DNA of 64,000 bases, from the IMG/VR virus record IMGVR_UViG_3300031994_000063; one strand, given 5' to 3'. The notes under the pieces were generated by a model. The model saw only the letters and a list, made by a program, of their open reading frames with translations, had not been told where the DNA came from and did no database searches. Source of the stretch: a virus. Its lineage: Duplodnaviria; Heunggongvirae; Uroviricota; Caudoviricetes. Positions 1-64,000 of this stretch are shown here, piece after piece. Both the position numbers and the translations under genes were made by a program. Numbering within the stretch: position 1 is the stretch's first letter; each line of letters begins with the position of its first letter.

Positions 1-7
1 AAGAATA

Positions 8-1381
8 ATGGGACGAGTGACTCCACCGCGTATTAAAAGACCTAAAAATATTATGGTTTGGCAAATAGTTGATAACAATATTTTAACTGAAAAGTTAACA
101 CCTACAGTTGGTGCTAAAAACACTATAGAGGATACAAATAGTAAAGAAAAAGTAGAGAAATTATACACTCAGCCTAAAAATCTATTTGAAGCTGTTGATT
201 TCACTAACTTAGGCGTTATTGACGAATCAGAGAAATTTTCCCCTAAATTTATTGAAGGGGAAAATTATTCTTTGAAAGGTGTTTCTTGTGATGGATTTGA
301 AATGGAGGAGAAAGTCTATAAGTTGGTAAAAGTTGTAGACGATTTTTACGGGACTAGTATTAACTCTGTGATTGTCAAGCAAATTTCTGGAGAACAAGGG
401 ATTATTTTTACTCTCTCTAAAAATGATTGTGATTATCATGGAATAGAGTATGAGAAAGGGTTACAATTATTCCCAAAAAATCTTCCTTGGACTAGGGTGA
501 AAGAAAAAATTCCGTTTGATAAAAATAATCTTTCCACAACACCAGTTAGTGATATTGATAACACAATTAGATTTATATTACTTAGACTAGATGGGTTTAA
601 AGATTATCTAGATGGGTATGTTTTAACGCCTAGTGGACATCTTATTACAGAGAAGCGTTTTATCGACACAATTAGAGTTACAAGTAAAGAGCCTATTGTA
701 TTCGGAAATGGTTTCGTTATCAACGATAAAACAAATCTTGATATTGAATTAGTATATCCTAAAAACTTATTGTTTAATCATGCTAATTTTATCTCTTCTG
801 AAGATACTATTTTTGTTATGATTAGGCTTAAAAGGGAATATGGAAATGCACAAGATGGCTATTATAATTCAATTGATAGGTGTTTTGGCGTAGAACCTAA
901 ATATTTAGAAGGTATTAACCCAACAGAATTTTTTGAAATTAGTTGGGATGAACTAGGGGCATACACTGTTGAGGAATATGAGGCTTTGAAGGCTGAAAAG
1001 GCTAGGAAAAAGGCTGAGAGAGCACGTAAACTTGAAGAAGAACGTAAACGTAAGATAGCCGAAGAAGAAAAACGCATAAAGGAACAGCGTATCCGTGCGG
1101 AGGCAGCAGTGGACAGAATGAGAGGGTATCATATGAAATTACCTTCATTTCCACCCATTCCCAATTTGGATTTTAATGGAAGCATAGGGTCTATTGATAT
1201 GATTGTCAATACATTAGACACCTATTTTGATTCATTGGATAATGCATTAACTATAATCAATGAAGATTTAAGCACAATGTCTAAACTTAGTGGTTTAGGC
1301 GATATACACAGAATTGTTTCCAATAAAGCGTATAGAAAAAGTATGGACGAGAACTTTAAAAAACTGTTAAATAATTTATAA
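8..1381 (+). CDS. hypothetical protein with C-terminal charged coiled-coil (KAEKARKKAERARKLEEERKRK)
   Basis: 457-aa intact ORF. Lys/Glu/Arg-rich helical segment near the C-terminus. No recognisable catalytic motifs. Confidence 0.6.
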   Translation: MGRVTPPRIKRPKNIMVWQIVDNNILTEKLTPTVGAKNTIEDTNSKEKVEKLYTQPKNLFEAVDFTNLGVIDESEKFSPKFIEGENYSLKGVSCDGFEMEEKVYKLVKVVDDFYGTSINSVIVKQISGEQGIIFTLSKNDCDYHGIEYEKGLQLFPKNLPWTRVKEKIPFDKNNLSTTPVSDIDNTIRFILLRLDGFKDYLDGYVLTPSGHLITEKRFIDTIRVTSKEPIVFGNGFVINDKTNLDIELVYPKNLLFNHANFISSEDTIFVMIRLKREYGNAQDGYYNSIDRCFGVEPKYLEGINPTEFFEISWDELGAYTVEEYEALKAEKARKKAERARKLEEERKRKIAEEEKRIKEQRIRAEAAVDRMRGYHMKLPSFPPIPNLDFNGSIGSIDMIVNTLDTYFDSLDNALTIINEDLSTMSKLSGLGDIHRIVSNKAYRKSMDENFKKLLNNL

Positions 1382-1385
1382 GTCA

Positions 1386-1832
1386 ATGAAAAAGATTGTA
1401 AATGAACCGAGAGAAATAGATGGAATGAGGGTTGTTCAAGACTCATGGGAAATAGCAGAAGCCTTGAAAAATGGCGAAACTGTTTTGCATTGGGAAGCTG
1501 GAACCTCTATGCAGCCATTGATAAACCACATGGAGTACTGCAAAATAACGCCTTGCGTTCCAATAGATGTGAAAAGAGGTGATGCGGTATTCTGTGTTTT
1601 GGATGATGGTATGGGTCATGAGTACCCAATGGTACATCAAGTATGGGAAATCTCTGACGCTAGCCACACAAATGAATTGTGGTTTAAGATTGGTAGCACA
1701 ATGTCTACTATTTTTGGATGGACTAAAAAAGTTTATGGCATTGCAAAGGGAACAAATATCTACCAAGAAATAACCCCAGAAATTAGGGCATCTTGGGAAG
1801 AGTATGAAGCAGTTCACGAAGAAAGAAAATAA
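1386..1832 (+). CDS. hypothetical protein, possible S24/S26-like peptidase fold
   Basis: 148-aa ORF. AGTSMQPLI resembles the Ser-Met nucleophile motif of S24/S26 peptidases. KRGDAVFCVL and VYGIAKG resemble the downstream beta-strand motifs. Weak. Confidence 0.45.
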   Translation: MKKIVNEPREIDGMRVVQDSWEIAEALKNGETVLHWEAGTSMQPLINHMEYCKITPCVPIDVKRGDAVFCVLDDGMGHEYPMVHQVWEISDASHTNELWFKIGSTMSTIFGWTKKVYGIAKGTNIYQEITPEIRASWEEYEAVHEERK

Positions 1833-2120
1833 TTTTTTTATTTTCTCTTGAAACTTTTTAAAAAACACATATATTTATAATAAACAACAAATTTTAATAA
1901 TAATATGATTACATTTAATCTACATATAGAACAGCCTTATGAACTTGGGTATGAATATCCAAGACTAGGAGGCGTGTGCGTAGGTTAAGTGTAGATTCGT
2001 ATCATATAATTATTATATATACCTTATTTAGCAAATAATGTTTATTATATAATATTGGGTGAACAATCTACGGAATGTTCACCCTTAGAGTGTTTAAATA
2101 TGTTAAAAGTTAGCGAAAAA

Positions 2121-2156
2121 TTTGGTTATTCCAATTTTTTTTCATATCTTTGCATC
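2121..2156 (+). promoter_or_regulatory. Bacteroidetes sigma-A type promoter (TTTG, spacer, TATCTTTGC), drives the tRNA cluster
   Basis: tttggttattccaattttttttcatatctttgcatcg matches the -33 TTTG / -7 TAnnTTTG consensus. About 27 similar copies in the window. Confidence 0.6.
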
Positions 2157-2263
2157 GTCCAAATGGATAGAGGTTAAATGTTAGACCGAATAAGCCCATC
2201 AATAGAACGGTGGCTACCTTATTGACAGTGTGGGTACAAACCACTCCATTTGGACAATTTAAT

Positions 2264-2337
2264 GTCGGTATAGGCGAAGTGGTTAAGCCGTAACCCCCTC
2301 AAGGTTAAGATTGTTGGTTCAAATCCAACTACCGATA
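2264..2337 (+). tRNA. tRNA-Glu(CTC)? hand-folded
   Basis: Acceptor gtcggta/taccgat (one G·U). T-arm gttgg-ttcaaat-ccaac. Anticodon stem taacc/ggtta with loop ccctcaa. Position 33 is C, which is atypical. Confidence 0.45.
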
Positions 2338-2344
2338 CATATAA

Positions 2345-2419
2345 GGCCCAATGGAGGAATTGGTTAACTCGTTGCCCTTTCAAGGCAAAGATTGCTCAGT
2401 TCGAATCTGGCTTGGGTCA
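2345..2419 (+). tRNA. tRNA-Glu(TTC)
   Basis: Acceptor ggcccaa/ttgggtc. Anticodon stem ttgcc/ggcaa with loop ctttcaa. T-loop ttcgaat. Confidence 0.55.
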
Positions 2420-2520
2420 CTCATAAAAGTCTTGATGGTGTGGTACGTAACACTTAATAAAACTTCGGTTGGTCATCATAGTTCGTGAGACATACGTTCA
2501 TCGTTCATAGCGAACACTAT

Positions 2521-2607
2521 GCCATCGTGGCGCAACTGGTTGAGACGCAACCGTTTAAGGGGCGGTAAACCGAGAGGTTTCTGTGGGTTCGACTCCCACC
2601 GATGGTA
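2521..2607 (+). tRNA. type II tRNA-Leu-like (anticodon AAG?, long variable arm)
   Basis: Acceptor gccatcg/cgatggt. Anticodon stem accgt/gcggt with loop ttaaggg. Variable-arm hairpin aaacc-gaga-ggttt. T-arm gtggg-ttcgact-cccac. Confidence 0.5.
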
Positions 2608-2613
2608 CTTAGT

Positions 2614-2689
2614 GGGAACACACAGCAAGTATTTTTGATTTAACAAGTAATTAAATTTGGGTTTTAAAAGTACAGTTAAAAATGTTCCC
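2614..2689 (+). ncRNA. hairpin-bounded repeat element (GGGAACA..CACAGCAAG .. UGUUCCC), copy a
   Basis: 5' gggaaca pairs with 3' tgttccc. Conserved ACAGCAA follows the 5' stem. Member of a family of 12 or more copies. Confidence 0.5.
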
Positions 2690-2696
2690 TTAAAAT

Positions 2697-2767
2697 TGGG
2701 GTATGGTGTAATGGTAACACTACAGATTCTGGTCCTGTCATTCTTGGTTCGAATCCGAGTACCCCAA
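2697..2767 (+). tRNA. tRNA-Gln(CTG)
   Basis: Perfect 7-bp acceptor tggggta/tacccca. D-arm gtgtaatggtaacac. Anticodon loop ttctggt. T-arm cttgg-ttcgaat-ccgag. Confidence 0.6.
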
Positions 2768-2769
2768 CG

Positions 2770-2840
2770 AATGGTGGTTCGACTCCACCTCGCTGACCGA
2801 GATTGTGGTAAATTCAACAAAGGGGTTCGAATCCCCTTCC
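2770..2840 (+). other. two isolated T-arm-like hairpins (tggtggttcgactccacc; aggggttcgaatcccctt), probable tRNA remnants
   Basis: Canonical GGTTCGANTCC T-loops flanked by 4-5 bp stems. No acceptor or anticodon arms around them. Confidence 0.35.
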
Positions 2841-2872
2841 TATTATTGGGTAGAGGGTAAGTTGAGGTCATT

Positions 2873-2997
2873 TCAGTCAATGGTGTAATGGTAGCACACC
2901 TAGTATTGGCCTAGGAGGTTTCAAGCTATAGTGCATATGGGAAGGCTTGATGGCGTTAGGAATAACGGTGGTAGTTCGAATCTATCTTGGCTGACAT
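2873..2997 (+). ncRNA. tRNA-like gene with ~50-nt insertion between anticodon arm and T-arm (anticodon region tattggc, Gln-like)
   Basis: Acceptor gtcagtc/ggctgac. D-arm tggtgtaatggtagcaca. Anticodon stem cctag/ctagg. T-arm ggtag-ttcgaat-ctatc. Total ~125 nt. Confidence 0.35.
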
Positions 2998-3189
2998 TGA
3001 GCTTATTAGTCCCTGAGAGTCGCAAAGCGTCACTCAAACTATGTAAGCCTTGTTGGGAAGCAAGTCTTTTGAGATACTAATCTAGAGTGGGAACTAGAAC
3101 GAGGAAAGATGATGTATTGCATGAGCTAGTTACCTTGTGCATTTGCTTAATTGAAACTACTTCCCTTTATTTAAAAAACATATGCCGTT

Positions 3190-3627
3190 ATGAATATAGA
3201 AAAAAGTTTCGATGCCGCATTCAAACGAATGAAAAAGCGTAATTGGGAGAAAATATACGTGCTTGTGGATATTCACGACACTGTATTTGAGGCTTGTTAT
3301 CACGAAAAAGAAGAGTATAAGTGGTATCCCTTTGCGAAGGAAGCATTGGATATTATGAGTCATGCTCAGCAGATTTCTCTCATACTATGGACATCAACAT
3401 ATGAAAATGTCATAAATGATTATGTTGAATATTTTAAAACTAATGGTATTAAGTTTGATTATATCAACCGAAACACTGAAACAGAAAACACATCACTGTC
3501 TTGCTTTGATGAGAAAACATATTTCAATGTAGGTATTGATGACAAGTTTGGGTTTGAGGCAGAAACAGATTGGGTAGTAATTTATCACTATCTTGTAGAA
3601 GGCATAAGGTTAGGGAAATTTAAATGA
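3190..3627 (+). CDS. hypothetical protein (possible HAD-like, VLVDIHDTVFE)
   Basis: 145-aa ORF. DxHDT-like segment is suggestive only. Confidence 0.45.
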   Translation: MNIEKSFDAAFKRMKKRNWEKIYVLVDIHDTVFEACYHEKEEYKWYPFAKEALDIMSHAQQISLILWTSTYENVINDYVEYFKTNGIKFDYINRNTETENTSLSCFDEKTYFNVGIDDKFGFEAETDWVVIYHYLVEGIRLGKFK

Positions 3628-3840
3628 GTGTTATGGATGAATATAATGAAAGATGGAAAAAACGTTGTGACGCATGTTCTTGTAACCCTTGTGATGGGCG
3701 TGATAGAATACTAAGGGTAAAATGCCCATATCCGTGTTGTTATGACGATAAATAAAAAAATTAAATAAGCATAAAAGCATACACAGTTCGCCACTGTGGT
3801 CAATTCGAAAGGATTGTGGTTTAGAAACCTATGCTTAATT

Positions 3841-3934
3841 CGAGGGGTAACGGCAGCGGTCTGTAAAACCGCCCTGCATTAACAAATTGTCGTAGTGGAC
3901 TCGCAGTAAGTGTGTTCAAGTCACACCCCCTCGA
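3841..3934 (+). tRNA. tRNA-Tyr(GTA)-like with 37-nt variable region
   Basis: Acceptor cgagggg/cccctcg. Anticodon stem gcggt/accgc with loop ctgtaaa. T-arm gtgtg-ttcaagt-cacac. Confidence 0.5.
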
Positions 3935-3963
3935 CAAAAAGGAATCTAACAGCAATTGATATA

Positions 3964-4045
3964 GACTTCAGACGGTTAGCTTAGTGGCTTAAAGCCTTGG
4001 ATTTTACCAAGAGAACGTAGGTTCGAATCCTGCACCACCTTAGTT
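3964..4045 (+). tRNA. tRNA-like (D-arm gctt-agtggctta-aagc, T-arm gtagg-ttcgaat-cctgc); anticodon unresolved
   Basis: Canonical D- and T-arms are visible. Acceptor pairing and anticodon loop could not be resolved by eye. Confidence 0.3.
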
Positions 4046-4132
4046 TTAATGATTCCGACATATACTTGGAAGCGTGACCTTGAAAAGCCAAGCCCAATCC
4101 ATCAGTGGCGGTAAATTGTCCAAGTTTTTAAT

Positions 4133-4214
4133 TCAGGCGGAAACGGCACATACAGTCTGCAACTAAGCCGTGTTTGATATAGCAGAGTTCGTTGGTTTGA
4201 ATCCAGCCCGCCTG
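4133..4214 (+). tRNA. tRNA-like (acceptor caggcgg/ccgcctg, T-loop tttgaat)
   Basis: 7-bp acceptor complementarity. T-arm gttgg-tttgaat-ccagc. Internal arms non-canonical. Confidence 0.35.
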
Positions 4215-4412
4215 ACGCATTGGGGGATTGTAGTCACCGCTTTGGACAATGCTAGGAAGTCTACATAGAAGAACAGACTTGATAAGAAGTAGGCAAATAA
4301 TAGTCATATAATAGTAGTACTGTAAAAATGATAACGATATGCTGAGGTAATTGATAGTAACTAGTAATGGTATCTGCTCGTAATGGTATATACTACTGTT
4401 CAATTTTTTAAA

Positions 4413-4490
4413 TGGGATAGTTGGCCGAGCGATTTAGGCGCAAGTTTGTGGCACTTGTTTAGGTTGGTTTGACTCCAACACTACCCCCAT
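4413..4490 (+). tRNA. tRNA-like with Ser/Leu-type D-region (ttggccgagcg), anticodon loop ttgtggc (GTG?)
   Basis: D-region matches TGGCCGAGCGG of class II tRNAs. Anticodon stem caagt/acttg. T-arm gttgg-tttgact-ccaac. Acceptor has one mismatch. Confidence 0.35.
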
Positions 4491-4507
4491 AATTTATTTA
4501 TAATATT

Positions 4508-5446
4508 ATGACAAATCTTAAATTGCTTACATATAACGTTGATGGACTTCCAGAAACATTGGATTTGAATGACCTCCCTTGGTTGTTTAAACCCTTTGTA
4601 TGGATATATAAGCTAATAAAGGGTACAACTGTCATTACGATTAATGATAACGTAAATAAAAAAGAGAATAATGATAAAATTGCCAAATATTTAAATTCCT
4701 CTGATGCTGACATCATTGCGGTTCAAGAGGATTTTAACTACCATGACAACTTAATCTCTAAGTTGGATAAGAAATATAATTGCGGTACTTATCTCGGTGG
4801 TTTTGACCTTTCCAAGATATTCTCAAACACTGAGTGGTTAACATATTTCCCACTTCCTAGATTTAAATGTGATGGTCTTAACTTGCTAACCAAAAAAGAA
4901 AAAGTTACCACAATTAATGAAACCATTATATCATGGAAAAAGAATTGTGGGTATTTCAGCAACGCCAACGATGCATTAACTCATAAGGGGTATAGGTTTT
5001 ATGAAATTATGAAAGAAAACGTGAAAATTGGTGTGTATGTGATTCATATGGATGCCAATTACTATACCGCTGATACTACAGAGGCTCCAAAAGACATCAA
5101 GGCTAGAGAAGCACAATTGAAGCAATTGGCAAAAGACGTAATAGAAAATTCAAAGGGGAATAACCCATTGACAATAATCATAGGTGATACAAACAGTTAT
5201 AATCAATATTCTTGGGATGTAGATAACCTTAAAAAGAATTTAATTGAACCAATTGAATCAACATATAACTTAACAATACAAGAGGTTGTGCCACAGAATT
5301 TTGCAGACTGTGATAGAATATATACAATAAGTAATGTGGGATTACTGAAAACCTTGAATATCAAGAGTTGTTATTTTGATAAGGAAATGGAGGGGGTTTC
5401 TGACCACTTACCATTGGTTTGCGAAATAGAATTTGAAAAAAAATAG
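4508..5446 (+). CDS. endonuclease/exonuclease/phosphatase (EEP) family protein
   Basis: 312 aa. N-terminal LTYNVDG and IAVQE. C-terminal SDHLPL, the EEP SDHxP catalytic motif. Confidence 0.65.
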   Translation: MTNLKLLTYNVDGLPETLDLNDLPWLFKPFVWIYKLIKGTTVITINDNVNKKENNDKIAKYLNSSDADIIAVQEDFNYHDNLISKLDKKYNCGTYLGGFDLSKIFSNTEWLTYFPLPRFKCDGLNLLTKKEKVTTINETIISWKKNCGYFSNANDALTHKGYRFYEIMKENVKIGVYVIHMDANYYTADTTEAPKDIKAREAQLKQLAKDVIENSKGNNPLTIIIGDTNSYNQYSWDVDNLKKNLIEPIESTYNLTIQEVVPQNFADCDRIYTISNVGLLKTLNIKSCYFDKEMEGVSDHLPLVCEIEFEKK

Positions 5447-5505
5447 TTAAAATATTTGGAGTTTTCAATTATTTTTTATATTTTTGCATCGTTAAAATAA
5501 AATAA

Positions 5506-5647
5506 GGAAACATACAGCAAACATCTATTGATAGCATTTGACTGATAATCAAAGGGTCGTGAGTTCGAGTCTCACCCTCCCCACAAAAGGGAATAAAACT
5601 TGGGGAGGTAGCTCAGTTGGTAGAGAAAAATCAAAAAAATGTTTCCG
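5506..5647 (+). ncRNA. hairpin-bounded element copy b enclosing a circularly permuted tRNA-Ile(GAT)-like unit
   Basis: Closing helix ggaaacat/atgtttcc. Inside: anticodon stem tttga/tcaaa with loop ctgataa, variable gggtc, T-arm gtgag-ttcgagt-ctcac, 3' acceptor cctcccc. After a 17-nt linker comes the 5' acceptor ggggagg plus D-arm tagctcagttggtagag. Confidence 0.5.
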
Positions 5648-5748
5648 AAAATCATAGGGTAGGAATGGAGTTTGGTAACGCAGGAAGTATCCAAGGTTCT
5701 CCACGTTAAATAAAAAAACTGCGAGGTTTATCACTTGCATCGTTTTAT

Positions 5749-5821
5749 CTAGGTGTAGTTCAGTTGGTAGAATGCGTCATTTGGGATGATGTGGTCGGTG
5801 GTTCGAGTCCACTTACCTAGA
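5749..5821 (+). tRNA. tRNA-Pro(TGG)
   Basis: Acceptor ctaggtg/tacctag. Anticodon stem cgtca/tgatg with loop tttggga. T-arm ggtgg-ttcgagt-ccact. Confidence 0.6.
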
Positions 5822-5957
5822 CAAATTGGTGGTTCAGTAAGAGGATTGCGCAAGGCGGTACTAAAAGAAACTAGAGAGTAGTGAATCCTATGGATAGGTG
5901 AATAAATTCTGTAGGAACGCAGCCTATCGGCAACGTGGGTTCGAATCCCACACCATC

Positions 5958-6075
5958 AACTAAGGATACTTACAGCAAATGTAACTTTGTTACAATTTCT
6001 TGGTTCGAATCCAAGCTAAACCTATGGTTTAAGCACCCATTCGTGGGTATTGGTATATTAAAACAAAAGTATCCG
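5958..6075 (+). ncRNA. hairpin-bounded element copy c (ggatact..tacagcaa..agtatcc) with internal T-arm and UUCG hairpin
   Basis: Closing helix ggatact/agtatcc. Internal cttgg-ttcgaat-ccaag and ccca-ttcg-tggg. Confidence 0.45.
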
Positions 6076-6096
6076 TTTTTTTTTTATGATAATATT

Positions 6097-6411
6097 ATGG
6101 GAGAATATAAAAAAATAACAAAAGAAGATATTGACTTTCCTAATTATTGTTTCTTTTTCATCAAAGAAATAAATGAAAGTTTGGAAGAGAACGATATTAC
6201 AAATCCAGGAGACGAATTATCATTGGAGTTGGAAACTTCAGAGCATCCTTATTGTTATGATGCTTTTGAGTTGATTGTTAGAACATTTGAGAGAAAAGGT
6301 TTTAGCACTAGAATTCCAACTTTTCATCTAGTGAAAAAAGATGGGGTGAAAATATATACTTATAATTGGAAACTCATTAAACTCCCAAAGGCAAATGATT
6401 TACCATTTTAG
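6097..6411 (+). CDS. hypothetical protein (start trimmed to avoid tRNA-like sequence)
   Basis: The table ORF 5935-6411 begins inside tRNA-like sequence. First in-frame ATG downstream of that sequence is at 6097. Confidence 0.5.
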   Translation: MGEYKKITKEDIDFPNYCFFFIKEINESLEENDITNPGDELSLELETSEHPYCYDAFELIVRTFERKGFSTRIPTFHLVKKDGVKIYTYNWKLIKLPKANDLPF

Positions 6412-6464
6412 ATAAAAATTTGATTTTAATTCATATTTTAAAATAATAGTAAATAAAAAAAGTT

Positions 6465-7493
6465 ATGAAGAAGATTTTTTTAATGTTGGCACTTGTTTGT
6501 GCCGTTGTGAGTGCAAATGCACAGATTGCAACAGAGAACAGTAATGCTTTCGATAACGTTGGGGTTGGTGTTACTGCTGGTGTATCTACACCGCTTGATT
6601 TCAACTCCGTGTTCCCTTTGAACACAAACGTTGGCTTGAAGATTACTAAGGATATTACACCAGTAATCGGATTCCAGATTGAGGGTCTTGCCGTACTCAA
6701 CGACAATCATTTCAGTGACCTTAAGACCGCTGTGAAGGCAACTAATGTCGGACTTAATGGCGCATTGAATTTGTCAAACCTTTTTTGGGGCTACAAGGGT
6801 ACTCCGCGAGTGTTTGAGGTTAGCACCGTTACGGGTCTTGGATGGCTTCATACATGGAACACATCTAAGAATAATCTGACCGCAAAGACTGGTCTTGACC
6901 TTGCGTTTAACATTGGCAAGAATAAGGCACATAGTTTGGTATTGACACCAGCGGTGTATTGGAACTTGAATAAGATTGACGCAATTCAGTTCAATAAGAA
7001 GGGCGCACAGTTGGCACTTAACTTGACTTATGTGTATCATTTTAAGACTAGCAACGGAACACATCATTTCAAGACATACGATGTTGGTGCAATGACCAAC
7101 GAGATTAATTATCTGCGTGGAAAACTTGATGAGTGTGAGAAACGTGAGCCGAAGGTTGTTGAGAAGATTGTTGAGGTTAAAACTCCAACTACTGATGCAG
7201 CAGTAGTGAAGAATGGAAATAACTCTTGGGTTGTTACATTTGCTACAGCAAGTTCAGTATTGACAAATGAGGCTAAGTTCATTCTTAACCAAGTTGGGGA
7301 TAATGCAGTTGTAGATGTTACTGCAACAGCAAGTCCTGATGGCTCAAGAGAGTTTAACCAGCGTCTCTCTGAGAAGAGAGCGGCAGTTGTTGCCGATTAC
7401 CTATCAAAGCGTGGAGTGAAAGTTAATAGTTTCGCTGGCAAGGGCGTAAGTGCCGAGAGTGGTAGGTCTGCTGTTGTTAAGACAGTTCAGTAA
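6465..7493 (+). CDS. OmpA-family outer-membrane protein (signal peptide, beta-barrel-like N-domain, OmpA-like C-domain)
   Basis: MKKIFLMLALVCAVVSANAQ signal peptide. C-terminal SPDGSREFNQRLSEKRAAVVADYL is OmpA-like. Visibly higher GC than surrounding genes. Confidence 0.6.
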   Translation: MKKIFLMLALVCAVVSANAQIATENSNAFDNVGVGVTAGVSTPLDFNSVFPLNTNVGLKITKDITPVIGFQIEGLAVLNDNHFSDLKTAVKATNVGLNGALNLSNLFWGYKGTPRVFEVSTVTGLGWLHTWNTSKNNLTAKTGLDLAFNIGKNKAHSLVLTPAVYWNLNKIDAIQFNKKGAQLALNLTYVYHFKTSNGTHHFKTYDVGAMTNEINYLRGKLDECEKREPKVVEKIVEVKTPTTDAAVVKNGNNSWVVTFATASSVLTNEAKFILNQVGDNAVVDVTATASPDGSREFNQRLSEKRAAVVADYLSKRGVKVNSFAGKGVSAESGRSAVVKTVQ

Positions 7494-7744
7494 CAACTCA
7501 ACTAAGGAGAATTACAAACGATTAGCGTTGGCGGTGATTCTACGTCCAAAACCGCAAGTTTATCGGTCATCAAATATTTGTCTACATTCTCCTTATTTTC
7601 AATTCTATAGGTGATTAGATAAACGGTTGCTGCGATAAGGTAAACAGCTCAAGGACTAATACCAAACCAGATGTTCTTGCCCTTTTTCATTAAATATATG
7701 TGTTCATAAAATATATTTGGAACATCAGTAAGTTAGTTCACCAT

Positions 7745-7816
7745 GCGAGTGTAGTTCAATGGTTAGAATGGGACCCTTCCAAGGTTCATATGACGGTTCG
7801 ATTCCGTTCACTCGCT
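7745..7816 (+). tRNA. tRNA-Gly(TCC)
   Basis: Perfect acceptor gcgagtg/cactcgc. Anticodon loop cttccaa. T-arm gacgg-ttcgatt-ccgtt. Confidence 0.65.
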
Positions 7817-7822
7817 CAACGT

Positions 7823-7971
7823 GGAAACGTACAGCAATGTATATCGTTTTAAAAAGCATTCCAAGCTAGGGGTCGCAGGTTCGAGTCCTGTCCGCCACTC
7901 AATTTTATAAACTATAATGTGGCGGTAGCTCAGTTGGATTAGAGCACTAAAAATAAACAACAAACGTTTCC
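7823..7971 (+). ncRNA. hairpin-bounded element copy d enclosing a permuted tRNA-like unit (3' half then 5' half)
   Basis: Closing helix ggaaacg/cgtttcc. Inside: T-arm gcagg-ttcgagt-cctgt plus 3' acceptor ccgccac, then a 21-nt linker, then 5' acceptor gtggcgg plus D-arm tagctcagttggattagagc. Confidence 0.5.
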
Positions 7972-7988
7972 TTTTTAAAACAATAAAA

Positions 7989-8183
7989 ATGGATAAAAAG
8001 AATACCATTAAAAAGATTTTTTTAAGGCTGATAATAATAATTTTATTTGTACCATTAACGTTATTATTGCCTTTACAAGTTATCTATTTTGGCCTCAGAT
8101 ATGCAGTGTGTGGTAATTTTGTTTGCGATAACCCTTTACCGTTTTTATTTGCAGAGTGGCTAACGGAGAAATATAACTTGTAA
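7989..8183 (+). CDS. small hydrophobic protein
   Basis: 64 aa, strongly hydrophobic (LIIIILFVPLTLLLPLQVIYFGL). Confidence 0.4.
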   Translation: MDKKNTIKKIFLRLIIIILFVPLTLLLPLQVIYFGLRYAVCGNFVCDNPLPFLFAEWLTEKYNL

Positions 8184-8191
8184 TAATTAAT

Positions 8192-8264
8192 GCAGACGTA
8201 TATCAATTGGTAGATAGCCATCTTGCCAAGATGGAGGTTGGGGAATCGTACTCCCTCGTCTGCT
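8192..8264 (+). tRNA. tRNA-Gly(GCC)
   Basis: Acceptor gcagacg/cgtctgc. Anticodon stem ccatc/gatgg with loop ttgccaa. Non-canonical T-loop. Confidence 0.55.
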
Positions 8265-8288
8265 CTTTTCAGTAAGAAACTTAACAAT

Positions 8289-8492
8289 ATGGAAAAATGT
8301 ATGCGTTGTAAGCATGAGATAATTCTAGAAGGAAACTTTATGCTTAGTGAAATCAACGGAGAAGAATTGAATGAAGATGATGATACGATGGTGACTTATG
8401 CACATTGCCCTTATTGTGGCGCAAGGTATGAGTTGACAGATACACCAGAATCTGAAAAGAGGAATTATCCATATTGGAAGATTGGGGTGTAG
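8289..8492 (+). CDS. small zinc-ribbon protein (CxxC ... CxxC)
   Basis: Trimmed from table ORF 8223-8492, which starts inside tRNA-Gly. MEKCMRCKHE ... HCPYCGARY. Confidence 0.5.
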   Translation: MEKCMRCKHEIILEGNFMLSEINGEELNEDDDTMVTYAHCPYCGARYELTDTPESEKRNYPYWKIGV

Positions 8493-8573
8493 CTTAGACA
8501 GTAAAAGCACATGCCTTATAAGCATGAGATAGTGGGAGCATTACCCATCGCCCCTACAATCTTTTTTTACAAA

Positions 8574-8701
8574 GGAAGCAAACAGCAATATTTGTTTAAA
8601 ACAGCTAATCGTAATTGATTTCGTGGGTTCGAATCCCACACTTTCCTAGATGAAAGTTGGTGGAGTGGGTAAACACGGCAGTCCAAAAACAATTGTTTCC
8701 G
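8574..8701 (+). ncRNA. hairpin-bounded element copy e (ggaagcaa..acagcaa .. ttgtttcc) with internal T-arm gtgggttcgaatcccac
   Basis: Terminal complementarity with one G·U. Internal T-arm plus acceptor-like helix actttc/gaaagt. Confidence 0.45.
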
Positions 8702-9270
8702 ATTATGCGCCTATGGGGGAATTAGTAGACCCGTTAGTCTTAGGAACTAATGTTGAAATATACGTATCAGTGCAAGTCTGATTAGGCGTACAAAAGGTGC
8801 TACGACAAGACTGAGGAAGCCAATTTGATAGTGGCGAGTTCGTATAACGCTGTAGTTAAATGGTATTTGAGTAACAGCCTTTATTAATAGGTATAGGTCA
8901 GTAGGCTTGGAAGCAGCCATCTGTTAAAGAGTGACAGTACTCAGTAAGTGGTGAGGTAATATGTTTTATGGGTTTACACCTCGTGCAAAAACCCTAGGTG
9001 CATCTAGATAATTTGGGAGTTGCAAATCCCTAACTGGCGAGAGACGAGAGGTCGAAGTCGGAGAGTCTGGAATATAAGACCGAATGAGGCTCGTGAAGTC
9101 AAGCTAGAGAACCTTTAAAGCCGCTGCTGGACTCTTGGACGAAACAGTAAACGTAAATCGTGAGGCGTAAAGTTAACTGCGCTGTCTTTGGCGTAACAGC
9201 ACACCTGTAACTATTTATTTTTAGTTGATATTTATTATTATTAAATAATAGGTATCAACTTTTTAATATT

Positions 9271-9510
9271 ATGAAACTTTCAGAAAATAGAATAAGACAA
9301 ATCATTAGAGAAACAATTGAAGAAGCAACTTTTGGTAATGTAGACCAGTTTACTCCTTATACACCAGAGGAAAGAGAACAGAACTTTAAAGGATTAGGAA
9401 GGATGGGTAATCCATCCTACGATGCATTTAAGGCTTGGAGAGAAGAGGGATTGAAGAGAGGCATTCCTTCAATACAACTTTCTTGGAACAATTACATCAA
9501 GCAAAAATAA
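9271..9510 (+). CDS. hypothetical protein
   Basis: 79-aa ORF on the coding strand. No motifs recognised. Confidence 0.5.
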   Translation: MKLSENRIRQIIRETIEEATFGNVDQFTPYTPEEREQNFKGLGRMGNPSYDAFKAWREEGLKRGIPSIQLSWNNYIKQK

Positions 9511-9532
9511 TTCTCTAAAAAATGTGAAATAA

Positions 9533-9568
9533 TTTGGCTATTCCAATTTTTTTTCATATATTTGCATT
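9533..9568 (+). promoter_or_regulatory. Bacteroidetes-type promoter upstream of small membrane peptide gene
   Basis: tttggctattccaattttttttcatatatttgcattg. Confidence 0.6.
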
Positions 9569-9586
9569 GTTAAAACGAAAAAACAA

Positions 9587-9757
9587 ATGGGAAGATTACT
9601 ATTTTTCATGTTCGCTACATTAATCATGACACTTATATTTATGACGGTGTTTAGTTTCCTAAGTAGAAAAGGCAATAAGGTTTCAAAAAAAGAAAGTAGA
9701 GAAGCCTTTGAAAAGGATATTGATGATTTAGCTAACAAAATAAAAAATAAACAATAA
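9587..9757 (+). CDS. small membrane peptide (56 aa, one TM helix)
   Basis: MGRLLFFMFATLIMTLIFMTVFSFL... lies directly after the promoter. Below the 60-aa ORF-table cutoff. Confidence 0.5.
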   Translation: MGRLLFFMFATLIMTLIFMTVFSFLSRKGNKVSKKESREAFEKDIDDLANKIKNKQ

Positions 9758-9966
9758 TAAGGTATATCTAATCTGAGAGTAAGTGGGCGATTAGTAGGAA
9801 AAGAATGCGGATGGCGTGAAATAATTAGTTGCGCAACACACGTTGTCTTATAGGTTCTGACTGAAAGTCGCATAGGAATGGGCAAATAGATTGGGTTGGT
9901 ATCGAGTTTGCCAAATGGAAAGAGTTATGCCACCTAAAGTAACTCTTGTGTATCAGATTAAAAAAT

Positions 9967-10621
9967 GCATCCGTAGCTCAATTGGACAGAGCAACGGCCT
10001 TCTATTTAAATTGGATGCATAGGCGAGAAATCCCTATGTAGAATCTCCCTAAAACGGTGGAAGTCCTAGTTAAAATTGAAGACCCTTAGTACTTATAAAG
10101 GAAAGTGGAATACGGTTTCAATGGCTTGCAGCAAACGTAAACTGCATCTGAAACAATAAGGAAGGATAATACCGTGCTAAATTGAATGTAGAGGCGAAAA
10201 AATCTCTAATGAGAATGAAAATACGCTTCAGAAAAGTTAATGATTAAGTATGCTACATTCATAAATGTGTAGAGAGTATATAGGAGATATGAGGGAAATA
10301 CATTGAATACCCTCACATTCTATTCAGATGTATCTGATAAGAATGCCTAAGTTGAAATTAAAGATGGTAGTCCAAACAGGTTAGAATGCGAAGATAAAAG
10401 TAGTATTACTATGGAAGTAGAACGCCAATCTGACTTGCAAGAATTTCAATATGGTAATAATGTATTCCAGACCACAATAAAATTATCAGATTCAAGAAGC
10501 AAATAACCGTGAAATTCGGTCGCGTGTGTATAATCAAAGCTCGCGGAAAAGATGATTTTAGCTATGGTAACATAGTGTGACAGGAAGCCGTAGGTTCTGG
10601 GTTCGAGTCCCAGCGGATGTA
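9967..10621 (+). tRNA. split tRNA-Arg(TCT) interrupted by a ~580-nt intervening sequence (group I-like intron candidate)
   Basis: 5' exon 9967-10003: acceptor gcatccg, D-arm tagctcaattggacagagc, anticodon 5' stem acggc, loop start cttct. 3' exon 10585-10621: aa, anticodon 3' stem gccgt, variable aggtt, T-arm ctggg-ttcgagt-cccag, 3' acceptor cggatgt. All stems complementary. Upstream exon ends in U, intron ends in G. aagatggtagtcc at 10361-10373 resembles the group I S element. Confidence 0.5.
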
Positions 10622-10627
10622 CTAATT

Positions 10628-10716
10628 GACCCTATAAAACGTAATTGGATGACCGTCACTGTCCTCTAAACAGTTCTACCGAGAGGTAGTTGGGGGTTCG
10701 AATCCCTCTAGGGCCA
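10628..10716 (+). tRNA. tRNA-Arg(TCT)-like with long variable arm
   Basis: Acceptor gacccta/tagggcc (6 of 7 bp). Anticodon stem actgt/acagt with loop cctctaa. Variable hairpin ctacc-gag-aggtag. T-arm ggggg-ttcgaat-ccctc. Shares 5' region aaaacgtaattggatgaccgtc with the 11109 gene. Confidence 0.4.
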
Positions 10717-10760
10717 CAACGTATCTAGGAAGCCCAGTTGCGCCTAGCTGCATGTTAGTA

Positions 10761-10913
10761 GGAACGTACAGCAGTTTGATTTAAATTTACAAAACATTTT
10801 TAATTATTAATCAGACTAGACGAAGATAAGAGAAGCGTTAAATAATCATTGCGAGGCACTTATCTATGCTCTTCGGAGCGAATGCCGAGTCAAGGCAGTA
10901 AATTGACCGTTCC
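10761..10913 (+). ncRNA. hairpin-bounded element copy f (ggaacgtacagcag .. cgttcc)
   Basis: Terminal helix. Internal UUCG hairpin gctc-ttcg-gagc. T-tract after the 3' stem. Confidence 0.45.
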
Positions 10914-10946
10914 TTTTTCTTTGAACGCAATTGACACAAAATAAAT

Positions 10947-11101
10947 GGAAACGTACAGCAGTTGACGAATCAAATTACATATTCAACTTAAAATCTCCAT
11001 GATTTTAATTAGGCAAAGGGTCGCATACCGCATTATAATAGCGAATAATAGTAACTAATTGTGATGGTCTGAATAAATGACTAGAATAAACCTACGTTTC
11101 C
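10947..11101 (+). ncRNA. hairpin-bounded element copy g (ggaaacgta cagcag .. tacgtttcc)
   Basis: 9-bp terminal complementarity. T-tract follows. Confidence 0.45.
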
Positions 11102-11108
11102 TTTTTAT

Positions 11109-11197
11109 GTAGAGGTAAAACGTAACTGGATGACCGTCCTAGTCTACGAAACTAGTGTATCGAAAGGTACTTGTGGGTTCGAATCCCACCCTCTATA
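11109..11197 (+). tRNA. tRNA-Arg(ACG)-like with long variable arm
   Basis: Acceptor gtagagg/cctctat. Anticodon stem ctagt/actag with loop ctacgaa. T-arm gtggg-ttcgaat-cccac. Confidence 0.45.
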
Positions 11198-11216
11198 CAA
11201 AATCAAATTTCCAAAT

Positions 11217-11549
11217 ATGATAATAAAAGTAAATACTGACATAGAAATCAATATAACTGAAACATATTTGATAGTTAAAGACAAAAAACTCTATAACACT
11301 GTCACTAAAAAATATGAAGGAGTAGAAGGTGATATTGTTAGTTTTAACTACATCAAAGAAGATGGCAGAAAAAGTGGCTACAAAGGATATGTTGATGGGT
11401 ATACCAATGGAGAAAATATAAAAATAAGAGGTATAAACCAAGTTTTTACACAAATTGGAGATAAAAACGTTGAACATATTTCTAGTGTTACTAGTTATAG
11501 TGATATAACTGATGAAGAAAGAGATATATTAATTGCAGAATCTGCATAA
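11217..11549 (+). CDS. hypothetical protein (start trimmed)
   Basis: Table ORF 11130-11549 begins inside the tRNA. ATG at 11217 (MIIKVNTD...). Confidence 0.5.
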   Translation: MIIKVNTDIEINITETYLIVKDKKLYNTVTKKYEGVEGDIVSFNYIKEDGRKSGYKGYVDGYTNGENIKIRGINQVFTQIGDKNVEHISSVTSYSDITDEERDILIAESA

Positions 11550-11627
11550 TTTTTTTCACTAAAAATTTGGAAATTAAAAAAATTATTTATATATTTGCAT
11601 TGTGAAACTCAATAAACAACGGATACA

Positions 11628-12062
11628 ATGGAAACCTATAGTCCTATTAAGGTAGAAGGTACTGCTTTCTATAAAAACATAAAAAGCATACTTTTCATAC
11701 CAATGAGAAAAATAGAGGAAATGAAAGTTGCTGTTCCGAGAGGAAAATGGTTTTTTTGGAAACTTTTTGGCTTAATTCCATTGATTCCAAAACGTGCAAA
11801 AGAAGACTTGTATAAAGTTGGTTGGGGAGAGGCTTTAATTAGGTTTCAACCACTTAAAAAAGCATATGAACTGAATAATGGATATTGGGAAAGCTTTTTG
11901 AATGAGAACGAGAAAACAGTCTATGCTAAAGCAAAGGTGGTAATCTCTTGTTTGGATTATAGAAATAATGAAACAAAATATTTCACAACAAATCAAGAAG
12001 CAAAAAAATACTTTGATGGCGTTAAAAACAAGTGTAAAGAGTGTGGAAACGGCTTAAAGTAA
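11628..12062 (+). CDS. hypothetical protein
   Basis: 144 aa. Promoter tttggaaattaaaaaaattatttatatatttgcattg upstream. C-terminal CKECGNG. Confidence 0.5.
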   Translation: METYSPIKVEGTAFYKNIKSILFIPMRKIEEMKVAVPRGKWFFWKLFGLIPLIPKRAKEDLYKVGWGEALIRFQPLKKAYELNNGYWESFLNENEKTVYAKAKVVISCLDYRNNETKYFTTNQEAKKYFDGVKNKCKECGNGLK

Positions 12063-12400
12063 AAAAAAAAATAAAAAAAAAAAATACAAAAAATAGAACT
12101 TTTTGAGAGTTAAATAATAATTATAGAAAAATCAATTAAACTTTTATATTATGAATACAACTATTAAAAATATCGTTAATACAATTTCTAATTCATTTGC
12201 GGATAGTAAATGGAACGATACAGTTGTGTTTAACTCAAAGGTTCTAGAACAGCTAGAAGGTGATATGGAGGTTTGAAAGATTATGTAAATAGGCACTTAC
12301 TTCACTATATATTTCCCAAGCTGTTGATGAACTCCAAAAAAAGTAATCAGCAGCTTTTTTATATATTATGGGTTAATGAAAGTTAATTTATTTACAAAAA

Positions 12401-12436
12401 TTTGGATATTAAAAAAATTTTTCGTATCTTTGCAAA
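12401..12436 (+). promoter_or_regulatory. promoter driving tRNA-Phe region
   Basis: tttggatattaaaaaaatttttcgtatctttgcaaaa. The tRNA-like 5' end starts ~12 nt downstream. Confidence 0.55.
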
Positions 12437-12494
12437 AAAGTAAATATTGGGGCTGTAGCTCAAGAGGCTTAAAATATAATGGGCAATAGAATAG

Positions 12495-12570
12495 GTGGGA
12501 GTAGCTGAGACGGTTTAGCGCTGGGTTGAAGCCCCAGGTCTTAACGGTGGTTCGATTCCACCCTCCCACA
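12495..12570 (+). tRNA. tRNA-Phe(GAA)
   Basis: Perfect acceptor gtgggag/ctcccac. Anticodon stem ctggg/cccag with loop ttgaagc. T-arm ggtgg-ttcgatt-ccacc. Confidence 0.65.
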
Positions 12571-12657
12571 CTAGAAATTTCAAAAAAAGTTGGTTCAACT
12601 CTTGAATTTTCCACTTTCTTTTACTATTTATTATATAGATAGTGATTAGAAAAAAAA

Positions 12658-13809
12658 ATGGAAAAAAAAGAAATTGATTTATCAACAGAAGAAAAAAAGA
12701 AAGAGTTTTTTGACATTCTTAATAGTTTTAAAAGTAAAACAAGCGCATGTAAATATCTTGGCGTCCATCACAATCAATATGGATTCGCATATTTAAAAAG
12801 TCTTTCAGAAAAAGTTGGTTTTGACTTAAATTTTTATTCTGAAACTAGAAAAGTTAATAGTAAGATATGTTTACATTGTGGTAAAGAATTTATTCCTAAA
12901 GATAAAATTCAAAAATTTTGTTCGCAATCATGTAGTGCTTCTTATAACAATAAGAGAAGAAATATAGAAAATACAGAATCTAGAAGAAAGCAAAGCGAAA
13001 GTCTAAAAAAATATTATAAAGAGCATCCAAAAGAGGCAAAAAATGGTTTTCGATGGATAGATGGCAAAAAGACAAGAATAGAGCCTAAAAGATGCCCAAT
13101 ATGTGGAAGTATTGATTGCGAAAGAAGGGGTATATGCAAGCATATGAAAAAGTTCTTTGAAAATCTTGTGTATTTTGGATTCGATGTCAAATGTTTAGGC
13201 ACAAATAAGGTATTTGAAGAATACGAAAGAATAAAGAAGTTATTAGAAGAAGAATATTTCAATAATCATTTATCTCCTTCAGATTTAAAAGAAAAATACC
13301 ATTACCCCAAAACATTTGAGAATATAACTCAATTGTTAAAAACAATGGGGTTTAAAACTAGAAATCTTTCAACTTGTCAAACAAATGCTATTCTAGTTGG
13401 AAAGCATATTTTACCAACATCTGAACATGAACTTAAGATGGGATTCAAACAAGGATGGCACACGACATGGGATGGTAAAAAGATATTCTATAGAAGTGGT
13501 GCAGAACTGAAATATGCTGAATTACTTGATGAAAGTAAAACGCCATATGAAGTGGAGGAATTAAGAATTGAATATTATGATACTGTGAAGGGATGCAATA
13601 GAGTGGCGATACCAGATTTTTTATTAACTGATACTAATGAAATTATTGAGGTTAAGTCAAGAATAACATTCTGCAAGCAGAATATGATAGACAAGTTCCA
13701 AAAATATAAAGAATTAGGATATAAACCTAAGTTATTATATGAAGGAATAATGTACAATGAAGAAGAAATGAAAAGTATTAAAGAATTTGATTTCCTTATA
13801 TCTCATTAA
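12658..13809 (+). CDS. zinc-finger protein with C-terminal Vsr/DUF559-like PD-(D/E)xK nuclease domain (homing-endonuclease-like)
   Basis: N-terminal CLHCGKEF..CSQSC and CPICGSIDCERRGICKHM. C-terminal VAIPDFLLTDTNEIIEVKS ... LGYKPKLLY matches the D..E.K nuclease core. Confidence 0.5.
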   Translation: MEKKEIDLSTEEKKKEFFDILNSFKSKTSACKYLGVHHNQYGFAYLKSLSEKVGFDLNFYSETRKVNSKICLHCGKEFIPKDKIQKFCSQSCSASYNNKRRNIENTESRRKQSESLKKYYKEHPKEAKNGFRWIDGKKTRIEPKRCPICGSIDCERRGICKHMKKFFENLVYFGFDVKCLGTNKVFEEYERIKKLLEEEYFNNHLSPSDLKEKYHYPKTFENITQLLKTMGFKTRNLSTCQTNAILVGKHILPTSEHELKMGFKQGWHTTWDGKKIFYRSGAELKYAELLDESKTPYEVEELRIEYYDTVKGCNRVAIPDFLLTDTNEIIEVKSRITFCKQNMIDKFQKYKELGYKPKLLYEGIMYNEEEMKSIKEFDFLISH

Positions 13810-14047
13810 AACCAAAGACCCTTGTTCAACTCAAGGTCGCGGAACGAAAATGAATATAAAATAAAAAACTAGGTAATAACAATGCGTGAATTTGGTTTTT
13901 AAAAGGTCATTTGAATAGCAAACGCTGAGTTTCTGTGACTCCATTTCTAGAATGGAAGAGATTAATTGCTAAGACCGTTGCAACGCCAATATTTAGCAAG
14001 CAACTCTGTGCGTAACTTCCGATAAGAGCGGAGACCTAGTTTAATAA

Positions 14048-14120
14048 TGCCGTGTTAGCTCAGTTGGTAGAGCGTCACCCTTGTAATGTGAATGTCGTGG
14101 GTTCGAATCCCTCACACGGC
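14048..14120 (+). tRNA. tRNA-Thr(TGT)
   Basis: Acceptor gccgtgt/acacggc. D-arm tagctcagttggtagagc. Anticodon loop cttgtaa. T-loop ttcgaat. Confidence 0.55.
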
Positions 14121-14223
14121 TCAAAAAATATGGTCTATTCGTTCAAAAGTTAGGATGTGGCCCTGTCACGGCCAAGAAAACGGGGCAGTACCGTTATAGA
14201 CCGCCATAACTAGTAAATTATAA

Positions 14224-14335
14224 ATGGATGCGTGTAAGGACTCCTCTGGGGAGTGACCATCTGAGTTGCGCGATGGGGGGCGTTACACCCATGACGATGG
14301 TAATTAAATCATAGGTTCGAATCCTATTGCATCCA
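14224..14335 (+). ncRNA. tRNA-like with ~40-nt internal insertion
   Basis: Acceptor tggatgc/gcatcca. T-arm atagg-ttcgaat-cctat. Total 112 nt. Confidence 0.35.
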
Positions 14336-14637
14336 CAAATGCTTGAAAATGAGTTTGGAGCAGTTAAAAAGGTGTGTGAAGCTCTAAATTAGTAGTTAGG
14401 TGGTGTTATGTATGTGCTCTCGAAAGATTGAGCTGACTTAAAATTGGTTAATGAATATGAAACAATTTCTCATTTTACTAGCATCAATAAAAGGTGTTCA
14501 AAAAAACGTAGTTCGAAATGCGTTGAAGTAGATTAAATGTGGAAAGTCGTACCCTTCCGAGCAGACGTGTTTTCCACGCCTAGTTTGGGTTAAAGTGGGC
14601 GAGAGATTTACGCCTCCAACACAGCATCTTTTTTATA

Positions 14638-14714
14638 CTGGGATGAAGCTTAAGTAGTATACAGCATCGGCCTGTTAAGCCGAGGACAGTGGGTGCAAGT
14701 CCCACCATCCCAGC
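14638..14714 (+). tRNA. tRNA-Asn(GTT)
   Basis: Acceptor ctgggat/atcccag. Anticodon stem tcggc/gccga with loop ctgttaa. T-arm gtggg-tgcaagt-cccac. Confidence 0.55.
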
Positions 14715-14982
14715 AATGCGTACCCAGACGTGGGACTAAAACAACATCCAAAGATGTACATATGGGTGACTAGGGTTGTTAAACTGTGAAGTGGGACGAA
14801 GTAACCCACAACGTTAACCATACGTCCGTTCAAGGTAGCAGTCATTTTACCTAGTCGTGTGCAAGCCTTTCATCTACGATAGTGATGAGGCAGTAGGGGT
14901 TGCATGTTCCAAGGCTGGCGATGGACCTTTGCAAGGTTCGTGGGAGAGTTCGATTCTCTTCAGCTCCACAAGGTAGAAAAAT

Positions 14983-15070
14983 GGAAGGGTGGCAGAGTGA
15001 TTTATTGCACAGCTCTTGAAAAGCTGCGAACGTGATGAGCGTTCCGAGGGTTTGAATCCCTCTCCTTCCT
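14983..15070 (+). tRNA. tRNA-Ser(TGA), class II
   Basis: Acceptor ggaaggg/tccttcc. Anticodon stem cagct/agctg with loop cttgaaa. Long variable hairpin gaacg..cgttc. T-arm gaggg-tttgaat-ccctc. Confidence 0.65.
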
Positions 15071-15103
15071 CGACAACGGTATTATAAAAAAAAATGAAAT
15101 GTT

Positions 15104-15535
15104 ATGCTTGAAGATAGAAGTAGTTTATTTGTAATAGTATCGTTTGGTGATTGTGGTACTAGGTTCTTTCACGCATACGAGCCCAAAAATGGGGTGCATC
15201 TTGGCAGAGTTATAGTTGACACTAAAAATGTTGAGTATGAAAGATACAAGCATTTATGTAACGGAAACAAACTAGCCAAAATCGTCAGAGTTGAAACAAA
15301 TCGTGAATATTGCGGTTTGGGTGTTGCAACAGAACTACTGAAAGAGGTGATTAGGGTATATAAAGACTATAATCTCTATCTTTTATGCCATCCAATGCCT
15401 AGAGGGCATTATGACGAATCACATAAGACGGTAAAAGATTTAAGGCAATTCTATGGTAAGTTGGGGTTTGTTCCTTGTGGGGAATTATTGCCGACAATGA
15501 TAAGAAAAGCATCCCTTCCAACATTAGGGGAGTAA
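15104..15535 (+). CDS. GNAT family N-acetyltransferase
   Basis: REYCGLGVATELLKEV matches GNAT motif A (R/Q-x-x-G-x-G/A). FYGKLGFVPCGE matches motif B. Confidence 0.6.
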   Translation: MLEDRSSLFVIVSFGDCGTRFFHAYEPKNGVHLGRVIVDTKNVEYERYKHLCNGNKLAKIVRVETNREYCGLGVATELLKEVIRVYKDYNLYLLCHPMPRGHYDESHKTVKDLRQFYGKLGFVPCGELLPTMIRKASLPTLGE

Positions 15536-15564
15536 CAAATATAGTTGGTGGCGGTTGATATAAA

Positions 15565-15876
15565 ATGACTAAAAAACAATTTGATTGGTTAAGGAATCAT
15601 CAACCATTTGAGGTAAGGTATGTTGAACGTTATGATGGCACGTGGGTTGGTGGATGCCATATTCGTAGTGCAAGTTTTATTGGTGAATATCTTGAAGTCA
15701 AAGGTGTAAGCCATTACTATGACACACACGAAAGTAGTGGGTTTAAAGAAAAGATGATAGAATCAAAAGTTCATCGTAAAGACATACGTAAAATAAAATA
15801 TTACAAAGGAATACTAACGGAGTATTATAATACCGAAGGAAACAGCAAGGGTAATAGCTTGAAAAAGTTATCGTAG
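15565..15876 (+). CDS. hypothetical protein
   Basis: 103-aa ORF. No motifs recognised. Confidence 0.45.
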   Translation: MTKKQFDWLRNHQPFEVRYVERYDGTWVGGCHIRSASFIGEYLEVKGVSHYYDTHESSGFKEKMIESKVHRKDIRKIKYYKGILTEYYNTEGNSKGNSLKKLS

Positions 15877-15963
15877 GCAACCACAAGTCGATAATTAAAG
15901 AGTGGGATGTTAAAGACGCTCCTTGTAGAGTTGTACGAGATAGTGGAATGTAGGTATTTAAAT

Positions 15964-16037
15964 AGTGGTGTATATCAGTTGGTCAGATTGTCATCCTGAT
16001 AAGATGAAGGTCGTAGGTTCAAGTCCTACCATCACTA
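15964..16037 (+). tRNA. tRNA-Ile(GAT)
   Basis: Acceptor agtggtg/catcact. Anticodon stem tcatc/gatga with loop ctgataa. T-arm gtagg-ttcaagt-cctac. Confidence 0.6.
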
Positions 16038-16049
16038 CTACAATAATAA

Positions 16050-16136
16050 GGAGGGTTGGGTGAGTGGCTTATACCGCCTCTCTGCTAAAGAGGTGTACCT
16101 TCAATGGTACCAGTGGTTCGAATCCACTACCCTCCG
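16050..16136 (+). tRNA. tRNA-Ser(GCT), class II
   Basis: Acceptor ggagggt/accctcc. Anticodon stem cctct/agagg with loop ctgctaa. Variable hairpin gtacc..ggtac. T-arm agtgg-ttcgaat-ccact. Confidence 0.65.
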
Positions 16137-16458
16137 CATTTCCCAGTTAGTTCTCTGGGCTGTTCTTAATTGAGCGAACAAAAGACGTAGATGTTGGTCC
16201 TATCGAGGAAGAAAAAAGGAAATGTGAAGGGCTGAAAGGGCGGTACTAATTCACCTTCTAGTAAAATAGAGATTGGGAGCGAGTATAATGCGTGTAGGTA
16301 GGCAACATCTTATTTATTTAATTTCGTTAAAACAAGGAGGTAGAGTATGACAGAAGTATTATTGACTGGGCTTCTCTTCTGCGTATATAGGAGAGTAGAA
16401 AATAAATTGGATAAAATTGACGGAGTGTAACTTGGCATAAAAAATATATGTCAATTAT

Positions 16459-16854
16459 TTGGGAAAGCGGAATCCTAACATATTTAATGAGTTTAATGTT
16501 ATGAGTACAGCATTGGGTTGGATTTTTTGGATTTTTTGGGCTATTGGTATTATTGATATATACTTGGGTCTATATTTTGTTTGGGCAAAAAAATACCAAG
16601 ATAATCATAGAAAAATATTAATGGGTTGGCTATTAATGATAATAGGATTAATGTTTAATAGCATTGCTGCATTAATAGAATTTAAATGGTTTGTTTTTGC
16701 TTTAAGTATTGTTGCTATTTTACTTGATTATGATGTATATAAAACAAAGAAAAAAGAATTTGGCGTGAAAGAGAATGATATGAGAGAGTTATTTCTTAAT
16801 GAAATTGCCGAATACAAATTTAAATTAGATAGAAAAAGATTTAAAATAATATGA
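16459..16854 (+). CDS. multi-pass membrane protein
   Basis: 131 aa. Several hydrophobic helices (WIFWIFWAIGIIDIYLGLYFVW; LLMIIGLMFNSIAALI; FVFALSIVAILL). Confidence 0.5.
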   Translation: MGKRNPNIFNEFNVMSTALGWIFWIFWAIGIIDIYLGLYFVWAKKYQDNHRKILMGWLLMIIGLMFNSIAALIEFKWFVFALSIVAILLDYDVYKTKKKEFGVKENDMRELFLNEIAEYKFKLDRKRFKII

Positions 16855-17096
16855 TTTTGAATGATATTAAGCCTTTGGTAAAAGGTATTGCTCAATTGCA
16901 GTATATTATGGCTGGCGGTATTGCCGTATATCACATCACTGATGTGGATGGTAACAAATATCAACTAGAGATTGACCTTTCTGACAAGAAAGATGTTGGC
17001 GAAACCGCTGCATTTAAACCAACTGAGAAAGGATTACTCCTTATGAGGTGGATTAGAAGGGCAAACGAAAATGACACACTAATCAAAATTAAGTAA
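16851..17096 (+). CDS. hypothetical protein
   Basis: 81 aa. Start overlaps the stop of the upstream gene (ATGA). Confidence 0.45.
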   Translation: MILNDIKPLVKGIAQLQYIMAGGIAVYHITDVDGNKYQLEIDLSDKKDVGETAAFKPTEKGLLLMRWIRRANENDTLIKIK

Positions 17097-17154
17097 TATG
17101 GCTGACGGAATATGATAAAAATATTGGCAACTATATACAATTAGACCCACAATT

Positions 17155-17397
17155 ATGATTAATTATTTTATAGCATTTAATGAATTATCACATGATGTAA
17201 GAGAACCATTAGGGGCTTGGGCATCTGCTATGGGTTATTACCATAATTCTAATTCAGCAAAAATCAGAGCAAAAGAGTTAGAACAAATAGGATATAAAAA
17301 TGTAACTGTATTTAAACATGATGGATATAACCCTTATGATAAAGTAATGACTCGTTGCGTGAGTTGGGATTATGTTTTAAAAAATAAGGTCAAATAA
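17155..17397 (+). CDS. hypothetical protein
   Basis: 80-aa ORF. No motifs recognised. Confidence 0.45.
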   Translation: MINYFIAFNELSHDVREPLGAWASAMGYYHNSNSAKIRAKELEQIGYKNVTVFKHDGYNPYDKVMTRCVSWDYVLKNKVK

Positions 17398-17616
17398 TAT
17401 ATAATTACCAAAATATTTACTCTAGAAGAAGATTTAAAAAAATAAATAAACGTATGAGAAAGATAAAGTGCATAAAACGTAAGAAACAGATGTAACGCTC
17501 TGTTTGCAACCAACACCGTTGGGCAAGGAGCGTTATGGATAAGATATAGAAATGCTCCTATAGCTTAATGGTAGAGCTGTGGCCTCTTTTAACTATAGGT
17601 AAAAATAGTAGAAATT

Positions 17617-17688
17617 GCGCTCATAGCTCAGAAGTAGAGCACTAGTCTTTTAAACTAGGAGTCGAGGTGGCGGAATCCTCTGGGCGCA
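17617..17688 (+). tRNA. tRNA-Lys(TTT) (non-canonical T-loop)
   Basis: Acceptor gcgctca/tgggcgc. D-arm tagctcagaagtagagc. Anticodon stem ctagt/actag with loop cttttaa. Confidence 0.5.
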
Positions 17689-17696
17689 CAATATTT

Positions 17697-17771
17697 GCGT
17701 TTGTGGCAGAGTGGTTTTATGCACCAGACTTTTAATCTGCGACTACGTGGGTTCGATTCCCACCAGACGCA
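17697..17771 (+). tRNA. tRNA-Lys(TTT)-like
   Basis: Acceptor gcgtttg/cagacgc. Anticodon stem ccaga/tctgc with loop cttttaa. T-arm gtggg-ttcgatt-cccac. Confidence 0.45.
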
Positions 17772-17777
17772 CTTAAT

Positions 17778-17849
17778 TCCCTCATAGCTCAGAAGTAGAG
17801 CACGTGTCTCTTAAACATGGGGTCGAGATTGCAAAATTCTCTGGGGGAA
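17778..17849 (+). tRNA. tRNA-Lys(CTT)
   Basis: Acceptor tccctca/tggggga. Anticodon stem cgtgt/acatg with loop ctcttaa. Confidence 0.5.
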
Positions 17850-17864
17850 CAAAAACATAACGTT

Positions 17865-18284
17865 ATGAAATATGAAATTGGAAAAACAGTAGATTTCAAT
17901 TGGGAGATATGGGAATATTACTGTAATACTGATTTACAGTATGAAGGAACTGAACGTCTTACTGGTAAGATAGAATCTTATGATGAAGAAAAACAATCTT
18001 ATTCAATAAGAGTTGGAGGGATTTTATACGAGGGCGTGAAAGAGCATGATATTATTAATAAAGCCGCTGAGTTCAAACATAATCTCATAGATAAGAAAAT
18101 TGAGATTGCCAATGCAGCATTGAAAATGAGGGATGCACTGTGGGGTATGGACCATCCAGCGCATAGGAAAGAATGCTCTGAAGAGTATGGCAAATACCGT
18201 GAAAAAATATATGACCTTATGTTTGAGTATGATGATTTAGAAGATAAATATATTATGCTTGGTGGAGAAAAAGAAACCTATTGA
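17865..18284 (+). CDS. hypothetical protein (start trimmed out of tRNA)
   Basis: ATG at 17865 (MKYEIGK...). The table ORF start at 17817 lies inside tRNA-Lys. Confidence 0.5.
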   Translation: MKYEIGKTVDFNWEIWEYYCNTDLQYEGTERLTGKIESYDEEKQSYSIRVGGILYEGVKEHDIINKAAEFKHNLIDKKIEIANAALKMRDALWGMDHPAHRKECSEEYGKYREKIYDLMFEYDDLEDKYIMLGGEKETY

Positions 18285-18295
18285 TATAACGCCTA

Positions 18296-18369
18296 TTTAG
18301 TATATCGGTTATTACACATGGTTCGTAATCTTGAGAGAGTGGTTCGATTCCACTAGTAGGCTCGATACT
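18296..18369 (+). tRNA. tRNA-Thr(CGT)?
   Basis: Acceptor gcctatt/agtaggc. T-arm agtgg-ttcgatt-ccact. Anticodon loop ttcgtaa with one stem mismatch. Confidence 0.4.
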
Positions 18370-18704
18370 AGGAGAAGCCGCATATTAGGTATACAGATGC
18401 ATTTTTATACGGTGAGGAATCTAGAACAGAACGCATTAGTCTGTAATAATGTGCCAAAGGTTCGATGTCAGGGAAGGTTACTTTGGAAATATATTTAGTG
18501 GGTACACACAGCAAAATTATTTTTTCAAACAAACTGTTAATTTGTGTAAAACGTAGGTTCGATTCCTACCCCATCCGCATTTTTAACTATAACATTTGGA
18601 TGGGTTGAAATGTTGGTTTTATGTACCCTTTTTCTAAAAAAAAGTTAATGAATTTGGCCGTTTCAATTTTTTTTCGTATATTTGCGCCATAAAAGTATAA
18701 AAAA

Positions 18705-19061
18705 ATGGAAAAAAATTTTGATAAAAACTCAGCTATATATTGGGCTGAACTAAATCGAATGAAAGAAGAAAAAAAATTGCGCGACAAAGGCAATTTAATT
18801 ATTGACTTTTTGAAAAAAACATATGAGGATGAGATAAAAAAAGTATTATCCAAAAATTATGATGAGCGAAAAGTTGAGATTGTAATACCAAAGCATCTTA
18901 GAGTTTATGGAGAAAAACAAGTTAAAATTATTGAATCTATGATTAAAGAAGAATTCAATGCGCTTGGTTTTTATATAAATTTACATGACGAAACTTGTGG
19001 GTGTATATTTGATTGCTTTTGCAATAGAAATGGTTACAAAGTAATAATCGCTTGGCATTAA
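18705..19061 (+). CDS. hypothetical protein
   Basis: 118 aa. Promoter tttggccgtttcaattttttttcgtatatttgcg upstream. Confidence 0.5.
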   Translation: MEKNFDKNSAIYWAELNRMKEEKKLRDKGNLIIDFLKKTYEDEIKKVLSKNYDERKVEIVIPKHLRVYGEKQVKIIESMIKEEFNALGFYINLHDETCGCIFDCFCNRNGYKVIIAWH

Positions 19062-19128
19062 TTATTGTCCGTTGCCATTGAAAAGAAATTTTTATGGGTT
19101 GAAAAAAAGATATAGAAACAACACTAAA

Positions 19129-19776
19129 ATGATTATTGCGTTTGATACATATTATTACGATGGGTATTCGTATACCGTTGGTGGGGTGTTTGAAAGTTGG
19201 ACAGATACCAAAGTAAAATATTTCGTCACAAGTAAAAGAGAAACAATTGATGCAAAGTACAAACCAGGAGAATTATATAAACGTGAACTACCATGTATTA
19301 TGCAGTGTTTAAAAATGATAGACCTAGATGATGTTGACACAATTATCGTTGATGGATTTGTTTGGTTGTCTGAAAACGGAAAAGATAGAACTCTTGGAAT
19401 TGGTATGCGTTTGGCGAACGCTTTAATGGTAGAATACAACAGACCAGATATATCAATTGTTGGGATTGCTAAAAATCCATACCATTGTGAGATACCAGAT
19501 TGTGTTGAAATTTTACGTGGTAACTCAAACACACCTTTATGGATAACATGCTCTGAGTATCATTTCACTAATAATTATGCATCGTTAATAAAACAAATGG
19601 TTGGTAATTATAGAATACCAGATATTATCAAATCCGTTGATTCTAAAACAAGAGACATTAAATCAGTAGGCGATAAAAAACAGCCGAAACACAAGACATA
19701 TCATATTATGACTCACGATGAATGGGTTGAATTGGGTAAACCTCAATATTGTGGTGTGTATGTAGAAGATAAATAA
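19129..19776 (+). CDS. nfi: endonuclease V (Nfi) family protein
   Basis: AFDTYYYDGYSYTVGGVF, KYKPGELYKRELPC, IIVDGFVWLSENGKDRTLGIGMRLANAL and ISIVGIAKNPY align with the EndoV blocks (DV.Y, PYiPGlLafRE, DGqG..HPRr.G.A.H.G, PtiGvAK). Confidence 0.65.
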   Translation: MIIAFDTYYYDGYSYTVGGVFESWTDTKVKYFVTSKRETIDAKYKPGELYKRELPCIMQCLKMIDLDDVDTIIVDGFVWLSENGKDRTLGIGMRLANALMVEYNRPDISIVGIAKNPYHCEIPDCVEILRGNSNTPLWITCSEYHFTNNYASLIKQMVGNYRIPDIIKSVDSKTRDIKSVGDKKQPKHKTYHIMTHDEWVELGKPQYCGVYVEDK

Positions 19777-19831
19777 TATGCTAGTAAATAAATTTACAAA
19801 CCAAAGTGGCTAGGTTTTTTAGCCACAATAC

Positions 19832-19917
19832 ATACAGGTGGGGGAGTGGTTTAACCCAGCAATCTCCAAAATTGCCGTAGTTTTGTGCTACCGTAGGTTC
19901 GAATCCTACCCTGTATG
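19832..19917 (+). tRNA. tRNA-Trp(CCA) with extended variable hairpin
   Basis: Acceptor atacagg/cctgtat. Anticodon stem gcaat/attgc with loop ctccaaa. T-arm gtagg-ttcgaat-cctac. Confidence 0.5.
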
Positions 19918-20034
19918 CTATAATCCTTATCGGTGTTTACGGTGTAACAGAGCACTGCGCTTGGTCTATTAGTACCTTGAACTAACAAAAACCGTTAACT
20001 GTCGTGGTAGGTAGAGGAAGCCTACTATATTGTT

Positions 20035-20241
20035 ATGAGTATTGGATGTATTATTACTATTTTGTATTTTGTAATCGGAACATCGCTAGCATTTATGTGG
20101 TGGAATGATGAGTATAAGGCAGAATACGAGTATGAAAAAGAATGTGGTGAAGCAGAAGACCCTATGGCAATATTACTGCTTTTACTTTTCATATTTTTCT
20201 GGCCTTTTAAAGCCGTTAGAAATTGTTTTGACAATGAATAA
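20035..20241 (+). CDS. small membrane protein (two TM helices)
   Basis: MSIGCIITILYFVIGTSLAFMWW ... ILLLLLFIFFWPF. Confidence 0.4.
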   Translation: MSIGCIITILYFVIGTSLAFMWWNDEYKAEYEYEKECGEAEDPMAILLLLLFIFFWPFKAVRNCFDNE

Positions 20242-20857
20242 TAAGATAACTGAAAAGAAAAAAATACTATTCAGTAATTGTGAGGTTATTGTTGAAAAAT
20301 ACGATAATCACACAATAGATTCATATTCAATCACTCATGGCGAATCTTTTTTTCATGTTGGTGAACGTAAGGAGATTATAAATGGTGATAGAATTGTATC
20401 TAAAGAAGGTAAATGGCACAATAGGATAAAATGTAAATCGCCTTTGGGTTTTTATTATTATAAAGGAGAAAGCGATATACGTTATAAAACGTCTTATGAT
20501 GAATGCGGTAGGAGGAAAATATATATTATCACTTTTGACGGTGGTAGGTATGAAATAAAATATCTTGTTTCGTACAATAATACCTCAATATGCCATGAGA
20601 CGAGACCTTGGGATTTAAGTGGCAATGGAATGCCAGACCATTTTATCAAGGATTTGGAAAAGGTTCTGAATGATATTGTTGATTTCATGTATGGAACAAA
20701 ACTATATGATAAAGAAAAGATTTCAGAATTTAAAAATGACGTGTTCACAGATTTGTTTGGCTTTCCAGATGGAATGAAATCCCAAACAAATGAAGGAAAA
20801 ATTCTTTCTCACGGTTTTGATTTAAAAATGTCGTTTAGAAAAAGAAAAGAAGCATGA
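20234..20857 (+). CDS. hypothetical protein with C-terminal tail SHGFDLKMSFRKRK
   Basis: Start moved to the ATG at 20234 to avoid overlap with the 20035 ORF. C-terminal motif shared with ORF 44434-45072. Confidence 0.5.
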   Translation: MNNKITEKKKILFSNCEVIVEKYDNHTIDSYSITHGESFFHVGERKEIINGDRIVSKEGKWHNRIKCKSPLGFYYYKGESDIRYKTSYDECGRRKIYIITFDGGRYEIKYLVSYNNTSICHETRPWDLSGNGMPDHFIKDLEKVLNDIVDFMYGTKLYDKEKISEFKNDVFTDLFGFPDGMKSQTNEGKILSHGFDLKMSFRKRKEA

Positions 20858-21441
20858 AAAATCATACCAAACGATTTATGGTCATTTTCTCTATGTGGGG
20901 AAAGTCACTGTCTGCAAGAGATATGAGGGGGCTATTCAATCTTAAAGAATATGCCCATTCTGAAACCGAATTTGATACCGAATCAGAATGGAAAGAGGAA
21001 GTAGGGTTAATTGAAGATGTGTATGCAGATACCCCCAAACCGTATAAAGTAGAGATAGAGGGTTCTAAATACCATGAGAAAACATGGGAATTTGAAGTAA
21101 ACAGTAGATTTTGGGGCTACCTTGTCCTTGATTTTGATAAAGAAAGAGTTATTAAGGTTGGTGGTGACGGAATCTATAAATATCATAAAAATGGTATAGG
21201 AAGTTGGAGGTCAGAACTAGTAAGCCTTAGAATGCTTGATGAATTCTTTAGGGGTAAAGACGAAATACCTAAAGACTATGTTTTCGATACTGGCGAATAT
21301 GAAGGATGGCTTCAATATCGTTGGGGTGATAGGAAAAACGCTATAACTCGTGATAATAGAAAAGTACGCACGAAGAAAGTAGTCAAAGGAAAACATGCAC
21401 CATTAACAGATGAGGAACGTGAATATATTTTATCTGAATAA
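20854..21441 (+). CDS. hypothetical protein
   Basis: 195 aa. ATGA overlap with the upstream gene. Confidence 0.5.
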   Translation: MKNHTKRFMVIFSMWGKSLSARDMRGLFNLKEYAHSETEFDTESEWKEEVGLIEDVYADTPKPYKVEIEGSKYHEKTWEFEVNSRFWGYLVLDFDKERVIKVGGDGIYKYHKNGIGSWRSELVSLRMLDEFFRGKDEIPKDYVFDTGEYEGWLQYRWGDRKNAITRDNRKVRTKKVVKGKHAPLTDEEREYILSE

Positions 21442-21657
21442 AAACATATTTTAACTGTTAATATTTGGAACTTTCAAAAACTTTATATATCTTTGCATTG
21501 TTAATTAATTGTCTAACTAAATAAATTACGATTATGATTGAGTTTATCATTGGTGGCGTTGTAGGTTGGTTTGCTTATAAGTATAAAGGCAAGATTGGTC
21601 TCTAATAGGCTGATAACTTACGAAAAAGGCACTGAGTTTGTCTAACAGTGCCAAACT

Positions 21658-21728
21658 AGGGCATTCGTTCATCGGAAGGACATTAGGCTTACATCCTAAG
21701 AAGGGCGGTTCGATTCCGTCATGCCCTA
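21658..21728 (+). tRNA. tRNA-Val(TAC)
   Basis: Acceptor agggcat/atgccct. Anticodon stem ttagg/cctaa with loop cttacat. T-arm ggcgg-ttcgatt-ccgtc. Confidence 0.55.
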
Positions 21729-21812
21729 CTTTTTTCTAAAAAAAACGTTAAAATATTTGGCTATTTCAATTTTTTTTTCATATCTTTGCATTACAAAAAA
21801 AAAATAAATGTC

Positions 21813-21938
21813 ATGGAGGTAAAATGTGTAAAATGTGGAAATCATATCAAAATTGACATTTCCAATGCGATTGACGAGAATGGTGAGGTGTTTTTATGCC
21901 CTCATTGTGGTTTTCATTTTAGATATACCGAAAAATAA
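21813..21938 (+). CDS. small zinc-ribbon protein (41 aa)
   Basis: MEVKCVKCGNH...CPHCGF directly after a consensus promoter. Confidence 0.45.
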   Translation: MEVKCVKCGNHIKIDISNAIDENGEVFLCPHCGFHFRYTEK

Positions 21939-22177
21939 CCTTTTGCACGTTAAAGGCTTATCAGCAGGACAGCAACAGTGAATATCTATAACGTGCTCGT
22001 AAGCATACTTTAGATTAAGAATGCCGTATATTGGTCTTAACTACGTTAATGCAAGACAAGTCTGCGATGGCTCGAAGGGGTACAGTAGGCGAAACATGCT
22101 TGAGGGGTGATATATTGGAAGACACACGCCATCTTATAGTGGGGTACAGTAGGTTCAAATCCTATCACAAGCACTAA

Positions 22178-22250
22178 GGAAACATACAGCAAGTATTAAG
22201 AATTTTTAAGAGCAAAACTTTTAATTTTGATTTCTAAAAACATGTTTCCG
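22178..22250 (+). ncRNA. hairpin-bounded element copy h
   Basis: ggaaacat acagcaag ... atgtttcc. Confidence 0.45.
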
Positions 22251-22277
22251 TATTTTTAACATAAAACAATATTTATA

Positions 22278-22838
22278 ATGGCAGTAGGTGTTATCATTGC
22301 AAGAATACAGCCCATACATAAAGGGCATCTTGAGTTAATACGGCAAGCACTAAACGAGAATGAAAATGTTCTTCTGCTCGTTGGTTCTGCCGATAAACTC
22401 AATAAAAGGAATCCAATACCAATTGCTATGAGATTGGAACTCGCTAATAAGGCGATAGAAGAGGCATTTAAAGAGGACTCTAAAAGGGTTAGAATACAAC
22501 CATTAGCAGACCTTACAGATGAATCGGACAACTCTCATGATTGGGGCTTTTATCTCTATAGTCACATTGTTGGGTTTACAAAATCTCCAGAGTTTACAAT
22601 ATATTACTCTGATGGTTTTGAGATAATTATGCAGTGGTTTCCACCTTTCATTACGAGAGATTTCGTATCATTCAAACTTAATGCAAGGGGAACTATCCAC
22701 AATAGTCTGTCTGCTACGAAAGTAAGGGAAATGATTCTTAAAGAGGATATTGAAAGCCTTAGAGAAGCAGTTCCAACTTGCGTTATAGAAAATGCAATGA
22801 TTTTGAAACATTTTATTGAAGCGTTTAAAGACGTATAA
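22278..22838 (+). CDS. nicotinamide/nicotinate mononucleotide adenylyltransferase (NadM-type)
   Basis: GVIIARIQPIHKGHLELIRQA matches the GRFQPxHxGH nucleotidyltransferase motif of archaeal-type NMNAT. Confidence 0.7.
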   Translation: MAVGVIIARIQPIHKGHLELIRQALNENENVLLLVGSADKLNKRNPIPIAMRLELANKAIEEAFKEDSKRVRIQPLADLTDESDNSHDWGFYLYSHIVGFTKSPEFTIYYSDGFEIIMQWFPPFITRDFVSFKLNARGTIHNSLSATKVREMILKEDIESLREAVPTCVIENAMILKHFIEAFKDV

Positions 22839-22979
22839 TAAAAATATAGCTAGTTCCGCAGTACGATAAATAAATTGGCAAGCGTATAACGTTGGTATCC
22901 TATAACGGACTCATATAACATTAGGAGGTCTAGTGAAACTTGTGTGGTGAAAAATCGGAAATCCACAAACTAGCTTTAT

Positions 22980-23053
22980 CGAGGGGTATATCAGTTGGTT
23001 AGATTGTCATCCTGATAAGATGAAGGTCGCAAGTTCAAGTCTTGCCCTCTCGA
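22980..23053 (+). tRNA. tRNA-Ile(GAT) second copy
   Basis: Acceptor cgagggg/cctctcg. Anticodon arm identical to the 15964 copy. T-arm gcaag-ttcaagt-cttgc. Confidence 0.55.
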
Positions 23054-23500
23054 CAATTTTTTATCATGGGCTTGTAATGGATTTGACAGCAATGCATTTG
23101 GTAAGAAACAAGCAGTGGGCATACACTTGAAATAGCAAAAAAAATATAAACGGCGAGAATGTTAATTCTCCTGCTTACGAGTACGCTATTGCAGCGTAAG
23201 TAAGCCGAGAGGCTAGGCTCTTAGGAACAGAACATCCTAGCATTCTTTCTTTAGTCATCTTTTAGTTTTCCTTGTTTTCACAAAACAAGGTGGTCTCAAA
23301 GGCGGTGTCTTCGGACACTTTGGGGAAGCTTGTATAATTTCTTATGGAATGGTTGTTTGGACCGCAGTTCGACTCTGCGCAAGTCCACTTAACTACTTGA
23401 AAATCAAACGCTTAACAAAATTTAAGAAAAAACTTCTTGAAAATTTTGGAACTTTCAAAAATTTTATATATCTTTGCATTGTTAAACAAAAAGACATACA

Positions 23501-23782
23501 ATGAGTAAAATTTTAGATAAAGATTTCAGAAACGAACTATATAAAAGCCTTCAAGAGGCTGGTTATAGCAAAGGAGAGGCTACTAATATTGTTAGTGTAA
23601 AATATTGTGAGGCTCTTAAAATCAATTTAGTTGATAAACTTAGAGAACAAGCAGATAATATTGAGCATGGCAAAGAGGAACTATTGCTTAGTGTTGATGA
23701 ATATAGTAGTATCCTTTCAGAATTGGCTAAACTCAAAGAGTTTTTCGACAAAAAAGAAGAAAAAAATGCAAATAAATCTTAA
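23501..23782 (+). CDS. hypothetical protein
   Basis: 93 aa. Promoter ttttggaactttcaaaaattttatatatctttgcattg upstream. Confidence 0.5.
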   Translation: MSKILDKDFRNELYKSLQEAGYSKGEATNIVSVKYCEALKINLVDKLREQADNIEHGKEELLLSVDEYSSILSELAKLKEFFDKKEEKNANKS

Positions 23783-23841
23783 AAAATTTGGATATTAAAA
23801 ATATTTTTCATATCTTTGCATTGTTGATTTGAAAATAGCAA

Positions 23842-23906
23842 GGAAACTTACAGCAAATTATTCTTAACATCAAATTGTCACTTTGAAACGTTTAGAAAAG
23901 GTTTCC
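23842..23906 (+). ncRNA. hairpin-bounded element copy i
   Basis: ggaaac ttacagcaa ... ggtttcc. Confidence 0.45.
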
Positions 23907-23924
23907 GATTTAAATACATAATAT

Positions 23925-24009
23925 CGTGGGATAGTGTAATGGTAACATGCAAGGCTCATAACCTTGAGACGGAACTCGCATCGTGTTGGTTCGAATCCAA
24001 CTCCCGCAA
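23925..24009 (+). tRNA. tRNA-Met(CAT)-like with C1·A72 and 18-nt variable region
   Basis: Anticodon stem caagg/ccttg with loop ctcataa. T-arm gttgg-ttcgaat-ccaac. 3' end tcccgcaa resembles bacterial initiator tRNA. Confidence 0.45.
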
Positions 24010-24012
24010 CTA

Positions 24013-24170
24013 ATTTTGTGGTGGACAAATCAAAAAACCACCTTTTGGAAGATACCAGAGGAGAACGTCAGTAATGACGATGTAGACAAATGGGCATTAA
24101 GTTCGTGCTTAATGTGTCACTTCGGTGGCTTCGCTAGTGCAAATCTAGCTCTACCAACAAATGTAGTATA
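24013..24170 (+). ncRNA. structured small RNA, copy 1 of a ~160-nt duplicated element
   Basis: Hairpins ggtgg..ccacc, acgtca-GUAA-tgacgt (GNRA), cattaag-ttcgtg-cttaatg, tcac-UUCG-gtgg, gctag-tgcaaat-ctagc. Second copy at 24316 carries compensatory changes in three helices. Confidence 0.6.
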
Positions 24171-24315
24171 AACGCTCAGGTGCAATCGGCAGTAAAGGTT
24201 GGCGAGGAAAGTGAGGTTGCGACAAACACACAACTGTATGAAACATAGCAGATGTCCTTTACCATTAAATTAGTTCTGCAAAATGAATTAGCCTTTACAA
24301 TACTATAATTATATC

Positions 24316-24474
24316 TTGTGGTGGACAAGTTAAAAAACCACCTTTTGGTTAGTACCAGAGGAGAACGTCAGCAATGACGATGTAGACAAATGGGCATCAA
24401 GTTCGTGCTTGATGTGCTTCTTCGGAAGCTTCAGCAGTGCAAATCTGCTCTAACCAACTAGATATGCCTTTTCG
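24316..24474 (+). ncRNA. structured small RNA, copy 2 of the duplicated element
   Basis: ~88% identical to copy 1. Helices catcaag/cttgatg, cttc-UUCG-gaag and agcag/ctgct preserve pairing through double substitutions. GCAA replaces GUAA in the tetraloop. Confidence 0.6.
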
Positions 24475-25588
24475 TGCCGTAGACAACGGTAAAAATGGGT
24501 TTTATGTGGTTAAACAATCCATATCTATGGTAACTTCGGGAGCCATAATTCTAGAGAACGTGTACTAGAAAAAAATGAATTGGGGAAGGTATTCTATAAT
24601 GGTGTAAAGAATTGGAGCTTGGGATAGAAGCCCACCTCGTAAGAGGAAGCAGTTTACTGATTATAATAATCCAAAATGGAAATAATACCCAAAAGAATAA
24701 GCCGATTCTAAGAGGAAATATCTTGTGAAAGATATAAGGCTGATGGCTAGCTTTCGTAGCCAGATAGAAGGATAATCCAGTGATGGGATAAATGAGACGG
24801 ACATTGACAACTAAGCCGACTCAGATGCTCTGGTTTCCCAGAGCATTTCACTGAAAAGCATATGGTACGGTATGTCGTTCGGTAGGTAAACTGTGGGACA
24901 TACTACCTAGGTTAACCGCTTAGGTTGAGTAGTGATACAATAGATTACCATATGGAACTCGATACAATAGTCACCAGTTGGCGTGTTGGGTTCAAGTAAA
25001 CATTCGTCTTAACGTGAAAGGCGTGGTCTATAAGCGTTAAGAACCGTAAGGCTGAGAATGGGTATTAGTGCTACAGACCTGTGGTGGGTTTGGCATAGGA
25101 AGGCGATTTAGTGGGCTGTGTTCAAAAGACACGGATGCTAAGGGTCGCACCTCGTCTTCCATTAGTTGTGAGTTGTAGCTCAAGTGGTAGAGCAGCCGAC
25201 TTGAAATCAGCGTGTTACAGGTTCGATTCCTGTCGATTCTAATAATAGAATTATAGAAGCAAAAGTGTGCGACACTGAGCAGATAAAATGCACTTATCTC
25301 TCCTGCAATATGGAGGCATCGGTGACTCGCAAGGAATCCGATGAACGAGTAAAAGTAGTCATCTGAGTTAACAGGAGGCATCCTGTGAATCCGCAAGAGC
25401 TTGGTGGTGAAATGAATGTTATGATTCTGTACCGAGAGGTTTAAATCAGTAAGAGTTTGGTAGTTTTCGCAAAACTATCGTGCATGATGTCTACGTCTGC
25501 CGTAAGGTAGCGTGTGAAGAGCAAGTTCCAACGCTTGTATAAAGGCATCAACAATAAGGTCAAATTCTCAGCCTTTTTGTATTTATAT

Positions 25589-25713
25589 AGGGATTTAGCT
25601 TAATTGGCAAGAGTAATTTGTTGCGACTTAAGGAATAAAGCACTCTCGACTTCGGAACAGAGTGTGCCTTTAACTGTTAATAAACGATGGCGGTTCGAGT
25701 CCGTCAGTCCCTG
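25589..25713 (+). ncRNA. tRNA-like with ~50-nt insertion (contains repeat tctcgacttcggaacaga)
   Basis: Perfect acceptor agggatt/agtccct. D-arm tagcttaattggcaagag. T-arm ggcgg-ttcgagt-ccgtc. Total 125 nt. Confidence 0.35.
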
Positions 25714-25856
25714 CAATAAGTAATTCTCATGGGGTATAAACACGTTGGGTGGTGACCTGCTGGTCGGTTTCATGCATAAGAAGACCATACGAGAGGCGGT
25801 AAATATAAGACCTCTTGGAGTTCGAATCTCCAATACTCCACTTAAACAATTAACAT

Positions 25857-26183
25857 ATGAGAGAATTTACTTATAGCGGTTTCGAAAATCAAGAAACTTG
25901 CAATCACCTCAGAGGAGGTGAGACGTGTAAAGTAACTGGTATTGGAAATTCTATGACCCCTATTCTTAAATCAAGACAAGCGGTTATATGTGAACCAGTA
26001 AAAGATGATACAAAACTAGAAAAGAAAGATATTGTTCTTTGCAAAGTTAGAGGTCATCATTATCTGCACCTAATCCATGCAATTAAAAATGATAGTGAAT
26101 ATCTTATTGGTAGCAATAGAGGGCATATGAACGGATGGGTAGGTAGAAACCAAATCTACGGAAAAGTAGTAGAGATTCTTTAA
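25857..26183 (+). CDS. S24-family (LexA/UmuD-like) peptidase domain protein
   Basis: VTGIGNSMTPIL (GDSM-like Ser motif), KKDIVLCKV, HLIHAIKNDSEYLIGSN and IYGKVVEIL follow the S24 C-terminal domain pattern. Confidence 0.55.
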   Translation: MREFTYSGFENQETCNHLRGGETCKVTGIGNSMTPILKSRQAVICEPVKDDTKLEKKDIVLCKVRGHHYLHLIHAIKNDSEYLIGSNRGHMNGWVGRNQIYGKVVEIL

Positions 26184-26230
26184 GGTCAAATGGTTGTAAT
26201 GAAGGTTCGATTCCTTCTGACTAACAAACG

Positions 26231-26302
26231 GGGGTATAGGCTAACAGGCTAAACTGATAGCTTTGCAAGCTATATTTGAGAGTTCGAGTCTCTCTACCTC
26301 CA
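26231..26302 (+). tRNA. tRNA-Ala(TGC)
   Basis: Acceptor gggggta/tacctcc. Anticodon stem atagc/gctat with loop tttgcaa. T-arm gagag-ttcgagt-ctctc. Confidence 0.6.
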
Positions 26303-26385
26303 CTAAGGTATTGGATAATGCTACGATGAGTAGGTAAAGAGTTTCGTAGTGTGGCTTTACCGTTTCCAATTCCTTAACCAATAGT

Positions 26386-26458
26386 GGGAACTTACAGCAA
26401 TGACTATATGGAATTTGCTTGAAACGAATACAACCGAAAAAAGTTCCCTTCAGCACAA
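26386..26458 (+). ncRNA. hairpin-bounded element copy j
   Basis: gggaactt acagcaatg ... aagttccc. Confidence 0.45.
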
Positions 26459-26684
26459 AACTTACGATAGAGGCGTAGGGGTACAAGCGTGGGCTAACGT
26501 TAACTGAATTAACAGCTACTGAGGGTGTGAGTAATTACATCTAGGCGTAATGGTGGACACTTAGTAATAGCCTTATTGGTGTGCCGAAGTGCTCAATGTC
26601 AAGTCCTTATGGGATAAAAGAAATCTTGGCGGTTGAGAATAACGAGATTCCAGATGAAAGTACCTCCGTAAGTTTTATTAATCA

Positions 26685-26768
26685 TGGGGTGATGTAGTGG
26701 TAACATGACGGTCTCATAAGCCGTATACGCTTGAAACGCTTGCGTTGGTTCGAATCCAACCCCCTTGA
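26685..26768 (+). tRNA. tRNA(CAT)-like with long variable region
   Basis: Anticodon stem acggt/gccgt with loop ctcataa. T-arm gttgg-ttcgaat-ccaac. Acceptor pairing imperfect. Confidence 0.4.
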
Positions 26769-26773
26769 CATAA

Positions 26774-26839
26774 GGAAGCATACAGCAATGTTTTAATAGG
26801 ACTTGATTTGTAATCAAATATTCTAGAAAAATGTTTCCG
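26774..26839 (+). ncRNA. hairpin-bounded element copy k
   Basis: ggaagcat acagcaatg ... atgtttccg followed by a T-tract. Confidence 0.45.
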
Positions 26840-27023
26840 TTTTTATTAACTAATTAAAATAAAAATAATTATTATGAAGAAAAACAGTTTTTGGTAGGTT
26901 TTCAGCCAATTTTGGTAGCTGAATCGTGTTCGTGGTACTCCTAAAATTAATTCGTTAGGGGAAAAAAGTGAAGTAAAGTTTTTAACATTTAAAGAATATA
27001 ACGAATTAATAATAGGAAAAAAT

Positions 27024-27335
27024 ATGAATACAAAAATTTTTACAAACAACGCAACCACTAAAGAACAGTATCTTAAATTTAAGGAGTATATCAAAAGTAG
27101 AGAGCATTCTCATTGGACTTACGTAGCATATTACATTTTTAAGCATCGTATTGAAGGCGAGGAACGTGATAAGTATCTTGATGAAGAGGTTAAGACTCGT
27201 TGCCATAAAGGTCTCTACAGTGGTAGACTAGTTGGTAGTGGTGGTGATATGACTGAGAATTATGCAATTCCACTTTTTAAAAATTACGTTATCGAGGAGT
27301 ATAACAAATTTGCATCCGCAGAAAGCAATGACTAA
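27024..27335 (+). CDS. hypothetical protein
   Basis: 103-aa ORF. No motifs recognised. Confidence 0.45.
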   Translation: MNTKIFTNNATTKEQYLKFKEYIKSREHSHWTYVAYYIFKHRIEGEERDKYLDEEVKTRCHKGLYSGRLVGSGGDMTENYAIPLFKNYVIEEYNKFASAESND

Positions 27336-27627
27336 AAAGAAGTTATACATACTCGTAGATAGAGCGTTAAAACCAGTATATGGTTGTGTTCAAGGCGGTC
27401 ATGCAGTGGCTCAATGGATGATTGAGCATCCTAATAGCCTTGAATGGAGTAACGATTATTTGATTTATCTATATGCTGACGTAGATAAGTGGAAAAGAAG
27501 GCTTGAAGGGTATGGCATTGACTACACCGAGTTTAAAGAACCAGATTTAAACTATAAAACAACAGCCTTGGCGGTTTTCGGACACGAAGAGCTATTTAAA
27601 AATTTGAAAACAGTAACCGAAGACTGA
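27328..27627 (+). CDS. peptidyl-tRNA hydrolase PTH2-like protein (tentative)
   Basis: KKKLYILVDRALKPVYGCVQGGHAVAQ and C-terminal KTTALAVFG follow the PTH2 pattern (K..lVvR.DL.m..GK.aaQ..HA ... TvvalGP). Start set at the ATG at 27328. Confidence 0.45.
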   Translation: MTKKKLYILVDRALKPVYGCVQGGHAVAQWMIEHPNSLEWSNDYLIYLYADVDKWKRRLEGYGIDYTEFKEPDLNYKTTALAVFGHEELFKNLKTVTED

Positions 27628-27727
27628 TGCGATATAAAAGCACTATAGGCTCTTGCTTATGGTGCTTTTTTCGTAAAAAATTCTTAAAAAATTTTGATAA
27701 TTCAATTTTTTTTAGTATCTTTGCAAT

Positions 27728-28045
27728 ATGAAAAAAGCAGCAAGTTTAAATATTGGCGATACTGCCATATACATAAATGGCTACGATGTTATAGAATCAA
27801 AAGTAGTCAAAGAGCCTATTAACGATGGTAAAACTAGACCAAGTTTCAAAATCGGTAGAACTGACCTTGAAAATGGTGAATATCTCGTTAATGGGCAGCT
27901 TGTGTATGATAGCGAAGAAGAAGCCAAAAAAGTGGCAATAGAGAGGTTAAAAGAAGCAATCAAGAGGCATACCGATGAAAAGCTCATTGCTGAAGGTATG
28001 CTGCTTGTTCTGAACAATAAGTTGAAAAAATTATCTGAATCTTAA
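27728..28045 (+). CDS. hypothetical protein
   Basis: 105 aa. Promoter ttttgataattcaattttttttagtatctttgcaatATG immediately upstream. Confidence 0.5.
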   Translation: MKKAASLNIGDTAIYINGYDVIESKVVKEPINDGKTRPSFKIGRTDLENGEYLVNGQLVYDSEEEAKKVAIERLKEAIKRHTDEKLIAEGMLLVLNNKLKKLSES

Positions 28046-28054
28046 TATTTAACT

Positions 28055-28145
28055 GGGCATATGGCAGAGTGGTTTAATGTGCTGAACTCTAAATTCAGTA
28101 TGGGCTTGAGAAAGTTCATCGTGGGTTCGAATCCTACTATGCTCG
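28055..28145 (+). tRNA. class II tRNA with anticodon CTA (putative amber suppressor)
   Basis: Acceptor gggcata/tatgctc. D-region tggcagagtggtttaatgt. Anticodon stem ctgaa/ttcag with loop ctctaaa. Long variable arm. T-arm gtggg-ttcgaat-cctac. Confidence 0.5.
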
Positions 28146-28244
28146 CTACAGCTAGTACAAAGTTAAAAATTGTTAAAGTTGAACTGATTATTTGGTTAGT
28201 TCACCTTTTTTTCGTACCTTTGCATCAATAAAACAATAAACAGC

Positions 28245-28703
28245 ATGAAAAAAATTTTATTTACAATGTTAGCCGCACTCTGTTTGGCTGCTTGTAGCGG
28301 CTTCAGTAAAAAAGACAAAGCATTATTCAGAGTTGATTTCATGGATGCATGTTGTAACTATGAAGTTGCAAAAGGTGAAGTGGTTAGAAGTTATATGAGT
28401 CTAGGTATACAAGAAGGTAAATATATACCTGACACAGTAAAAATTAAAACTGAATTAGACTCGTGTATTCGTGTGTTAATGTCAGAATCATTCGATTCTA
28501 TTTTCATAAACTACAGCGAAGATTTTTTGAAAGATAGAATTATCGGTTATAAATCTAAAGAGGAATTTTATCAAAAATGGGTAGATGAAGGTGTTGAAGA
28601 AGTTATGTCCGTAATTAAGCGTGAAATAAATTACCGTAAAATTATGAATCCAACAGAAGATGATAAAATTGAATTTCTAAAAGAATGTGGACTAATACAA
28701 TAA
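28245..28703 (+). CDS. lipoprotein
   Basis: MKKILFTMLAALCLAACSG signal peptide with lipobox. Confidence 0.55.
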   Translation: MKKILFTMLAALCLAACSGFSKKDKALFRVDFMDACCNYEVAKGEVVRSYMSLGIQEGKYIPDTVKIKTELDSCIRVLMSESFDSIFINYSEDFLKDRIIGYKSKEEFYQKWVDEGVEEVMSVIKREINYRKIMNPTEDDKIEFLKECGLIQ

Positions 28704-28798
28704 TGTTAAATAAGATTAAAGTTGAGGAAGATGGTTGTCTTTCTCAATTTTTTTTTATATTTTTGCAATAAAGTAAAAAATAATTTATAATAAAAGCA

Positions 28799-29215
28799 AT
28801 GGTATTTAATGACTTAAAACAATTAAACGGACAAATAATTCAGTATTATGAGGTGTGTGGAAACAAAGTCACCCCTAGAACTGCACAAGTTAGATATAAT
28901 AGCTACAATAACGTCATCATATTAACGAAATATGATAAACTAGGTAGGCGTACTAAGCCTGGTACCGCTATATTTTTGTCTCACTTCATATTGCCTAATG
29001 GTAATACTACACCATCATCTACAATAAGCACTAATAAATTAGTTGGAGAATCTTCGATGGCTAAAATCCATATCTGGTATAGTTGTAGAACAGATATATA
29101 CATTTACCTTCAAAAAGAGGATGCATATAATAGAGCCATCAATAAATTAAGGGAAGAACGTAGAAATGTTGACAAAAAAATGCTTGCTCTCCAAAAAGAA
29201 TTGTACAAAAAATAA
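28799..29215 (+). CDS. hypothetical protein
   Basis: 138 aa. Promoter upstream. Confidence 0.5.
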   Translation: MVFNDLKQLNGQIIQYYEVCGNKVTPRTAQVRYNSYNNVIILTKYDKLGRRTKPGTAIFLSHFILPNGNTTPSSTISTNKLVGESSMAKIHIWYSCRTDIYIYLQKEDAYNRAINKLREERRNVDKKMLALQKELYKK

Positions 29216-29220
29216 AATAT

Positions 29221-29721
29221 ATGAAAGATAAATTAAGAATATTGGGTGTAGAATTACTCAATTCAAATTTGACGATTGGCACAGTAGAACATTGCACTAG
29301 TGGTTTACTTGGCGCATCCATATCAAGTATGTGTGGACTAGATACAGTTTATTGCGGAACAATAGTTGTTGTTGACCAACCCCATATGGAGAAACTATTA
29401 GATGTATCGCCTAACGCAATAAAAAACAATGGGCTTGTAAGTTCCCAAGTGGCTTGCCAAATGGCTCTAAATGGTCTTTATAAGTTAAATACAGATATTT
29501 GTGTTGCGGTGGTTGGTAATGTATTGCCTACGGAAGACTTTAATGAGGATACTTATAATGTCGTTTGGATTTGTATTGCGACAATGACAGATAAAAAAGT
29601 AGATTTTAAATATAGCAAAATACAAGTAGATGGATTACGAGGCCAAAACATTGAAACTGTAATTGAGTCTGCTTTAGAAACTCTTATAGTTGAAATTAAA
29701 CACATTACTGTTGAAAAATAA
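29221..29721 (+). CDS. pncC: CinA-C/PncC-like NMN deamidase
   Basis: LTIGTVEHCTSGLLGASIS matches the CinA C-terminal domain motif (lT.A.AESCTGG). Confidence 0.6.
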   Translation: MKDKLRILGVELLNSNLTIGTVEHCTSGLLGASISSMCGLDTVYCGTIVVVDQPHMEKLLDVSPNAIKNNGLVSSQVACQMALNGLYKLNTDICVAVVGNVLPTEDFNEDTYNVVWICIATMTDKKVDFKYSKIQVDGLRGQNIETVIESALETLIVEIKHITVEK

Positions 29722-30089
29722 TGGACTGTGTATTTTGTGACATCCAAAAGGATAGGATAATCTATCAAGATTCTTTATGGATTGCTATTTTAGATGGTTA
29801 TCCAGTTTCGGAAGGGCATACCCTATTAATTCCCAAAAGGCATTGCGAAACCTATTTTGATTTAAACCAAGTGGAATTGGGCACTCTTATTGGTGCAATT
29901 GACCGCGTTAAAGAAATACTTGATTCTAAATACAAGCCAAATGGGTATAACATAGGGGTGAATTGTGGCGAGGCTGCTGGGCAAACCGTTATGCATTGCC
30001 ATATACACGTTATACCTAGATATAACGGTGATTGTGAAGACCCAAGAGGGGGTGTGAGGGGTGTCATTCAATCTAAACAAAAATATTAA
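29721..30089 (+). CDS. HIT-family hydrolase
   Basis: HCHIHVIPR histidine-triad motif. Overlapping start (ATG A) with the pncC-like gene. Confidence 0.75.
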   Translation: MDCVFCDIQKDRIIYQDSLWIAILDGYPVSEGHTLLIPKRHCETYFDLNQVELGTLIGAIDRVKEILDSKYKPNGYNIGVNCGEAAGQTVMHCHIHVIPRYNGDCEDPRGGVRGVIQSKQKY

Positions 30090-30510
30090 TATGATTACTG
30101 TGAGAAAATTTTGGACTATTGTATTCATAACAATTGCGTTGTCATTTTCTTTATTAGCCTATGCTGATACCTATTATTTCCAAGGTGTAAAGAAAAAAGA
30201 TACAAATGGCAAAGAATATCTTATTTTTAACGATGGACGAGTTGATATTGGTCTCAAGATAGATGAGAATGACAAATTGCAGTTAATTCCTATAATACCT
30301 AAAACCGACTCCATAGCGAAACAGAAAAAAAAAGACGAAAAAATGGAAAAAGAAAAAAAGAGTGTTGCAAACATTCAAAATTTTGTGAATAATATTTTGA
30401 AACTATCTGTCACCCTTATTGGAATGATAATTATTTTCCTTGTTGTTTCTGTTTTATGCGGCATAATTTGGATAATTGTTGGGATACTTACAATTTATAA
30501 AAAAAGTTAA
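30061..30510 (+). CDS. membrane protein (N- and C-terminal TM helices)
   Basis: FWTIVFITIALSFSLLAYA and LIGMIIIFLVVSVLCGIIWIIVGIL. Confidence 0.5.
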   Translation: MSFNLNKNINMITVRKFWTIVFITIALSFSLLAYADTYYFQGVKKKDTNGKEYLIFNDGRVDIGLKIDENDKLQLIPIIPKTDSIAKQKKKDEKMEKEKKSVANIQNFVNNILKLSVTLIGMIIIFLVVSVLCGIIWIIVGILTIYKKS

Positions 30511-30574
30511 TAAATTTGGCTATTCCAATGTTTTTTCATATCTTTGCATTGTGAAACAAAAAACATTATAAGTT

Positions 30575-30727
30575 ATGATTAACGAATATGACGATTATTT
30601 AGATGAATCCCTTTACGAGGATTACGATGAAGACTATGATGATGACCCCATTTTTGATGACGAATTTGACGATGATTGGGACTATTTTAATTTCCTCAAC
30701 TGCTTCAATAGGAGCTTCTACAATTAA
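30575..30727 (+). CDS. highly acidic small protein (50 aa, ~50% Asp/Glu)
   Basis: MINEYDDYLDESLYEDYDEDYDDDPIFDDEFDDDWDYF... directly after a consensus promoter. Confidence 0.5.
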   Translation: MINEYDDYLDESLYEDYDEDYDDDPIFDDEFDDDWDYFNFLNCFNRSFYN

Positions 30728-30870
30728 ATAAAGATATAGCCAAAGAGAGTCTAACGTAGGATTCGTATATGCGCTGAAACGGAAAGAAATTGGCTTAAAT
30801 GTGTTAGAGTCTAGGCGTAAAACACGGCATATGCGATAGAATTAAATTGAAAGTTCCTTTGGCAATTTGG

Positions 30871-30944
30871 GGGCCTTTAGCTTAGTTGGTTAAAGCAAAA
30901 CACTCATAATGTTGAGACCGCAGGTTCAAGTCCTGCAAGGCCCA
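30871..30944 (+). tRNA. tRNA-Met/Ile(CAT)
   Basis: Acceptor gggcctt/aaggccc. D-arm tagcttagttggttaaagc. Loop ctcataa. T-arm gcagg-ttcaagt-cctgc. Confidence 0.55.
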
Positions 30945-31050
30945 CGATGGCATCAGAGTCATTAGGTGACAGGCCATTACCTTTTGAAAGTTCGATACCA
31001 TTCTAGGTACTTAGGTCTTTGCTATAATAGACGATATAAACAGATAGCGC

Positions 31051-31124
31051 CGCAGAGTGGAGCAGTTGGTTAGCTTGCCCCACGCATAATGGGGAGGTCG
31101 GTAGTTCGAATCTATCCTCTGCAA
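31051..31124 (+). tRNA. initiator-like tRNA-fMet(CAT)
   Basis: C1·A72 mismatch with otherwise paired acceptor cgcagag/ctctgca. Anticodon stem cccca/tgggg (G-C rich next to the loop). Loop cgcataa. Confidence 0.5.
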
Positions 31125-31142
31125 CTAAGAAATATATAGTGT

Positions 31143-31502
31143 ATGGATAAAGAATTAACATTTAAAGACGTATATATGCCACCATTTTATATTGGTGGAT
31201 TCAAAATTTATGGCTTCAGCAAGAACGGAACTAAAACATTTACAGCGTTTGGGGATGTTGCGCAATCGCATATGTTTAACATTGTGGGCATTCTCAATGG
31301 TGAGTCATCTGAAAAATACAATAAAAAAGATGTAACTGTAGAGAAAGACAAACTATACATCAATGGTAATCTGATTATGGTTCGTGGTTGGGGAAAACTC
31401 ACTGGAACTGGGGAAGGGTGTTATCATCTTAACCACACGGATGCAGCAAAACTCCAAGATAAATTTATCCAATGGGTTGTAGATACGATTACTGAGGATT
31501 AA
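31143..31502 (+). CDS. hypothetical protein
   Basis: 119-aa ORF. No motifs recognised. Confidence 0.5.
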   Translation: MDKELTFKDVYMPPFYIGGFKIYGFSKNGTKTFTAFGDVAQSHMFNIVGILNGESSEKYNKKDVTVEKDKLYINGNLIMVRGWGKLTGTGEGCYHLNHTDAAKLQDKFIQWVVDTITED

Positions 31503-31592
31503 TTATTAAATGATGTTAACAAATTTGGTTAAACCATTTTTTTTTTCATATCTTTGCATCGAATTTCAAACAACTAATTTAAATATTAAAAC

Positions 31593-32414
31593 ATGAAGAA
31601 ATTTTTAGTAGCATTTTCGCTTGCCGTTGTAGCAATGGCAAGTATGACAAGTTGTCATGGTGTACGTCCAGAGGCTGATGAAGAGGCGGTTCTCGTTGAT
31701 AAACCTTGGTTTTTGGGGCATGGCGGCATTAACATGACTCCAGTACAGACTGGTTTGTCATGGGTTTGGTGGAGCACGTCTTCTGAGACATTTAAGATTG
31801 TTCCGTTCAAGCATCAAGTGGATATGGACGATTTGTTCTCTGATGACAACACACCGTTGGATTTTCATACCATTATCATCACACAGATTGAGAAGGGTAA
31901 GTCTCCTATTCTGTTGCAGAATTATGGTGTAGATTGGTTCAATACTAACTTGTATAACTATTACTGTAACTTGGTACGTGACCATATTTCTCAGCATAGT
32001 CCTTTTGACCTTATGAGTAATCGTGCAATCCTCAATGAAATTGACACAAAGGTACTTAAGCAGATGCAAGATTATGTGGCAAAGTTGTCCAAGGAGAAAG
32101 AGTTTCCAGTTGTCATAAAACAAGTTACCATTGGTAAGGCTATGCCTAATAAGGAGCAGTTGGCCGAAATGAACAATACGGCAAAGGCTGTGCAAGCAAA
32201 GCAGACTCAAGAGCGTGAGGCAGAGGTACAGTTAGCTCGTGAAAAGGCTGAACGTCAGAGGGCAATTGCTGATAAGGCATATATGTCAGCACTGAACCTT
32301 ACAGTTCCTCAATACATTGAACTGCGTAAGTGGGAAGTCATTGAAAAGAAGAATGGTGCTAACATTGACGTAGTTGTCGGTGGAGGTACAGCAATGATGT
32401 ATCCAGTAAAATGA
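31593..32414 (+). CDS. lipoprotein, possible SPFH/band-7-like C-terminal region
   Basis: MKKFLVAFSLAVVAMASMTSC lipobox. C-terminal Ala/Glu/Gln-rich helical segment. Higher GC than neighbours. Confidence 0.45.
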   Translation: MKKFLVAFSLAVVAMASMTSCHGVRPEADEEAVLVDKPWFLGHGGINMTPVQTGLSWVWWSTSSETFKIVPFKHQVDMDDLFSDDNTPLDFHTIIITQIEKGKSPILLQNYGVDWFNTNLYNYYCNLVRDHISQHSPFDLMSNRAILNEIDTKVLKQMQDYVAKLSKEKEFPVVIKQVTIGKAMPNKEQLAEMNNTAKAVQAKQTQEREAEVQLAREKAERQRAIADKAYMSALNLTVPQYIELRKWEVIEKKNGANIDVVVGGGTAMMYPVK

Positions 32415-32613
32415 CGAACTAAGGGTATACAACCTTCCCTTTTCTATCGCGTAATGGTGTGACGCATAAGGTTGTGGAGTGGTTGCCCTCAAGCAACTGA
32501 CTGGGTTGTCGGAATTCGAGTCTGTGTGGGTTTTAAACCGTCTCGTTGGTTGAGTACAACTGTTGCCTTTAGGTGGAATGAGCAACGCTAGCAAAATCAA
32601 TCCACCGCTATAC

Positions 32614-32690
32614 TCCCTTCGTCTAATGGCTAGGACAACAATAGCGCGACGCTGGAGAACGAGGTTCGATTCCTTGAGGGGGTACAAACA
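32614..32690 (+). tRNA. tRNA-like (acceptor actccct/agggggt, D-arm gtctaatggctaggac, T-arm cgagg-ttcgatt-ccttg); anticodon arm aberrant
   Basis: Acceptor, D- and T-arms are good. No canonical 7-nt anticodon loop. Confidence 0.35.
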
Positions 32691-32699
32691 TTTAGGAAT

Positions 32700-33089
32700 A
32701 TGGATAAAAAAGTTGTAAGTGTTGTGGTGGATGGGGTTGAAAAAGAAAAAATCACCATTGGTGAAGCCAATGAAAGAAAAAAAACATTTTCCCCACTTTT
32801 AGTAAATAACATTTGTTATGAGGAATTACGGGATGCGAGGAAAAAGGTGAAAACGACTAATTATGGCACAAGTTTTGACCTTGAAAATTTAATTAAATAC
32901 TTACAAGAAATACATTCTAAATTTGGTAATATGGATGTATTATATTATAATGGAAAAACTGAATGTTTTACTCGTCCATCTTTATCAGATATAGATGTGG
33001 TCAAAAAATATTTTACTATTTCTGGAAACATGGAAACAAAAAATATGGAAATAAAAAATGATAAAGCTTTATCATTTTTTCATTCATGA
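32700..33089 (+). CDS. hypothetical protein
   Basis: 129-aa ORF. No motifs recognised. Confidence 0.5.
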   Translation: MDKKVVSVVVDGVEKEKITIGEANERKKTFSPLLVNNICYEELRDARKKVKTTNYGTSFDLENLIKYLQEIHSKFGNMDVLYYNGKTECFTRPSLSDIDVVKKYFTISGNMETKNMEIKNDKALSFFHS

Positions 33090-33126
33090 AATAATAAATA
33101 CTGCACACTAATCAATAATTTTTTAT

Positions 33127-34113
33127 ATGGCAAATAAACCATCTTTAACAGACATATTCAGTGGCATGAGTGCCAATGAGACAATTGTTAAAGCGAAAGA
33201 GCAGAAAGACCCTAAGAAACTTTGGAAAGAGTTTTGGTTTGAAAATGAGGTCTGTTGCCTTTTTGCTGACGCAAATGTCGGTAAGAGTATTCTTGCCGTT
33301 CAGATTGGTAATGCCATTGCTGAAAAAGTGAAAAACGGTGAGACTGTTTTATACTATGACTTTGAGTTGAGTAAAAAGCAGTTTGAACTTAGATATACTG
33401 ACGAAAAAACAAAGGATACATTTAATTTCAGTGATAAATTCATTAGAGTGGAACTTGATTCAGATGCGGTCAAAGATTATTGTGACGCGACAAAAGAGAG
33501 TTTCGATGATGTTCTTATTGGAGGAATTGAGGCTAACATTAACAAATATAATTCAAGAATTATAATTGTTGATAACCTTAGTTGGCTTGTCAATATGAAA
33601 GATACTGCAACTACTGCTGGAAAACTTATGAAAAATCTCTGTACGTTAAAGAAAAAATACGGAATGAGTATTCTAGTTCTCTCGCACACGCCAAAAAGGA
33701 ATTTGGGTTCTCCACTTACGCAGAACAGCCTAAGTGGTAGTAAAAAACTAACCAATTTCTTTGATGCAATGTTTGCAGTCGGTATGAGTCTTAAAGACCA
33801 AACGCTGAGATACGTTAAGCAGATTAAAGTTCGTACTGGCGAGTTCAAGTATGGTGCTAACCATGTTGAGATTTGTAAGATTGAGAAGAACGGCTCATTC
33901 CTAGGATTCACACACATTGGATATGCAACTGAGGCTGAACACTTGCAACCGCCAAAAAAGAAAGAGATTGTTAAAACTGTTTCTAGTGGTGGAAAGAAGA
34001 GAAAAGGCAGACGTACAATGAGTGGAAGAATGTTTAGGAGCGAATTAGCGGCATACCAGATAGATATGATTTCACAATTGGTTGATGATGCATTTGAAAC
34101 ATTTACTAAATAG
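33127..34113 (+). CDS. RecA/KaiC/DnaB-like P-loop ATPase (Sak4-like candidate)
   Basis: Walker A FADANVGKSI. Walker B IIIVDNLSWL. Basic C-terminal tail. Confidence 0.5.
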   Translation: MANKPSLTDIFSGMSANETIVKAKEQKDPKKLWKEFWFENEVCCLFADANVGKSILAVQIGNAIAEKVKNGETVLYYDFELSKKQFELRYTDEKTKDTFNFSDKFIRVELDSDAVKDYCDATKESFDDVLIGGIEANINKYNSRIIIVDNLSWLVNMKDTATTAGKLMKNLCTLKKKYGMSILVLSHTPKRNLGSPLTQNSLSGSKKLTNFFDAMFAVGMSLKDQTLRYVKQIKVRTGEFKYGANHVEICKIEKNGSFLGFTHIGYATEAEHLQPPKKKEIVKTVSSGGKKRKGRRTMSGRMFRSELAAYQIDMISQLVDDAFETFTK

Positions 34114-34121
34114 ATTAATAT

Positions 34122-34739
34122 ATGAAGAAAGTGACATTATCAAGTTGTATCACCAAACTCTTTTTAGGAGTTGTGATAGTGATGGGATTCATTTGGGTGT
34201 TCTCTAAGCTATTTCCTAGAGCATATGATACATTAGAAGCCAAGGCGTTAGGAATCGAAAAGGACACGGCTACAGTGATTCAGATTACCAAATCGGATAC
34301 AATACCGAAGACTGAAACCACAAAGGTTTTGAAGCAAGTTCCAAATGACTTTAAACTAGCGGTCAAACTACAACATGAGGATAATTGCTACCTTGTTCCC
34401 ACTAAAATCAACGGAATACCGATGATGATGACATTGGATACAGGTGCTACCGACATTTCTATTTCTGTTGTTGAGTATATGTTCTTGAAAAAGCAAAAAT
34501 TACTCAATGATTCAACTCTAGAAAGTGGCCAATGTAGGATTGCCAATGGAGATACGGTAAAGTCTTATACAATCATTATAAATGAGGTAGAAGTGGGAGG
34601 TATAAAGGTTAATAACATACCTTGCGTTGTTATGGAACAGCAAGATGCTCCTTTACTATTAGGTATGAGTGTTTTAAAGAAATTAGGTGATGATATTTCC
34701 ATTGATTACAAACGTAACCTTTTAATATTAAGGAAATAG
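34122..34739 (+). CDS. retropepsin-like aspartic protease with N-terminal TM segment
   Basis: MMMTLDTGATDISIS carries the D-T-G-A active-site motif. GMSVLKKLG near the C-terminus. Confidence 0.55.
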   Translation: MKKVTLSSCITKLFLGVVIVMGFIWVFSKLFPRAYDTLEAKALGIEKDTATVIQITKSDTIPKTETTKVLKQVPNDFKLAVKLQHEDNCYLVPTKINGIPMMMTLDTGATDISISVVEYMFLKKQKLLNDSTLESGQCRIANGDTVKSYTIIINEVEVGGIKVNNIPCVVMEQQDAPLLLGMSVLKKLGDDISIDYKRNLLILRK

Positions 34740-34753
34740 TTAAAACATTAACA

Positions 34754-34810
34754 GTTTTTAACACGAAAAAATTTGGAAATTACAAATAAAATTTATATCT
34801 TTGCAATGTG
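34754..34810 (+). promoter_or_regulatory. promoter, copy 1 of a 57-nt tandem duplicated unit
   Basis: gtttttaacacgaaaaaatttggaaattacaaataaaatttatatctttgcaatgt. Repeated at 34854 with period 100. Confidence 0.55.
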
Positions 34811-34853
34811 ATTCGGAAACGAAAACAATATACAAAATGAGGTTTAAATTTTA

Positions 34854-34910
34854 AATGTTTTTAACACGAAAAAATTTGGAAATTACAAATAAAATTTATA
34901 TCTTTGCAAT
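34854..34910 (+). promoter_or_regulatory. promoter, copy 2 of the tandem duplicated unit
   Basis: Identical 57-mer to copy 1. Confidence 0.55.
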
Positions 34911-34996
34911 GTAAAACAAAAACAAACTAGCAACGAAAGTTGCAAACAAATATTTCACAATTCACAATTTTTTATTAACTTTAAAACTTAAACAAA

Positions 34997-35344
34997 ATGG
35001 GAAAGTTTTTACAGATGATGAGTCAGAATGACTCGAAGGCTCTTGTAGCACGTGCGTCACAAATTAACACTCAGGCAAAGATTGCCCAGGAGGAGATTAT
35101 CCACAAGCTCAAGATTGAGAAGACTAACGTGGAAATGCAGATTCAGGGTCTGACTGACTTCGCTCCAGACACCACTGATTCTCTGCGCCCTGGTGTAAAG
35201 GGTTGGAATCCTAACAAGTGGGCTGCTGACCTGCAGGATGCTAAGACTCGTCTCTACGAGCTTGGTGTTGAACTGAAGATTGCTCAGTCAACCTATGACG
35301 AGTTCTTCGGTGGTGACGATGAGGATGCGGCTGATGCCAAGTAA
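34997..35344 (+). CDS. hypothetical protein (GC-rich moron)
   Basis: 115 aa. Markedly higher GC. Followed by an intrinsic terminator. Confidence 0.5.
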   Translation: MGKFLQMMSQNDSKALVARASQINTQAKIAQEEIIHKLKIEKTNVEMQIQGLTDFAPDTTDSLRPGVKGWNPNKWAADLQDAKTRLYELGVELKIAQSTYDEFFGGDDEDAADAK

Positions 35345-35364
35345 TCAGAGACACCTCTAACCTA

Positions 35365-35401
35365 GGTGGGTAGCCACCAAAATGGCTACTCACCTTTTTT
35401 C
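35365..35401 (+). terminator. rho-independent terminator
   Basis: ggtgggtagcca-ccaaaa-tggctactcacc followed by tttttt. Confidence 0.6.
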
Positions 35402-35432
35402 AAAGTATTAACTTAAAAAGACAAGAGACTTT

Positions 35433-36017
35433 ATGTGGAAATTCGTAAAACTTCATTCTGACAACAGCCCTATGGCTGAGATTTTGTCACAGTGCAGCGA
35501 CAAGTCTAATCTCCGTCTCGTTATCTATCACCTCTCTGAGAATCATGTAGAGTGTGCAACTGTCAGCCCTAACGAGGTTCGTCAGCTTACTCTCACTAGT
35601 GAAGAGGCACGTACAATCCGCAATGAGGCACGTAATGGTGTACATGCGATTCTTGCCTTTGACTGTGGTAGTGGACACGTTTACTTGATTGACAGTACTC
35701 CAGAGCTTCAAGTTGCTTCGGCTGTGTTGCTTTGCGTTGTTACTGAATTGCTGAATGGCTGCGTACAGCCAAGGCAGAATCAGTGTGGTAGACCAGAGGT
35801 ACGTATGGCACGTCCTAGCATCGAGAAAGTTGCTGAAGCCAACTATCGTGCAATGCAGCAGTTCGAGCAAGAGGTTGCAAGACGTGACGCTCACGGACGC
35901 TTTGTCCGCAAGGCAGATTCGCTTGTTGCTCATCCAAACGAGCCTTGGAAGAATCCTCCATTGGCAGAGAGTGCTGATACCGTTATGAATCGTAGGTTCA
36001 GACTCGGTAGACACTAA
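35433..36017 (+). CDS. hypothetical protein (GC-rich moron)
   Basis: 194 aa. Plus strand chosen over the fully overlapping minus ORF because all other genes here are plus-strand. A terminator follows. Confidence 0.45.
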   Translation: MWKFVKLHSDNSPMAEILSQCSDKSNLRLVIYHLSENHVECATVSPNEVRQLTLTSEEARTIRNEARNGVHAILAFDCGSGHVYLIDSTPELQVASAVLLCVVTELLNGCVQPRQNQCGRPEVRMARPSIEKVAEANYRAMQQFEQEVARRDAHGRFVRKADSLVAHPNEPWKNPPLAESADTVMNRRFRLGRH

Positions 36018-36024
36018 ACAAACT

Positions 36025-36066
36025 AAGGCTTATCATTTAGGAGAATGGATGATAAGCCTTTTTTAT
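36025..36066 (+). terminator. rho-independent terminator
   Basis: aaggcttatcat ... atgataagcctt followed by tttta. Confidence 0.55.
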
Positions 36067-36069
36067 TAA

Positions 36070-36142
36070 GGTGGGGTGGCTGAACGAATTAGGCACGGAC
36101 CTCCTAAGTCCGACAATATGGGTTTGACTCCCATCCCCATCA
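36070..36142 (+). tRNA. tRNA-Arg(CCT)
   Basis: Acceptor ggtgggg/ccccatc (one G·U). Anticodon stem cggac/gtccg with loop ctcctaa. T-arm atggg-tttgact-cccat. Confidence 0.55.
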
Positions 36143-36372
36143 CAAATACATAATAAATATGAAATACGAAAAAGATTTCCAAACATATTTGTTTAATATG
36201 CATTCCAATGGCGATATATTCGCTGAATATTGGAGGCCATTCACCTATGAGGAATGGGTTAAAAATGGAAAACCGATTCATGATGGTGGTGTTAAATTAG
36301 ATGATAATACGGAGCATCTAACCACTTTCAGATATTAAATTATTTTTTGTACGTATTAGAATATTTATAATC

Positions 36373-36660
36373 ATGAAAACTAGGGATAAAGCATATAGAA
36401 GGTGGAAAGACCGCATGAAATATGTATCTAGGCTGAAAAAGGTTCTATATTATTGGGGTGTTGAAGATAAAAATGCCCCTAACAAATGGAGAAAGGCGAA
36501 AAACTGGAAAGAGTTAGATACTCCAGATAGTAAAGCTAAACAGTATAAGACTGTTACTAGAAAATGGTCTTATATGTATGATAAAATAGAATCGCATATA
36601 AGGAATAAAAAACAACGAAAAGAAGGAAAAGATATTTCAAATAATTTTCTTAAAACATAG
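36373..36660 (+). CDS. hypothetical basic protein
   Basis: 95 aa. Lys/Arg-rich. Confidence 0.5.
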   Translation: MKTRDKAYRRWKDRMKYVSRLKKVLYYWGVEDKNAPNKWRKAKNWKELDTPDSKAKQYKTVTRKWSYMYDKIESHIRNKKQRKEGKDISNNFLKT

Positions 36661-37319
36661 TATTTATGATACCATGTAATGAAAAATGTCAATTATATTT
36701 TAGGTGCGAATTTGCAAGTCGCAGACCTAGATGTATTTTCGATATGGGGATATATGTTGAAGAAGAAGATGAAGATGAATTTCTTGAAAAATTAACTTAT
36801 TAAAATAAGAATAAATTATGATGATGCCAAAAGATAAAGAAATGCAAGATTTTTTCCGTAAGAAATTGAGGATAGCTTTACTTGGTGAAACATCATTAAT
36901 GACGCACAATCAAGTGAGCGAATTATGTAGGAAATTCTTTGAATACGGCATAGAATACGCTAAAAAGTCTTAAGGAAAGTTTTGTTAGGCAATTAAATAG
37001 AATAATTATGCAAGTACTTTAAATAGAACTATAATATAATTATGGATTATATATTAATAGAAAATTATGCTTGTGGTTTAACAGACTTATATTTGTATCA
37101 CCTAGCCAGCACGTGAGGCAGATTGGGATGCAAGGGCTTTCAAGGTTAATCCAACTAGCAATGGCGTAGCTAACTATTGCATAGGGGTTAACTTTTTTGT
37201 TTTTTAACGGTAGTAGTACATTGTACGAGAATGTTGACCTAGGCGGCAGTGGTGCAAATCCATAACTACCGACATTAGTTATAATAATTTAATTAAAAAA
37301 TTTAGAAAATTAAGTAAAG

Positions 37320-38681
37320 ATGAAGAAGTTATTGTTGATGGGTTTTGTAGCCCTTGCTTTCGCAAGTTGCGTAAGTGACAAATCAGTTGCCCCACAGACT
37401 CATAACCAAAAGTACGATGCTGCTTTTGAGAATCTTGTGGGTGGTAAAGTTAACGCCAATGTAAATTGGGGCTTCACTGATATGAATACCAATGTGGTAA
37501 AGGATAAAGATGATGCAAGTGTCTCTCGCCGTGCGCATAATGTAAATCGTAATGAGTGGGGTACTTCTTCTTGTGCTGTTAAAGTTCCTGTAAACGTTAC
37601 TCCCAATGAAAGACAGTTAGTTTATGACTATTTCAATGCAAAACGTGAGGGAGCTGTTAACAAGAATAACGTCATTTGGACTGACTACTTCATTTCTGAG
37701 GTATGGAAAGGTACGTCTACTTCTAAAGATGGAAATGGAAATGATGTATTAGGTTCTGACAAGATGAATCACTTGCAAGTTCTTAAGGGTGATGGCAGCA
37801 TTAACTCTGATGGTGCTTTAGTAGGAAACTGGGAGCACGCAAACGACTTCAATAACGGTAGCCACAACTCTTCATTTGGTACTATAGAAGGACATACATT
37901 TATGTATAATAGTGGTACATACGATTTTGCTTATCATAATACAGTGGATTCTAAATACCATAATGAATATATAATTATTCCTGGTTCTGAAATTGACCCC
38001 TCTTTAGCAGAATATTACTATGTTGGTTTCGATTTCTATGCTACACATCCAACAGGACAAGAGAATAATAAGAACATGGATGTTGAGCGCGACTGGTTCT
38101 TTACTGACTGGATTGTACGTATCAGTCCTGCGGAATATATGGATACTCAGCGTATTATGGTCGAAGACTTGATTGACAGCAATCTTAACAATGTTAATAT
38201 CAGTGACTGGGACTTTAACGATGCAGTATTCGATGTAGCTTTTACTACTAATTATGACGGCGAAAAAAAGAAGAATCTAGATTATGCTGTTATCACTCTG
38301 TGGGCAGCAGGTGGTACTAAGGCTCTGACTATAGGTGGTAGGGAAGTACACGAGTTGTTTGGCCAGTCAGTTTCTACCATGATTAACACCAATGCTAATG
38401 GTGGTGTAGATGGCTTGGCTCCTGTTCAATTCCGTATACTTCTTGGCGAGTCAACTTACGCTCCACATAATGCCCTTGAGGTTGTAACAAAGGTTAATTC
38501 TACAGAATTGGTAGCCAAGCAGGGTGAGTCAACTCAGAAATTTGCTGTTCCTGTTGGTACTCGTTGGATGAAAGAACGCAAATTAATAACAGTTACATAT
38601 ACAGAATTCTCTAATTATGTAAAGAATAATTCTCCGTTAGAGTGGTACAACACCGTTACCAATGCAAGCCTTCTGTATTAA
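37320..38681 (+). CDS. lipoprotein (453 aa)
   Basis: MKKLLLMGFVALAFASC lipobox. Asn/Gly-rich. Higher GC. Confidence 0.55.
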   Translation: MKKLLLMGFVALAFASCVSDKSVAPQTHNQKYDAAFENLVGGKVNANVNWGFTDMNTNVVKDKDDASVSRRAHNVNRNEWGTSSCAVKVPVNVTPNERQLVYDYFNAKREGAVNKNNVIWTDYFISEVWKGTSTSKDGNGNDVLGSDKMNHLQVLKGDGSINSDGALVGNWEHANDFNNGSHNSSFGTIEGHTFMYNSGTYDFAYHNTVDSKYHNEYIIIPGSEIDPSLAEYYYVGFDFYATHPTGQENNKNMDVERDWFFTDWIVRISPAEYMDTQRIMVEDLIDSNLNNVNISDWDFNDAVFDVAFTTNYDGEKKKNLDYAVITLWAAGGTKALTIGGREVHELFGQSVSTMINTNANGGVDGLAPVQFRILLGESTYAPHNALEVVTKVNSTELVAKQGESTQKFAVPVGTRWMKERKLITVTYTEFSNYVKNNSPLEWYNTVTNASLLY

Positions 38682-38780
38682 TTTGAGCCCATCAAATGCA
38701 ATCATAAACAATTTTTTCAAAATAGGGAAATATTTATTATATATTAAGAAAATAATATATTTTAATAGTGTAAGTAAGTA

Positions 38781-39368
38781 ATGTTTATAGGGTCTAATAA
38801 TTCATTAACATACCTTAGACCATCTACATGGTGGTCTAAGGCTTTCAAATGGTTTGGAAAATGCCAATCAGCAGACTACAAAGAGCAATATACATATTGT
38901 GGCGTGAGATTTTTTGATTTTCATCTATATGCTGATAATCATTGCCATGTCATTATAAAAAACGGAAAATATAAATATAATTTGTTTTCATTCTATGAAA
39001 CACTCAAATATCTCAATGATAAAGGTGATGTAACTCTTAATGTAGTTTTTGAAGCATCTTTATCTGATAAAGATAATGATACAGAATACAAAAGAATTGA
39101 AAAAAAATTCTCTGAAATATGTGGAATAATGGAAGTCATATACCCAAATATTAAATATATAGGTGGGTATAGGAAATATGATGGGGAAAAATTATATACC
39201 TTTAAGTATGAAGCGGAAAACGGAACTCCTAACATTATTGATATGAGCAATAACATTTGGCTTTACCGTTTTCTTCCAATCCTATCTAGTTTCAGAAATA
39301 GATACTACATCAAGAAATATGAGAATGAAAATGGTTTTCTTCTTTTAAATTTCGTTGATAGAAGATAA
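38781..39368 (+). CDS. hypothetical protein
   Basis: 195-aa ORF. No motifs recognised. Confidence 0.5.
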   Translation: MFIGSNNSLTYLRPSTWWSKAFKWFGKCQSADYKEQYTYCGVRFFDFHLYADNHCHVIIKNGKYKYNLFSFYETLKYLNDKGDVTLNVVFEASLSDKDNDTEYKRIEKKFSEICGIMEVIYPNIKYIGGYRKYDGEKLYTFKYEAENGTPNIIDMSNNIWLYRFLPILSSFRNRYYIKKYENENGFLLLNFVDRR

Positions 39369-39380
39369 AATCTCATAAAT

Positions 39381-39463
39381 AGTGGTATGGTAGAGTGGTC
39401 AATTGCGCTTCTCTCATAAGGAAGTTGGGAAACCTATCGCTGATTCGAATTCAGCTACCACTA
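39381..39463 (+). tRNA. tRNA(CAT) with long variable arm
   Basis: Acceptor agtggta/taccact. Anticodon stem cttct/ggaag with loop ctcataa. T-arm gctga-ttcgaat-tcagc. Confidence 0.5.
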
Positions 39464-39468
39464 CAAAG

Positions 39469-39560
39469 AAGCATACAGCAAGTATCTCTGTGGAGGAATG
39501 GTATACTCAATAGTCTGCAAAACTATTTTTTGTGGGTTCGAATCCCACCTTTAATGCTTC
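39469..39560 (+). ncRNA. hairpin-bounded element copy l with internal T-arm gtgggttcgaatcccac
   Basis: gaagcat acagcaag ... atgcttc. A terminator-like hairpin follows at 39574-39604. Confidence 0.45.
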
Positions 39561-40312
39561 TTGTTTTATATCAAAGCACTCAGAAATGGGTGCTTTTTTT
39601 CATTTTTAGATATTCATTAAGAACTGATTTATATCAATTAAAAGTGTAAAAATAACAATTTTACTTTGGAAATTTTGGGTATTAATTATATTTTTCATAT
39701 CTTTGCAATGTTGTAAATGATTAGTGTGTTCGCACACATATGATTGATTTACATCAAAATTAAGGGCATTTTTTGAAAATGGGTAAATGAAATGATTGTT
39801 TTTAAAAAATTATATAATATATATTATAGGAAGTGAGTGAATAATTGTTGATATAGAAAACTTGAAATTTAATCTTGGTTATGTAATCACTAGAAAGCAA
39901 AGAACAGTGAGTAACTTGAAAAAATAATAGGAAGAAGTGCAAAAGAAAGTTTCTCATCTGTAGGATTTATAAAGCTAGGGTATTATAAATGGTCTAAGTT
40001 GAATTTGGCTAATGAGTATTACAAAAACCTATATTGTTATTTTTCATATCTATATCAGATTGTTAAATTTAAATTGAAAGGGAAATAATTATGAAGAAGA
40101 TAGCAAATTTTCTACATGCTTGGCTTAACAACTATGCTAGCATGACTCCCACTGGAATGATTCCATTGGTGTAATGACAGCTTGGGAAGTTTTGCCCTAG
40201 CCAAACGAAAGCAACAGTAAGTGCAGCGGAATTGTTAGGGGTTTAGACCCTTTAACAGTTCCTAAAAAAAAAAGAAGTAAGTAAATAAGTAAGTGTAAAA
40301 AGGGAAATAATT

Positions 40313-40702
40313 ATGAAGAAGTTTTTTTTAATGATGGTGATGATGTTCACCATGAGTGTGTATTCATTTGCAGAGGATAACAATGCAACTAAGTTAACAA
40401 ATACTGAAAAGTATGAGTTGAAAGTAAATCATCGTAGATTGGCATGTGTGCTAGATATGTCAAAAGACCAGATGGAAATGTCGGATGAAATAATCTCAGA
40501 ACTTGAGAGAGATATGGTTTTTGCATCTTGCATGGATACAGAAGAAAGCAGTGAGAAAATCGTTGCAAACGCAGTTAAGAAGAATATCAGATATATGTCT
40601 TATATCTTGAATGATAAGCAATATCGTAAGTATTTGATGCTTCTTAATCTTACATTAGAGCATAGAGGTTTTGATGTTTATAATATAAACAAAATTAAGT
40701 AA
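40313..40702 (+). CDS. secreted small protein
   Basis: MKKFFLMMVMMFTMSVYSFA signal peptide. Preceded by the leader aagggaaataattATGAAGAAG, which is shared by two neighbouring micro-ORFs. Confidence 0.5.
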   Translation: MKKFFLMMVMMFTMSVYSFAEDNNATKLTNTEKYELKVNHRRLACVLDMSKDQMEMSDEIISELERDMVFASCMDTEESSEKIVANAVKKNIRYMSYILNDKQYRKYLMLLNLTLEHRGFDVYNINKIK

Positions 40703-40926
40703 GTGAAGAAAGGGAAATAATTATGAAAACAATTGGTAATTTAGCTAAGAAAGCAATTAAATGGTATTTTGACAAGTATGCACAGTGTTATAACGAAAGT
40801 TATTATAAATATGCATATAGACTCTATTAATAAATTGAATAAAAGTTGGTGCTTCTGCATCAACTTTTTGTTTTTTTAACGGTTTTATTTTGGATATTCA
40901 ATTTTTTTTTAGTATCTTTGCATTGT

Positions 40927-41427
40927 ATGGGAAAATTAAAATGGCATGGAAATGTACGCAAGAAGTTAACAGAAAATGATAAAATTGAGTTTTTAACGAA
41001 ACAACTTATTCTTGCGAATAACAAAAAGTTTAAATTGTCTCATTTTTATGTTGAAAAAAAATGGTACGCTTTCTTAAAAAAAAGAAAATTATTCCAAAAA
41101 TACGTCAATATAATAAATGAAATGTGCCAAAGAAGGGGGTTTAGCAGTAGTTATTTTGGTTTAGCATACGCTGGCAAAATCAAAAAAATATGCCGATGCA
41201 TAGATGAATTCATAAGTGGTAATGTAGCATATCGTTGGTGGCAAAACTTATATGATGATTTTATGTTTGAAGAAAATAAAATAAATATAAACCATATTAT
41301 GAGTGCTAGGCTGTATATGACTGATAAAAAAGAGGAACGTCATTCTACATACATAGGAAGCAGTAAACTAGAGAAAAGTATATATGATACGTTAGTGGAC
41401 GGTTTCTTTAAACTATTTACGAGATAA
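40927..41427 (+). CDS. hypothetical protein (start set after promoter)
   Basis: Promoter ttttggatattcaatttttttttagtatctttgcattg lies inside the table ORF. ATG at 40927 (MGKLKWH...). Confidence 0.5.
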   Translation: MGKLKWHGNVRKKLTENDKIEFLTKQLILANNKKFKLSHFYVEKKWYAFLKKRKLFQKYVNIINEMCQRRGFSSSYFGLAYAGKIKKICRCIDEFISGNVAYRWWQNLYDDFMFEENKININHIMSARLYMTDKKEERHSTYIGSSKLEKSIYDTLVDGFFKLFTR

Positions 41428-41900
41428 TGGAATACCCAGAATTATATTTAGATTGGATAGAATATCTGCATGAAAAAAAAATATATGGAGCATGGAAAAA
41501 CGACTTATCGTTATGTGCGTATGCATGTAAAAACGCTCCTAATCCAAGGCGCTATATTTTTGGCTTATGCGGAAAATCTGACTACATAGACACAATTATC
41601 AATTCATTTGGCGTAGCAAACGATAAAGGTCTTAGATATATAATAGATAGTATTGTTCGTGATTTAAAATGGACTATTGCTTATTACAGTTCATCAAAAA
41701 TAGATTGGTTTCAAATATATCATAATTTTTATACTTTAAGGCATCCACCAATTACATTATCTAGAAAGTTATCCAAAAAACTTTATAGGGCTAACAACAA
41801 AATAAGCAGTTGCTATCACTCAAGAGAAAAAGAAGAACAACCTTGGTATGATAAAAGCTACGAAAAAAATAAATATAATAAAAAAGCATGGAGAAAATGA
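41427..41900 (+). CDS. hypothetical protein
   Basis: 157 aa. ATGA overlap with the upstream gene. Confidence 0.5.
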   Translation: MEYPELYLDWIEYLHEKKIYGAWKNDLSLCAYACKNAPNPRRYIFGLCGKSDYIDTIINSFGVANDKGLRYIIDSIVRDLKWTIAYYSSSKIDWFQIYHNFYTLRHPPITLSRKLSKKLYRANNKISSCYHSREKEEQPWYDKSYEKNKYNKKAWRK

Positions 41901-42481
41901 CAAATCGTCCTTGTCTGGACATGAATAAACTTATCGAAGGTATAAGAGAAATTTGTGAAAATAGCGGTATTAATGAAGAAGCGTTCTTGGAACTTATCAA
42001 TAAATGTTTTATTGGTTGGTTTAGCCGTTCAATGGCAACAGCTCTATTTGCATTTTGTAAGGATGAAGAAGGCGATTGGTGCGTCCTAGCATCAGAGCGT
42101 GGAGAAGAGGCTGCTGATTTCAGAGGTATGTGGAATTGCACTTGTGGTTATCTTGATTATGATGAAACCACCAAAGAATGTGCTGTGCGTGAGTGTTTTG
42201 AGGAAACTGGAGTTAAACTCCCAATTGAAAGCCTCATTTTTATTGGATATGAGGACGACCCAGTTAAAGCAAATAGGCAGAACGTTACTTTCCGTTTTGC
42301 TGCCAAAATAGAAGACCGCATTACATCTGATTTTAAATTCTCTAAAGAACATAATGAAGGTAAAGAGGTGGGCAAGATTGCTTGGGTTAAGGTCAAGGAC
42401 ATTGATAATTATGAATGGGCTTTTAATCATAAGAATCGTATAGTAGAAATTTTCAATCAAGTGATAAATGAACATAATTAA
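41888..42481 (+). CDS. NUDIX hydrolase
   Basis: GGYLDYDETTKECAVRECFEETGV matches the Nudix box Gx5Ex7REUxEExGU. Confidence 0.75.
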   Translation: MEKMTNRPCLDMNKLIEGIREICENSGINEEAFLELINKCFIGWFSRSMATALFAFCKDEEGDWCVLASERGEEAADFRGMWNCTCGYLDYDETTKECAVRECFEETGVKLPIESLIFIGYEDDPVKANRQNVTFRFAAKIEDRITSDFKFSKEHNEGKEVGKIAWVKVKDIDNYEWAFNHKNRIVEIFNQVINEHN

Positions 42482-42803
42482 CTTACTGAATAATTCAACT
42501 AGTAAAAATAAGCCAAAAAGCGTTAGCAAATTCTATAAAAAATGGTTACATTGGCTTAAGACTCATAAACTATTCGATGAATATATGATTTATATGGATA
42601 ATGTGTTTATGAATAGAGAAACATATCCAGTGGCTGACGATTATGATACGTTGTACAATTTGACTAAGAGTTTGCAAGACTATGGAAGAATATATGTTGG
42701 CAATACTAGCATAAGTATAATGTGGTATATTGAATTCATCAGTTTTGTGCGTGATACTGTACGTTGGTGGGATTTTTGCACAAAATTGAAATTTCTAGCG
42801 TAA
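42468..42803 (+). CDS. hypothetical protein
   Basis: 111-aa ORF. No motifs recognised. Confidence 0.45.
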   Translation: MNIINLLNNSTSKNKPKSVSKFYKKWLHWLKTHKLFDEYMIYMDNVFMNRETYPVADDYDTLYNLTKSLQDYGRIYVGNTSISIMWYIEFISFVRDTVRWWDFCTKLKFLA

Positions 42804-42907
42804 AAATTTGGATAATAAAAAAAATATTTATATCTTTGCACAAATTTCAAAAAGATGATATTTATTTTAATTAAATAATAATTTTAAAAATTAAAAAAAA
42901 ATTAGAA

Positions 42908-43087
42908 ATGAAAAAGTTAGTATTTTTTGTTATGGCTAGCGTTGCCATGACATTTGCAGCTTGCGGTGGTCAGACTGCATCAGAACAGAATGCAAATGAC
43001 TCTGACAGTGTTGCAGTAGTTGACTCACTTGCTGGTGACAGCCTTGTAGTTGATTCGCTTGTACCTGACAGTGCAGTTGCAGAGTAA
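42908..43087 (+). CDS. small lipoprotein (59 aa)
   Basis: MKKLVFFVMASVAMTFAACGG. Consensus promoter upstream and terminator downstream. Confidence 0.5.
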   Translation: MKKLVFFVMASVAMTFAACGGQTASEQNANDSDSVAVVDSLAGDSLVVDSLVPDSAVAE

Positions 43088-43112
43088 ACTAAAAAACAGT
43101 TTAGTAAGTAAC

Positions 43113-43166
43113 AACGCTAGATGATAATTTCCGTAACTATCCATCTAGCGTTTATTTTTTTTTTTA
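43113..43166 (+). terminator. rho-independent terminator
   Basis: aacgctagatg ... catctagcgtt followed by a ~13-nt T-tract. Confidence 0.6.
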
Positions 43167-43262
43167 TGCATTATGAAAATTATTTGCAAACGTGGAGAAA
43201 AGGATTATTAATATTTATATTTTTCATAGTAATCTGATATTTATAATAAAATATTCATTATT

Positions 43263-44450
43263 ATGAAAAAATTAACGACATATGAGTTTATTGAAAAAGC
43301 CAAGAAAGTCCACGGAGATAAATATGATTATTCAAAAGTTGAATATGTTAACAGTAGAACAAAAATTTGCATTATTTGCCCACAACACGGAGAGTTTTGG
43401 CAAACCCCAAATGCGCATTTAATGAAAGAAGGGTGTCCTAAATGTAAGGGCGAAAACGTATCAAAAGAAAATAGATGCACAACAAATGAATTTATTGAGA
43501 AAGCAAAAAAGGTTCATGGAGATAAGTATGATTACTCAAAGGTAGATTACAAAAATAATAGTACAAAGGTTTGCATTATATGCCCTATTCATGGCGAGTT
43601 TTGGCAAACACCAAACTCGCATTTAAATGGGTGCGGATGCCCAAAATGCGGTATAGAAACAATAAGGAAAAATAACATTGGGAAGAAAAGAAATGGCGGT
43701 AAAACAGCATTAAGCATTGATAGTTTTATTGAGAAAGCAAAAAAGGTTCATGGAGATAAGTATGATTACTCAAAAGTGAAATATACCAACAACAAAACCA
43801 AAGTTTGCATAGTTTGTCCCATTCATGGCGAGTTTTGGCAAACCCCAAATGCACACTTATTGGGTTTTGGGTGCTATAGATGTGGTCGTGAATCTATGTC
43901 CACAAAGCAGACAAAAAACACTGAAATTTTTATAGAAGAGGCAAAAAAGGTTCATGGGAATAAATATGATTATTCAAAAGTGAAATATACAATTGGAAAT
44001 AAAAAAGTGACCATTATATGTCCTATTCACGGTGAGTATTTTCAAAGACCATATAATCACCTACGAGGTCAAGGATGTCCTTACTGTAATGAAAGCAGCT
44101 TAGAAAAAGAAATTAATGACATTTTATGCGAACACAATATAAACTTCATAAAACAATGTAAAAAAGATACTTTTGGGTGGTTAGGTAAACAAAGTTTGGA
44201 TTTTTATTTACCAGAATATAATATTGCTATTGAATGCCAAGGGGTACAGCATTTCGGACCGTATGCTTTTTTTGGTGGCGATAAAGGATTTTATAAACAA
44301 ATTGAAAGAGATTATAAAAAATTAAAAAAATGTATTGAGCATAATATAAAAGTATTGTATTATACAAATCCATCATTTGACACATTATATGAAGTTATAA
44401 CAGATAAAGAAGAATTAATAAAAATAATAACAAATGAAAATTATAAGTAA
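43263..44450 (+). CDS. homing-endonuclease-like protein: 4 tandem Zn-binding modules plus Vsr/DUF559-like PD-(D/E)xK nuclease domain
   Basis: Four ~75-aa repeats (KVHGDKYDYSKV..ICPIHGEFWQTPN.HL.GCPKC). C-terminal LDFYLPEYNIAIECQGVQHF ... DYKKLKKCIEHNIKVLYY matches the DUF559/Vsr core. Confidence 0.55.
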   Translation: MKKLTTYEFIEKAKKVHGDKYDYSKVEYVNSRTKICIICPQHGEFWQTPNAHLMKEGCPKCKGENVSKENRCTTNEFIEKAKKVHGDKYDYSKVDYKNNSTKVCIICPIHGEFWQTPNSHLNGCGCPKCGIETIRKNNIGKKRNGGKTALSIDSFIEKAKKVHGDKYDYSKVKYTNNKTKVCIVCPIHGEFWQTPNAHLLGFGCYRCGRESMSTKQTKNTEIFIEEAKKVHGNKYDYSKVKYTIGNKKVTIICPIHGEYFQRPYNHLRGQGCPYCNESSLEKEINDILCEHNINFIKQCKKDTFGWLGKQSLDFYLPEYNIAIECQGVQHFGPYAFFGGDKGFYKQIERDYKKLKKCIEHNIKVLYYTNPSFDTLYEVITDKEELIKIITNENYK

Positions 44451-45072
44451 AATTCGTGATTATTATGATTATCTCCAAAATTATTTTGGTATTGATGAAT
44501 TAGTTGTATATGACAGAAGGAAATCATATCCAATTGATTTGAATAATTTTTATATTGGTTACGGTCTTGATAACATTTTCAAAAAAGAAAAAGATAAGGC
44601 ATATGATATAAAGCGTAGATTGGTTAAAGGGTATGGAATCAAAGTTCCAGTTATGGAAGGAAGAATTTTTTATTTTGTTGTAGAAAGTGGGTATTATCAT
44701 TATTTTTTTAAGATTGAACGGTATCTTGATGATAATGATAAAGTGATTTTAGAGCCGCAACTAATCGAAAAAAAGAAAATTGGCAAAGAACAGAGATTAA
44801 GTGATTGCCCTTTATCTATTTGCACTGATGTGTTATATGCTAGATATAGAGGCACTTTTTCTGTTAGTAAAGATTCAAGAAATGTTGTTGAAAATCCGAT
44901 ATTAAAAAATACATATATTCCTAAATTCATTGATGCAAGAGAAATGTGGAATAATCTTTATGAATACATATCTTCTCTAAGAGATAAAGAATTTGAAGAT
45001 ACAAGAACTAACGACCAACACATAGAATCGCATGGCTTCGACAAAAAAATCAGTTTCAGACATAGAAAATAG
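44434..45072 (+). CDS. hypothetical protein with C-terminal tail SHGFDKKISFRHRK
   Basis: 212 aa. C-terminal motif shared with ORF 20234-20857. Confidence 0.5.
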   Translation: MKIISKIRDYYDYLQNYFGIDELVVYDRRKSYPIDLNNFYIGYGLDNIFKKEKDKAYDIKRRLVKGYGIKVPVMEGRIFYFVVESGYYHYFFKIERYLDDNDKVILEPQLIEKKKIGKEQRLSDCPLSICTDVLYARYRGTFSVSKDSRNVVENPILKNTYIPKFIDAREMWNNLYEYISSLRDKEFEDTRTNDQHIESHGFDKKISFRHRK

Positions 45073-45799
45073 AATCGGGACCACGGAATCAGGTGAAATC
45101 GCTTATAACCTAGATGCTTTTGATAGATTGTATAAAGGTAATATAATCATCACAAAAAGGTTAACCGATAAATTGATAGAAAAACTTATCGAGTATAAAG
45201 ATAAGATAATATTACATTGCTGCGTAACTGGCATGGGTTCAACTCGTATTGAGCCGTTTGTTCCTAATCCGCAAGCAACTCTAGAAAAGTTACAAAAATT
45301 GATTGATGGCGGCTTTCCAACAGACCACATAGTATTAAGGGTTGACCCAATAGTTCCAACTATTAAAGGGTTAAACACTGCTACAAGCGTTTTAAGGCTC
45401 TTTAGAGGGCTTGGGATTAAAAGGGTAAGGATTTCCTTCTTGGACAATTATAAACACGTCAGAGAGCGTTTTAAAGAAATTGGGGTCGAATTATATAATG
45501 GTGAATTTCATGCCCCACTAAAAGAAAGACTCAAATATTTGACTGCTATCAAATATTGTGCTGAAGAATGCGGTTATGAATCTGTTGAAGCTTGTGGCGA
45601 ACCTGGAATTGAAAGTATACCTTGTCTTTCTCAGAAAGATATTGATATTTTAGGTCTTACTGATGAAATTGTGCTAGAAGGAAGTAAAGGACAACGAAAC
45701 AGTTGTCATTGTCCTAGTAATAAAAAAGAATTATTAAAAATAAAGCCGCGTAAATGCAACAATGGCTGTTTATATTGCTACTGGAAAGATGAAAATTGA
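45032..45799 (+). CDS. hypothetical protein with C-terminal CxxxCxxC cysteine cluster
   Basis: 255 aa. RKCNNGCLYCYWK at the extreme C-terminus. HCCVTGMG earlier. Confidence 0.45.
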   Translation: MASTKKSVSDIENRIGTTESGEIAYNLDAFDRLYKGNIIITKRLTDKLIEKLIEYKDKIILHCCVTGMGSTRIEPFVPNPQATLEKLQKLIDGGFPTDHIVLRVDPIVPTIKGLNTATSVLRLFRGLGIKRVRISFLDNYKHVRERFKEIGVELYNGEFHAPLKERLKYLTAIKYCAEECGYESVEACGEPGIESIPCLSQKDIDILGLTDEIVLEGSKGQRNSCHCPSNKKELLKIKPRKCNNGCLYCYWKDEN

Positions 45800-46094
45800 A
45801 ATTGAATTAGAAGATTGGAAATGCGAAGAAATTATTGCAATGAATCATTTTGCCGTTGAAGAGGTTACTGCGTATTATTCATATGATATAAATCCATATG
45901 GAAATATCTCTACGAGCGATAACTTGAAGCCAATAAAAATAAAAATTGCATATCCAATTGATGAAAAACCAATAGAATTGGAAAAAAAATATCCAATGTT
46001 AGCAAATTTGGAGAAACATAAATATGAAAAAGTTGTAAACAAACTTTTTAGCAAAATGTTATGGTATACGATTTTAGATGTTAAAATACATTAA
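45762..46094 (+). CDS. hypothetical protein
   Basis: 110-aa ORF. No motifs recognised. Confidence 0.45.
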   Translation: MAVYIATGKMKIEIELEDWKCEEIIAMNHFAVEEVTAYYSYDINPYGNISTSDNLKPIKIKIAYPIDEKPIELEKKYPMLANLEKHKYEKVVNKLFSKMLWYTILDVKIH

Positions 46095-46168
46095 AATGTG
46101 GGTTCATTATTTGAACTCTCATTTTTTTTTTATACCTTTGCACCAAATTACTTAATTTATTAAGACTT

Positions 46169-46678
46169 ATGTTTAAAATAATTGCATGTATTAACCAAAA
46201 AAGAGCATTGGGAAAGGATGGAAAACTTCTTTACCACATTGGCAATGACCTTGCTAATTTCAAACGTATGACAGTTGGTAATGTTGTCATTATGGGTAGA
46301 AAAACTTTCGAATCCCTTCCCAATGGTGAGCCTCTGAAGGATAGAATAAACATTATTCTTACGACTTCTAGAGATTTTGGAGTAAGTGGGGAATATGATA
46401 ACGTATACATTGTAAACTCAATTGATGACGTTATCGAATTATGTGACGCTTTTTTCTCTGACAAAGAGTTATTTGTAATTGGTGGTGGAGAGATATACCG
46501 TCAGTTTATGGAGAGAAACCTTATCAATGAGTTAAGACTAACTATTGTGGAAGATGACAATGATGGAGATACAATCTTTCCAGAGTTTGACGAAAAAGAA
46601 TGGAGAACCTATTACAAATCAATGTTGCAAGGTAATGGAACTCAATTCTGCTTTCATGTTTTAAAGAAGAACGACTAA
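46169..46678 (+). CDS. folA: dihydrofolate reductase
   Basis: IIACINQKRALGKDGKLLYHIGNDLANFKRMTVGNVVIMGRKTFESL and FVIGGGEIYRQF align with the DHFR signature. Confidence 0.85.
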   Translation: MFKIIACINQKRALGKDGKLLYHIGNDLANFKRMTVGNVVIMGRKTFESLPNGEPLKDRINIILTTSRDFGVSGEYDNVYIVNSIDDVIELCDAFFSDKELFVIGGGEIYRQFMERNLINELRLTIVEDDNDGDTIFPEFDEKEWRTYYKSMLQGNGTQFCFHVLKKND

Positions 46679-46680
46679 AA

Positions 46681-47043
46681 ATGAATGAAAATGAAAACGT
46701 CAGTAATATTCTATCTCATACAATAATAGAGAGAAAAGCATGTGATAAGTGGAACTCAAAAACCATACAAGAAAGAATACACGCAAGTTATAAGTATAAA
46801 CACATTTTTGTAAAATACAATCTGCCATCTAATGATTGGACTAATAAATTTGACGAATTAACAAATCATCAGAGGAATATTTTGCTTAAAGGTGAATTAA
46901 TTAGGACTTATGACTCTTTGCCAAATATAGATAAAACCAAAATCAAACGTGAATTTGGTTTGTCTCATTTTTCAAGTAAATGGTTTAAGCTTTCTCCGCG
47001 TGATAAAAAGAAACTTCTAAATTCTGTATTACACAATGCGTAA
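46681..47043 (+). CDS. hypothetical protein
   Basis: 120-aa ORF. No motifs recognised. Confidence 0.45.
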   Translation: MNENENVSNILSHTIIERKACDKWNSKTIQERIHASYKYKHIFVKYNLPSNDWTNKFDELTNHQRNILLKGELIRTYDSLPNIDKTKIKREFGLSHFSSKWFKLSPRDKKKLLNSVLHNA

Positions 47044-47281
47044 GAAAGTAAAAAATGTAAATAGAGATATTAGAGACATTTGTTATTTTATTACCCATGT
47101 CAAAGAGATTGATTTCAGAATTAGTCTCATTAAAGAACTTGGGTATAAGATAGGCGTTAATGTTGCCACTGAAGACTGTAAAGAAAAGGATATTACAATT
47201 GGTAAAAGAAAAGAAACAAGAATTCAGATTGAGCCTAAAATCAAACATTCGCCGCTAGTAAGATGTGCGATAGTAGAGTAA
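47036..47281 (+). CDS. hypothetical protein
   Basis: 81-aa ORF. No motifs recognised. Confidence 0.4.
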   Translation: MRKKVKNVNRDIRDICYFITHVKEIDFRISLIKELGYKIGVNVATEDCKEKDITIGKRKETRIQIEPKIKHSPLVRCAIVE

Positions 47282-47345
47282 TTCTGAGTTAAAAAAAGTT
47301 AAAGTATATATTAATAATTTGTTTAATTAAAAAATTTTTATATCT

Positions 47346-48803
47346 TTGCGAAAACTTATTAAATTAATAATAGAAATGGCTGACTCAAACACTTTAAATG
47401 AGAATGGCAATGTTGTTGCCAACACACCTTCTGAGGAAAATATTCCTACGCAAGAGGTAAAGACAAAAGAAAATGACTCTAACGAGAATGTAGAGAATAA
47501 AGATGAAAACAAAACATCTTCTAACACTGTTGCTACTGACAACAATGCTAATTCTTCAACTGAGTCAAAGTCCAATGAGAATGTAGAGGAGACACTTCCA
47601 GAAGACCCAAGGGATGATGATATGAAACTCCTTTACTTGGATAAAGAATTCGTATACGAGTGCATGGCTGTACCAACTCATTCTAAGAAAGAGTATCGTA
47701 TGGTTACATTCATTATGCTATGGGCTAGAAAGAATAACATTACCTATGAGTTTGATGACTTCGGTAACATCTACCTCACAAAGGGTGAACTTGCAGAGGG
47801 AGAATTTTATCCTTGTGTAACTTCTCACTTGGACACTGTTCAAGATAGGCAAGACCCATATATCTATGCTGGCGTTCCTCTTGATATTAAAACAGAGAGA
47901 ACTAAGGATGGAGACCATAAAATTAGTGTTGACTCGAATGGTGGAGCATCTATTGGTATTGGCGCTGATGACAAAGGTGGTGTCTGCATCTGTTTGACTA
48001 TGTTCAATTATGTAGATAAACTCAAGGCTTGTTTCTTCTTGGATGAGGAAACTGGATGCCACGGCTCTGACAATTTGGATGCAGAATGGTTTGAAAATGT
48101 CGGTTACGTTATTGGATTCGACTCTCCAGAACTTTATCGTGCTGCTTGGGCATGTAGCGGTGTCAAACTCTTTAGTTATGATTTCTACGCAAAGCATATG
48201 AAAGACGTATGTGACCGTTGGGGTCTTACTAAAGGATGTTTCTTCTCTGAGCCTTATACCGATGTGAAGAATATTCGGGAGAAAACGGATATTATCTGTA
48301 TGAATTTTGGTAACGGTGGCTATAATCCTCACTCTCCTACAGAGTATACAATTATAGAGGATATGGATAGTGCTTGCGGTATGGGTATTGACCTTGTTGA
48401 TAACATTGGCTGCACACAGCATAAACTCAAGAGTACTAGCAGTTGGACTAACCATACAAATAACACATACAAGCGCAACGCTGATGGTACATACAAGTGT
48501 ATCACAACTGATGACACTGAATTGCTTCGAGACCTTGGGGATAACTGCCGTAAAAGCAATTATGGATTTAGTAGCCAAACTACTCGTACAACCAACACAA
48601 CCACTACAGCCACTACAAAGAAAGAAGATGAACTCAAGTTTGAAACAGTCAAGTATATTGTCAATCGCTATGATTCACATATCCTTGGCATCAAAGAAGA
48701 TGTTCTTGAGGCGGTTAAGGCTTTGTGCGAAAAGTCTAAAGTAGAATTCAGTGAATTCGAAAAGGTTATTAATGATAAATTTAGTAACGAAATTAAATTC
48801 TAA
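47346..48803 (+). CDS. M20/M42-type metallopeptidase-like protein with low-complexity N-terminus
   Basis: CVTSHLDTVQ (HxD), GADDKGGV (GxxDDKxG) and FFLDEETGCHGS (catalytic EE) motifs. Asn/Ser/Glu-rich first ~90 aa. Confidence 0.55.
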   Translation: MRKLIKLIIEMADSNTLNENGNVVANTPSEENIPTQEVKTKENDSNENVENKDENKTSSNTVATDNNANSSTESKSNENVEETLPEDPRDDDMKLLYLDKEFVYECMAVPTHSKKEYRMVTFIMLWARKNNITYEFDDFGNIYLTKGELAEGEFYPCVTSHLDTVQDRQDPYIYAGVPLDIKTERTKDGDHKISVDSNGGASIGIGADDKGGVCICLTMFNYVDKLKACFFLDEETGCHGSDNLDAEWFENVGYVIGFDSPELYRAAWACSGVKLFSYDFYAKHMKDVCDRWGLTKGCFFSEPYTDVKNIREKTDIICMNFGNGGYNPHSPTEYTIIEDMDSACGMGIDLVDNIGCTQHKLKSTSSWTNHTNNTYKRNADGTYKCITTDDTELLRDLGDNCRKSNYGFSSQTTRTTNTTTTATTKKEDELKFETVKYIVNRYDSHILGIKEDVLEAVKALCEKSKVEFSEFEKVINDKFSNEIKF

Positions 48804-48814
48804 CAAAACGATTT

Positions 48815-51301
48815 ATGATAGGTACTAATATAAGAGGAATCAGACACTTGTTTAGGGTGTCTGATTACTCTCTTAGAAAGATTTTAGTTAGGGCTGGAGA
48901 ACATGGTTTTGACATTTGTGAGGTTTTAAAGACAAACCCAAATTCACAGATTGGTGAAAAACTGTTCATTTTCAATAATTGGTTTAATAGTCACAACTTC
49001 GGAACGTCAACCTTGGCTAGTCTTTCGAAAGAGATTGCGAATGATTTACAATCCATTAGCCATCCTAGGTTACTAGAGGTTAGTAAAGCATCAACTGGGT
49101 TTGGCGATTATGCTAGTATTCTGACTGAAATCACTCTGTTGCCAGAATCTTTCGATAAAGATTATCAAGCATTTTTGAAGGAAAATGCAAAAATGATTAG
49201 AAGCCTCTCAGATAAGTATGGTTTAAACCCAAATGATATACAATGCAAGAGATTGTATATATATACCGATGGCTCTAAGAATTTTTTCCAATGGGCTGTT
49301 GATGTATATTACAAGGCACATTGTTCTATGAGAACTATACACAATATCTTGTTATGGAATGAATATTATAAACAGTTGACAAAAAAACTTTCCAAGGGTA
49401 CAATAACTGCATATACTACACAGAGTAGCATAAACGACCTTATGGAAGAGTTGTCAATATTAAGGAACGAGAAAAGAGTTAATGACGCGATTAACGAATT
49501 TAACACAGTCCAGAAAAAATTGTTGAGAAACAACGAATTATCTGATACCGATAAAAAGACCCTTGCAAGATTCTCTAAACTTTCAGAGATAAAGAAAATA
49601 AACTTTATCAAGAAAGTGTCTACGATTGATGATTTCAATGAACTTATGCGTCAGATGAGGCATGTGACAAGTGTTCATTTTGACTGGAACAAAGACTCCT
49701 TTATGGATTTCATCAATAATGTTGAGGGAATTAATTACAAGGTAATATTTGAAAACGATTATGTAGTCTTGGTTAAAGTTGATGACTACGACACGATAAA
49801 ACAATTGGGTAAGACCACTAACTGGTGTATTTCTAAAAACAAAACATATTGGAATCAATATGTCGGTAACACTCATGGTAAATCTACCCAGTATATGATA
49901 TTTGATTTCTCAAAGTTAGAGGATGATAAACTATCCATTATTGGATTTACAACCACTCACAACAAAGGCATTACATCAGCGCATAATTTCATTAACGACA
50001 ATCTAATGGATGTTGGCCACAATCCTAACGCAACTATGCTCAAATCATATTTGGCTAGATTTGATGGTAGGAATAGCATATATAGTGTGCTGCAAAATTG
50101 TGGTATTGACATAACACTTGTTGCACATTATGATAGACCTCAATATCAGTGGGATTATGACCATTTCATGTCGTACCTTTACGAATGCGTAGATAAAAAC
50201 AATGTTGACATAATCAAACACGATGGAGATAAACTAGTACTCTCTGTCCGTGATGAGAACATCAAATATTTGTTAGGTGATGCCTACATGGATAATATTT
50301 CGTCAGATGATTATGAGTTACAGCACATCATATTTGCAGATTTTTCTATCAGCCAATATGATTCAAATAAATTGATGTTTGCCATAATATATGACGGTGG
50401 TTGTGGGGAAGATTATCCAAGCAACGTATTCAATGAGTCATCTACCCAGACACGTGCCAATTTCGATGGCAAACTGATTGAGTTTGGCGTACCTTACGAT
50501 ATTATCAGAAGGACTGATGATATTGACAAAAAAGTAAGGAATGCTTACGCATCGTTTAACACTGAGGTTTTAAAGGAATGCATAAAAGTTGACAAAAAAT
50601 GCTTGCATAGAGCAATGCATGAGTATTTTGACCAAGGCGATAATTATTCCTTCATCAATTCATCACTCGTAGATTATTTGTCTTTCGATTATCTAGATTT
50701 GGTATATGACAATGGCCATTATCTTGGAGAGTATATGGATTCCTCATATATTGCTGAAATACTGAAGAACTTGTTTAACCTTCTGAAAGGTGCTTCTAGA
50801 CAATTGTATAGGAATGCAATTCTTGAAAAACCTAGTGAAGAGAGAATACATTTGTTCTATGACGAAAAGATACCTAATCGTGATGATGTTATGTATGTTG
50901 GCTACTATCTTTTAATAAAACGTATCTTGGTCAGTGAAAACAACAGTAACAAAGTGAATTTCAATACAGCCTATGTAAAATTATTGAGTAACATTTTCAA
51001 CTCAAGCCTTAAGGGAGACCTTATAAAAGAGTTTATGTTTATGATGCTTAATAATTTGGATATGTCTAGTAAAAGGGAATCACCGTCATATATCGTTAAC
51101 TATTTCATTAGATATGGTGATGAAGAAATGCAAGAAGCAATTAAAAAACTTGCTGATAGGTATGAATGGATAAAACCAGTTTATGAAAATGCTTTGAAAT
51201 CAAAGAAAGAGCGTGAAGATTTCATTTCTCGCAATTCTGGCGCATTTGTAACCATTCCAAACATTACAGTATCAAGATTTGTAGATGACGCACCATTCTA
51301 A
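48815..51301 (+). CDS. large hypothetical protein (828 aa), paralog of the 51635 gene
   Basis: Shares block TNWCISKNKTYWNQYV..QYMIFDFSKLEDDKLSIIGFTTTHNKGITSAHNF with GWCIAREESYFKSYV..QYFLFDFSRKESDAFAHIGFTVEGGTGIVEAQTCHNY in the next gene. Confidence 0.55.
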   Translation: MIGTNIRGIRHLFRVSDYSLRKILVRAGEHGFDICEVLKTNPNSQIGEKLFIFNNWFNSHNFGTSTLASLSKEIANDLQSISHPRLLEVSKASTGFGDYASILTEITLLPESFDKDYQAFLKENAKMIRSLSDKYGLNPNDIQCKRLYIYTDGSKNFFQWAVDVYYKAHCSMRTIHNILLWNEYYKQLTKKLSKGTITAYTTQSSINDLMEELSILRNEKRVNDAINEFNTVQKKLLRNNELSDTDKKTLARFSKLSEIKKINFIKKVSTIDDFNELMRQMRHVTSVHFDWNKDSFMDFINNVEGINYKVIFENDYVVLVKVDDYDTIKQLGKTTNWCISKNKTYWNQYVGNTHGKSTQYMIFDFSKLEDDKLSIIGFTTTHNKGITSAHNFINDNLMDVGHNPNATMLKSYLARFDGRNSIYSVLQNCGIDITLVAHYDRPQYQWDYDHFMSYLYECVDKNNVDIIKHDGDKLVLSVRDENIKYLLGDAYMDNISSDDYELQHIIFADFSISQYDSNKLMFAIIYDGGCGEDYPSNVFNESSTQTRANFDGKLIEFGVPYDIIRRTDDIDKKVRNAYASFNTEVLKECIKVDKKCLHRAMHEYFDQGDNYSFINSSLVDYLSFDYLDLVYDNGHYLGEYMDSSYIAEILKNLFNLLKGASRQLYRNAILEKPSEERIHLFYDEKIPNRDDVMYVGYYLLIKRILVSENNSNKVNFNTAYVKLLSNIFNSSLKGDLIKEFMFMMLNNLDMSSKRESPSYIVNYFIRYGDEEMQEAIKKLADRYEWIKPVYENALKSKKEREDFISRNSGAFVTIPNITVSRFVDDAPF

Positions 51302-51310
51302 AAAAATAAA

Positions 51311-51343
51311 TGGTGTGTAAGGTATTTACACACCACATTTTTA
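51311..51343 (+). terminator. rho-independent terminator
   Basis: tggtgtgtaa-ggtattta-cacacca followed by ttttt. Confidence 0.5.
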
Positions 51344-51634
51344 ATCCACTTTGATTATGAAAACATTTACGTTGTTTATTGCTATTGCATTTACCGTTTT
51401 TTTTATAAACGATAAATTCAGTAAAGCAGTCAGGGTTATCGCCTTCAACGAAGATGAAACAAAACATAGTGCAATTTATTCATTTATAATGATGATGATA
51501 ATCATTATCTCATGGACAATATATTTTTCTTTCTTTTAATTTTTATTAACATAAAAAATTTTGTAGAGTAGAAAAATTATTATATCTTTGCACAAACAAA
51601 CGGAAAAAAAACAAATTTAATTCTTTTATTAAAC

Positions 51635-53695
51635 ATGACTTATAATAAAAAACAGATGCAGCCTTTGATTGATAAGTATGGCATCAATCCAGAGACTAAC
51701 AAATTGTTTATTAAAGTATGTGAAATGTTCGATGGTCAGTCAAACTACCAGATTTGGGCTGTTAGAATGATATTCTCTCAGTCAATGACCTTTGAAGAGT
51801 TGGAAACCATTCACACTTGGATTACTACCAACAGTAACATGATTAACAAACTCGAAAAGCAGAATGTTGTATCATACTCTAATAAAAGTGGAGTTGCCCA
51901 GTTACTTAAAGAGATTAAGGGTCTTGAACGTATTGCTTTTGTTAAGAATATTATCTCTCATTTCAATACTGAGCAGAAAAAGATTCTGACTGAATCTATT
52001 TTGGGTAAGGAATACACTCCAATTGAGGCGTATGAGAATGCAAACCTTAAAAAATGGTATGACGTTTTCAAGACGTTCAATAAAAAACCTATGAATATTA
52101 AGAACAAGTTCTACAGCAGTAGTTCTGCTCTTAAAAACGCTGCATCACTCCATCAAGCAATTCTAGATTGTCTCAACCAAACTTATGATTGGAAAGAGGG
52201 CAAAGAAGACCTTCTTGCTTACATTGAACACAATGCAAAAGACTGCGAAGTGGTTTTCAATGAAGGACCATGCGTGGTAGTTTATGTTCCGTCATTCCAA
52301 TCTAGTCATAATTTGTGTGGTAACGGACGTACTGGTTGGTGCATCGCTCGTGAAGAGTCCTATTTTAAAAGTTATGTGACAAGTAAATCGAACCGTAGTC
52401 AATATTTCTTGTTCGATTTTAGCAGAAAAGAAAGTGATGCATTTGCACACATTGGTTTTACTGTTGAGGGTGGAACTGGCATTGTTGAAGCACAAACTTG
52501 CCATAACTATCCAATGATTAATCCTTACACACAAGGCAACGAAAGTCTAAGCATTTATAATGTATTCGATAAGTTCGGCATTAAAATGAGCACTTTCATG
52601 CGTTTGCCTAAAGAACTAGGATTCACTTGGAATATTACCGATATTATAGCGATGGTCAAAAAATCTCCAGAATCATTTGCTATTGCATATGAGCGCGATG
52701 GACGTTTGATTATAAATGTCCTTAACTCTAGAGTGTTCAATGATTTTGTTAAGAAAACTTTTATCAAAACCAACAATTTTAACGCCATTGACAATAACAA
52801 CAAAACCTATTTGTTTATGGATTTTAACCTTCCGATAAACAATGAAAGGTCACTGATTGCAATGCAATATCGCAAAGATATGTATGGGTCGTTGTCTTTG
52901 TCTAGGATGTATGACATTTTTGGTGCTGATATTTCAAAAGAAGGATATTTATCAAAAATTGGTATTTCTACAGATGAGTATCTAAATCGTGAGGCAATTG
53001 ACCCATCAATCCTTCTTCACAAACTCATTGATGAGAACGATGAGATTGGGGCCATCAAGTTGATTGAGAAAGAACGTGGTAAAATAAATGTTAACTATGA
53101 ATTTAACCAGAGAATTCCTATTTTCTCAGCAATAACTAACAAAATGTTCAAACTTTTTGACACTATTGTTAATTGTGAAGGATTTAACTCACAAATTGAG
53201 GATGGTTTTGGCGAAACTTTGCTTCAGTCATTAATCTATTTGCATGGAAGCGATGAGGTTGCAAGTTCAGAAGAGGATAACAAGATATTGACTAATATGA
53301 TTAAGTCAATCCTTTCTAGTAAAAACTTTAATCTTGCGGCAAAAGACATCAATAACGATTGCGCTCTTAATACTGCTTGTGAGTATACAAATGAGGTCTG
53401 GATTGTAAAAGAACTAGTTTCCAATAAAAGTGTTGATGTAAACGTTGTTAACGAATTTGATTGCACGGCTGTCGGTAATTGTATCAGAAACAACAACCTT
53501 GAGGCGCTTAAAGTTCTTGGACAACGACCAGATTTGAAAATAAGAAAAGAGGATAAAAGTTTGGCAAAAGAATTCGGTATTAATTTGGACGAATACATAA
53601 AGCCAACTGACTCAATATTCGGAAAGTATACTACTGAAAAAGTAGGTGCTTTCGCTGAAGAAGAGGAATTGGAACTAGAGCTAACAAGAGCATAA
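51635..53695 (+). CDS. large hypothetical protein (686 aa) with C-terminal ankyrin-like repeats, paralog of the 48815 gene
   Basis: Shared ~80-aa block (see 48815). C-terminal DGFGETLLQSLIYLHGSDEV ... DCTAVGNCIRNNNLEALKVLG fits the ankyrin repeat pattern. Confidence 0.55.
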   Translation: MTYNKKQMQPLIDKYGINPETNKLFIKVCEMFDGQSNYQIWAVRMIFSQSMTFEELETIHTWITTNSNMINKLEKQNVVSYSNKSGVAQLLKEIKGLERIAFVKNIISHFNTEQKKILTESILGKEYTPIEAYENANLKKWYDVFKTFNKKPMNIKNKFYSSSSALKNAASLHQAILDCLNQTYDWKEGKEDLLAYIEHNAKDCEVVFNEGPCVVVYVPSFQSSHNLCGNGRTGWCIAREESYFKSYVTSKSNRSQYFLFDFSRKESDAFAHIGFTVEGGTGIVEAQTCHNYPMINPYTQGNESLSIYNVFDKFGIKMSTFMRLPKELGFTWNITDIIAMVKKSPESFAIAYERDGRLIINVLNSRVFNDFVKKTFIKTNNFNAIDNNNKTYLFMDFNLPINNERSLIAMQYRKDMYGSLSLSRMYDIFGADISKEGYLSKIGISTDEYLNREAIDPSILLHKLIDENDEIGAIKLIEKERGKINVNYEFNQRIPIFSAITNKMFKLFDTIVNCEGFNSQIEDGFGETLLQSLIYLHGSDEVASSEEDNKILTNMIKSILSSKNFNLAAKDINNDCALNTACEYTNEVWIVKELVSNKSVDVNVVNEFDCTAVGNCIRNNNLEALKVLGQRPDLKIRKEDKSLAKEFGINLDEYIKPTDSIFGKYTTEKVGAFAEEEELELELTRA

Positions 53696-53704
53696 TTAAC
53701 ATCA

Positions 53705-53751
53705 AATGAGTGATGAATAAAAAAAATAATTTCATCACTCATTTTTTTTTA
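53705..53751 (+). terminator. rho-independent terminator
   Basis: aatgagtgatgaa ... ttcatcactcatt followed by ttttttttt. Confidence 0.6.
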
Positions 53752-53834
53752 TCTTTTAATTTGTTTTTTAAGAAAAAAAAACATATCTTTGCAAAAAGAA
53801 AATTTTATGTTAAACAATTAAAACCTAATTTGTT

Positions 53835-55250
53835 ATGAAAATTTATGATTATGGTAAAATCAAGACTTGTTTAATATGCGGAAGCATTAATGGGAATGTT
53901 GACCATTTTGTTAAAATGATTGTTGGTAGTCTAACCGACATAAGAAAGTATAAAGTCGAGCAGCACCCAAAAGAAATAGAAAGACAAGAAAGGATTAGAA
54001 GAAAACAAGAAGAAGAGGCTCAAGTATTGGCTGATAGACGCGACCCATTTGGCATAGGTGGCGGCATTCCACACCCTCATGACCAGCATGGCAATACCAT
54101 TAGAAGGTATGCGAAGAAAATAAGCAAAATGCCGAGGTCTTGTGGCTATCTTTTAGATAACACTGTGTTAATTGTCAATGGCTCAAATACATTTGGTCAA
54201 AACGATTTGAAATATTATTATGACAAATTTAATATGCTAAATGATGTGTTAGCCGACAATAACACGCATATCCTATTTGTGAGAGGTAATGATGACCCTA
54301 AATATTTTACGGATGAATTACTTAATCTTAGTAATGTGAAAACTATTCAAGATTATTCTGTAATTAAACTAAGCAAGTTCAACTGTTTATGTATCGGTGG
54401 TCAAGTTTCATTGGACAGACTTTGGAAATCTGAGCAAGAAAAAAGAATAGGTAAGAAAATGTTTTGGGAAAATGAGAAGATGATGTTTGACGAAAATGCT
54501 ATAAACGAAATATTTTCCAAGCACAAAATATCTTGTATTGTTACACCTAGTTCCCCATCATTTGCATATCCAGGAACAAACGTTTTCAAGAAAAGCCCTT
54601 GGGTCGCAAAAGATAAATCTCTTTTAAATGACCTTAACGATGAAAGGGTAATGATGGATAGAATATATAATAAAATCATTGAAAGTAAAAGCAAGCCTTA
54701 TATGTGGGCTTACAGTAGGTTTGATACTTCTAATCAATCTATGATTAATGATATGTTATTTCAATCATTGTGTCCGTTTCAGTTTCTCAACTTTAATGAC
54801 ACAGCCGCAGAATTCTTTAACATCGACTTTTCTAAACAACTTAAAGAAAATGAATTTTCGTCAAATGGCGAAATGGTTAAAAAATCTTATACCATTTCAT
54901 CGTCAATAGGAGATTTTAGGAATGCCTTTAATGATGATGACATTTTTGGTGTAGCTGACGAAGAAATTGACGAAGATGACCATGCTGAAGAGGGTAATGA
55001 ACAAGAAGAAATGGGAGATTTTGAAATGGCAAATCCAAATATGGAAATGGCGCAAGTTGAGGCTGAAAATGTCAATGAAATGAATGGAGTACCGTATTTA
55101 GGTGATACGATACATTGGGAACCTGGACGCTATGCAATACTTGAAGATAATATAGCAGCACCAACTCTTGATATGGATGTGGCAACTGCTGAGAGAGCAG
55201 TGCCCTATGAAATATTTCGAGAAAGCGTTGACGTAGCATTAAGGCAATAA
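53835..55250 (+). CDS. metallophosphoesterase-like protein (degenerate motifs), acidic C-terminus
   Basis: ICGSINGNVDHF and HILFVRGNDDP loosely resemble calcineurin-like phosphoesterase motifs (GDxHG, GNH[DE]). C-terminal 100 aa very acidic. Confidence 0.3.
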   Translation: MKIYDYGKIKTCLICGSINGNVDHFVKMIVGSLTDIRKYKVEQHPKEIERQERIRRKQEEEAQVLADRRDPFGIGGGIPHPHDQHGNTIRRYAKKISKMPRSCGYLLDNTVLIVNGSNTFGQNDLKYYYDKFNMLNDVLADNNTHILFVRGNDDPKYFTDELLNLSNVKTIQDYSVIKLSKFNCLCIGGQVSLDRLWKSEQEKRIGKKMFWENEKMMFDENAINEIFSKHKISCIVTPSSPSFAYPGTNVFKKSPWVAKDKSLLNDLNDERVMMDRIYNKIIESKSKPYMWAYSRFDTSNQSMINDMLFQSLCPFQFLNFNDTAAEFFNIDFSKQLKENEFSSNGEMVKKSYTISSSIGDFRNAFNDDDIFGVADEEIDEDDHAEEGNEQEEMGDFEMANPNMEMAQVEAENVNEMNGVPYLGDTIHWEPGRYAILEDNIAAPTLDMDVATAERAVPYEIFRESVDVALRQ

Positions 55251-55265
55251 ATGTAGGAGGAGAAA

Positions 55266-56033
55266 ATGGCACAAACCAATAGCAAATTTTATTCGTTGAT
55301 GGTTGTCGGCGAAAACCCTAAAAGCATAGTGGAAAAATATGGTTCTGAATACAAAACAGAACCATATGTAAAATACAAATATCTAAATGCTAAAAAATAT
55401 CAAGATACAGCAATTAAAACACTTGATACTATGTTAGCAAATATTGACAAAATAGGTTTACCGCCAACAACCAAAGAGGCTTTGGAAAATAGGCTAGACA
55501 CCATCAAAAAACTATCTCCATTTGAATACTACAGAGAACTTACCGATGGTATGTACTATAATGAAAATGGGGATGCATTATCAGAAGAAAACCCAAACGT
55601 TAAGTATAATACTTGTAGGATAGGGCGCAATTTCTGTATACCATTGAAATTGAAAGATGGGTCAGAATCATATAGCGCACTTGCTAAAGACGTTGATTGG
55701 GATGCGATGAATGGCGCTAACAAAGAGGTATATGAATCTGCTTGGGAACTTGTGGTCGATGGTAGAGAGCCACAGAACGACCAAGAGAAGACCATTTACG
55801 AATCAATGAAGGATAGGGAAGCATACTTTGAGAACTTCAAGTCAAAAGAGTCTTACGTTACCTATAGCACAGCATACTGGAATTATGCCTACGCTGATAA
55901 GAATGGATGGGTTGATGTTGACGATGATGGAAATGAGGAAAGATGGATAAATGAATTCTATTCTAGATTCGTTGAAAAACTGAAACCAAATGACCTTGTA
56001 TCCATTTTTGAATGTTCAATCAATAATGGTTAA
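55266..56033 (+). CDS. hypothetical acidic protein
   Basis: 255-aa ORF. Terminator follows at 56047-56081. Confidence 0.5.
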   Translation: MAQTNSKFYSLMVVGENPKSIVEKYGSEYKTEPYVKYKYLNAKKYQDTAIKTLDTMLANIDKIGLPPTTKEALENRLDTIKKLSPFEYYRELTDGMYYNENGDALSEENPNVKYNTCRIGRNFCIPLKLKDGSESYSALAKDVDWDAMNGANKEVYESAWELVVDGREPQNDQEKTIYESMKDREAYFENFKSKESYVTYSTAYWNYAYADKNGWVDVDDDGNEERWINEFYSRFVEKLKPNDLVSIFECSINNG

Positions 56034-56046
56034 AAAAATTAAAAAA

Positions 56047-56081
56047 ACGTGAGATAATTTTGCTGTCTCACGTTTTTTTCA
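56047..56081 (+). terminator. rho-independent terminator
   Basis: acgtgagata ... tctcacgt followed by ttttttt. Confidence 0.55.
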
Positions 56082-56114
56082 TATATTTGCATTAACGTAA
56101 AATGTAAACTAATT

Positions 56115-57074
56115 ATGGCTGAAAATACACTGTTATTTAAACAATTTAGAAGTAAATTTGTCAAAGACTTCAATTTGCCCATCCAAGTTGTCCAATCGCC
56201 TTATTTTGACGAACATATAAAACTACTTGAGGATGATTGTGGGGCAAATACAAAATATCTCACCTTGTTAGAAACTGTTAGAGATAAATTTGACGGTAAT
56301 ATGCAGAAATTCCTTGAGTATCGGCATATCATTGAAGACCAAATATTAGCCTATATACTAAATTCTGAGGCTTACAAGGAGTTTAATAACGATAAGAACA
56401 CAATTCCCTCAGAAACACCAATTGTAGGCTCTAGAGAACTCTATACGAAAGAACAAGATGGATGCTTTTTCATATCCTATGATATGATTAAGGCAAATTT
56501 CCAAGCATTGAGGTATGCAAATCCAGCAATTGTAAGGGATTGCAACACATATGAAGAGTTTATTGGCAAGTTTACTGACATCGAATATTTTGCCCATGCA
56601 AAACAACTTAGGCAAGTAATATTCGGTAAACTAAATGGCAAAAGAACTGCTTCGATTGAGAAATTAATTTCAAATAGATTCGCAAAAGAATATAGTCAGA
56701 GATTAGGAATATATGGATTTGAACCATATTCAATTAAAACTGATGAAATTATCTTCAAGTTTGATTGTAGTGAATCAGAATTTGAATCTTTTCACTCTTC
56801 TGACATAGAATTCAGTGGATTTAAATTCCGTGTGAACAAATTTAAACTTATGTCTCAAGACTTCAAACGTGGAGTTTCTGACAGAATTGTCACGGCATAT
56901 ATTAAAGAAGATTATTTAAATGGCAGGAAACACACTTTACATTGCGTTCCTGACACTTATTACCCACAAGTGTATAAACTACTCAATGGGATGGAAATAA
57001 CGCCATCAGATTTAGTTTTCTACTATGAACACGAATTGGCTAAATTTATGTATCCGTTAGAAATGATAAAATAA
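56115..57074 (+). CDS. hypothetical protein
   Basis: 319 aa. Promoter cacgtttttttcatatatttgcattaacg upstream. Confidence 0.5.
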   Translation: MAENTLLFKQFRSKFVKDFNLPIQVVQSPYFDEHIKLLEDDCGANTKYLTLLETVRDKFDGNMQKFLEYRHIIEDQILAYILNSEAYKEFNNDKNTIPSETPIVGSRELYTKEQDGCFFISYDMIKANFQALRYANPAIVRDCNTYEEFIGKFTDIEYFAHAKQLRQVIFGKLNGKRTASIEKLISNRFAKEYSQRLGIYGFEPYSIKTDEIIFKFDCSESEFESFHSSDIEFSGFKFRVNKFKLMSQDFKRGVSDRIVTAYIKEDYLNGRKHTLHCVPDTYYPQVYKLLNGMEITPSDLVFYYEHELAKFMYPLEMIK

Positions 57075-57075
57075 A

Positions 57076-58482
57076 ATGAACGAACTATTATTTAAAAAAG
57101 TTGATGATAGAATCAAACACCTAGTTGACCTCATACAAGCGTCAATCAAAAACACCCATTTTGAAGGAAAGGTATATTTGGTTGGCGGTTGTGTGCGCGA
57201 TGCATTGTTAGGATTGCCCATTAAAGACATCGACATCGTTGTTGAAATGAAGAACGGGGGGATGCTGTTTGCTGGATATATGGCAATGAAACATCAATGC
57301 TATGTTCAGAATACTAATCCAGTGATATTTGAAAACTATGGAACTGCGAAGTTCCAATTATTCAAGAATGATGAATTCAAAGATATAGAGATTGAATGTG
57401 TCCAAACTAGAAAGGAACAGTACCACAAGGAAAGCAGAAACCCAGAAACTGTATTCGGAAGCCTTGAAGAAGACGCAAAGAGGCGTGACCTTACCATTAA
57501 TTCTCTATATTATAACATCAGTACAGAGAAAATACATGATTTTAACGGCTCTTTAGATGACTTGGTAAATCAAGTAATAAAGACTCCAACTGACCCAGAT
57601 GTTACATTCAATGATGACCCATTGAGAATTCTACGTGTAATTCGTTTTTCAACTAGATTCGGTTGGGATATTGAAAAAAACACTTGGTTAGGTATGGTTA
57701 AAAATGCGCACCGTATTCAAATTATTTCACAAGAAAGAATTAGTGATGAAATATCCAAGATTCTACTTTGTGAAAAACCAAGTATCGGTATTAGGAAAAT
57801 GTATTTCTGTGGCATTCTGCATAGAGTGATGCCCGATATTTATGATACAACCTACGCTTATGAGTCAAGGAATCCTATGGTTAGCACATTTGACCATACG
57901 ATGAACGTGCTAGATACTGTTCAGCCTTATTTAGAAAACAGATTAGCTGCTTTATTCCATGATGTTGGTAGAATCATAACAGAGAAGCGTAGGGATGTAA
58001 TGCCAGATAAGTTTAGTGCAGAAATTGCTGCAAGCGACTTGAAGGACATGAAATACCCTAATTACATCATTAAATCTGTTGAAACTGCTATTAAGCATCA
58101 TAGAGGTTTTGCAAGTTATGCTGATGGTATATTGCCTCCAGATAAGAAGATTAGGAAATTCATCAACTTAACTGGTGATGATTTAGGAGCAACTGTTGAC
58201 CTAATGAACGCCAATAATCTCTATTGTACTTTTGGTAAGAAGAAAAGACAAGTTCTTGATATTCTCAATAGAATTGAAGAAATGGAAGACGCTGAAAAAG
58301 CAGCAAATGTTAAACTTCCAATTTCTGGGAATGACATCATAAAAGAATTTAAAATCAAACCTTCTCCAACAATCGGCATATTGCTTGAGGCAGTCAAAGA
58401 TGCTTACTTTGAGAATCCTAATATGACTAAGGATGAAGCATTTGAGATTGTAGAGAACAAATTGAAGAGCCTAACAGTCTAA
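57076..58482 (+). CDS. cca: tRNA nucleotidyltransferase (CCA-adding enzyme) with HD domain
   Basis: YLVGGCVRDALLGLPIKDIDIVV is the class II polymerase-beta head motif. LAALFHDVGR is the HD motif. 468 aa is typical of bacterial CCA enzymes. Confidence 0.8.
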   Translation: MNELLFKKVDDRIKHLVDLIQASIKNTHFEGKVYLVGGCVRDALLGLPIKDIDIVVEMKNGGMLFAGYMAMKHQCYVQNTNPVIFENYGTAKFQLFKNDEFKDIEIECVQTRKEQYHKESRNPETVFGSLEEDAKRRDLTINSLYYNISTEKIHDFNGSLDDLVNQVIKTPTDPDVTFNDDPLRILRVIRFSTRFGWDIEKNTWLGMVKNAHRIQIISQERISDEISKILLCEKPSIGIRKMYFCGILHRVMPDIYDTTYAYESRNPMVSTFDHTMNVLDTVQPYLENRLAALFHDVGRIITEKRRDVMPDKFSAEIAASDLKDMKYPNYIIKSVETAIKHHRGFASYADGILPPDKKIRKFINLTGDDLGATVDLMNANNLYCTFGKKKRQVLDILNRIEEMEDAEKAANVKLPISGNDIIKEFKIKPSPTIGILLEAVKDAYFENPNMTKDEAFEIVENKLKSLTV

Positions 58483-58520
58483 TCTATTAGGCTCTTTAAG
58501 TAATATATAATGACAATAAC

Positions 58521-58829
58521 TTACTTATGCCTATTACGTGGATGGAGTGAATTCAAATATTGTCTTTCATCTTTATACCCCATGTCATTGAATGAACGCA
58601 TGTTTTTTTTATTTGGGCTAATATTACTTTGCTTTTCTGCATAGTCATCTGTGGCGATAAAATTTAAATCTCCTTTGGCTGATTGCCTTCCAGCTAATCT
58701 ACCAAGCATATATTGACCCTTTGGCGTATCACCAATTTCTTTCAAAATATTGTTCACAGATTCTCTAACAATTCTGTGAAGGTCACTTTCTGTTAGTCTA
58801 ATCAATTTCTTATTCATATTTAAATACAT
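58521..58829 (-). CDS. hypothetical protein (only convincing minus-strand gene)
   Basis: 102-aa ORF with no plus-strand ORF overlapping. Diverges from an AT-rich palindromic intergenic region at 58830-59020. Confidence 0.45.
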   Translation of the reverse strand: MYLNMNKKLIRLTESDLHRIVRESVNNILKEIGDTPKGQYMLGRLAGRQSAKGDLNFIATDDYAEKQSNISPNKKNMRSFNDMGYKDERQYLNSLHPRNRHK

Positions 58830-59023
58830 ATTTATTTGATTATTATCCTATATAAATATCAGCAAGCACAAAAAATACAGCCACTTCTAGCCACATTTTA
58901 CAAATCATTTGGGTCAACTGCTATATTATATTATTATTAATTAATATTAAAATATATTAATAATATATATTATATTTTTATATTTAAATTATTTTTAGTA
59001 TATTTGCGTAAAAAAGAAAAACT

Positions 59024-59386
59024 ATGGGTACACTATGTAAAAACTGTCCTTTCAAAGGCATTAAAACTGAAACGGATTCTTGTACTACTCTATTTGCAAA
59101 AAAATATCATAACTCTTGTGTTACGTATGATATTACTAGACATAAGGAGAAACAAGAAAGGGAAGAATTCATAAAGGAACTTGAGGAGTTTACTAATGAA
59201 AAGAAAACAGCGAAAACACTTGATGAAACTACTAAAGTTAAAAAGGTATCAAAACCAAGAAAATCAAGAAAGCCTAAAAAAGAAACAAACGATAAAGGTA
59301 TAGAAACAAAAGAAACTATTGCAGAAATTGTTGGCAGTATTGCTAATGCTGCTGTGGTTTGCGAAAATAATAATAAAACAGAATAA
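59024..59386 (+). CDS. hypothetical basic protein with N-terminal Cys cluster
   Basis: MGTLCKNCPFKG..SCTT..HNSC. Lys-rich C-terminal half. Confidence 0.45.
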   Translation: MGTLCKNCPFKGIKTETDSCTTLFAKKYHNSCVTYDITRHKEKQEREEFIKELEEFTNEKKTAKTLDETTKVKKVSKPRKSRKPKKETNDKGIETKETIAEIVGSIANAAVVCENNNKTE

Positions 59387-59393
59387 ATTATAT

Positions 59394-59969
59394 ATGAATA
59401 AAATCTTAATTTTAATAGATAGTCAATATGGCTTTCTAGAAGGTGGCAATCTTCCAGTGGAAGGCGCAACCCATAAAATGAATCGTCTTGCTGAATTTAT
59501 ACGTGAAAACGGTCCAGCATATGATAAGATATTTCTAACGGCAGATTGGCATCCGCATACGCATTGTTCATTCAAGGCAAACGGTGGGGTATGGCCAGAA
59601 CATTGCGTACAACATACGCATGATGCAGCAATCTATCAGCCAATTATTGATGCTTTGAACGCTATTAATAGTGACTACATTGTTTTGACTAAAGGGGTTG
59701 ATGAAGACCACGAGGAATATTCAGTGTTTAAGAATGAAAAGTCTAATGCATTGCTTACCAACATATGCGAAATGATGAAAGTGACTGATATTGACATTTG
59801 CGGTATCGCATTAGACGTATGTGTATTTGATTCTTTGAAAGATGGATTAAGGGCATTCCCAAATACTAATTTTCACCTTCTTATTGATTTTTGCCCAGCA
59901 ATAACAAAAGATGGGGAGGAAAAAGTTATAAACTTTATCAATAATTCAGAAAGAGTAAATATTGGATAA
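59394..59969 (+). CDS. pncA: nicotinamidase/pyrazinamidase
   Basis: LILIDSQYGF (catalytic Asp), DWHPHTHCSF and WPEHC (metal site), LTKG (Lys), DICGIALDVCV (catalytic Cys). Start set at MNKILIL. Confidence 0.8.
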   Translation: MNKILILIDSQYGFLEGGNLPVEGATHKMNRLAEFIRENGPAYDKIFLTADWHPHTHCSFKANGGVWPEHCVQHTHDAAIYQPIIDALNAINSDYIVLTKGVDEDHEEYSVFKNEKSNALLTNICEMMKVTDIDICGIALDVCVFDSLKDGLRAFPNTNFHLLIDFCPAITKDGEEKVINFINNSERVNIG

Positions 59970-59972
59970 TAA

Positions 59973-60227
59973 ATGAGTAGGATAGAAATACCGATGACGG
60001 AGTATAATGGTTTAAAAAATAAAATTAAATCATTAGAGCAAACTCTAGTTGATGTTTCAAAGGAAACAGCAATATATAAAGAGAAATTAAGCATCTTGGA
60101 AAGCCTTGTTATGGATTTGGAAGATGAAAAAGTCCTTAACAGAATCTTTAGTTGGAAAAACATCGTTAACCCATTTAAAGAAGTATTCAAAAAGGATGGT
60201 AAAAAGCAAGAAACTAAGACAACTTAG
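59973..60227 (+). CDS. hypothetical coiled-coil protein
   Basis: 84-aa ORF. Heptad-like pattern. Confidence 0.4.
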   Translation: MSRIEIPMTEYNGLKNKIKSLEQTLVDVSKETAIYKEKLSILESLVMDLEDEKVLNRIFSWKNIVNPFKEVFKKDGKKQETKTT

Positions 60228-60825
60228 AATAAAAAGAAAACTAAAAAAGGCTAAAAAGGTGGAAGAACAAATAAAAAAAAACCCATATGCTGATATTGAT
60301 TCTGAATTTTGTGGAATTAGTAAAAACCACCAACTAGTACGAGATTTTTGTAGGGCATTAAAAAACAAAAAAGTTTTTGGTTTATTCCGCATAAGATATT
60401 CGATAAAAGACGTTTCTCCTATAGAAAAAAGAAATGCGCTAAGAGTGTACTCTCCCATCCCTTTGAAAGACATCACACTGTATGAACAACTAGATAAATC
60501 TGATTTGATAAAAAGGCTTAGAGTGCTTTCTAAGATGTTTTATTTAAATCATTATGATGTTAATAAATGGGAAAAAATAAATAATACTAGTATATCTAGT
60601 TATTTAAAATTCTACGCTGAAGATTATTTGAGCAAAAAATCTTATCCGATAAAACACTCATTATTGTATTATCAATTTTTGTTCGGAATAGGCTCTGCTA
60701 TAGTTGGACTTGTTTTAATGTTTTGTCTTATATACTATATGTGGGGATATTCTGCATTAATGACAATGTTAGGGTTGTTGTTGGTATATAGTGCTATCGT
60801 GACAACAGAAATCTATAAAAGATAA
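60106..60825 (+). CDS. hypothetical protein, Lys-rich N-terminus and C-terminal TM helices (start uncertain)
   Basis: 239-aa ORF overlapping the previous ORF in another frame. C-terminal FLFGIGSAIVGLVLMFCLIYYMWGYSALMTMLGLLLVYSAIV. Confidence 0.4.
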   Translation: MLWIWKMKKSLTESLVGKTSLTHLKKYSKRMVKSKKLRQLRIKRKLKKAKKVEEQIKKNPYADIDSEFCGISKNHQLVRDFCRALKNKKVFGLFRIRYSIKDVSPIEKRNALRVYSPIPLKDITLYEQLDKSDLIKRLRVLSKMFYLNHYDVNKWEKINNTSISSYLKFYAEDYLSKKSYPIKHSLLYYQFLFGIGSAIVGLVLMFCLIYYMWGYSALMTMLGLLLVYSAIVTTEIYKR

Positions 60826-60844
60826 CGTTTTTTAACATGATTTA

Positions 60845-60880
60845 TTTGGGTATTTGAAATATTTTTCGTACCTTTGCACC
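60845..60880 (+). promoter_or_regulatory. promoter driving tRNA-like gene at 61086
   Basis: tttgggtatttgaaatatttttcgtacctttgcacc. Confidence 0.5.
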
Positions 60881-61085
60881 ATGAAGCTTCAAAACGGTAA
60901 CTGAAAGACGTGGTGAGGGCAGTCCTGCCACACGACATTGCTAAGATATAACAGTCTCGACTTCGGAACAGATTGACGCTTGCAATGGAGTTAGTTTGAC
61001 CGAGATTGTAAAACAGTCGGTTATCAAGCAATCACTTAGATGAGTGCGGAAGAAGGAAACGCTAGCCGCATGAAGATTGCGTTAA

Positions 61086-61170
61086 GGACAATAGCTCAGT
61101 TGGGAGAGCGCACAAGAAACGTGGAAACACAAAGTAAGGTGAGGTCTGTAGTTCGAGTCTACATTGTCCT
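61086..61170 (+). ncRNA. tRNA-like with ~25-nt insertion carrying a GGAAAC-motif fragment
   Basis: Perfect acceptor ggacaat/attgtcc. D-arm agctcagttgggagagc. T-arm tgtag-ttcgagt-ctaca. Insertion aagaaacgtggaaacacaaagtaagg. Confidence 0.4.
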
Positions 61171-61186
61171 ACTAATTAATAAAAAA

Positions 61187-61390
61187 ATGGCAACAGAAAC
61201 TTTAGGAGCACATCTTAGGAATTTATTAACCCCATATAAAACATTGTTGTCTCTTGTTGAGGACATCAATAATGGAGAAATTGAATTGGATGTTCTGAAA
61301 AAAATCAAATGTGATAACATTGACGAAATTATAGAATTTTCCCATTCCGACAAAATGGAAAATAATTTGTGGAGAGAAGAAACAGAATAA
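61187..61390 (+). CDS. hypothetical protein (start trimmed out of tRNA-like gene)
   Basis: ATG at 61187 (MATETLGAHL...). Confidence 0.45.
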   Translation: MATETLGAHLRNLLTPYKTLLSLVEDINNGEIELDVLKKIKCDNIDEIIEFSHSDKMENNLWREETE

Positions 61391-61408
61391 TCAATAAAAA
61401 TAAAATTT

Positions 61409-62317
61409 ATGAGTCTAGAAGTTTATCAAAAAATAAACACCTTGCATAAAAGGTATGTATTTGATGGCAATAAATGTCCAAACAAAAAGTGGCTTAAGTT
61501 CAAAAATAAAATAATCTTGGGCGAGTTTTCAAACATTGAGGCTAGTTACCTTTTCAATTGTCCTTGGGAGGCATATAGTAAGATAGATGGCACAAACTCT
61601 AAGATTGCATTTTTTCCATCTACCCAAGAGATTCGTATTGAGGGTAAAAACGAGGAATCAAGCTCTCAGCATGGACAGTTCGAAATGTTGCAAGAGATTG
61701 GTGAGCGTATCAAGCCACAACTTTGTGCAATGTTCCCAAAAGAGAGTGCTAGATTTACCCCAGTAAAGAACAAAGAAACCAATAAGGTTCAATATTACCT
61801 AGAGGCAGATGGTTCAGCCCTTATTGAGCCTAAAAATGGGTTTGTTGGTGTGGAACTTGAAGAGACTCCAGTTTATATCTACGGAGAGTATTTTGGTACT
61901 GGTATTCAGAAGTGCGGTTCTCGTTATATTCAGAATGGTAATGCATTCCGTGTGTTTGACATAAAACAGCAAGGTTGGTGGACACCAAAGGATGTAAGAG
62001 ACTCATTGTGTAAGGGTCTTGGACTAGACACTGTTCCTTTCTTGGGTATAATGACGCTCAAGGAAATCGAAGATAAGGTTAGGGGTGGCTTCACAACTCA
62101 GTTTGAGGGCGCTGCTGACCCAACTATGATTGAGGAGGGTATTGTTGCTCGTCCAGTGATTCCACTTTGCGATGGAAGCGGTAAGAGAATCATCGTAAAG
62201 GTTAAATACTGTGATTACATTGCGTATGACACTGTGCGTAAGGAGTTTTCAGACGAAGAGTTTGAAGAGTTTAACACATGGTATCACGAAAACATTGAAA
62301 ATATTAAAGTAGAGTGA
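61409..62317 (+). CDS. RNA ligase, Rnl2-like
   Basis: Motif I KIDGTN (compare KIHGTN of T4 Rnl2). Motif IV EGIVARP. Motif V IIVKVK. Size consistent. Confidence 0.65.
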   Translation: MSLEVYQKINTLHKRYVFDGNKCPNKKWLKFKNKIILGEFSNIEASYLFNCPWEAYSKIDGTNSKIAFFPSTQEIRIEGKNEESSSQHGQFEMLQEIGERIKPQLCAMFPKESARFTPVKNKETNKVQYYLEADGSALIEPKNGFVGVELEETPVYIYGEYFGTGIQKCGSRYIQNGNAFRVFDIKQQGWWTPKDVRDSLCKGLGLDTVPFLGIMTLKEIEDKVRGGFTTQFEGAADPTMIEEGIVARPVIPLCDGSGKRIIVKVKYCDYIAYDTVRKEFSDEEFEEFNTWYHENIENIKVE

Positions 62318-62550
62318 TGGCTAGAGACTTGTTTAGAAGTATAATCAGAATAATAATTGTGCTGTGCCTAATGGGTAGTTGTGTTGAGGGATGTTATTTT
62401 ATGAGTGAACTATCAAAAAACCAAACTGATAGGTATAACCCATATTATAACAACTCTAGGAGTTACCCATATGGTAACGTTGAAGAAGCAGAGGAAATAG
62501 ACTATGAGCCAATTAACACAGATACAATCAGTGAGACGTTCAAGCCCTAA
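62314..62550 (+). CDS. hypothetical protein
   Basis: 78 aa. ATGA overlap with the upstream gene. Confidence 0.4.
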   Translation: MMARDLFRSIIRIIIVLCLMGSCVEGCYFMSELSKNQTDRYNPYYNNSRSYPYGNVEEAEEIDYEPINTDTISETFKP

Positions 62551-62941
62551 AGCTAAAAAAGTGTTTATTTACCACAAGAATAGTGGGCGCACGGATTTTT
62601 TGCCTTTTAGGGTTGGCGATATTGTTCGTGTCATAGATTGGGGAGAATCTTATTCTACTTATAAAAAGGCATTTATTTATTTTACAAATAGTGCGGACAC
62701 ACCATACTATTGTGGGTTTACCTTAGAAACAGAAAAACGAAGAAAAGAAGATGGTGATAAACAATGTTTTAAGATAATAAATATTGCAGAGCATGGAGAT
62801 AATAATGGAAATATAGTTTGCTATATTCAAGATAGGGCTAAACATGGCGTAGTTATAGGGCCAGAAGGCTTAAAACTAGTAAAACAATTTCCTCTTAGAA
62901 AAAATGAAACAATTAACATATTATTAAAAAAAATAAAATGA
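62504..62941 (+). CDS. hypothetical protein
   Basis: 145-aa ORF. No motifs recognised. Confidence 0.45.
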   Translation: MSQLTQIQSVRRSSPKAKKVFIYHKNSGRTDFLPFRVGDIVRVIDWGESYSTYKKAFIYFTNSADTPYYCGFTLETEKRRKEDGDKQCFKIINIAEHGDNNGNIVCYIQDRAKHGVVIGPEGLKLVKQFPLRKNETINILLKKIK

Positions 62942-64000
62942 AACAGATTATTACACATTTTACTGACAATGACGCATATACCTTTACTTGCCAGTATTAC
63001 ATTCTTCACACATATCCTCGTGCAGAGGTGCGGTATTCATTTTTTGACCGCAACCACACACGTTATCCAAAAGGTTTTGGTGAACTGTTGCAAGAACAGA
63101 TTAATGGCATGAAAGATGTTGTGATTACAGAGGATGAAATAGATTTTATGAAAAGTCGTATTTACTTCCTTCCTGAATGGTATTACAACTTTCTACGTGG
63201 TTTTAGATTTAATCCCTCAGAGGTACATATTTTCCAAGACCTTGATGGGTATCTGTCCATTATGATTGAAGGCAAATGGTATTCTACAATTATGTGGGAA
63301 ATGCCTATTCTTTCAACAATATCTGAACTCATGCATATCATCAATGGTGATATTGAAAAATATGACACCAAAATAGAATGGGAGAAAGCATATGAGAAGG
63401 GTATGAAAGCATTGGAGGGTGGATTGCTGCTCTCAGATATGGGAACTAGACGTAGATTCTCGTTTGAGAACCAGTATAACGTTCTTCATGCGTTGAAAAA
63501 GGCATTTGTTGATTGTGACAAACTAGGTAAGTGCAACGGTAAACTAGTAGGTACATCTAACGTGTGGTTCGCAAAGGAGTTTGGTATGACACCAATCGGC
63601 ACGATGAGCCACCAAATATGCTCTTTTGAGGAATGCGTTAGTGGTGTATTTGAATGCAATCATCAAGTCATGACGAAATGGTCTGATGTCTATGACGGTG
63701 ACTTGGGCATTTATCTACCAGATTGCTTTGGCTCTAATGTATTTTTGTCAAATTTCTCCAAGAAAATGGCCAAGATGTTTGACGGAATCCGAATTGACAG
63801 CGGTGACGAAAAGGAAGAGACCGAGAAGATGATTGAGAAATATAACTCTCTTGGTATTGACCCTAAAACCAAGTCAATAGTATATTCCAATGCCCTTACA
63901 ATAGATAAGGCTATTGATTTACATAAGTGGCTTGATGGACGCATGAAGGATTCTTATGGCATAGGAACGCATCTTATGGCTGACGTTACCAACAGTGAAA
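62938..64000 (+). CDS. pncB: nicotinate phosphoribosyltransferase (partial, runs off window end)
   Basis: Translated by hand. FTDNDAYTFT, FLPEWYYNFLRGFRFNPSEV, IMWEMPILSTISELMH, DMGTRRRFSF, GTMSH and GIRIDSGD align closely with E. coli PncB blocks. Confidence 0.85.
   Translation, partial: MKQIITHFTDNDAYTFTCQYYILHTYPRAEVRYSFFDRNHTRYPKGFGELLQEQINGMKDVVITEDEIDFMKSRIYFLPEWYYNFLRGFRFNPSEVHIFQDLDGYLSIMIEGKWYSTIMWEMPILSTISELMHIINGDIEKYDTKIEWEKAYEKGMKALEGGLLLSDMGTRRRFSFENQYNVLHALKKAFVDCDKLGKCNGKLVGTSNVWFAKEFGMTPIGTMSHQICSFEECVSGVFECNHQVMTKWSDVYDGDLGIYLPDCFGSNVFLSNFSKKMAKMFDGIRIDSGDEKEETEKMIEKYNSLGIDPKTKSIVYSNALTIDKAIDLHKWLDGRMKDSYGIGTHLMADVTNSE

What the first reader, a model, noticed from the sequence alone, without database searches (positions are those of the whole stretch)
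19129..62317. tRNA and RNA repair toolkit: Rnl2-like ligase, CCA-adding enzyme, PTH2-like hydrolase, EndoV, phosphoesterase
This toolkit sits alongside 40 or more tRNA genes. It includes an Rnl2-family RNA ligase (KIDGTN / EGIVAR / KVK motifs) and a full-length CCA-adding enzyme with an HD domain. There is also a putative PTH2-type peptidyl-tRNA hydrolase, an endonuclease V homolog and a metallophosphoesterase-like protein. Together these suggest the phage can heal cleaved or 3'-damaged tRNAs and recycle stalled peptidyl-tRNAs. That would be expected for evasion of anticodon-nuclease or CCA-trimming host defences. An Rnl2-plus-CCA combination without an obvious T4-type Pnkp is unusual. The phosphoesterase-like ORF 53835-55250 is a candidate end-healing partner.
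Basis: partly seen in the sequence, partly recalled or inferred. Interest (0 to 1): 0.7.

Follow-up and report, generated by a model that had tools for sequence, protein, structure and literature searches.

The report
Megaphage tRNA-support genes, not one toolkit
All five genes are real in this ~400-kb gut megaphage, but they are scattered accessory genes of a kind already described for jumbo phages, not one repair module, and the proposed end-healing phosphoesterase lacks a normal active site; the new result is that the PTH2-like hydrolase gene sits next to stop-codon suppressor tRNA genes across many recoded phages.

Summary
All five ORFs exist at the stated coordinates.

- **Ligase, 61409-62317:** an intact Rnl2-like adenylyltransferase. 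A family profile hits T4 Rnl2 at E=2e-20. It lacks the Rnl2 C-terminal domain.
- **CCA enzyme, 57076-58482:** a class II tRNA nucleotidyltransferase with an HD domain. None of the window's 36 tRNA genes encodes CCA, so routine tRNA maturation explains it.
- **EndoV-like, 19129-19776:** a divergent endonuclease V with its acidic catalytic residues kept.
- **PTH2-like, 27328-27627:** a PTH2-superfamily member only by transitive homology.

The genes span 43 kb. Their Lak-phage homologs span 130 kb. The ligase family shows no steady link to tRNAs or to any partner gene. No Pnkp, RtcB or 2H domain is in the window, but the rest of the ~400-kb genome was not seen. Jumbo-phage sets of tRNAs, Rnl2, CCA enzyme, PTH2 and NAD salvage are already published.

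The new result concerns the PTH2-like gene. In 66 of 79 tRNA-bearing phage loci its nearest tRNA is a suppressor, and this holds in 23 of 27 protein clusters.

The parts
2264..39556 (+). Array of 36 tRNA genes. None encodes 3'-CCA, and 34 of 36 have a C right after the discriminator base.
   Evidence: ARAGORN found 30 and Rfam added 6. The 3' flanks were read.
19129..19776 (+). Divergent endonuclease V homolog. The conserved core is residues 1-177. tRNA-Trp follows the gene.
   Evidence: Pfam PF04493 22.2 bits. A clade profile hits mouse/human EndoV 6ozq at E=8e-4. D6, E53, D75, K115 and E143 are invariant among the nine sequences aligned. Among INPHARED phages, only Lak phages have homologs.
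23068..23390 (+). Phage-encoded tmRNA with tag peptide GENVNSPAYEYAIAA.
   Evidence: ARAGORN. Rfam RF00023, 73 bits.
27328..27627 (+). PTH2-superfamily protein of 99 aa.
   Evidence: PHROG 3668 at 3e-7. Homologs in LR756500 and LR756501 pass Pfam PTH2. Start codon set from ortholog alignment.
28055..28146 (+). Amber suppressor tRNA (anticodon CTA) with a long variable arm. It lies 428 nt downstream of the PTH2-like gene and 9 nt after ORF 27728-28045.
   Evidence: ARAGORN. Rfam tRNA, 55 bits. Fold. Sequence.
53835..55250 (+). Metallophosphoesterase-fold protein with a degenerate active site and a disordered acidic C-terminal tail (about residues 346-455).
56115..57074 (+). Unknown 319-aa protein that ends 1 nt before the CCA gene. 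It precedes the CCA gene in all seven relatives examined, directly abutting it in four. Invariant residues are D123, K126, N128, F129, then R166, Q167, G171, N174, K176, R177, then D210, E211.
   Evidence: Synteny. Alignment. No Pfam, PHROG, NCBIfam or PDB hit.
57076..58482 (+). Class II tRNA nucleotidyltransferase (CCA-adding type) with a C-terminal HD domain.
59394..59969 (+). Nicotinamidase (PncA-like).
   Evidence: Pfam Isochorismatase and NCBIfam PRK11609 at 3.7e-17. Start codon set from orthologs.
61409..62317 (+). Rnl2-like RNA ligase made of the adenylyltransferase domain only. Compared with the short (206-245 aa) homologs it has inserts at residues 21-31, 86-96 and 126-146, plus a tail at 283-302.
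62938..64000 (+). Nicotinate phosphoribosyltransferase (PncB-like), cut off by the end of the window.
   Evidence: tblastn with the L001 NAPRTase gives 87% identity over 354 aa.

Best explanation
The window is the tRNA and translation-support region, mixed with NAD-salvage genes, of a roughly 400-kb megaphage. The phage is distantly related to the Prevotella Lak phages and probably infects Bacteroidota. The five genes are separate accessory functions, not one repair machine.

(a) The CCA-adding enzyme mainly completes the phage's own 36 tRNAs, because none of their genes encodes CCA. It could also rebuild trimmed 3' ends. Its HD domain is the only plausible 3'-end phosphoesterase in the window.

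(b) The ligase is a catalytically intact Rnl2-type adenylyltransferase that should seal 3'-OH/5'-phosphate RNA breaks. It lacks the Rnl2 C-terminal domain. In T4 Rnl2 the isolated N-terminal domain cannot carry out 5'-adenylylation of the nick (recalled from the T4 Rnl2 literature). So this ligase must use its clade-specific inserts or a partner, and its substrate is unknown.

(c) The PTH2-like protein acts together with the stop-codon suppressor tRNA. It probably hydrolyses peptidyl- or aminoacyl-tRNA during the switch of genetic code.

(d) The EndoV-like protein cuts next to inosine in DNA or RNA.

(e) ORF 53835 is a phosphoesterase-fold protein that has lost the standard two-metal site, so it is not an end-healing enzyme.

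Shown here: the family and fold assignments, motif conservation, absence of encoded CCA, gene scatter, and the PTH2-suppressor linkage. Inferred: all substrates and physiological roles.
For: - Genome type: relatives are contigs of 295-415 kb. Lak phages carry homologs of four of the five genes.
- CCA enzyme: domain and family hits. 0 of 36 tRNA genes encode CCA.
- Ligase: T4 Rnl2 is the best solved relative at E=1.7e-20. The motif residues are conserved in 70 to 74 of 74 sequences, and the protein ends 36 aa after motif V.
- No module: gene order is conserved only within the clade. In Lak-B5 the homologs lie at 254, 315, 341 and 384 kb. The ligase family has no steady tRNA or partner context.
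- PTH2-like: a suppressor is the nearest tRNA in 66 of 79 loci that have any tRNA, although suppressors are only 75 of the 612 tRNAs in those loci. The link holds in 23 of 27 protein clusters.
- ORF 53835: fold shown. Motifs I, II, IV and V carry no conserved His or Asp ligands.
- The published jumbo-phage survey describes the same gene classes (PMC7824862).
Against: - The ligase does sit inside a tRNA array next to a Ro-like protein in Streptomyces phage Coruscant. A tRNA-directed role in some lineages is therefore plausible.
- The CCA and ligase genes are only 2.9 kb apart, and that order is conserved across relatives of 73-96% identity.
- No function was tested.
- The ligase structure prediction failed (pLDDT 40), so its extra segments are uncharacterised.
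- The phosphoesterase-fold family keeps N152 and D153 and several cysteines, so a non-canonical active site cannot be excluded.
Confidence: 0.6

Rival explanations
1. The five proteins cooperate to heal tRNAs cut or trimmed by host anticodon nucleases or CCA-trimming defences. ORF 53835, or the HD domain, heals the ends. The ligase seals the break. The CCA enzyme rebuilds the 3' end. PTH2 frees stalled peptidyl-tRNA.
For: - All the enzyme classes are present.
- The same classes are interpreted this way for jumbo phages in PMC7824862.
- A ligase homolog sits inside a tRNA array next to a Ro-like protein in Streptomyces phage Coruscant.
- The CCA-to-ligase order is conserved within the clade.
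Against: - No kinase, HAD, 2H, RtcB or RlaP domain was found in any window ORF.
- ORF 53835 lacks the canonical catalytic residues.
- The genes are dispersed here and in Lak phages.
- The ligase family is not linked to tRNAs or to the other four genes elsewhere.
- The CCA enzyme is explained by tRNA genes that lack CCA.
- The PTH2-like gene tracks suppressor tRNAs specifically.
Confidence: 0.2
2. The ligase belongs functionally to the NAD-centred gene cluster around it (nicotinamidase upstream, NAPRTase and, in relatives, NADAR downstream). On this reading it acts on nucleic-acid damage linked to NAD or ADP-ribose conflicts, not on tRNA.
For: - The ligase lies between PncA-like (59394-59969) and PncB-like (62938 onward) genes. 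Relatives have NADAR a little further downstream.
- PMC7824862 notes links between RNA repair and NAD-processing systems.
Against: - The wider ligase family shows no recurrent NAD-gene neighbours.
- PF09414 enzymes are ATP-dependent as far as is known (prior knowledge).
- The adjacency may simply reflect clustering of accessory genes.
Confidence: 0.1
3. The EndoV-like and ligase proteins serve DNA metabolism. EndoV would repair deaminated adenine in the AT-rich genome, and the ligase would seal RNA-DNA junctions or nicks. On this reading they have nothing to do with translation.
For: - Bacterial EndoV is a deoxyinosine repair nuclease (prior knowledge).
- The genome is about 34% G+C.
- Rnl2 seals nicks in duplexes in which the broken strand is RNA (abstract of PMC3884662, listed).
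Against: - The EndoV-like gene lies within the tRNA array, and tRNA-Trp follows it in six relatives examined.
- The best solved matches are the mammalian EndoV enzymes at E=8e-4. Bacterial EndoV scores only 0.26-0.5. The mammalian enzymes act on RNA (prior knowledge).
Confidence: 0.1

Closest known systems
T4 RNA ligase 2 (Rnl2, gp24.1)
   Same: It has the same adenylyltransferase domain, with motifs I, III, IIIa, IV and V and the N-terminal segment. It is the best solved relative of the family profile (E=1.7e-20).
   Different: There is no C-terminal domain, because the protein ends 36 aa after motif V. It has clade-specific inserts. It belongs to a large, uncharacterised family of mostly 206-245 aa proteins (1651 cluster representatives). 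It gives no direct phmmer hit to any solved ligase.
T4 Pnkp plus Rnl1 tRNA repair against the PrrC anticodon nuclease
   Same: It is also a phage with its own tRNAs and an ATP-dependent RNA ligase.
   Different: No kinase-phosphatase domain and no Rnl1-type ligase was found in the window. There is no evidence of a matching host nuclease.
Jumbo-phage RNA-repair, translation and NAD gene sets (Iyer et al. 2021, PMC7824862)
   Same: That survey describes tRNA arrays together with Rnl2-family ligases, the CCA-adding enzyme, PTH2 and NAD-salvage genes in jumbo phages.
   Different: In this window the usual partners (PNK, HAD, 2H, RlaP) were not seen. An Nfi-type EndoV homolog and a degenerate phosphoesterase-fold protein are present. 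The PTH2-like gene is tied to suppressor tRNAs.
Bacterial class II CCA-adding enzymes with an HD domain (for example E. coli Cca)
   Same: It has the head domain, the RNA-binding domain and an HD domain with H...HD residues.
   Different: It scores below every NCBIfam equivalog cut-off (216 against 438.8 bits). Its specificity (CCA, CC, A or polyA) is untested. In one relative the gene is split by a homing-endonuclease-like ORF.
Archaeal and eukaryotic peptidyl-tRNA hydrolase 2 (PF01981)
   Same: It is of similar size and has the same N-terminal K-L-x-V-L-V...Q..HA pattern. Intermediate homologs pass the Pfam threshold.
   Different: The window protein itself gives no Pfam or PDB hit. An invariant E-P-D lies in the region where canonical PTH2 has its D-A-G motif (motif recalled, not aligned here), and the lysine position is variable. 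The gene is linked to suppressor tRNAs.
'Code change module' of recoded Jade phages (suppressor tRNA, aminoacyl-tRNA synthetase and release factor; Borges et al., bioRxiv 10.1101/2021.08.26.457843)
   Same: In both cases a protein-coding gene is tightly linked to a suppressor tRNA in phages that reassign stop codons.
   Different: The partner here is a PTH2-like hydrolase, which that paper does not mention (0 occurrences of 'hydrolase').
Dbr1 and inactive phosphoesterase-fold proteins (CWF19L1, GAP50, DNA polymerase B-subunits)
   Different: It lacks the Dbr1 metal ligands. It resembles the inactive members in having lost most of the motif residues.
Endonuclease V (Nfi, and mammalian ENDOV)
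   Same: It has the Y-x-P-G-x-L-x-x-R-E wedge and Glu motif, the V-D-G Asp, and the C-terminal R-I-P...D..(T/S)-R motif.
   Different: It is about 40 aa shorter at the N-terminus. An invariant Glu aligns with the His of the mouse G-H motif, read here as the catalytic His (prior knowledge). It scores below the Pfam gathering threshold.

Membership tests
Rnl2-type RNA ligase | Covalent nucleotidyltransferase motifs I (KxDG), III, IIIa, IV and V | tested here: met
   K58, D60, G61, E160, F183, D184, E243, G244, K264 and K266 are conserved in 70 to 74 of 74 family members. Pfam PF09414 scores 58 bits.
Rnl2-type RNA ligase | Closer to Rnl2 than to other ligase families | tested here: met
   The family profile gives T4 Rnl2 E=1.7e-20, Pab1020 (Rnl3) 1.8e-7 and REL1 0.11. 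DraRnl (Rnl5, TIGR02306) scores only 18.9 bits.
Rnl2-type RNA ligase | Rnl2-specific C-terminal domain of about 90 aa, needed for nick 5'-adenylylation | tested here: not met
   Only 36 residues follow motif V. Residues 283-302 are a clade-specific tail. Most homologs are 206-245 aa in total.
Rnl2-type RNA ligase | ATP-dependent sealing of 3'-OH/5'-phosphate RNA nicks | not testable with these tools
   This needs biochemistry.
Class II CCA-adding enzyme | Pol-beta head domain and the neck/RNA-binding domain | tested here: met
   PF01743 at 3.8e-25 and PF12627 at 2e-15. PHROG 2244 at 2e-64. S. pombe cca1 (9ns2) at 1.8e-33.
Class II CCA-adding enzyme | Passes a curated equivalog model | tested here: not met
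   The best model, TIGR02692, scores 215.7 bits against a cut-off of 438.8.
Class II CCA-adding enzyme | CCA specificity, as opposed to poly(A), A-adding or CC-adding | tested here: inconclusive
   CCA models outscore pcnB (216 against 132 bits). There is a functional need, because 0 of 36 tRNA genes encode CCA. Specificity cannot be read from sequence.
HD-domain phosphohydrolase (the Cca-type end-healing activity) | HD domain with H...HD residues | tested here: met
   PF01966 scores 25 bits against a gathering score of 22. FDHTMNV and LFHDVG are read in the sequence and are conserved in relative L011. Activity is untested.
PTH2 peptidyl-tRNA hydrolase (PF01981) | Direct match to the family model | tested here: not met
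   No Pfam hit even at E up to 10. No PDB hit with profiles.
PTH2 peptidyl-tRNA hydrolase (PF01981) | Homology through intermediate sequences | tested here: met
   Homologs in LR756500 and LR756501 (tblastn 2e-4 and 3e-3) score 30.8 and 33.6 bits on PF01981 over positions 1-103 of 115.
PTH2 peptidyl-tRNA hydrolase (PF01981) | Catalytic residues and hydrolase activity | tested here: inconclusive
   Q22, H25, E71, P72, D73 and T79 are invariant, but the lysine-position residue varies among K, R and E. No residue-level alignment to a solved PTH2 was obtained.
Endonuclease V | Match to the family model or to solved structures | tested here: inconclusive
   Pfam scores 22.2 bits against a gathering score of 23.4. 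The clade profile hits mouse/human EndoV at E=8e-4 over two colinear stretches.
Endonuclease V | Catalytic Asp, Glu, Asp and His | tested here: inconclusive
   E53 and D75 align with the residues of the mouse R-E-V-P and V-D-G motifs. D6 is assigned by reading A-F-D-T-Y against the canonical G-x-D-V-S-F. An invariant E143 aligns with the His of the mouse G-H motif. Which of these residues are catalytic is taken from prior knowledge.
Metallophosphoesterase (calcineurin-like) | Fold | tested here: met
Metallophosphoesterase (calcineurin-like) | Motifs DxH, GDxxDRG, GNH[DE], H and GHxH that bind two metals | tested here: not met
   The family columns read C-G-(N/S)-I-(D/N)-G, V-(D/N/S)-G-(C/S/N)-(N/C)-x-F-G, R-G-N-D-D, C-I-G-G and T-x-S-(C/S)-P-S-F. 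Only the Asn of motif III is kept. The only near-invariant His (H44) lies in an inserted helix.
T4-type Pnkp or other end-healing enzymes (PNK P-loop kinase, HAD, 2H, RtcB, RlaP) | Presence of such a domain | tested here: not met
   Pfam scans of 60 + strand ORFs of 93 aa or more gave none. This applies to the 64-kb window only; the rest of the roughly 400-kb genome was not available.

The most novel reading that the evidence does not exclude
The PTH2-like protein is a dedicated partner of stop-codon suppressor tRNAs and a previously unrecognised part of the machinery by which large phages switch the genetic code.

The gene and a suppressor tRNA form a conserved pair. The tRNA usually lies 12-60 nt downstream on the same strand. 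The pair persists while the anticodon changes between CTA, TCA and TTA. In several lineages the hydrolase gene itself carries an in-frame TGA at its invariant Trp, or a TAG at one fixed loop position, so the full-length protein would be made only once suppression is active.

The protein might recycle peptidyl-tRNA dropped at reassigned stops, or it might control the charging state of the suppressor.
Probability: 0.5. Interest if true: 0.75.

Novelty: new variant of a known kind. Interest (0 to 1): 0.5.

Why it matters
As a tRNA-repair toolkit this is an ordinary example of what jumbo phages are already known to carry. Its most interesting proposed part, the end-healing phosphoesterase, does not hold up.

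Two things go beyond the known picture:
- The ligase belongs to a very large, biochemically untouched family of Rnl2-like enzymes that lack the domain T4 Rnl2 needs for one reaction step. How they work is an open question.
- The PTH2-like gene is linked to suppressor tRNAs across many recoded phages. How these phages enact the code change is stated as an open question in the recoding literature. This linkage supplies a specific protein that can be tested directly.

Tried and rejected
- **Ligase structure.** The AF2 model from 39 close homologs failed (pLDDT 40), so no fold search was possible for it.
- **Ligase against solved structures.** phmmer and a shallow profile found nothing in the PDB. 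Only the diverse profile worked.
- **PTH2-like protein against solved structures.** Profile searches of the PDB found nothing. hhalign against a remembered human PTRH2 sequence was weak.
- **ORF 56115-57074.** I suspected a Thg1-like or polymerase-palm enzyme from its D...KANF, RQ..G..N.KR and DEII motifs. No database or PDB support was found, so this idea is left open and not claimed.
- **Introns in the long tRNAs.** Introns would have made the ligase a splicing enzyme. This was rejected, because the extra bases fold as long variable arms.
- **TAG recoding inside the window.** None is evident. TAG ends 8 of the 62 + strand reading frames of 100 or more codons, and reading through it lengthens no ORF meaningfully.
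- **Theta or HDV-like ribozyme next to the suppressor tRNA.** None was found by Rfam.
- **Group I intron in the split CCA gene of L011.** There was no Rfam hit. The insert is a free-standing endonuclease-like ORF.
- **A conserved partner of the ligase.** Neighbour clustering in 80 loci found none.
- **Near-identical DNA in the INPHARED phage collection.** None was found.

Full report
**What the window is**

All sizeable ORFs lie on the + strand and G+C is about 34%. The window holds 36 tRNA genes between 2264 and 39556 and one tmRNA at 23068-23390.

There is no near-identical DNA in the INPHARED phage collection. The proteins, however, have 73-100% identical relatives on metagenomic viral contigs of 295-415 kb. 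Lak megaphages of Prevotella carry homologs of four of the five genes at 29-53% identity. I therefore read the window as part of a roughly 400-kb megaphage distantly related to Lak. A Bacteroidota host is an inference.

**The ligase (61409-62317)**

- Pfam RNA_ligase scores 58 bits and PHROG 548 gives 8e-17.
- The single sequence and a shallow clade profile find nothing in the PDB.
- An exhaustive search finds 1651 cluster representatives, most of them 206-245 aa.
- A 74-member profile hits T4 Rnl2 at E=1.7e-20. That is far ahead of Pab1020 (1.8e-7) and REL1 (0.11).
- The motif residues K58, E160, F183/D184, E243/G244 and K264/K266 are conserved in 70 to 74 of 74 sequences.

The protein nevertheless ends 36 residues after motif V, so it has no Rnl2 C-terminal domain. 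In T4 Rnl2 the isolated N-terminal domain cannot carry out 5'-adenylylation of the nick (recalled from the T4 Rnl2 literature). The window protein adds clade-specific inserts at 21-31, 86-96 and 126-146 and a tail at 283-302. Structure prediction failed (pLDDT 40).

**The CCA enzyme (57076-58482)**

It has the head, RNA-binding and HD domains. It matches PHROG 2244 'tRNA nucleotidyltransferase' at 2e-64. It scores 216 bits on TIGR02692 against 132 bits on pcnB. Its best solved relatives are tRNA nucleotidyltransferases. It falls below every equivalog cut-off, and specificity cannot be read from sequence.

The decisive context is that none of the 36 tRNA genes encodes CCA. The phage's own tRNAs need this activity simply to mature. 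Repair is possible but is not needed to explain the gene.

**The EndoV-like protein (19129-19776)**

It sits just under the Pfam threshold. A clade profile matches mouse and human EndoV at E=8e-4 over two colinear stretches. The wedge and Glu motif, the VDG Asp and the C-terminal RIP...D..TR motif are all aligned, and an invariant Glu aligns with the His of the mouse G-H motif. Among deposited phages, only Lak has homologs. Whether it acts on DNA or RNA is open.

**The PTH2-like protein**

The real start is 27328, giving 99 aa. It gives no direct Pfam or PDB match. Its homologs in two other huge phages pass the Pfam PTH2 threshold over nearly the whole model. Superfamily membership therefore holds by transitivity.

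**ORF 53835-55250**

The positions that follow the core strands, where the five canonical motifs sit, read as follows in the family alignment:
- C-G-(N/S)-I-(D/N)-G
- V-x-G-x-N-x-F-G
- R-G-N-D-D
- C-I-G-G
- T-x-S-x-P-S-F

Only the motif III Asn survives, and no histidine is conserved in any motif. This is the pattern of inactive fold members, not of an end-healing enzyme.

**Is it a toolkit?**

- Pfam scans of 60 + strand ORFs of 93 aa or more found no kinase, HAD, 2H, RtcB or RlaP domain.
- The block from the 48815 ORF to the ligase keeps its gene order within the clade. The five genes nevertheless span 43 kb among unrelated genes, and in Lak-B5 the four homologs lie at 254, 315, 341 and 384 kb.
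- In 80 other viral loci carrying this ligase family, only 19 have any tRNA within 5 kb. None has a homolog of the other four genes, and no neighbour family recurs in more than 11 loci.
- The exception is Streptomyces phage Coruscant, where the ligase lies inside a tRNA array near a Ro-like protein.
- In the window the ligase is flanked by NAD-salvage genes: nicotinamidase upstream and NAPRTase downstream, with NADAR further on in relatives.

The jumbo-phage survey by Iyer et al. already describes tRNAs with Rnl2, the CCA enzyme, PTH2 and NAD salvage as counter-defence equipment (PMC7824862). The general idea is therefore known.

**What turned out to be new**

The PTH2-like gene lies 428 nt upstream of an amber suppressor tRNA (28055-28146). 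The same pairing appeared in Lak phages (with a TTA suppressor) and in two other huge phages. It also appeared in 10 of the 11 clade relatives checked, despite shuffled tRNA orders; the eleventh locus ends about 230 nt after the gene.

I then fetched 80 viral loci with this protein at 32-99% identity. The results were:
- 70 loci have a suppressor within 5 kb.
- In 66 of the 79 loci with any tRNA, the nearest tRNA is a suppressor, usually 12-60 nt downstream on the same strand.
- Suppressors are only 75 of the 612 tRNAs in these loci.
- Two of the negative loci are truncated right after the gene.
- The linkage holds in 23 of 27 protein clusters, and the anticodon varies among CTA, TCA and TTA.
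- Twenty of 84 copies carry an in-frame stop. Some have TGA exactly at the invariant Trp. Others have TAG (TAA in one case) at one fixed loop column.

The ligase loci serve as a negative control for the method. The recoding papers I could read do not mention a hydrolase. One of them states that the mechanism of code change is unresolved.

In the window itself, a terminator-like hairpin and a 105-aa ORF lie between the hydrolase gene and the tRNA. The window's genes show no in-frame TAG.

**Verdict**

The integrated repair interpretation is only partly supported, and the specific end-healing proposal is disfavoured. The finding as written is a new instance of a known kind. The PTH2-suppressor pairing is the part worth following up.

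Noticed in passing
window 27328-28146; loci L051-L054, L012-L025, L057-L136: The PTH2-like gene is paired with a stop-codon suppressor tRNA. The suppressor is the nearest tRNA in 66 of 79 loci, and the pairing holds in 23 of 27 protein clusters. The anticodon switches among CTA, TCA and TTA. I found no report of this in the papers searched.
   Followed up: yes
L079, L092-L094, L099; L101, L107-L114, L120-L126, L128; L052: Some PTH2-like genes carry an in-frame stop. It is either a TGA at the invariant Trp, or a TAG (a TAA in L120) at one fixed loop column after 'EH[GPW]'. A matching suppressor is nearby in most of these loci, so the full-length protein would depend on suppression.
   Followed up: partly
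window 2264-39556: None of the 36 tRNA genes encodes CCA, yet 34 of 36 have a C immediately after the discriminator base.
   Followed up: partly
window 19832-19918, 11109-11198, 23925-24010, 26683-26769, 39381-39464, 28055-28146: The Trp, Arg(ACG), Met and suppressor tRNAs, normally short-armed, carry variable-arm insertions of roughly 10-20 nt. In relatives the suppressor occurs both with and without the arm (73-77 nt against 86-92 nt).
   Followed up: partly
window 25589-25713: A 125-nt tRNA-like element (Rfam tRNA, 36 bits) was not called by ARAGORN. It may be a tRNA with a large insertion.
   Followed up: no
window 2521-2608, 11109-11198; L014-L017: Several tRNAs have A at the wobble position: Leu-AAG and Arg-ACG here, and Thr-AGT, Ser-AGA and Cys-ACA in relatives. 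If these are deaminated to inosine, they would be potential substrates of the EndoV-like nuclease.
   Followed up: no
window 22278-22838, 29221-29721, 29721-30089, 41888-42481, 59394-59969, 62938-64000: NAD-salvage and related genes are scattered through the window: NMN adenylyltransferase, CinA/PncC-like, a HIT protein, Nudix, nicotinamidase and NAPRTase. Relatives add NADAR. The ligase sits between the nicotinamidase and the NAPRTase.
   Followed up: partly
window 56115-57074: An unknown 319-aa protein abuts the CCA gene. It has invariant D...KANF, RQ..G..N.KR and DEII motifs. Homologs occur in Salicola phage SCTP-2 and in another huge phage, where no CCA gene lies within the 5 kb of flank fetched.
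   Followed up: partly
L011 2165-4939: In one relative the CCA gene is split into 173-aa and 298-aa ORFs by a 434-aa ORF with DUF723 repeats and a C-terminal region resembling PD-(D/E)XK (DUF559-type) endonucleases (the latter by reading only). That ORF closely resembles window ORF 43263-44450 by reading (same KVHGDKYDYSKV repeats; not aligned).
   Followed up: partly
window 23068-23390: The phage encodes a tmRNA with tag GENVNSPAYEYAIAA. It is present in most of the related loci examined.
   Followed up: no
window 4508-5446: A weak endonuclease/exonuclease/phosphatase-family ORF (24 bits, just under the threshold) sits between tRNA-His and tRNA-Pro. It is a possible 3'-end processing enzyme.
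   Followed up: no
window 48815-51301 and 51635-53695: Two large paralogous ORFs (about 26% identity) of unknown function lie upstream of the phosphoesterase-fold gene. The second ends in ankyrin repeats.
   Followed up: no

Follow-up and report, generated by a model that had tools for sequence, protein, structure and literature searches.

A reduced and dispersed set of candidate Preiss-Handler NAD+ salvage genes in a gut/rumen jumbo phage

Gene content of the window

The window, a 64,000-nucleotide stretch of viral DNA, is a segment of a tRNA-rich jumbo phage and holds about 30 tRNAs and a tmRNA. Six open reading frames (ORFs) that the sequence-only reading had placed on one NAD+ pathway were found at the positions it gave, all on the plus strand (Table 1). 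They are scattered across 41 kb, with unrelated genes and tRNAs in between. Profile searches returned the expected family for each of the six ORFs.

Table 1. Positions and principal family matches of the features discussed.
Feature	Position	Strand	Length (aa)	Profile match or location
NadM-like nicotinamide/nicotinate mononucleotide adenylyltransferase (NMNAT)	22278–22838	+	186	PF01467 (CTP_transf_like)
CinA/PncC-fold protein	29221–29721	+		PF02464, 81 bits
HIT-family hydrolase	29721–30089	+	122	PF01230, 87.8 bits
Nudix hydrolase, phage NAD-cassette type	41888–42481	+	197	PF00293, 50.8 bits
CCA-adding enzyme	57076–58482			in the window
PncA nicotinamidase	59394–59969	+	191	PF00857, 31.4 bits
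RNA ligase	61409–62317			between pncA and pncB
PncB nicotinate phosphoribosyltransferase	62938–64000 (cut by window end)	+		PF17767 and PF04095

The source of the window is a gut/rumen jumbo phage. Its closest relative is a 295 kb IMG/VR contig with equal gene spacing, matching at 99% for the NMNAT, 93% for the CinA-like protein, 96% for PncA and 88% for PncB. The relatives of the window range from 295 to 412 kb and come from gut/rumen-type metagenomes like those of the NAD-jumbo phages. One contig (L001), 100% identical to window positions 58266–64000, extends the view past the window end, giving 68 kb of sequence (window plus 4 kb).

Features of the six predicted proteins

PncA and PncB are both solidly assigned. 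The PncA start at 59394 matches an independent gene call on L001. Its top NCBIfam match was PRK11609 PncA with 63 bits, below the cutoff of 174, and its top PDB match was the Pyrococcus horikoshii PncA 1ILW (E 8e-22). All seven PDB matches with E ≤ 0.01 were nicotinamidases/pyrazinamidases, except one labelled only "alpha/beta-hydrolase-like". Aligned to the 1ILW residues, the triad D9/K100/C143 and the metal ligands D51, H53 and H70 are kept, and the nicotinamidase assignment is genuine. Read from L001, the complete PncB is 407 aa long, its gene ending at window-equivalent position 64161. Despite being cut by the window end, the gene scored 308 bits against the NAPRTase equivalog TIGR01514 (cutoff 269.55), in agreement with the earlier claim of an NaMN-forming enzyme. 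PncB also matched the NAPRTase structure 2IM5 (E 1e-73), and H225, the histidine of its GTMSH motif, aligns with the conserved histidine. The stop codon is followed by a hairpin resembling a terminator (L001 positions 5912–5939), and a NADAR gene follows pncB at a distance of 0.45 kb, a position kept in eight loci of the clade.

The adenylyltransferase is a divergent NadM-like NMNAT. Its best NCBIfam match was the archaeal/NadM NMNAT (54.5 bits), and all NMNAT-family matches were below their curated cutoffs. A profile built from 11 phage homologs matched NMNAT structures only (1F9A with E 2.4e-11, the NadM-Nudix protein 2QJT and NadR), which upholds the presence of a NadM-type enzyme. The motifs HxGH (residues 14–17) and SxTxxR (residues 145–150) are both present. 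The central region (residues 78–137) diverges from archaeal NMNAT and is unlike that of characterized enzymes, so that the protein may prefer either NMN or NaMN.

The Nudix box of the fourth protein is intact (residues 87–109), and by sequence and fold the protein is generic. The fold search favored no single substrate, with matches including NrtR-ADPR, Dcp2, NudC and NadM-Nudix. The window Nudix is 30–33% identical (E 1e-19 to 1e-22) to Nudix proteins encoded between PncB and NadD in two other viral loci (L007 and L056).

The CinA-like protein had been read as a PncC-type enzyme feeding NMN into the deamidated branch. Its AF2 model (pLDDT 91) matched only CinA/PncC structures in Foldseek, and it shares the fold of the bacterial NMN deamidase PncC, the CinA C-terminal domain (2A9S, Agrobacterium tumefaciens; TM 0.88). 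Relative to PncC, the P-I block retains its E, C, T and G, and the phosphate-binding Arg is probably retained; the EHCTSG motif is kept in 26 of 28 homologs. In contrast, His, Met and Val stand where PncC has the catalytic Ser, the Lys and the substrate Tyr (S31 to H24, K63 to M56 and Y58 to V51 relative to AtCinA, together with T105 to V98). The AtCinA mutants S31A, K63A and Y58A are inactive (PMC5384747). The His/Met/Val replacements are common to 26–27 of the 28 family members, and one distant member retains S, Y, K and T. Since the essential Ser, Lys and Tyr are absent across the phage subfamily, the protein is probably not an NMN deamidase, and the proposed deamidation step is not supported.

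The HIT protein carries its HxHxHxx motif at residues 92–98 and matched Hint, Fhit and Ap4A phosphorylase types in the PDB. No NAD-specific feature was found in the NCBIfam and PDB profile comparison, so that the suggested action on ADP-ribose or related nucleotides is not supported; the protein is of a generic Hint/Fhit type. The start of the HIT gene overlaps the CinA-like stop; in a distant relative (L066), 4.4 kb separate the two genes, and their adjacency is therefore lineage-specific. Neither gene is a demonstrable step of the NAD route.

Gene linkage, proposed route and alternatives

In each of the 8 related loci with upstream flanking sequence, PncA precedes PncB by about 3.5 kb, and the order CCA enzyme–PncA–RNA ligase–PncB–NADAR is kept in 7 related IMG/VR loci. 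Based on the 80 best of 227 IMG/VR PncB stretches, the commonest layout was PncA-PncB-NadE-NadD-Nudix (28 loci). Of these 80 loci, 63 had 4 kb or more on both sides; PncA was present in 51 of the 63, NadE in 45, and NadD and Nudix in 36 each. L007 has a compact PncA-NadE-PncB-Nudix-NadD cluster; PncA-PncB-NadE occurs in L057, L058 and L059, with NadD also in L057. Nudix homologs lie inside or adjoin PncB/NadE/NadD clusters in 38 of the 80 loci. The grouping of PncA, PncB and Nudix exceeds chance, because the PncA–PncB linkage is conserved and PncB cassettes elsewhere contain Nudix homologs.

The layout of the window clade is reduced to PncA-RNA ligase-PncB-NADAR. Neither NadE nor NadD was found in the window plus 4 kb, as the sequence-only reading had noted for NadE, and both were also absent from the sequence up to 10 kb from pncB in 7 relatives of the clade; in relatives that have NadE and NadD, both genes adjoin pncB. 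The available sequence therefore encodes an incomplete route. Of the single six-gene pathway first proposed, PncA, PncB, the NadM-like NMNAT and, by its neighborhood, the Nudix stand, while the CinA-like and HIT proteins do not. The deamidated Preiss-Handler reading is sound in that PncA and PncB are genuine and an NMNAT is present, with NadE from the host or encoded elsewhere.

Given the gene identities, the PncA catalytic residues, the conserved PncB histidine and the gene linkage, we consider it fairly probable that the phage carries a reduced, dispersed viral Preiss-Handler NAD+ salvage cassette. As predicted from sequence, the set appears real yet incomplete. PncA would deamidate nicotinamide to nicotinate, from which PncB would form NaMN with PRPP. 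The NadM-like adenylyltransferase or host NadD would then make NaAD, and NAD+ would come from an NAD synthetase, most likely host NadE. The cassette-type Nudix would most plausibly split ADP-ribose or NAD(H)-type dinucleotides, yielding AMP and ribose-5-phosphate for PRPP. If true, nicotinamide, and perhaps ADP-ribose, would be recycled to NAD+ more quickly during infection, which would support the NAD+ demand of the phage or partly offset NAD+ loss.

A more specific role is possible, if tentative: dedicated counter-defence. In this reading the set would be the deamidated counterpart of NARP1, NARP2 and NARP3 and would rebuild NAD+ from the nicotinamide that NADase defence effectors such as TIR and SIR2 set free. 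NADase defences free nicotinamide and ADP-ribose, and NARP1–3 show that phages rebuild NAD+. PncA and PncB consume the former product, the linked Nudix could recycle the latter, and the NADAR gene is kept beside pncB. Against this, the route takes four steps at an ATP cost and depends on a NadE, which was not found in the window plus 4 kb. Many NADases are also inhibited by their product nicotinamide, the removal of which could even favor NAD+ depletion. A counter to NAD+ depletion was proposed by Li et al. 2024 (Microbiome 12:268, PMC11662467), who also argue for a general boost of NAD+ supply in hosts without salvage, which the cassette fits equally well. In the literature searched, no experimental test of a counter-defence role for phage Preiss-Handler genes and no functional data on phage PncA or PncB were found.

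We regard it as unlikely that the NAD genes are limited to PncA, PncB and perhaps the NMNAT, and that the HIT, Nudix and CinA-like proteins serve nucleotide/RNA housekeeping with the tRNA, tmRNA, CCA enzyme and RNA ligase module, possibly in AMP-adduct removal, NAD-cap/dinucleotide clean-up or ligand binding. Such a role is consistent with the RNA-related gene content, the generic HIT type, the Dcp2 and NudC decapping enzymes among the Nudix fold matches, and the missing deamidase residues of the CinA-like protein. Moreover, the order CinA...HIT...AAA_25...Nudix is backbone synteny common to a distant 375 kb phage. The placement of Nudix homologs at PncB/NadE/NadD clusters argues, however, that at least the Nudix is NAD-linked. 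Coincidence among six unrelated accessory genes sharing NAD-flavored annotations is very improbable: the 41 kb spread with many unrelated genes between and the failure of two of the six as pathway steps fit it, but PncA–PncB linkage is kept in all related loci examined, and dozens of other viral contigs carry the same families as tight five-gene cassettes. Conserved linkage largely refutes coincidence for PncA, PncB and Nudix.

Comparison with known phage NAD+ systems

Like amidated NARP2 salvage and that of Vibrio phage KVP40 (Nampt and NMNAT, with a Nudix domain), the route proposed here would start from nicotinamide, use a phosphoribosyltransferase and then an adenylyltransferase, and be associated with a Nudix. 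The amidated route (nicotinamide to NMN to NAD) needs neither PncA nor NadE, and the window phosphoribosyltransferase matches the NAPRTase equivalog rather than Nampt. NARP1 (Adps and Namat) and NARP3 (PnuC and NadR) are likewise phage-encoded NAD+ restoration, with different chemistry and proteins. A scan of approximately 65 window ORFs found no gene of the PRPP-synthetase-like, Namat, PnuC or NadR-kinase kind.

A Preiss-Handler route in a phage, initially suggested to be distinct from published routes, has a precedent in the gut jumbo phages of Li et al. 2024 (PMC11662467), which carry Preiss-Handler genes in a pncB-nadD-nadE cluster (the study also mentions pncA), and in the recurrent five-gene IMG/VR cassette. 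These NAD-jumbo phages are, as here, gut/rumen jumbo phages with phage-encoded pncB, and nadD and nadE are clustered with it in some. They are defined by a complete pathway, whereas the 68 kb examined here encode no NadE or NadD, the adenylyltransferase is NadM-like, and the genes are dispersed, with an RNA ligase between pncA and pncB. The main text of that study is silent on Nudix and NADAR partners and on an altered CinA-like protein. The PncA, PncB and Nudix of the PncA-PncB-NadE-NadD-Nudix cassette are homologous to those of the window. In contrast to that cassette, the window clade has NADAR and RNA ligase in place of NadE/NadD as neighbors of pncB, and its Nudix lies 20 kb upstream. The window thus appears to carry a trimmed, dispersed version of a cassette that is common in viral contigs.

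Residue-level assignment of the NAD+-related genes

All six ORFs that the sequence-only reading had placed in one NAD+ pathway were recovered where it had put them. PncA, PncB, a likely NMNAT and the Nudix hydrolase keep their place in that pathway, and the CinA-like and HIT proteins do not; the pathway reading of the window genes is sound, though incomplete. The table lists these genes together with other features of the window and of the ENA contig L001, which is 100% identical to window 58266-64000 and continues 4.1 kb past its end.

Features of the window and of the adjoining sequence of contig L001
Feature	Position in window numbering	Details
NadM-like adenylyltransferase	22278-22838	186 aa
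tmRNA	23068-23390	tag peptide GENVNSPAYEYAIAA
tRNA with anticodon CUA	28055-28146	labelled 'Pyl' by ARAGORN
CinA-like protein	29221-29721	PF02464, 81 bits
HIT protein	29721-30089	PF01230, 87.8 bits
SPFH/Band 7 protein	31593-32414	
Retropepsin-like aspartyl protease	34122-34739	
Nudix hydrolase	41888-42481	
DUF1848 protein	45032-45799	
Dihydrofolate reductase	46169-46678	
Ankyrin-repeat protein	51635-53695	686 aa
CCA-adding enzyme	57076-58482	PolyA_pol head and HD domain; one side of pncA
PncA	59394-59969	PF00857 (isochorismatase-like domain)
RNA ligase	61409-62317	PF09414; other side of pncA
PncB	62938-64161	407 aa; completed from L001
Terminator-like hairpin	64177-64204 (past window end)	L001 5912-5939; 11 bp stem, then T run
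NADAR gene	64612-65118 (past window end)	L001 6347-6853; PF08719, 150.8 bits

The top NCBIfam family of the PncA protein was PncA itself, and its PDB matches were nicotinamidases or pyrazinamidases (1ILW, E 8e-22). Its triad D9/K100/C143 aligns with D10/K94/C133 of 1ILW, which we take to be the numbering of the triad in that structure, and D51, H53 and H70, located in DWHP and EHCVQ, align with the 1ILW metal ligands. The score against PRK11609 was 63 bits, under the 174-bit cutoff. The protein is a divergent member of the family, and its predicted identity is convincing despite the modest profile scores. A generic isochorismatase was ruled out, because the metal site of nicotinamidases and the triad are both kept. 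The PncB assignment was likewise borne out. Although the window end cuts the gene, the product scored 308 bits against the TIGR01514 equivalog, above the cutoff of 269.55, and both NAPRTase domains were detected, PF17767 (N-terminal) and PF04095 (catalytic). The best solved match of the complete protein was the NAPRTase 2IM5 (E 1e-73). H225, within GTMSH, aligns with the His of GTHPHE in 2IM5, is invariant across seven phage PncBs and is presumably the residue that is autophosphorylated in enteric PncB. As judged from these features, the identity of PncB is unambiguous. The terminator-like hairpin begins 16 bases past the pncB stop codon, which suggests that pncB is the last gene of its transcription unit.

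The adenylyltransferase had been called NadM-type, and this call was upheld in part. The ATP-binding motifs HKGH (residues 14-17) and SATKVR (145-150) are invariant in 11 homologs, and a profile of 11 phage homologs matched only structures of NMNAT, NadM-Nudix and NadR chains. The protein fell below every curated NMNAT cutoff, with 54.5 bits against PRK01153 (cutoff 127) and 47.4 bits against TIGR01527 (cutoff 181). Overall, it is likely an NMNAT. No solved NMNAT has an equivalent of its central third (residues 78-137), so that a preference for NaMN or NMN is not readable from the sequence.

In the Nudix protein, the box GX5EX7REUXEEXGU is intact at residues 87-109 and is followed 16 residues later by an invariant Pro, a position that we take to be a marker of ADP-ribose pyrophosphatases. 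Foldseek matches were mixed (NrtR-ADPR, Dcp2, NudC and MutT), NCBIfam matches were all weak, and neither sequence nor fold searches picked out a single substrate. The Nudix protein encoded in the NAD cluster of L007, a 356 kb relative, is homologous to that of the window (30% identity, E 2e-20). Based on gene linkage, the cassette Nudix most plausibly splits ADP-ribose or related dinucleotides. The NADAR gene lies 0.45 kb downstream of pncB, a position kept in eight loci of the window's clade. As NADAR proteins are associated with NAD/ADP-ribose chemistry, the gene is a seventh candidate for the set.

The CinA/PncC-fold protein and its HIT neighbor

The AF2 model of the CinA-like protein (pLDDT 91) matched only CinA/PncC structures in Foldseek and superposed on the A. 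tumefaciens enzyme (AtCinA, 2A9S) with a TM score of 0.88 and an rmsd of 1.7 Å. In AtCinA, the S31A, K63A, Y58A and R145A variants are all inactive, which supports a Ser/Lys dyad (PMC5384747). The ESCTGG block of AtCinA reads EHCTSG in the window protein, where S31 is replaced by H24, K63 by M56, Y58 by V51 and T105 by V98. Across 28 aligned family members, the Ser site is occupied by His in 26 and the Lys site by a hydrophobic residue in 27, and Val stands at the Tyr site in 23. A distant member on a 375 kb phage-like contig (P0040) retains S, Y, K and T together. Since both the Ser/Lys dyad and the substrate-contacting Tyr are missing, NMN deamidation by the known mechanism is unlikely, and the earlier proposal that this protein feeds NMN into the deamidated branch was not sustained. 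Deamidase function should not be assumed from a "PncC" annotation in this lineage.

The E, C, T and G residues of the EHCTSG block are conserved in the family, as is the Arg of GLRG (R140) in 24 of the 28 homologs. R140 may be the equivalent of the phosphate ligand R145 of AtCinA. The conservation of the block residues and of this Arg argues that the protein is under selection; for the EHCTSG subfamily, a pseudoenzyme, a ligand-binding protein and an enzyme of new chemistry are all conceivable.

The HIT protein has its HCHIHVI triad at residues 92-98 and is predicted to be a generic Hint/Fhit-type enzyme. Its start overlaps the stop codon of the CinA-like gene. A distant relative has these genes 4.4 kb apart, within the same backbone order of CinA, HIT, AAA_25 and Nudix. 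This separation rules out a conserved functional pair in general, and the adjacency in the window consequently has little functional weight.

Gene layouts around pncB and the setting of the window

An alignment-based scan of IMG/VR returned 227 PncB-encoding stretches, and layouts were read in the best 80 of them. The commonest, PncA-PncB-NadE-NadD-Nudix, was present in 28 of these 80 loci, besides permutations of it. Among the 63 loci of the best 80 with at least 4 kb on either side, PncA was encoded in 51, NadE in 45, and NadD and Nudix in 36 each. Many loci come from few metagenomes and the counts are not independent; the linkage pattern is clear despite this. A compact cluster of PncA, NadE (PF02540, 153 bits), PncB, Nudix and a NadD-like gene is found in L007, and PncA, PncB and NadE occur together on other large viral contigs, on one of them with NadD. 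This comparative context indicates that PncA, PncB and Nudix form a pathway set. The five-gene cassette was seen on dozens of viral contigs of 100-190 kb (L074 and L092-L148), many from human-gut-type metagenomes, and a CCA-adding enzyme adjoins some of the cassettes.

The eight loci of the window's clade differ from this layout in having an RNA ligase between pncA and pncB, NADAR downstream, and neither NadE nor NadD near pncB. The window's order of CCA-adding enzyme, PncA, RNA ligase, PncB and NADAR is shared by seven related IMG/VR loci. Searches by tblastn with the NadE and NadD of relatives gave no match in the window plus the ~4 kb added by L001, in agreement with the earlier remark that no NadE was visible, and in its clade relatives neither gene lay closer than 10 kb to pncB. 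In IMG/VR, NadE turned up in nine contigs by single-protein and alignment scans, none of them the closest relatives, a weak negative obtained with two peptide patterns.

Between window positions 2264 and 39556 lie about 30-36 tRNA genes, the lists from ARAGORN and Rfam being in disagreement; the Rfam list adds those at 8483-8556, 14639-14713, 17617-17688, 17778-17849, 25589-25713 and 39484-39556. The tRNA with anticodon CUA could suppress amber codons, a hint that stop codons may be recoded in other parts of the phage genome. Together with the tRNA array, the CCA-adding enzyme and the RNA ligase resemble a module for tRNA repair or maintenance that is interspersed with the NAD genes. No NAD riboswitch was present in the Rfam scan results.

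Every sizeable ORF of the window is on the + strand, and the GC content is about 34%. No INPHARED phage was matched by megablast of window 55000-64000, and a 50-mer from the end of the window had no exact copy in IMG/VR. Relatives at the protein level are IMG/VR viral contigs of 100-412 kb, and exact copies of window proteins are contained in rumen and gut metagenome assemblies. The nearest relative, IMGVR_UViG_3300021256_000001 (295 kb), has unchanged spacing and identities of 99% for NMNAT, 93% for the CinA-like protein, 96% for PncA and 88% for PncB. A homolog of the Nudix protein (P0062) is encoded on another close relative, a contig of 388 kb. The window covers part of the genome of a gut/rumen jumbo phage. 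L061, a 76.5 kb Logan contig whose NMNAT is identical, is a variant of the same phage population; it carries an IS1595-family transposase gene (L061 3283-4302) about 6 kb upstream of NMNAT that is missing from the window. The NAD cluster of L057, a relative of 435 kb, includes a gene for a BACON-domain protein (L057 8622-11120), and 2IM5, the best structural match of PncB, is presumably a Porphyromonas protein; the two observations suggest hosts among the Bacteroidota. Bacteroidota are also the hosts of the main jumbo-phage clade reported by Li et al. 2024 (PMC11662467).

A proposed host-dependent route and known phage NAD+ systems

The most economical reading of these layouts is that the lineage keeps PncA, PncB and the NadM-like adenylyltransferase and would leave amidation to the host. 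PncA would convert nicotinamide to nicotinate, and PncB would use PRPP to turn nicotinate into NaMN; residue-level evidence backs these two predicted steps. The later steps and the Nudix role are inferred: NaMN would pass to NaAD through the phage NadM-like enzyme or host NadD, and host NadE would convert NaAD to NAD+. By acting on ADP-ribose or related dinucleotides, the cassette Nudix would return ribose-5-phosphate for PRPP. Counter-defense is a candidate function of the set. It is rather unlikely that two things hold jointly: that PncA, PncB, the NadM-like enzyme and Nudix constitute a working fourth, host-NadE-dependent NAD+ route that reuses both products of NADases, nicotinamide through PncA and PncB and ADP-ribose through Nudix, ribose-5-phosphate and PRPP, and so rescues the phage from TIR/SIR2-type defenses, and that the EHCTSG protein is no dead relic and acts as a rewired enzyme or sequesters a pyridine-nucleotide or ADP-ribose-derived ligand.

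A Preiss-Handler route in a phage had been put forward as a new idea. The study of Li et al. 2024 (PMC11662467) already contains it: 668 gut jumbo phages were assembled, complete salvage or Preiss-Handler pathways were found in 174 jumbo phages, a pncB-nadD-nadE cluster is shown and phage pncA is mentioned. Phage NAD+ synthesis is proposed there to act against Sir2-type NAD+ depletion, pending experiments. As the concept is already published, the gain from the present analysis is incremental. It adds the pared-down and presumably host-dependent layout of this lineage, a Nudix as regular partner, NADAR as a neighbor of pncB and a PncC-fold protein with altered catalytic residues. Cultured jumbo phages, for example Agrobacterium phage Atu_ph07, have an annotated PncB as well, and the huge-phage genomes LR756500, LR756501 and LR756511 carry PncB homologs; in LR756501, a homolog of PncA lies about 7 kb away. 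We found no published test of a phage PncA or PncB.

In viral contigs, PncA and PncB are strongly linked, and NadE, NadD and one particular type of Nudix usually accompany them. One jumbo-phage lineage appears to have lost NadE and NadD and would then rely on its host to complete the pathway, at the final step or at more than one. Together with the caution on PncC, this yields a minimal set of genes to pit against NADase defenses. Whereas the complete pathway of the 'NAD-jumbo phages' of Li et al. comprises PncB, NadD or NadM, and NadE, with PncA optional, the window and the ~4 kb beyond it are without NadE and NadD. Phage routes with experimental support are NARP1 (Adps and Namat), NARP2 (Nampt and Nmnat) and NARP3 (PnuC and NadR), and their partner families were absent among about 65 window ORFs scanned with Pfam, small ORFs being covered in part. 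Unlike NARP1-3, the deamidated phage route has so far been predicted from genomes only. The phosphoribosyltransferase of NARP2 is Nampt, whereas that of the window is a predicted NAPRTase.

What the first reader, a model, noticed from the sequence alone, without database searches (positions are those of the whole stretch)
24013..24474. Duplicated ~160-nt structured small RNA with compensatory base changes between copies
Copies at 24013-24170 and 24316-24474 are ~88% identical. The differences fall as paired double substitutions that preserve three helices: cattaag/cttaatg vs catcaag/cttgatg, tcac-UUCG-gtgg vs cttc-UUCG-gaag, and gctag-tgcaaat-ctagc vs agcag-tgcaaat-ctgct. A GNRA tetraloop changes from GUAA to GCAA, and the 7-nt loop UGCAAAU is invariant. 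This is textbook covariation for a functional ncRNA of unknown class, located directly after a Met-type tRNA.
Basis: seen in the sequence. Interest (0 to 1): 0.75.

Follow-up and report, generated by a model that had tools for sequence, protein, structure and literature searches.

The report
Anticodon-less tRNA-like RNAs of jumbo phages
The two repeats are real copies of an undescribed, strongly conserved small RNA that is built like a transfer RNA but has no anticodon; it occurs in several copies among the tRNA genes of uncultivated giant phages, so it probably imitates a tRNA rather than reading codons.

Summary
The two copies are 87% identical, and 9 base pairs differ between them by compensatory double changes.

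They belong to a family of at least 47 distinct copies in about 30 IMG/VR jumbo-phage loci. No copy was found in 185,579 prokaryotic species genomes, in GenBank phages or in Rfam. Across 41 distinct copies, 99.9% of cells are paired and 27 of 35 pairs covary.

The fold is a class-II tRNA cloverleaf:
- a 7-bp acceptor stem, then U8 A9;
- a 3-bp D stem;
- a variable-arm hairpin;
- a T arm with loop UGCAAAU;
- A73 and C74 at the 3' end.

Two features depart from a tRNA. A near-invariant insert of about 33 nt containing a hairpin sits in the D loop. The anticodon loop is replaced by a closed 8-bp stem.

The copies sit 3-5 nt behind tRNAs or behind each other, in tandems of up to four. They lie between an initiator-like tRNA and a GOLLD-like RNA. 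Half of them, including both window copies, carry a 5' H-type pseudoknot.

Best reading: these are non-decoding tRNA mimics cut out by the tRNA-processing enzymes. Their partner and function are unknown. This is a new RNA family of a known general kind.

The parts
23782..23824 (+). Promoter-like site of the repeated type TTTG...N...TAnnTTTGCA, upstream of the ncRNA cluster
   Evidence: It belongs to a repeat family with up to 19 copies in the window, placed ahead of genes and tRNA groups (D1-D7). From my own knowledge, the motif resembles the Bacteroidota -33/-7 promoter consensus. No + strand terminator-like site lies between 23300 and 26400.
23925..24010 (+). tRNA(CAU) with a long variable region and a C1xA72 mismatch (initiator-like), immediately upstream of copy 1
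   Evidence: ARAGORN; Rfam tRNA 57 bits. The C1xA72 mismatch is read directly from the sequence.
24015..24042 (+). 5' H-type pseudoknot of copy 1. S1 is UUUG 24015-18 with CAAA 24026-29. S2 is GGUGG 24020-24 with CCACC 24038-42. The A-rich loop 3 is 24030-37.
   Evidence: In 22 distinct copies, S1 pair 11:25 is CG 10, UA 7, GC 5. S2 pair 20:38 is GC 20, AU 1, UA 1. 95% of cells are paired, against 29-56% when partners are slid. The pseudoknot sequence pattern occurs only in front of this element.
24045..24158 (+). tRNA-like element, copy 1.
- Acceptor: 24046-52 with 24150-56, plus a possible U-1:A73 pair (24045:24157).
- U8 A9: 24053-54.
- D stem: 24055-57 with 24091-93.
- D loop: 24058-90, containing hairpin 24066-79 (loop GUAA); A18 G19 at 24084-85.
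- G26: 24094.
- 'Anticodon' arm: 24095-24114, 8 bp, no 7-nt loop.
- U44: 24115.
- Variable-arm hairpin: 24116-29.
- UUC: 24130-32.
- T arm: 24133-49, loop UGCAAAU 24138-44.
- A73: 24157. C74: 24158.
   Evidence: CM R1 scores 141.3 bits, E 2e-44. Structure and covariation. tRNA-likeness.
24315..24342 (+). 5' H-type pseudoknot of copy 2. S1 is CUUG 24315-18 with CAAG 24326-29. S2 is GGUGG 24320-24 with CCACC 24338-42.
   Evidence: The S1 closing pair differs from copy 1 in a compensatory way (U-A in copy 1, C-G in copy 2).
24345..24458 (+). tRNA-like element, copy 2. It has the same architecture as copy 1, shifted by exactly +300 nt. The acceptor stem is perfectly paired and the hairpin loop is GCAA.
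   Evidence: CM R1 scores 143.5 bits, E 3e-45. 9 compensatory pairs relative to copy 1.

Best explanation
The two repeats are paralogous genes for an undescribed phage RNA family. It is a tRNA-derived, class-II-shaped cloverleaf that keeps the acceptor stem, U8/A9, a 3-bp D stem, the D-loop/T-loop elbow contact, a variable-arm hairpin, the T arm and an A73-C74 end.

Two features set it apart from a tRNA. A near-invariant expansion of about 33 nt, with a protruding hairpin, sits in the D loop. A closed 8-bp stem replaces the anticodon loop, so the RNA cannot decode.

Inferred mechanism:
- The genes are co-transcribed with tRNAs, tmRNA and a GOLLD-like RNA.
- RNase P (5') and the tRNA 3'-end machinery with the CCA-adding enzyme (3') excise them like tRNAs.
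- They accumulate as RNAs of about 112-115 nt.
- These act in trans as non-decoding tRNA mimics. They occupy a factor that reads the acceptor end (U1:A72, G2:C71, A73) and the elbow, and the conserved D-loop insert gives specificity.
- The multi-copy dosage suggests a stoichiometric role, as a decoy/sponge or as a non-ribosomal acceptor.
- The 5' pseudoknot is an accessory module, used mainly where no tRNA-like helix lies just upstream.

Shown: the family, the fold, the tRNA ancestry and the genomic arrangement. Inferred: transcription, processing and trans action. Unknown: the partner.
For: **Family and fold**
- 30 distinct copies were found with a 17-mer scan. CM R1 finds 43 strong matches of 106-145 bits.
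- 99.9% of cells are paired and 27 of 35 pairs are compensatory. All six helices covary, including the D stem (18:82 is CG 29, GC 11, UA 1).
- Conserved G-U and U-G pairs fix the + strand.

**tRNA ancestry**
- The same CM gives full-length weaker hits (13-38 bits) to genuine tRNAs.
- The T-arm 3' strand abuts the acceptor 3' strand. U8 A9 and the UUC before the T stem are invariant.
- In real tRNAs of the window, T-loop U55 goes with D-loop GG and T-loop G55 with D-loop AG. The element obeys the same rule: GUAGAC with xGC in 45 copies, GUGGAC with UUC in 2, no exceptions.
- Nearly all tRNA genes here encode N73 plus C74 only, and so do the elements. The element's acceptor end equals that of the phage tRNA-Gln.
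- ARAGORN calls an 89-nt tRNA once the D-loop insert is deleted and a 7-nt loop is placed on the closed arm. It calls nothing in the native sequence.

**Arrangement**
- Copies lie 3-5 nt after a tRNA or after another copy, in tandems of up to four back-to-back copies, five per locus.
- No terminator-like site occurs on the + strand from 23300 to 26400.
- Independent operons exist with their own promoter and terminator, far from any tRNA or GOLLD. This argues for a trans-acting product.

**Distribution**
- Phage-only: none of the 16 pattern matches in GTDB species genomes is a true copy. No match in GenBank phages. No element within 4 kb of the Lak match.
Against: - There are no expression, end-mapping or binding data.
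- RNase P/Z cleavage and CCA addition are inferred from architecture only.
- The Rfam tRNA model does not match the element even at E<=10. ARAGORN does not call it.
- The pseudoknot ends only 3 nt before U1 and could hinder RNase P.
- All homologues come from one clade of related phages. The covariation counts therefore include inherited changes, and the 18:55 rule inside the family rests on 2 variant copies.
- No candidate protein partner was identified. The decoy-versus-acceptor distinction is open.
- CM E-values are rough because calibration was shortened.
Confidence: 0.6

Rival explanations
1. It is a processing punctuation element only. The tRNA-like fold would exist to recruit RNase P/Z so that neighbouring non-tRNA RNAs (motif S, the GOLLD-like RNA) get defined ends. 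The A-rich pseudoknot would remain as a protective 3' cap on the upstream RNA. Known analogues are MALAT1 triple helix plus mascRNA, and plant mitochondrial t-elements. The excised element itself would be a by-product.
For: - The pseudoknot ends 3 nt before the predicted RNase P site.
- It is enriched where the upstream sequence is not a tRNA-like RNA: 15 of 19 such copies against 7 of 27, Fisher p = 8e-4, my classification of the list.
- The last copy always precedes the GOLLD-like RNA.
- RNase P is known to cut tRNA-like structures in other RNAs (PMC11143913). t-elements shape transcript ends in plant mitochondria (PMC1920247).
Against: - About 25 nearly invariant unpaired nucleotides in the D-loop insert are not needed for RNase P/Z recognition.
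- Tandems of up to four copies with nothing between them serve no punctuation purpose.
- Stand-alone operons contain only the element and a second tRNA-like RNA before a terminator.
- 7 pseudoknots follow a tRNA or another element directly, where there is nothing to cap.
Confidence: 0.2
2. It is a partner or cargo of the GOLLD nanocage. The tRNA-like RNAs would be made next to GOLLD because they dock to it or are enclosed by it, as has been proposed for tRNAs found in the GOLLD linker.
For: - In the window and in all six other loci tested, a GOLLD-like RNA (E 1e-8 to 1e-21, full model) lies 350-640 nt downstream.
- A tRNA-Ser is embedded in its linker here.
- Kretsch et al. 2025 report that GOLLD env-38 lies downstream of a Met-tRNA, and speculate that the cages hold phage tRNAs (PMC12286853).
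- The mostly GNRA loop on the protruding hairpin could dock to a receptor.
Against: - Copies exist in operons with no GOLLD within the fetched loci.
- Copy number varies from 1 to 5 next to one GOLLD.
- Lak megaphages share a 76-77% identical stretch with the GOLLD-like region (I did not check it with the Rfam model) but have no element within 4 kb.
- The element is not part of the GOLLD fold. The env-38 construct starts at a hairpin equivalent to about 24753.
- There is no direct evidence of interaction.
Confidence: 0.1
3. It is a self-cleaving ribozyme or a ligand-sensing cis-regulator (riboswitch or T-box-like) placed after tRNAs.
For: - It has many invariant unpaired nucleotides in a multi-helix junction.
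- It sits directly 3' of tRNAs, as the HDV-like theta ribozymes of gut phages do (from my own knowledge).
Against: - No Rfam ribozyme or riboswitch family matches even at E<=10.
- The topology is a simple 5-way cloverleaf with a 5'/3' closing stem, not a nested double pseudoknot.
- No ORF follows the element. The stand-alone operons end in a terminator.
- The invariant nucleotides map onto tRNA core positions.
Confidence: 0.04
4. They are decaying tRNA pseudogenes or a selfish repeat without function.
For: They are clearly tRNA-derived, and tRNA finders do not recognise them.
Against: - 27 of 35 pairs are maintained by compensatory change.
- Long unpaired stretches are invariant across at least 41 distinct copies from many contigs.
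- Both window copies are kept at the same places in related phages L019, L026 and L006.
Confidence: 0.02

Closest known systems
Class II (long variable arm) tRNAs, especially the phage's own tRNAs with T-loop UGCAAxU and D-loop ..GUAG.. (window tRNA-Leu 8707-8791; tRNA(CAU) at L007:2778-2860)
   Same: - 7-bp acceptor stem plus 5-bp T stem, contiguous.
- U8 A9 and a 3-bp D stem.
- G26/U44 junction.
- Variable-arm hairpin followed by UUC.
- 7-nt T loop.
- A18:G55-type elbow rule.
- Only A73 and C74 are encoded at the 3' end.
- Placement in tRNA arrays.

   Different: - There is no 7-nt anticodon loop. The arm is 8 bp closed by UUCGUG or GGUAA.
- The D loop is expanded from about 11 nt to 33 nt or more, with an internal hairpin.
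- The Rfam tRNA model and ARAGORN do not score it.

[quoted passage not shown]
   Same: These are small stable non-tRNA RNAs encoded inside a phage tRNA operon. They are co-transcribed and matured with the tRNAs, and their function is still unknown.
   Different: No sequence relation was tested, because no T4 sequence comparison was run. The host phylum differs. The present family has a full cloverleaf, occurs in tandem multi-copy arrays and carries a 5' pseudoknot.
tRNA-like domains of tmRNA and of bacterial/phage Y RNAs (YrlA)
   Same: They are non-decoding tRNA mimics that keep the acceptor/T-arm or elbow features to engage tRNA-binding factors (PMC4201824 for YrlA).
   Different: - No Rfam tmRNA or YrlA match falls on the element.
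- There is no G3:U70. Pair 3:70 is GC 34, AU 5, GU 1, UA 1.
- There is no Ro-binding stem.
- A normal tmRNA gene lies nearby, at 23068-23390.
mascRNA/MALAT1 triple helix and plant mitochondrial t-elements (PMC1920247)
   Same: A tRNA-like fold sits inside a longer transcript as an RNase P/Z cleavage signal. An A-rich higher-order structure lies immediately 5' of the cleavage site.
   Different: - Those systems are eukaryotic or organellar.
- Here the tRNA-like RNA carries a large conserved insert.
- It occurs in tandem and in stand-alone operons.
- The pseudoknot is present in only about half of the copies.
Plant-virus 3' tRNA-like structures with an upstream pseudoknot domain
   Same: A tRNA mimic is preceded by pseudoknot(s). 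RNase P and tRNA enzymes recognise such structures (PMC11143913).
   Different: Those lie at the 3' ends of RNA genomes and have pseudoknotted acceptor stems. Here the acceptor is a normal stem, and the RNA is a DNA-phage gene product.
GOLLD RNA (Rfam RF02032)
   Same: Same locus, same phage lineage, and the same association with tRNA islands and a Met-tRNA (PMC12286853).
   Different: The element lies outside the GOLLD fold and is a separate module of about 115 nt.

Membership tests
tRNA (Rfam RF00005 / canonical cloverleaf) | 7-bp acceptor stem directly continued by a 5-bp T stem (12-bp acceptor/T helix), with a discriminator base at the 3' end | tested here: met
   The P1 and T-stem 3' strands are adjacent. 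5 of 8 P1 pairs and 5 of 5 T-stem pairs covary. A73 is invariant.
tRNA (Rfam RF00005 / canonical cloverleaf) | U8, N9, a D stem, and a D-loop/T-loop elbow contact (18:55, 19:56) | tested here: met
   U8 A9 are invariant. The 3-bp D stem covaries. D-loop A18 or G18 tracks T-loop G55 or U55 in 47 of 47 copies and in the real tRNAs of the window.
tRNA (Rfam RF00005 / canonical cloverleaf) | 7-nt T loop with U54, C56, A58 | tested here: met
   The loop is UGCAAAU in 40 of 41 copies. G55 also occurs in genuine tRNAs of these phages.
tRNA (Rfam RF00005 / canonical cloverleaf) | 5-bp anticodon stem with a 7-nt loop carrying U33 and an anticodon | tested here: not met
   The arm is 8 bp (6-7 bp in a minority) and is closed by UUCGUG or GGUAA. 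No helix other than the T arm has a 7-nt loop.
tRNA (Rfam RF00005 / canonical cloverleaf) | D loop of about 7-11 nt; recognition by the tRNA covariance model and by ARAGORN | tested here: not met
   The D loop is 33 nt or more and contains a hairpin. There is no RF00005 hit at E<=10 and no ARAGORN call. ARAGORN calls a tRNA only after both deviations are edited out.
tRNA-like processed ncRNA (RNase P / 3'-end / CCA-adding substrates) | Cleavage by RNase P at +1, and addition of CCA (or of CA onto the encoded C74) | not testable with these tools
   Only architecture and array spacing (3-5 nt) speak for it.
tmRNA tRNA-like domain | G3:U70 alanine identity, and a link to an mRNA-like ORF with pseudoknots | tested here: not met
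   Pair 3:70 is G:C or A:U in 39 of 41 copies. There is no RF00023 hit on the element. A separate tmRNA lies at 23068-23390.
Y RNA / YrlA | A Ro(Rsr)-binding stem plus a tRNA-like module; a match to the Rfam model | tested here: not met
   There is no Rfam hit at E<=10, and no extra long stem beyond the cloverleaf. The presence of an rsr gene was not examined.
GOLLD RNA | Being part of the conserved GOLLD 5'/3' domains (Rfam RF02032) | tested here: not met
   The model match is 25098-25574. The 5' domain starts at about 24753, by comparison with the env-38 construct. The elements end at 24158 and 24458.
Self-cleaving ribozymes (HDV-like/theta, hatchet, twister, hammerhead, pistol) | The family-specific fold (for example the nested double pseudoknot of HDV-like ribozymes) and a match to the Rfam model | tested here: not met
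   There are no hits at E<=10. The topology is a cloverleaf closed by 5'/3' pairing. Cleavage activity itself is not testable here.
H-type pseudoknot (5' module) | Two stems in which loop nucleotides of stem 1 pair downstream, each supported by covariation | tested here: inconclusive
   Each stem has one covarying pair (11:25 shows three pair types; 20:38 shows three pair types). 95% of cells are paired, against 29-56% when slid. Most pairs are invariant, however.

The most novel reading that the evidence does not exclude
The family would be a new class of phage effector RNA. It would be CCA-tailed, and possibly aminoacylated, but it could never decode. Made in high dose, it would capture an acceptor-end-reading or elbow-reading factor. 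That factor could be a host anti-phage toxin that modifies or cuts tRNA acceptor ends independently of the anticodon, or a tRNA-dependent transferase. Alternatively, the RNA could be the natural cargo or partner of the neighbouring GOLLD nanocage.

Two further anticodon-less tRNA-like RNAs share the same U1:A72 / G2:C71 / A73-C74 end. Together with these, the family would define a set of 'acceptor-end mimics' in giant phages.
Probability: 0.2. Interest if true: 0.85.

Novelty: new variant of a known kind. Interest (0 to 1): 0.62.

Why it matters
tRNA genes in phages are usually read as codon-usage helpers or as replacements for tRNAs cut by host defences. Here a phage lineage keeps 2-6 copies per genome of a tRNA chassis from which the decoding function has been removed and to which a conserved new module has been added. 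This implies a tRNA-related activity that does not pass through the ribosomal decoding site.

The family is compact (about 115 nt) and has very clean covariation. It is therefore a tractable target for structure determination and for pull-downs.

It sits between an initiator-like tRNA and a GOLLD-like RNA, whose function has been unknown since its discovery. This gives a concrete candidate to test for interaction with the GOLLD cage.

The family also shows that tRNA finders and Rfam miss whole groups of tRNA-derived RNAs in giant-phage tRNA islands. At least three kinds are visible in this window and its relatives.

Tried and rejected
- **Sarcin-ricin-loop mimic.** The variant UACGAGAGGAGAAC resembles AGUACGAGAGGAAC. 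I rejected this because C-to-G at that position covaries with G-to-C in ..AAAUSGG, so it is a D-stem pair.
- **HDV-like/theta ribozyme after a tRNA.** The topology does not fit and there are no Rfam hits.
- **Known Rfam family.** None matches the element at E<=10.
- **Domain of GOLLD.** Rejected.
- **Coding sequence.** A mechanical 62-aa ORF (23983-24171) overlaps the tRNA and copy 1. Copy 2 has no counterpart, and the substitutions are paired in stems.
- **Anticodon-stem-loop reading of the UGCAAAU hairpin.** Rejected. It is the T arm: it abuts the acceptor 3' strand, and the same loop is found in real tRNAs.
- **Bacterial or archaeal homologues.** There were 16 pattern matches in genome contigs, and none was confirmed by the CM.
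- **GenBank phages.** No match to the element. Only the spacer motif matched, in Flavobacterium phages.
- **Lak megaphages.** A stretch similar to the GOLLD-like region, but no element within 4 kb.
- **Pseudoknot pattern elsewhere.** All extra hits were a protein-coding motif, apart from two further true copies.
- **Flanking proteins of the stand-alone operons.** They are small hypothetical ORFs conserved only through synteny. I did not pursue them.
- **Literature.** Searches for a prior description found none.
- **K-turn in the D-loop insert.** No canonical motif by eye.
- **Not used.** The metagenome-contig scan was not used, because the viral collection already gave enough diversity.
Full report
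**1. The observation**

The window is an AT-rich stretch with more than 31 tRNA genes and a tmRNA, all on the + strand. This is typical of a tRNA island in a very large phage.

The two repeats are real. The repeat finder reports 24013-24146 and 24313-24446 at 87% identity. A pairwise alignment shows similarity from about 24013/24313 to 24158/24458.

RNAalifold on the two copies predicts 41 pairs. Nine of them differ between the copies on both sides while staying paired.

Each copy folds better than shuffled controls (z = -3.7 and -2.0). There is no credible ORF. A mechanical 62-aa frame overlaps copy 1 only.

**2. A family, not a local duplication**

An exact 17-mer from the conserved centre (GATGTAGACAAATGGGC) found 30 stretches in IMG/VR. 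Twenty-six of them contain the whole element, often several times.

An alignment of 30 distinct copies with a hand-drawn structure gave 99.7% paired cells and 22 of 36 compensatory pairs.

I built a covariance model from it (R1). It finds 43 strong matches (106-145 bits) in the window and 24 loci, and a few more in loci fetched later.

On the model-based alignment of 41 distinct copies:
- 99.9% of cells pair, against 35-43% with partners slid by 1-3 columns and 78.7% in column shuffles.
- 27 of 35 pairs have compensatory changes.
- Every one of the six helices covaries.

Conserved G-U and U-G pairs would be A-C mismatches on the other strand, so the RNA is read from the + strand. The sequences are related by descent, so the counts overstate independent events. 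Even so, the number of pair types per position (up to five) leaves no doubt that the structure is selected.

**3. What the structure is**

The fold is a five-helix junction closed by pairing of the 5' and 3' ends. Its details are those of a class II tRNA. Coordinates below are for copy 1; copy 2 is +300.

| Feature | Coordinates (copy 1) |
|---|---|
| 7-bp acceptor stem | 24046-52 with 24150-56 |
| possible eighth pair, U-1:A73 | 24045 with 24157 |
| invariant U8 A9 | 24053-54 |
| 3-bp D stem | 24055-57 with 24091-93 |
| G26 / U44 junction | 24094 / 24115 |
| helix in the anticodon-arm position | 24095-24114 |
| variable-arm hairpin | 24116-29 |
| invariant UUC | 24130-32 |
| 5-bp T stem with 7-nt loop UGCAAAU | 24133-49 |
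| T stem directly abutting the acceptor 3' strand, then A73, then C74 | 24150-56, 24157, 24158 |

Five independent results tie it to tRNA.

1. The model built only from the element gives full-length, weaker hits (13-38 bits) to genuine tRNAs of the window and the loci. The best are tRNA(CAU) genes that share the T loop UGCAAAU and a D loop ..GUAGUCAAA.
2. In the real tRNAs of the window, T loops with U55 go with a D-loop GG, and T loops with G55 go with AG. The element obeys the same tertiary rule. 45 distinct copies have GUAGAC with xGC, and the only 2 copies with GUGGAC have UUC.
3. Nearly every tRNA gene in the window encodes N73 and C74 but not the final CA. The element ends in the same way (A73 C74). 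Its acceptor end (U-1, U1:A72, G2:C71, G3:C70, A73) is identical to that of the phage tRNA-Gln.
4. ARAGORN finds nothing in the native copies. It calls an 89-nt tRNA with exactly these acceptor boundaries once the D-loop insert is deleted and a 7-nt loop is placed on the closed arm.
5. Gene spacing is that of tRNA arrays (see section 4).

**How it departs from a tRNA**

First, the D loop is 33 nt or more instead of about 11 nt. It reads GAGGAGAA-C[hairpin]G-AUGUAGACAAA. Both flanks are almost invariant. The hairpin is free in sequence and length, usually with a GNRA loop, and once carries a 24-nt insert.

Second, the 'anticodon' arm is an 8-bp helix capped by UUCGUG in 35 of 41 copies, or a 6-7-bp helix capped by GGUAA. 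There is no 7-nt loop. The RNA therefore cannot decode.

Rfam (4,227 families) has no match on the element even at E<=10.

**4. Context**

In the window the order is:
- a promoter-like site of the repeated TTTG...TAnnTTTGCA type (23782-23824);
- an initiator-like tRNA(CAU) with C1xA72 (23925-24010);
- pseudoknot + copy 1;
- a conserved spacer motif;
- pseudoknot + copy 2;
- about 290 nt of unassigned RNA;
- a GOLLD-like RNA with a tRNA-Ser in its linker;
- a 125-nt tRNA.

No + strand terminator-like site occurs in 23300-26400, so one long ncRNA transcript is plausible.

The same order recurs in related loci, with one to five copies. Up to four lie head-to-tail with only 3-5 nt between the C74 of one unit and the first stem nucleotide of the next, or after a tRNA. 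Single copies also sit between tRNA-Ile and tmRNA (L011, L030).

Stand-alone operons exist as well: promoter, about 90 nt of leader, pseudoknot, element, a second unusual tRNA-like RNA, terminator. They have no tRNA, GOLLD or any other Rfam match within the fetched loci of 11-15 kb.

A pattern scan of one genome from each of 185,579 prokaryotic species gave 16 matches, and the CM confirmed none of them. GenBank phages have no match to the element. Lak megaphages share a 76-77% identical stretch with the GOLLD-like region, but have no element within 4 kb of it. So far the family is confined to one group of uncultivated phages, on contigs of up to 412 kb. The tools do not state the habitat of these samples.

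**5. The 5' pseudoknot**

Both window copies, and 22 of 46 distinct copies overall, are preceded by YUUG-Y-GGUGG-A-CAAR-(N1-4)AAAAA-CCACC, which ends 3 nt before U1.

Two overlapping stems can form an H-type pseudoknot with an A-rich third loop. Each stem has one covarying pair (11:25 is CG 10, UA 7, GC 5; 20:38 is GC 20, AU 1, UA 1). 95% of cells are paired, against 29-56% when slid. Most positions are invariant, so I rate the pseudoknot as likely but not proven.

The sequence pattern is found only in front of this element.

It is present in 15 of 19 copies whose upstream neighbour is not a tRNA-like RNA, but in only 7 of 27 copies that follow a tRNA or another copy. The classification of the list is mine. 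Fisher p = 8e-4, not corrected for relatedness.

Two readings fit. It may stand in for an upstream structured helix during 5' processing. Or, after RNase P cleavage, it may remain as a 3' cap on the upstream RNA, as the MALAT1 triple helix does next to mascRNA.

**6. How it most likely works**

Shown:
- a selected, tRNA-derived, L-shape-compatible fold without an anticodon;
- gene placement and ends like those of tRNAs;
- multi-copy dosage;
- independent operons;
- phage-only distribution.

Inferred:
- co-transcription with the tRNAs;
- excision by RNase P and the tRNA 3'-end pathway, with completion of CCA on the encoded C74;
- accumulation as a stable RNA of about 115 nt.

RNase P is known to accept tRNA-like substrates (PMC11143913).

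Given the closed anticodon arm, the product must act outside decoding. Three observations point to a specific factor that reads the acceptor end and the elbow region:
- the acceptor end is invariant;
- two other anticodon-less tRNA-like RNAs share that end (window about 5826-5960, and the second RNA of the stand-alone operons);
- the D-loop insert, next to the elbow, is invariant.

The copy number suggests stoichiometric action. I therefore favour a non-decoding tRNA mimic, either a decoy/sponge or a non-ribosomal acceptor. I cannot name the partner.

**Rivals**
- Pure processing punctuation (0.2). The invariant insert, the tandems and the stand-alone operons argue against it.
- GOLLD partner or cargo (0.1). 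This is attractive because of the constant neighbourhood and the published speculation that GOLLD cages hold tRNAs (PMC12286853). It is not required, because copies occur without GOLLD and the Lak GOLLD-similar region has no copy within 4 kb.
- Ribozyme or riboswitch (0.04).
- Pseudogene (0.02).

**7. Comparison with known systems, and novelty**

The element works like a tRNA mimic, but it fails two defining tRNA features that I tested: the anticodon loop, and D-loop size with model recognition. I therefore do not file it as a tRNA.

It is also not:
- a tmRNA tRNA-like domain (no G3:U70, and a separate tmRNA lies nearby);
- a YrlA (no Rfam match);
- part of GOLLD.

The nearest functional analogues are listed below.
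- The stable 'species 1/2' RNAs of the T4 tRNA cluster. This is from my own knowledge and no sequence comparison was run.
- mascRNA and plant mitochondrial t-elements (PMC1920247).
- Plant-virus tRNA-like structures with upstream pseudoknots.

Seven literature searches found no description of this RNA. I rate it a new variant of a known kind: a new RNA family within the broad class of tRNA-derived mimics.

**8. Verdict**

The finding is real and more interesting in detail than first described, but the function remains open. Interest is 0.62. The most novel reading not excluded is a dedicated phage 'acceptor-end mimic' effector or a GOLLD partner. I give it a probability of about 0.2 and an interest of 0.85 if true.

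Noticed in passing
window 24753-25574 (Rfam match 25098-25574; tRNA-Ser 25169-25241 inside): A GOLLD-like RNA. It gives a full-length RF02032 match of 82 bits, E 3e-21, which is below Rfam's gathering score of 150. A tRNA-Ser is embedded in the linker. The same arrangement is found 350-640 nt downstream of the elements in L003, L004, L006, L007, L028 and L030. Lak megaphages share a 76-77% identical stretch with this region; I did not check that stretch with the Rfam model.
   Followed up: partly
window 24188-24271 (between the two copies); L050:1501-1584 (Flavobacterium phage FpV4): A conserved spacer motif (..GAGGAAARUGA..ACAACUGUAUGAAAYAUAGCAGAUGUCCUU..). It is 76% identical to an unannotated region of 29 Flavobacterium psychrophilum phages, where it lies about 450 nt upstream of an unannotated tmRNA gene. 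It is probably another small RNA of Bacteroidota phages.
   Followed up: partly
window ~5826-5960, directly after tRNA-Pro 5749-5822: A third kind of tRNA-like RNA, about 135 nt long. It has a canonical T arm (GUGGG-UUCGAAU-CCCAC) and the same termini as the element (UUGG...CAUCAAC). A large non-tRNA body lies in between. ARAGORN and Rfam do not call it, and CM R1 hits it weakly (21 bits).
   Followed up: no
L001:5519-5440 region (minus strand) and equivalents in L002, L013, L016, L023, L025, L029, L056: In stand-alone operons the element is followed at once by a second odd tRNA-like RNA (UGAUAGG-UA-...-GGUUCGAUUCC-..CCUAUCA-AC). It has a variable middle part, sometimes with a 7-nt loop centred on UCU. 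It shares the U1:A72, G2:C71, A73, C74 end. Neither ARAGORN nor Rfam recognises it.
   Followed up: partly
window 8707-8791, 14639-14713, 17778-17849 and other tRNAs: A lineage-specific tRNA elbow variant. tRNAs with T-loop UGC (G55) have AG instead of GG in the D loop, and tRNAs with UUC have GG. This suggests an A18:G55 alternative to G18:Psi55.
   Followed up: partly
window, all tRNA genes (e.g. 2264-2338 ... 39381-39464): Almost every tRNA gene encodes the discriminator plus C74 only (..NC). This implies that the CA end is added after transcription.
   Followed up: no
window 25589-25713; also L003:11390-11510, L004:6136-6261, L006:10358-10481, L007:3877-4000, L028:2962-3082, L030:4637-4757: A conserved tRNA of about 121-135 nt with an extra region of about 50 nt after the anticodon arm. 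It always lies just downstream of the GOLLD-like RNA.
   Followed up: no
window 28055-28146: A tRNA with anticodon CUA (amber suppressor; ARAGORN labels it 'Pyl') and a long variable arm. The same tRNA occurs in L004, L006, L007 and L030. It may indicate reassignment of TAG in these phages.
   Followed up: no
window 23925-24010: The tRNA(CAU) before copy 1 has the C1xA72 mismatch typical of bacterial initiator tRNAs, but it also carries a 15-nt variable region. That combination is unusual.
   Followed up: no
window 24459-24752: About 290 nt of non-coding sequence between copy 2 and the GOLLD-like RNA. It contains several hairpins, including CCG-UAGACAA-CGG, which repeats the GUAGACAA motif of the element's D loop. 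It is conserved in L006, L019 and L026 but absent from L003, L004, L012 and L028.
   Followed up: no
window, 19 sites such as 2095-2160, 9507-9572, 23761-23826, 30489-30554: A repeated promoter-like motif, AAATTTGG-N(17-20)-TAT(A/C)TTTGCA, lies ahead of genes and tRNA groups. It resembles the Bacteroidota -33/-7 consensus (from my own knowledge) and suggests a Bacteroidota host.
   Followed up: no
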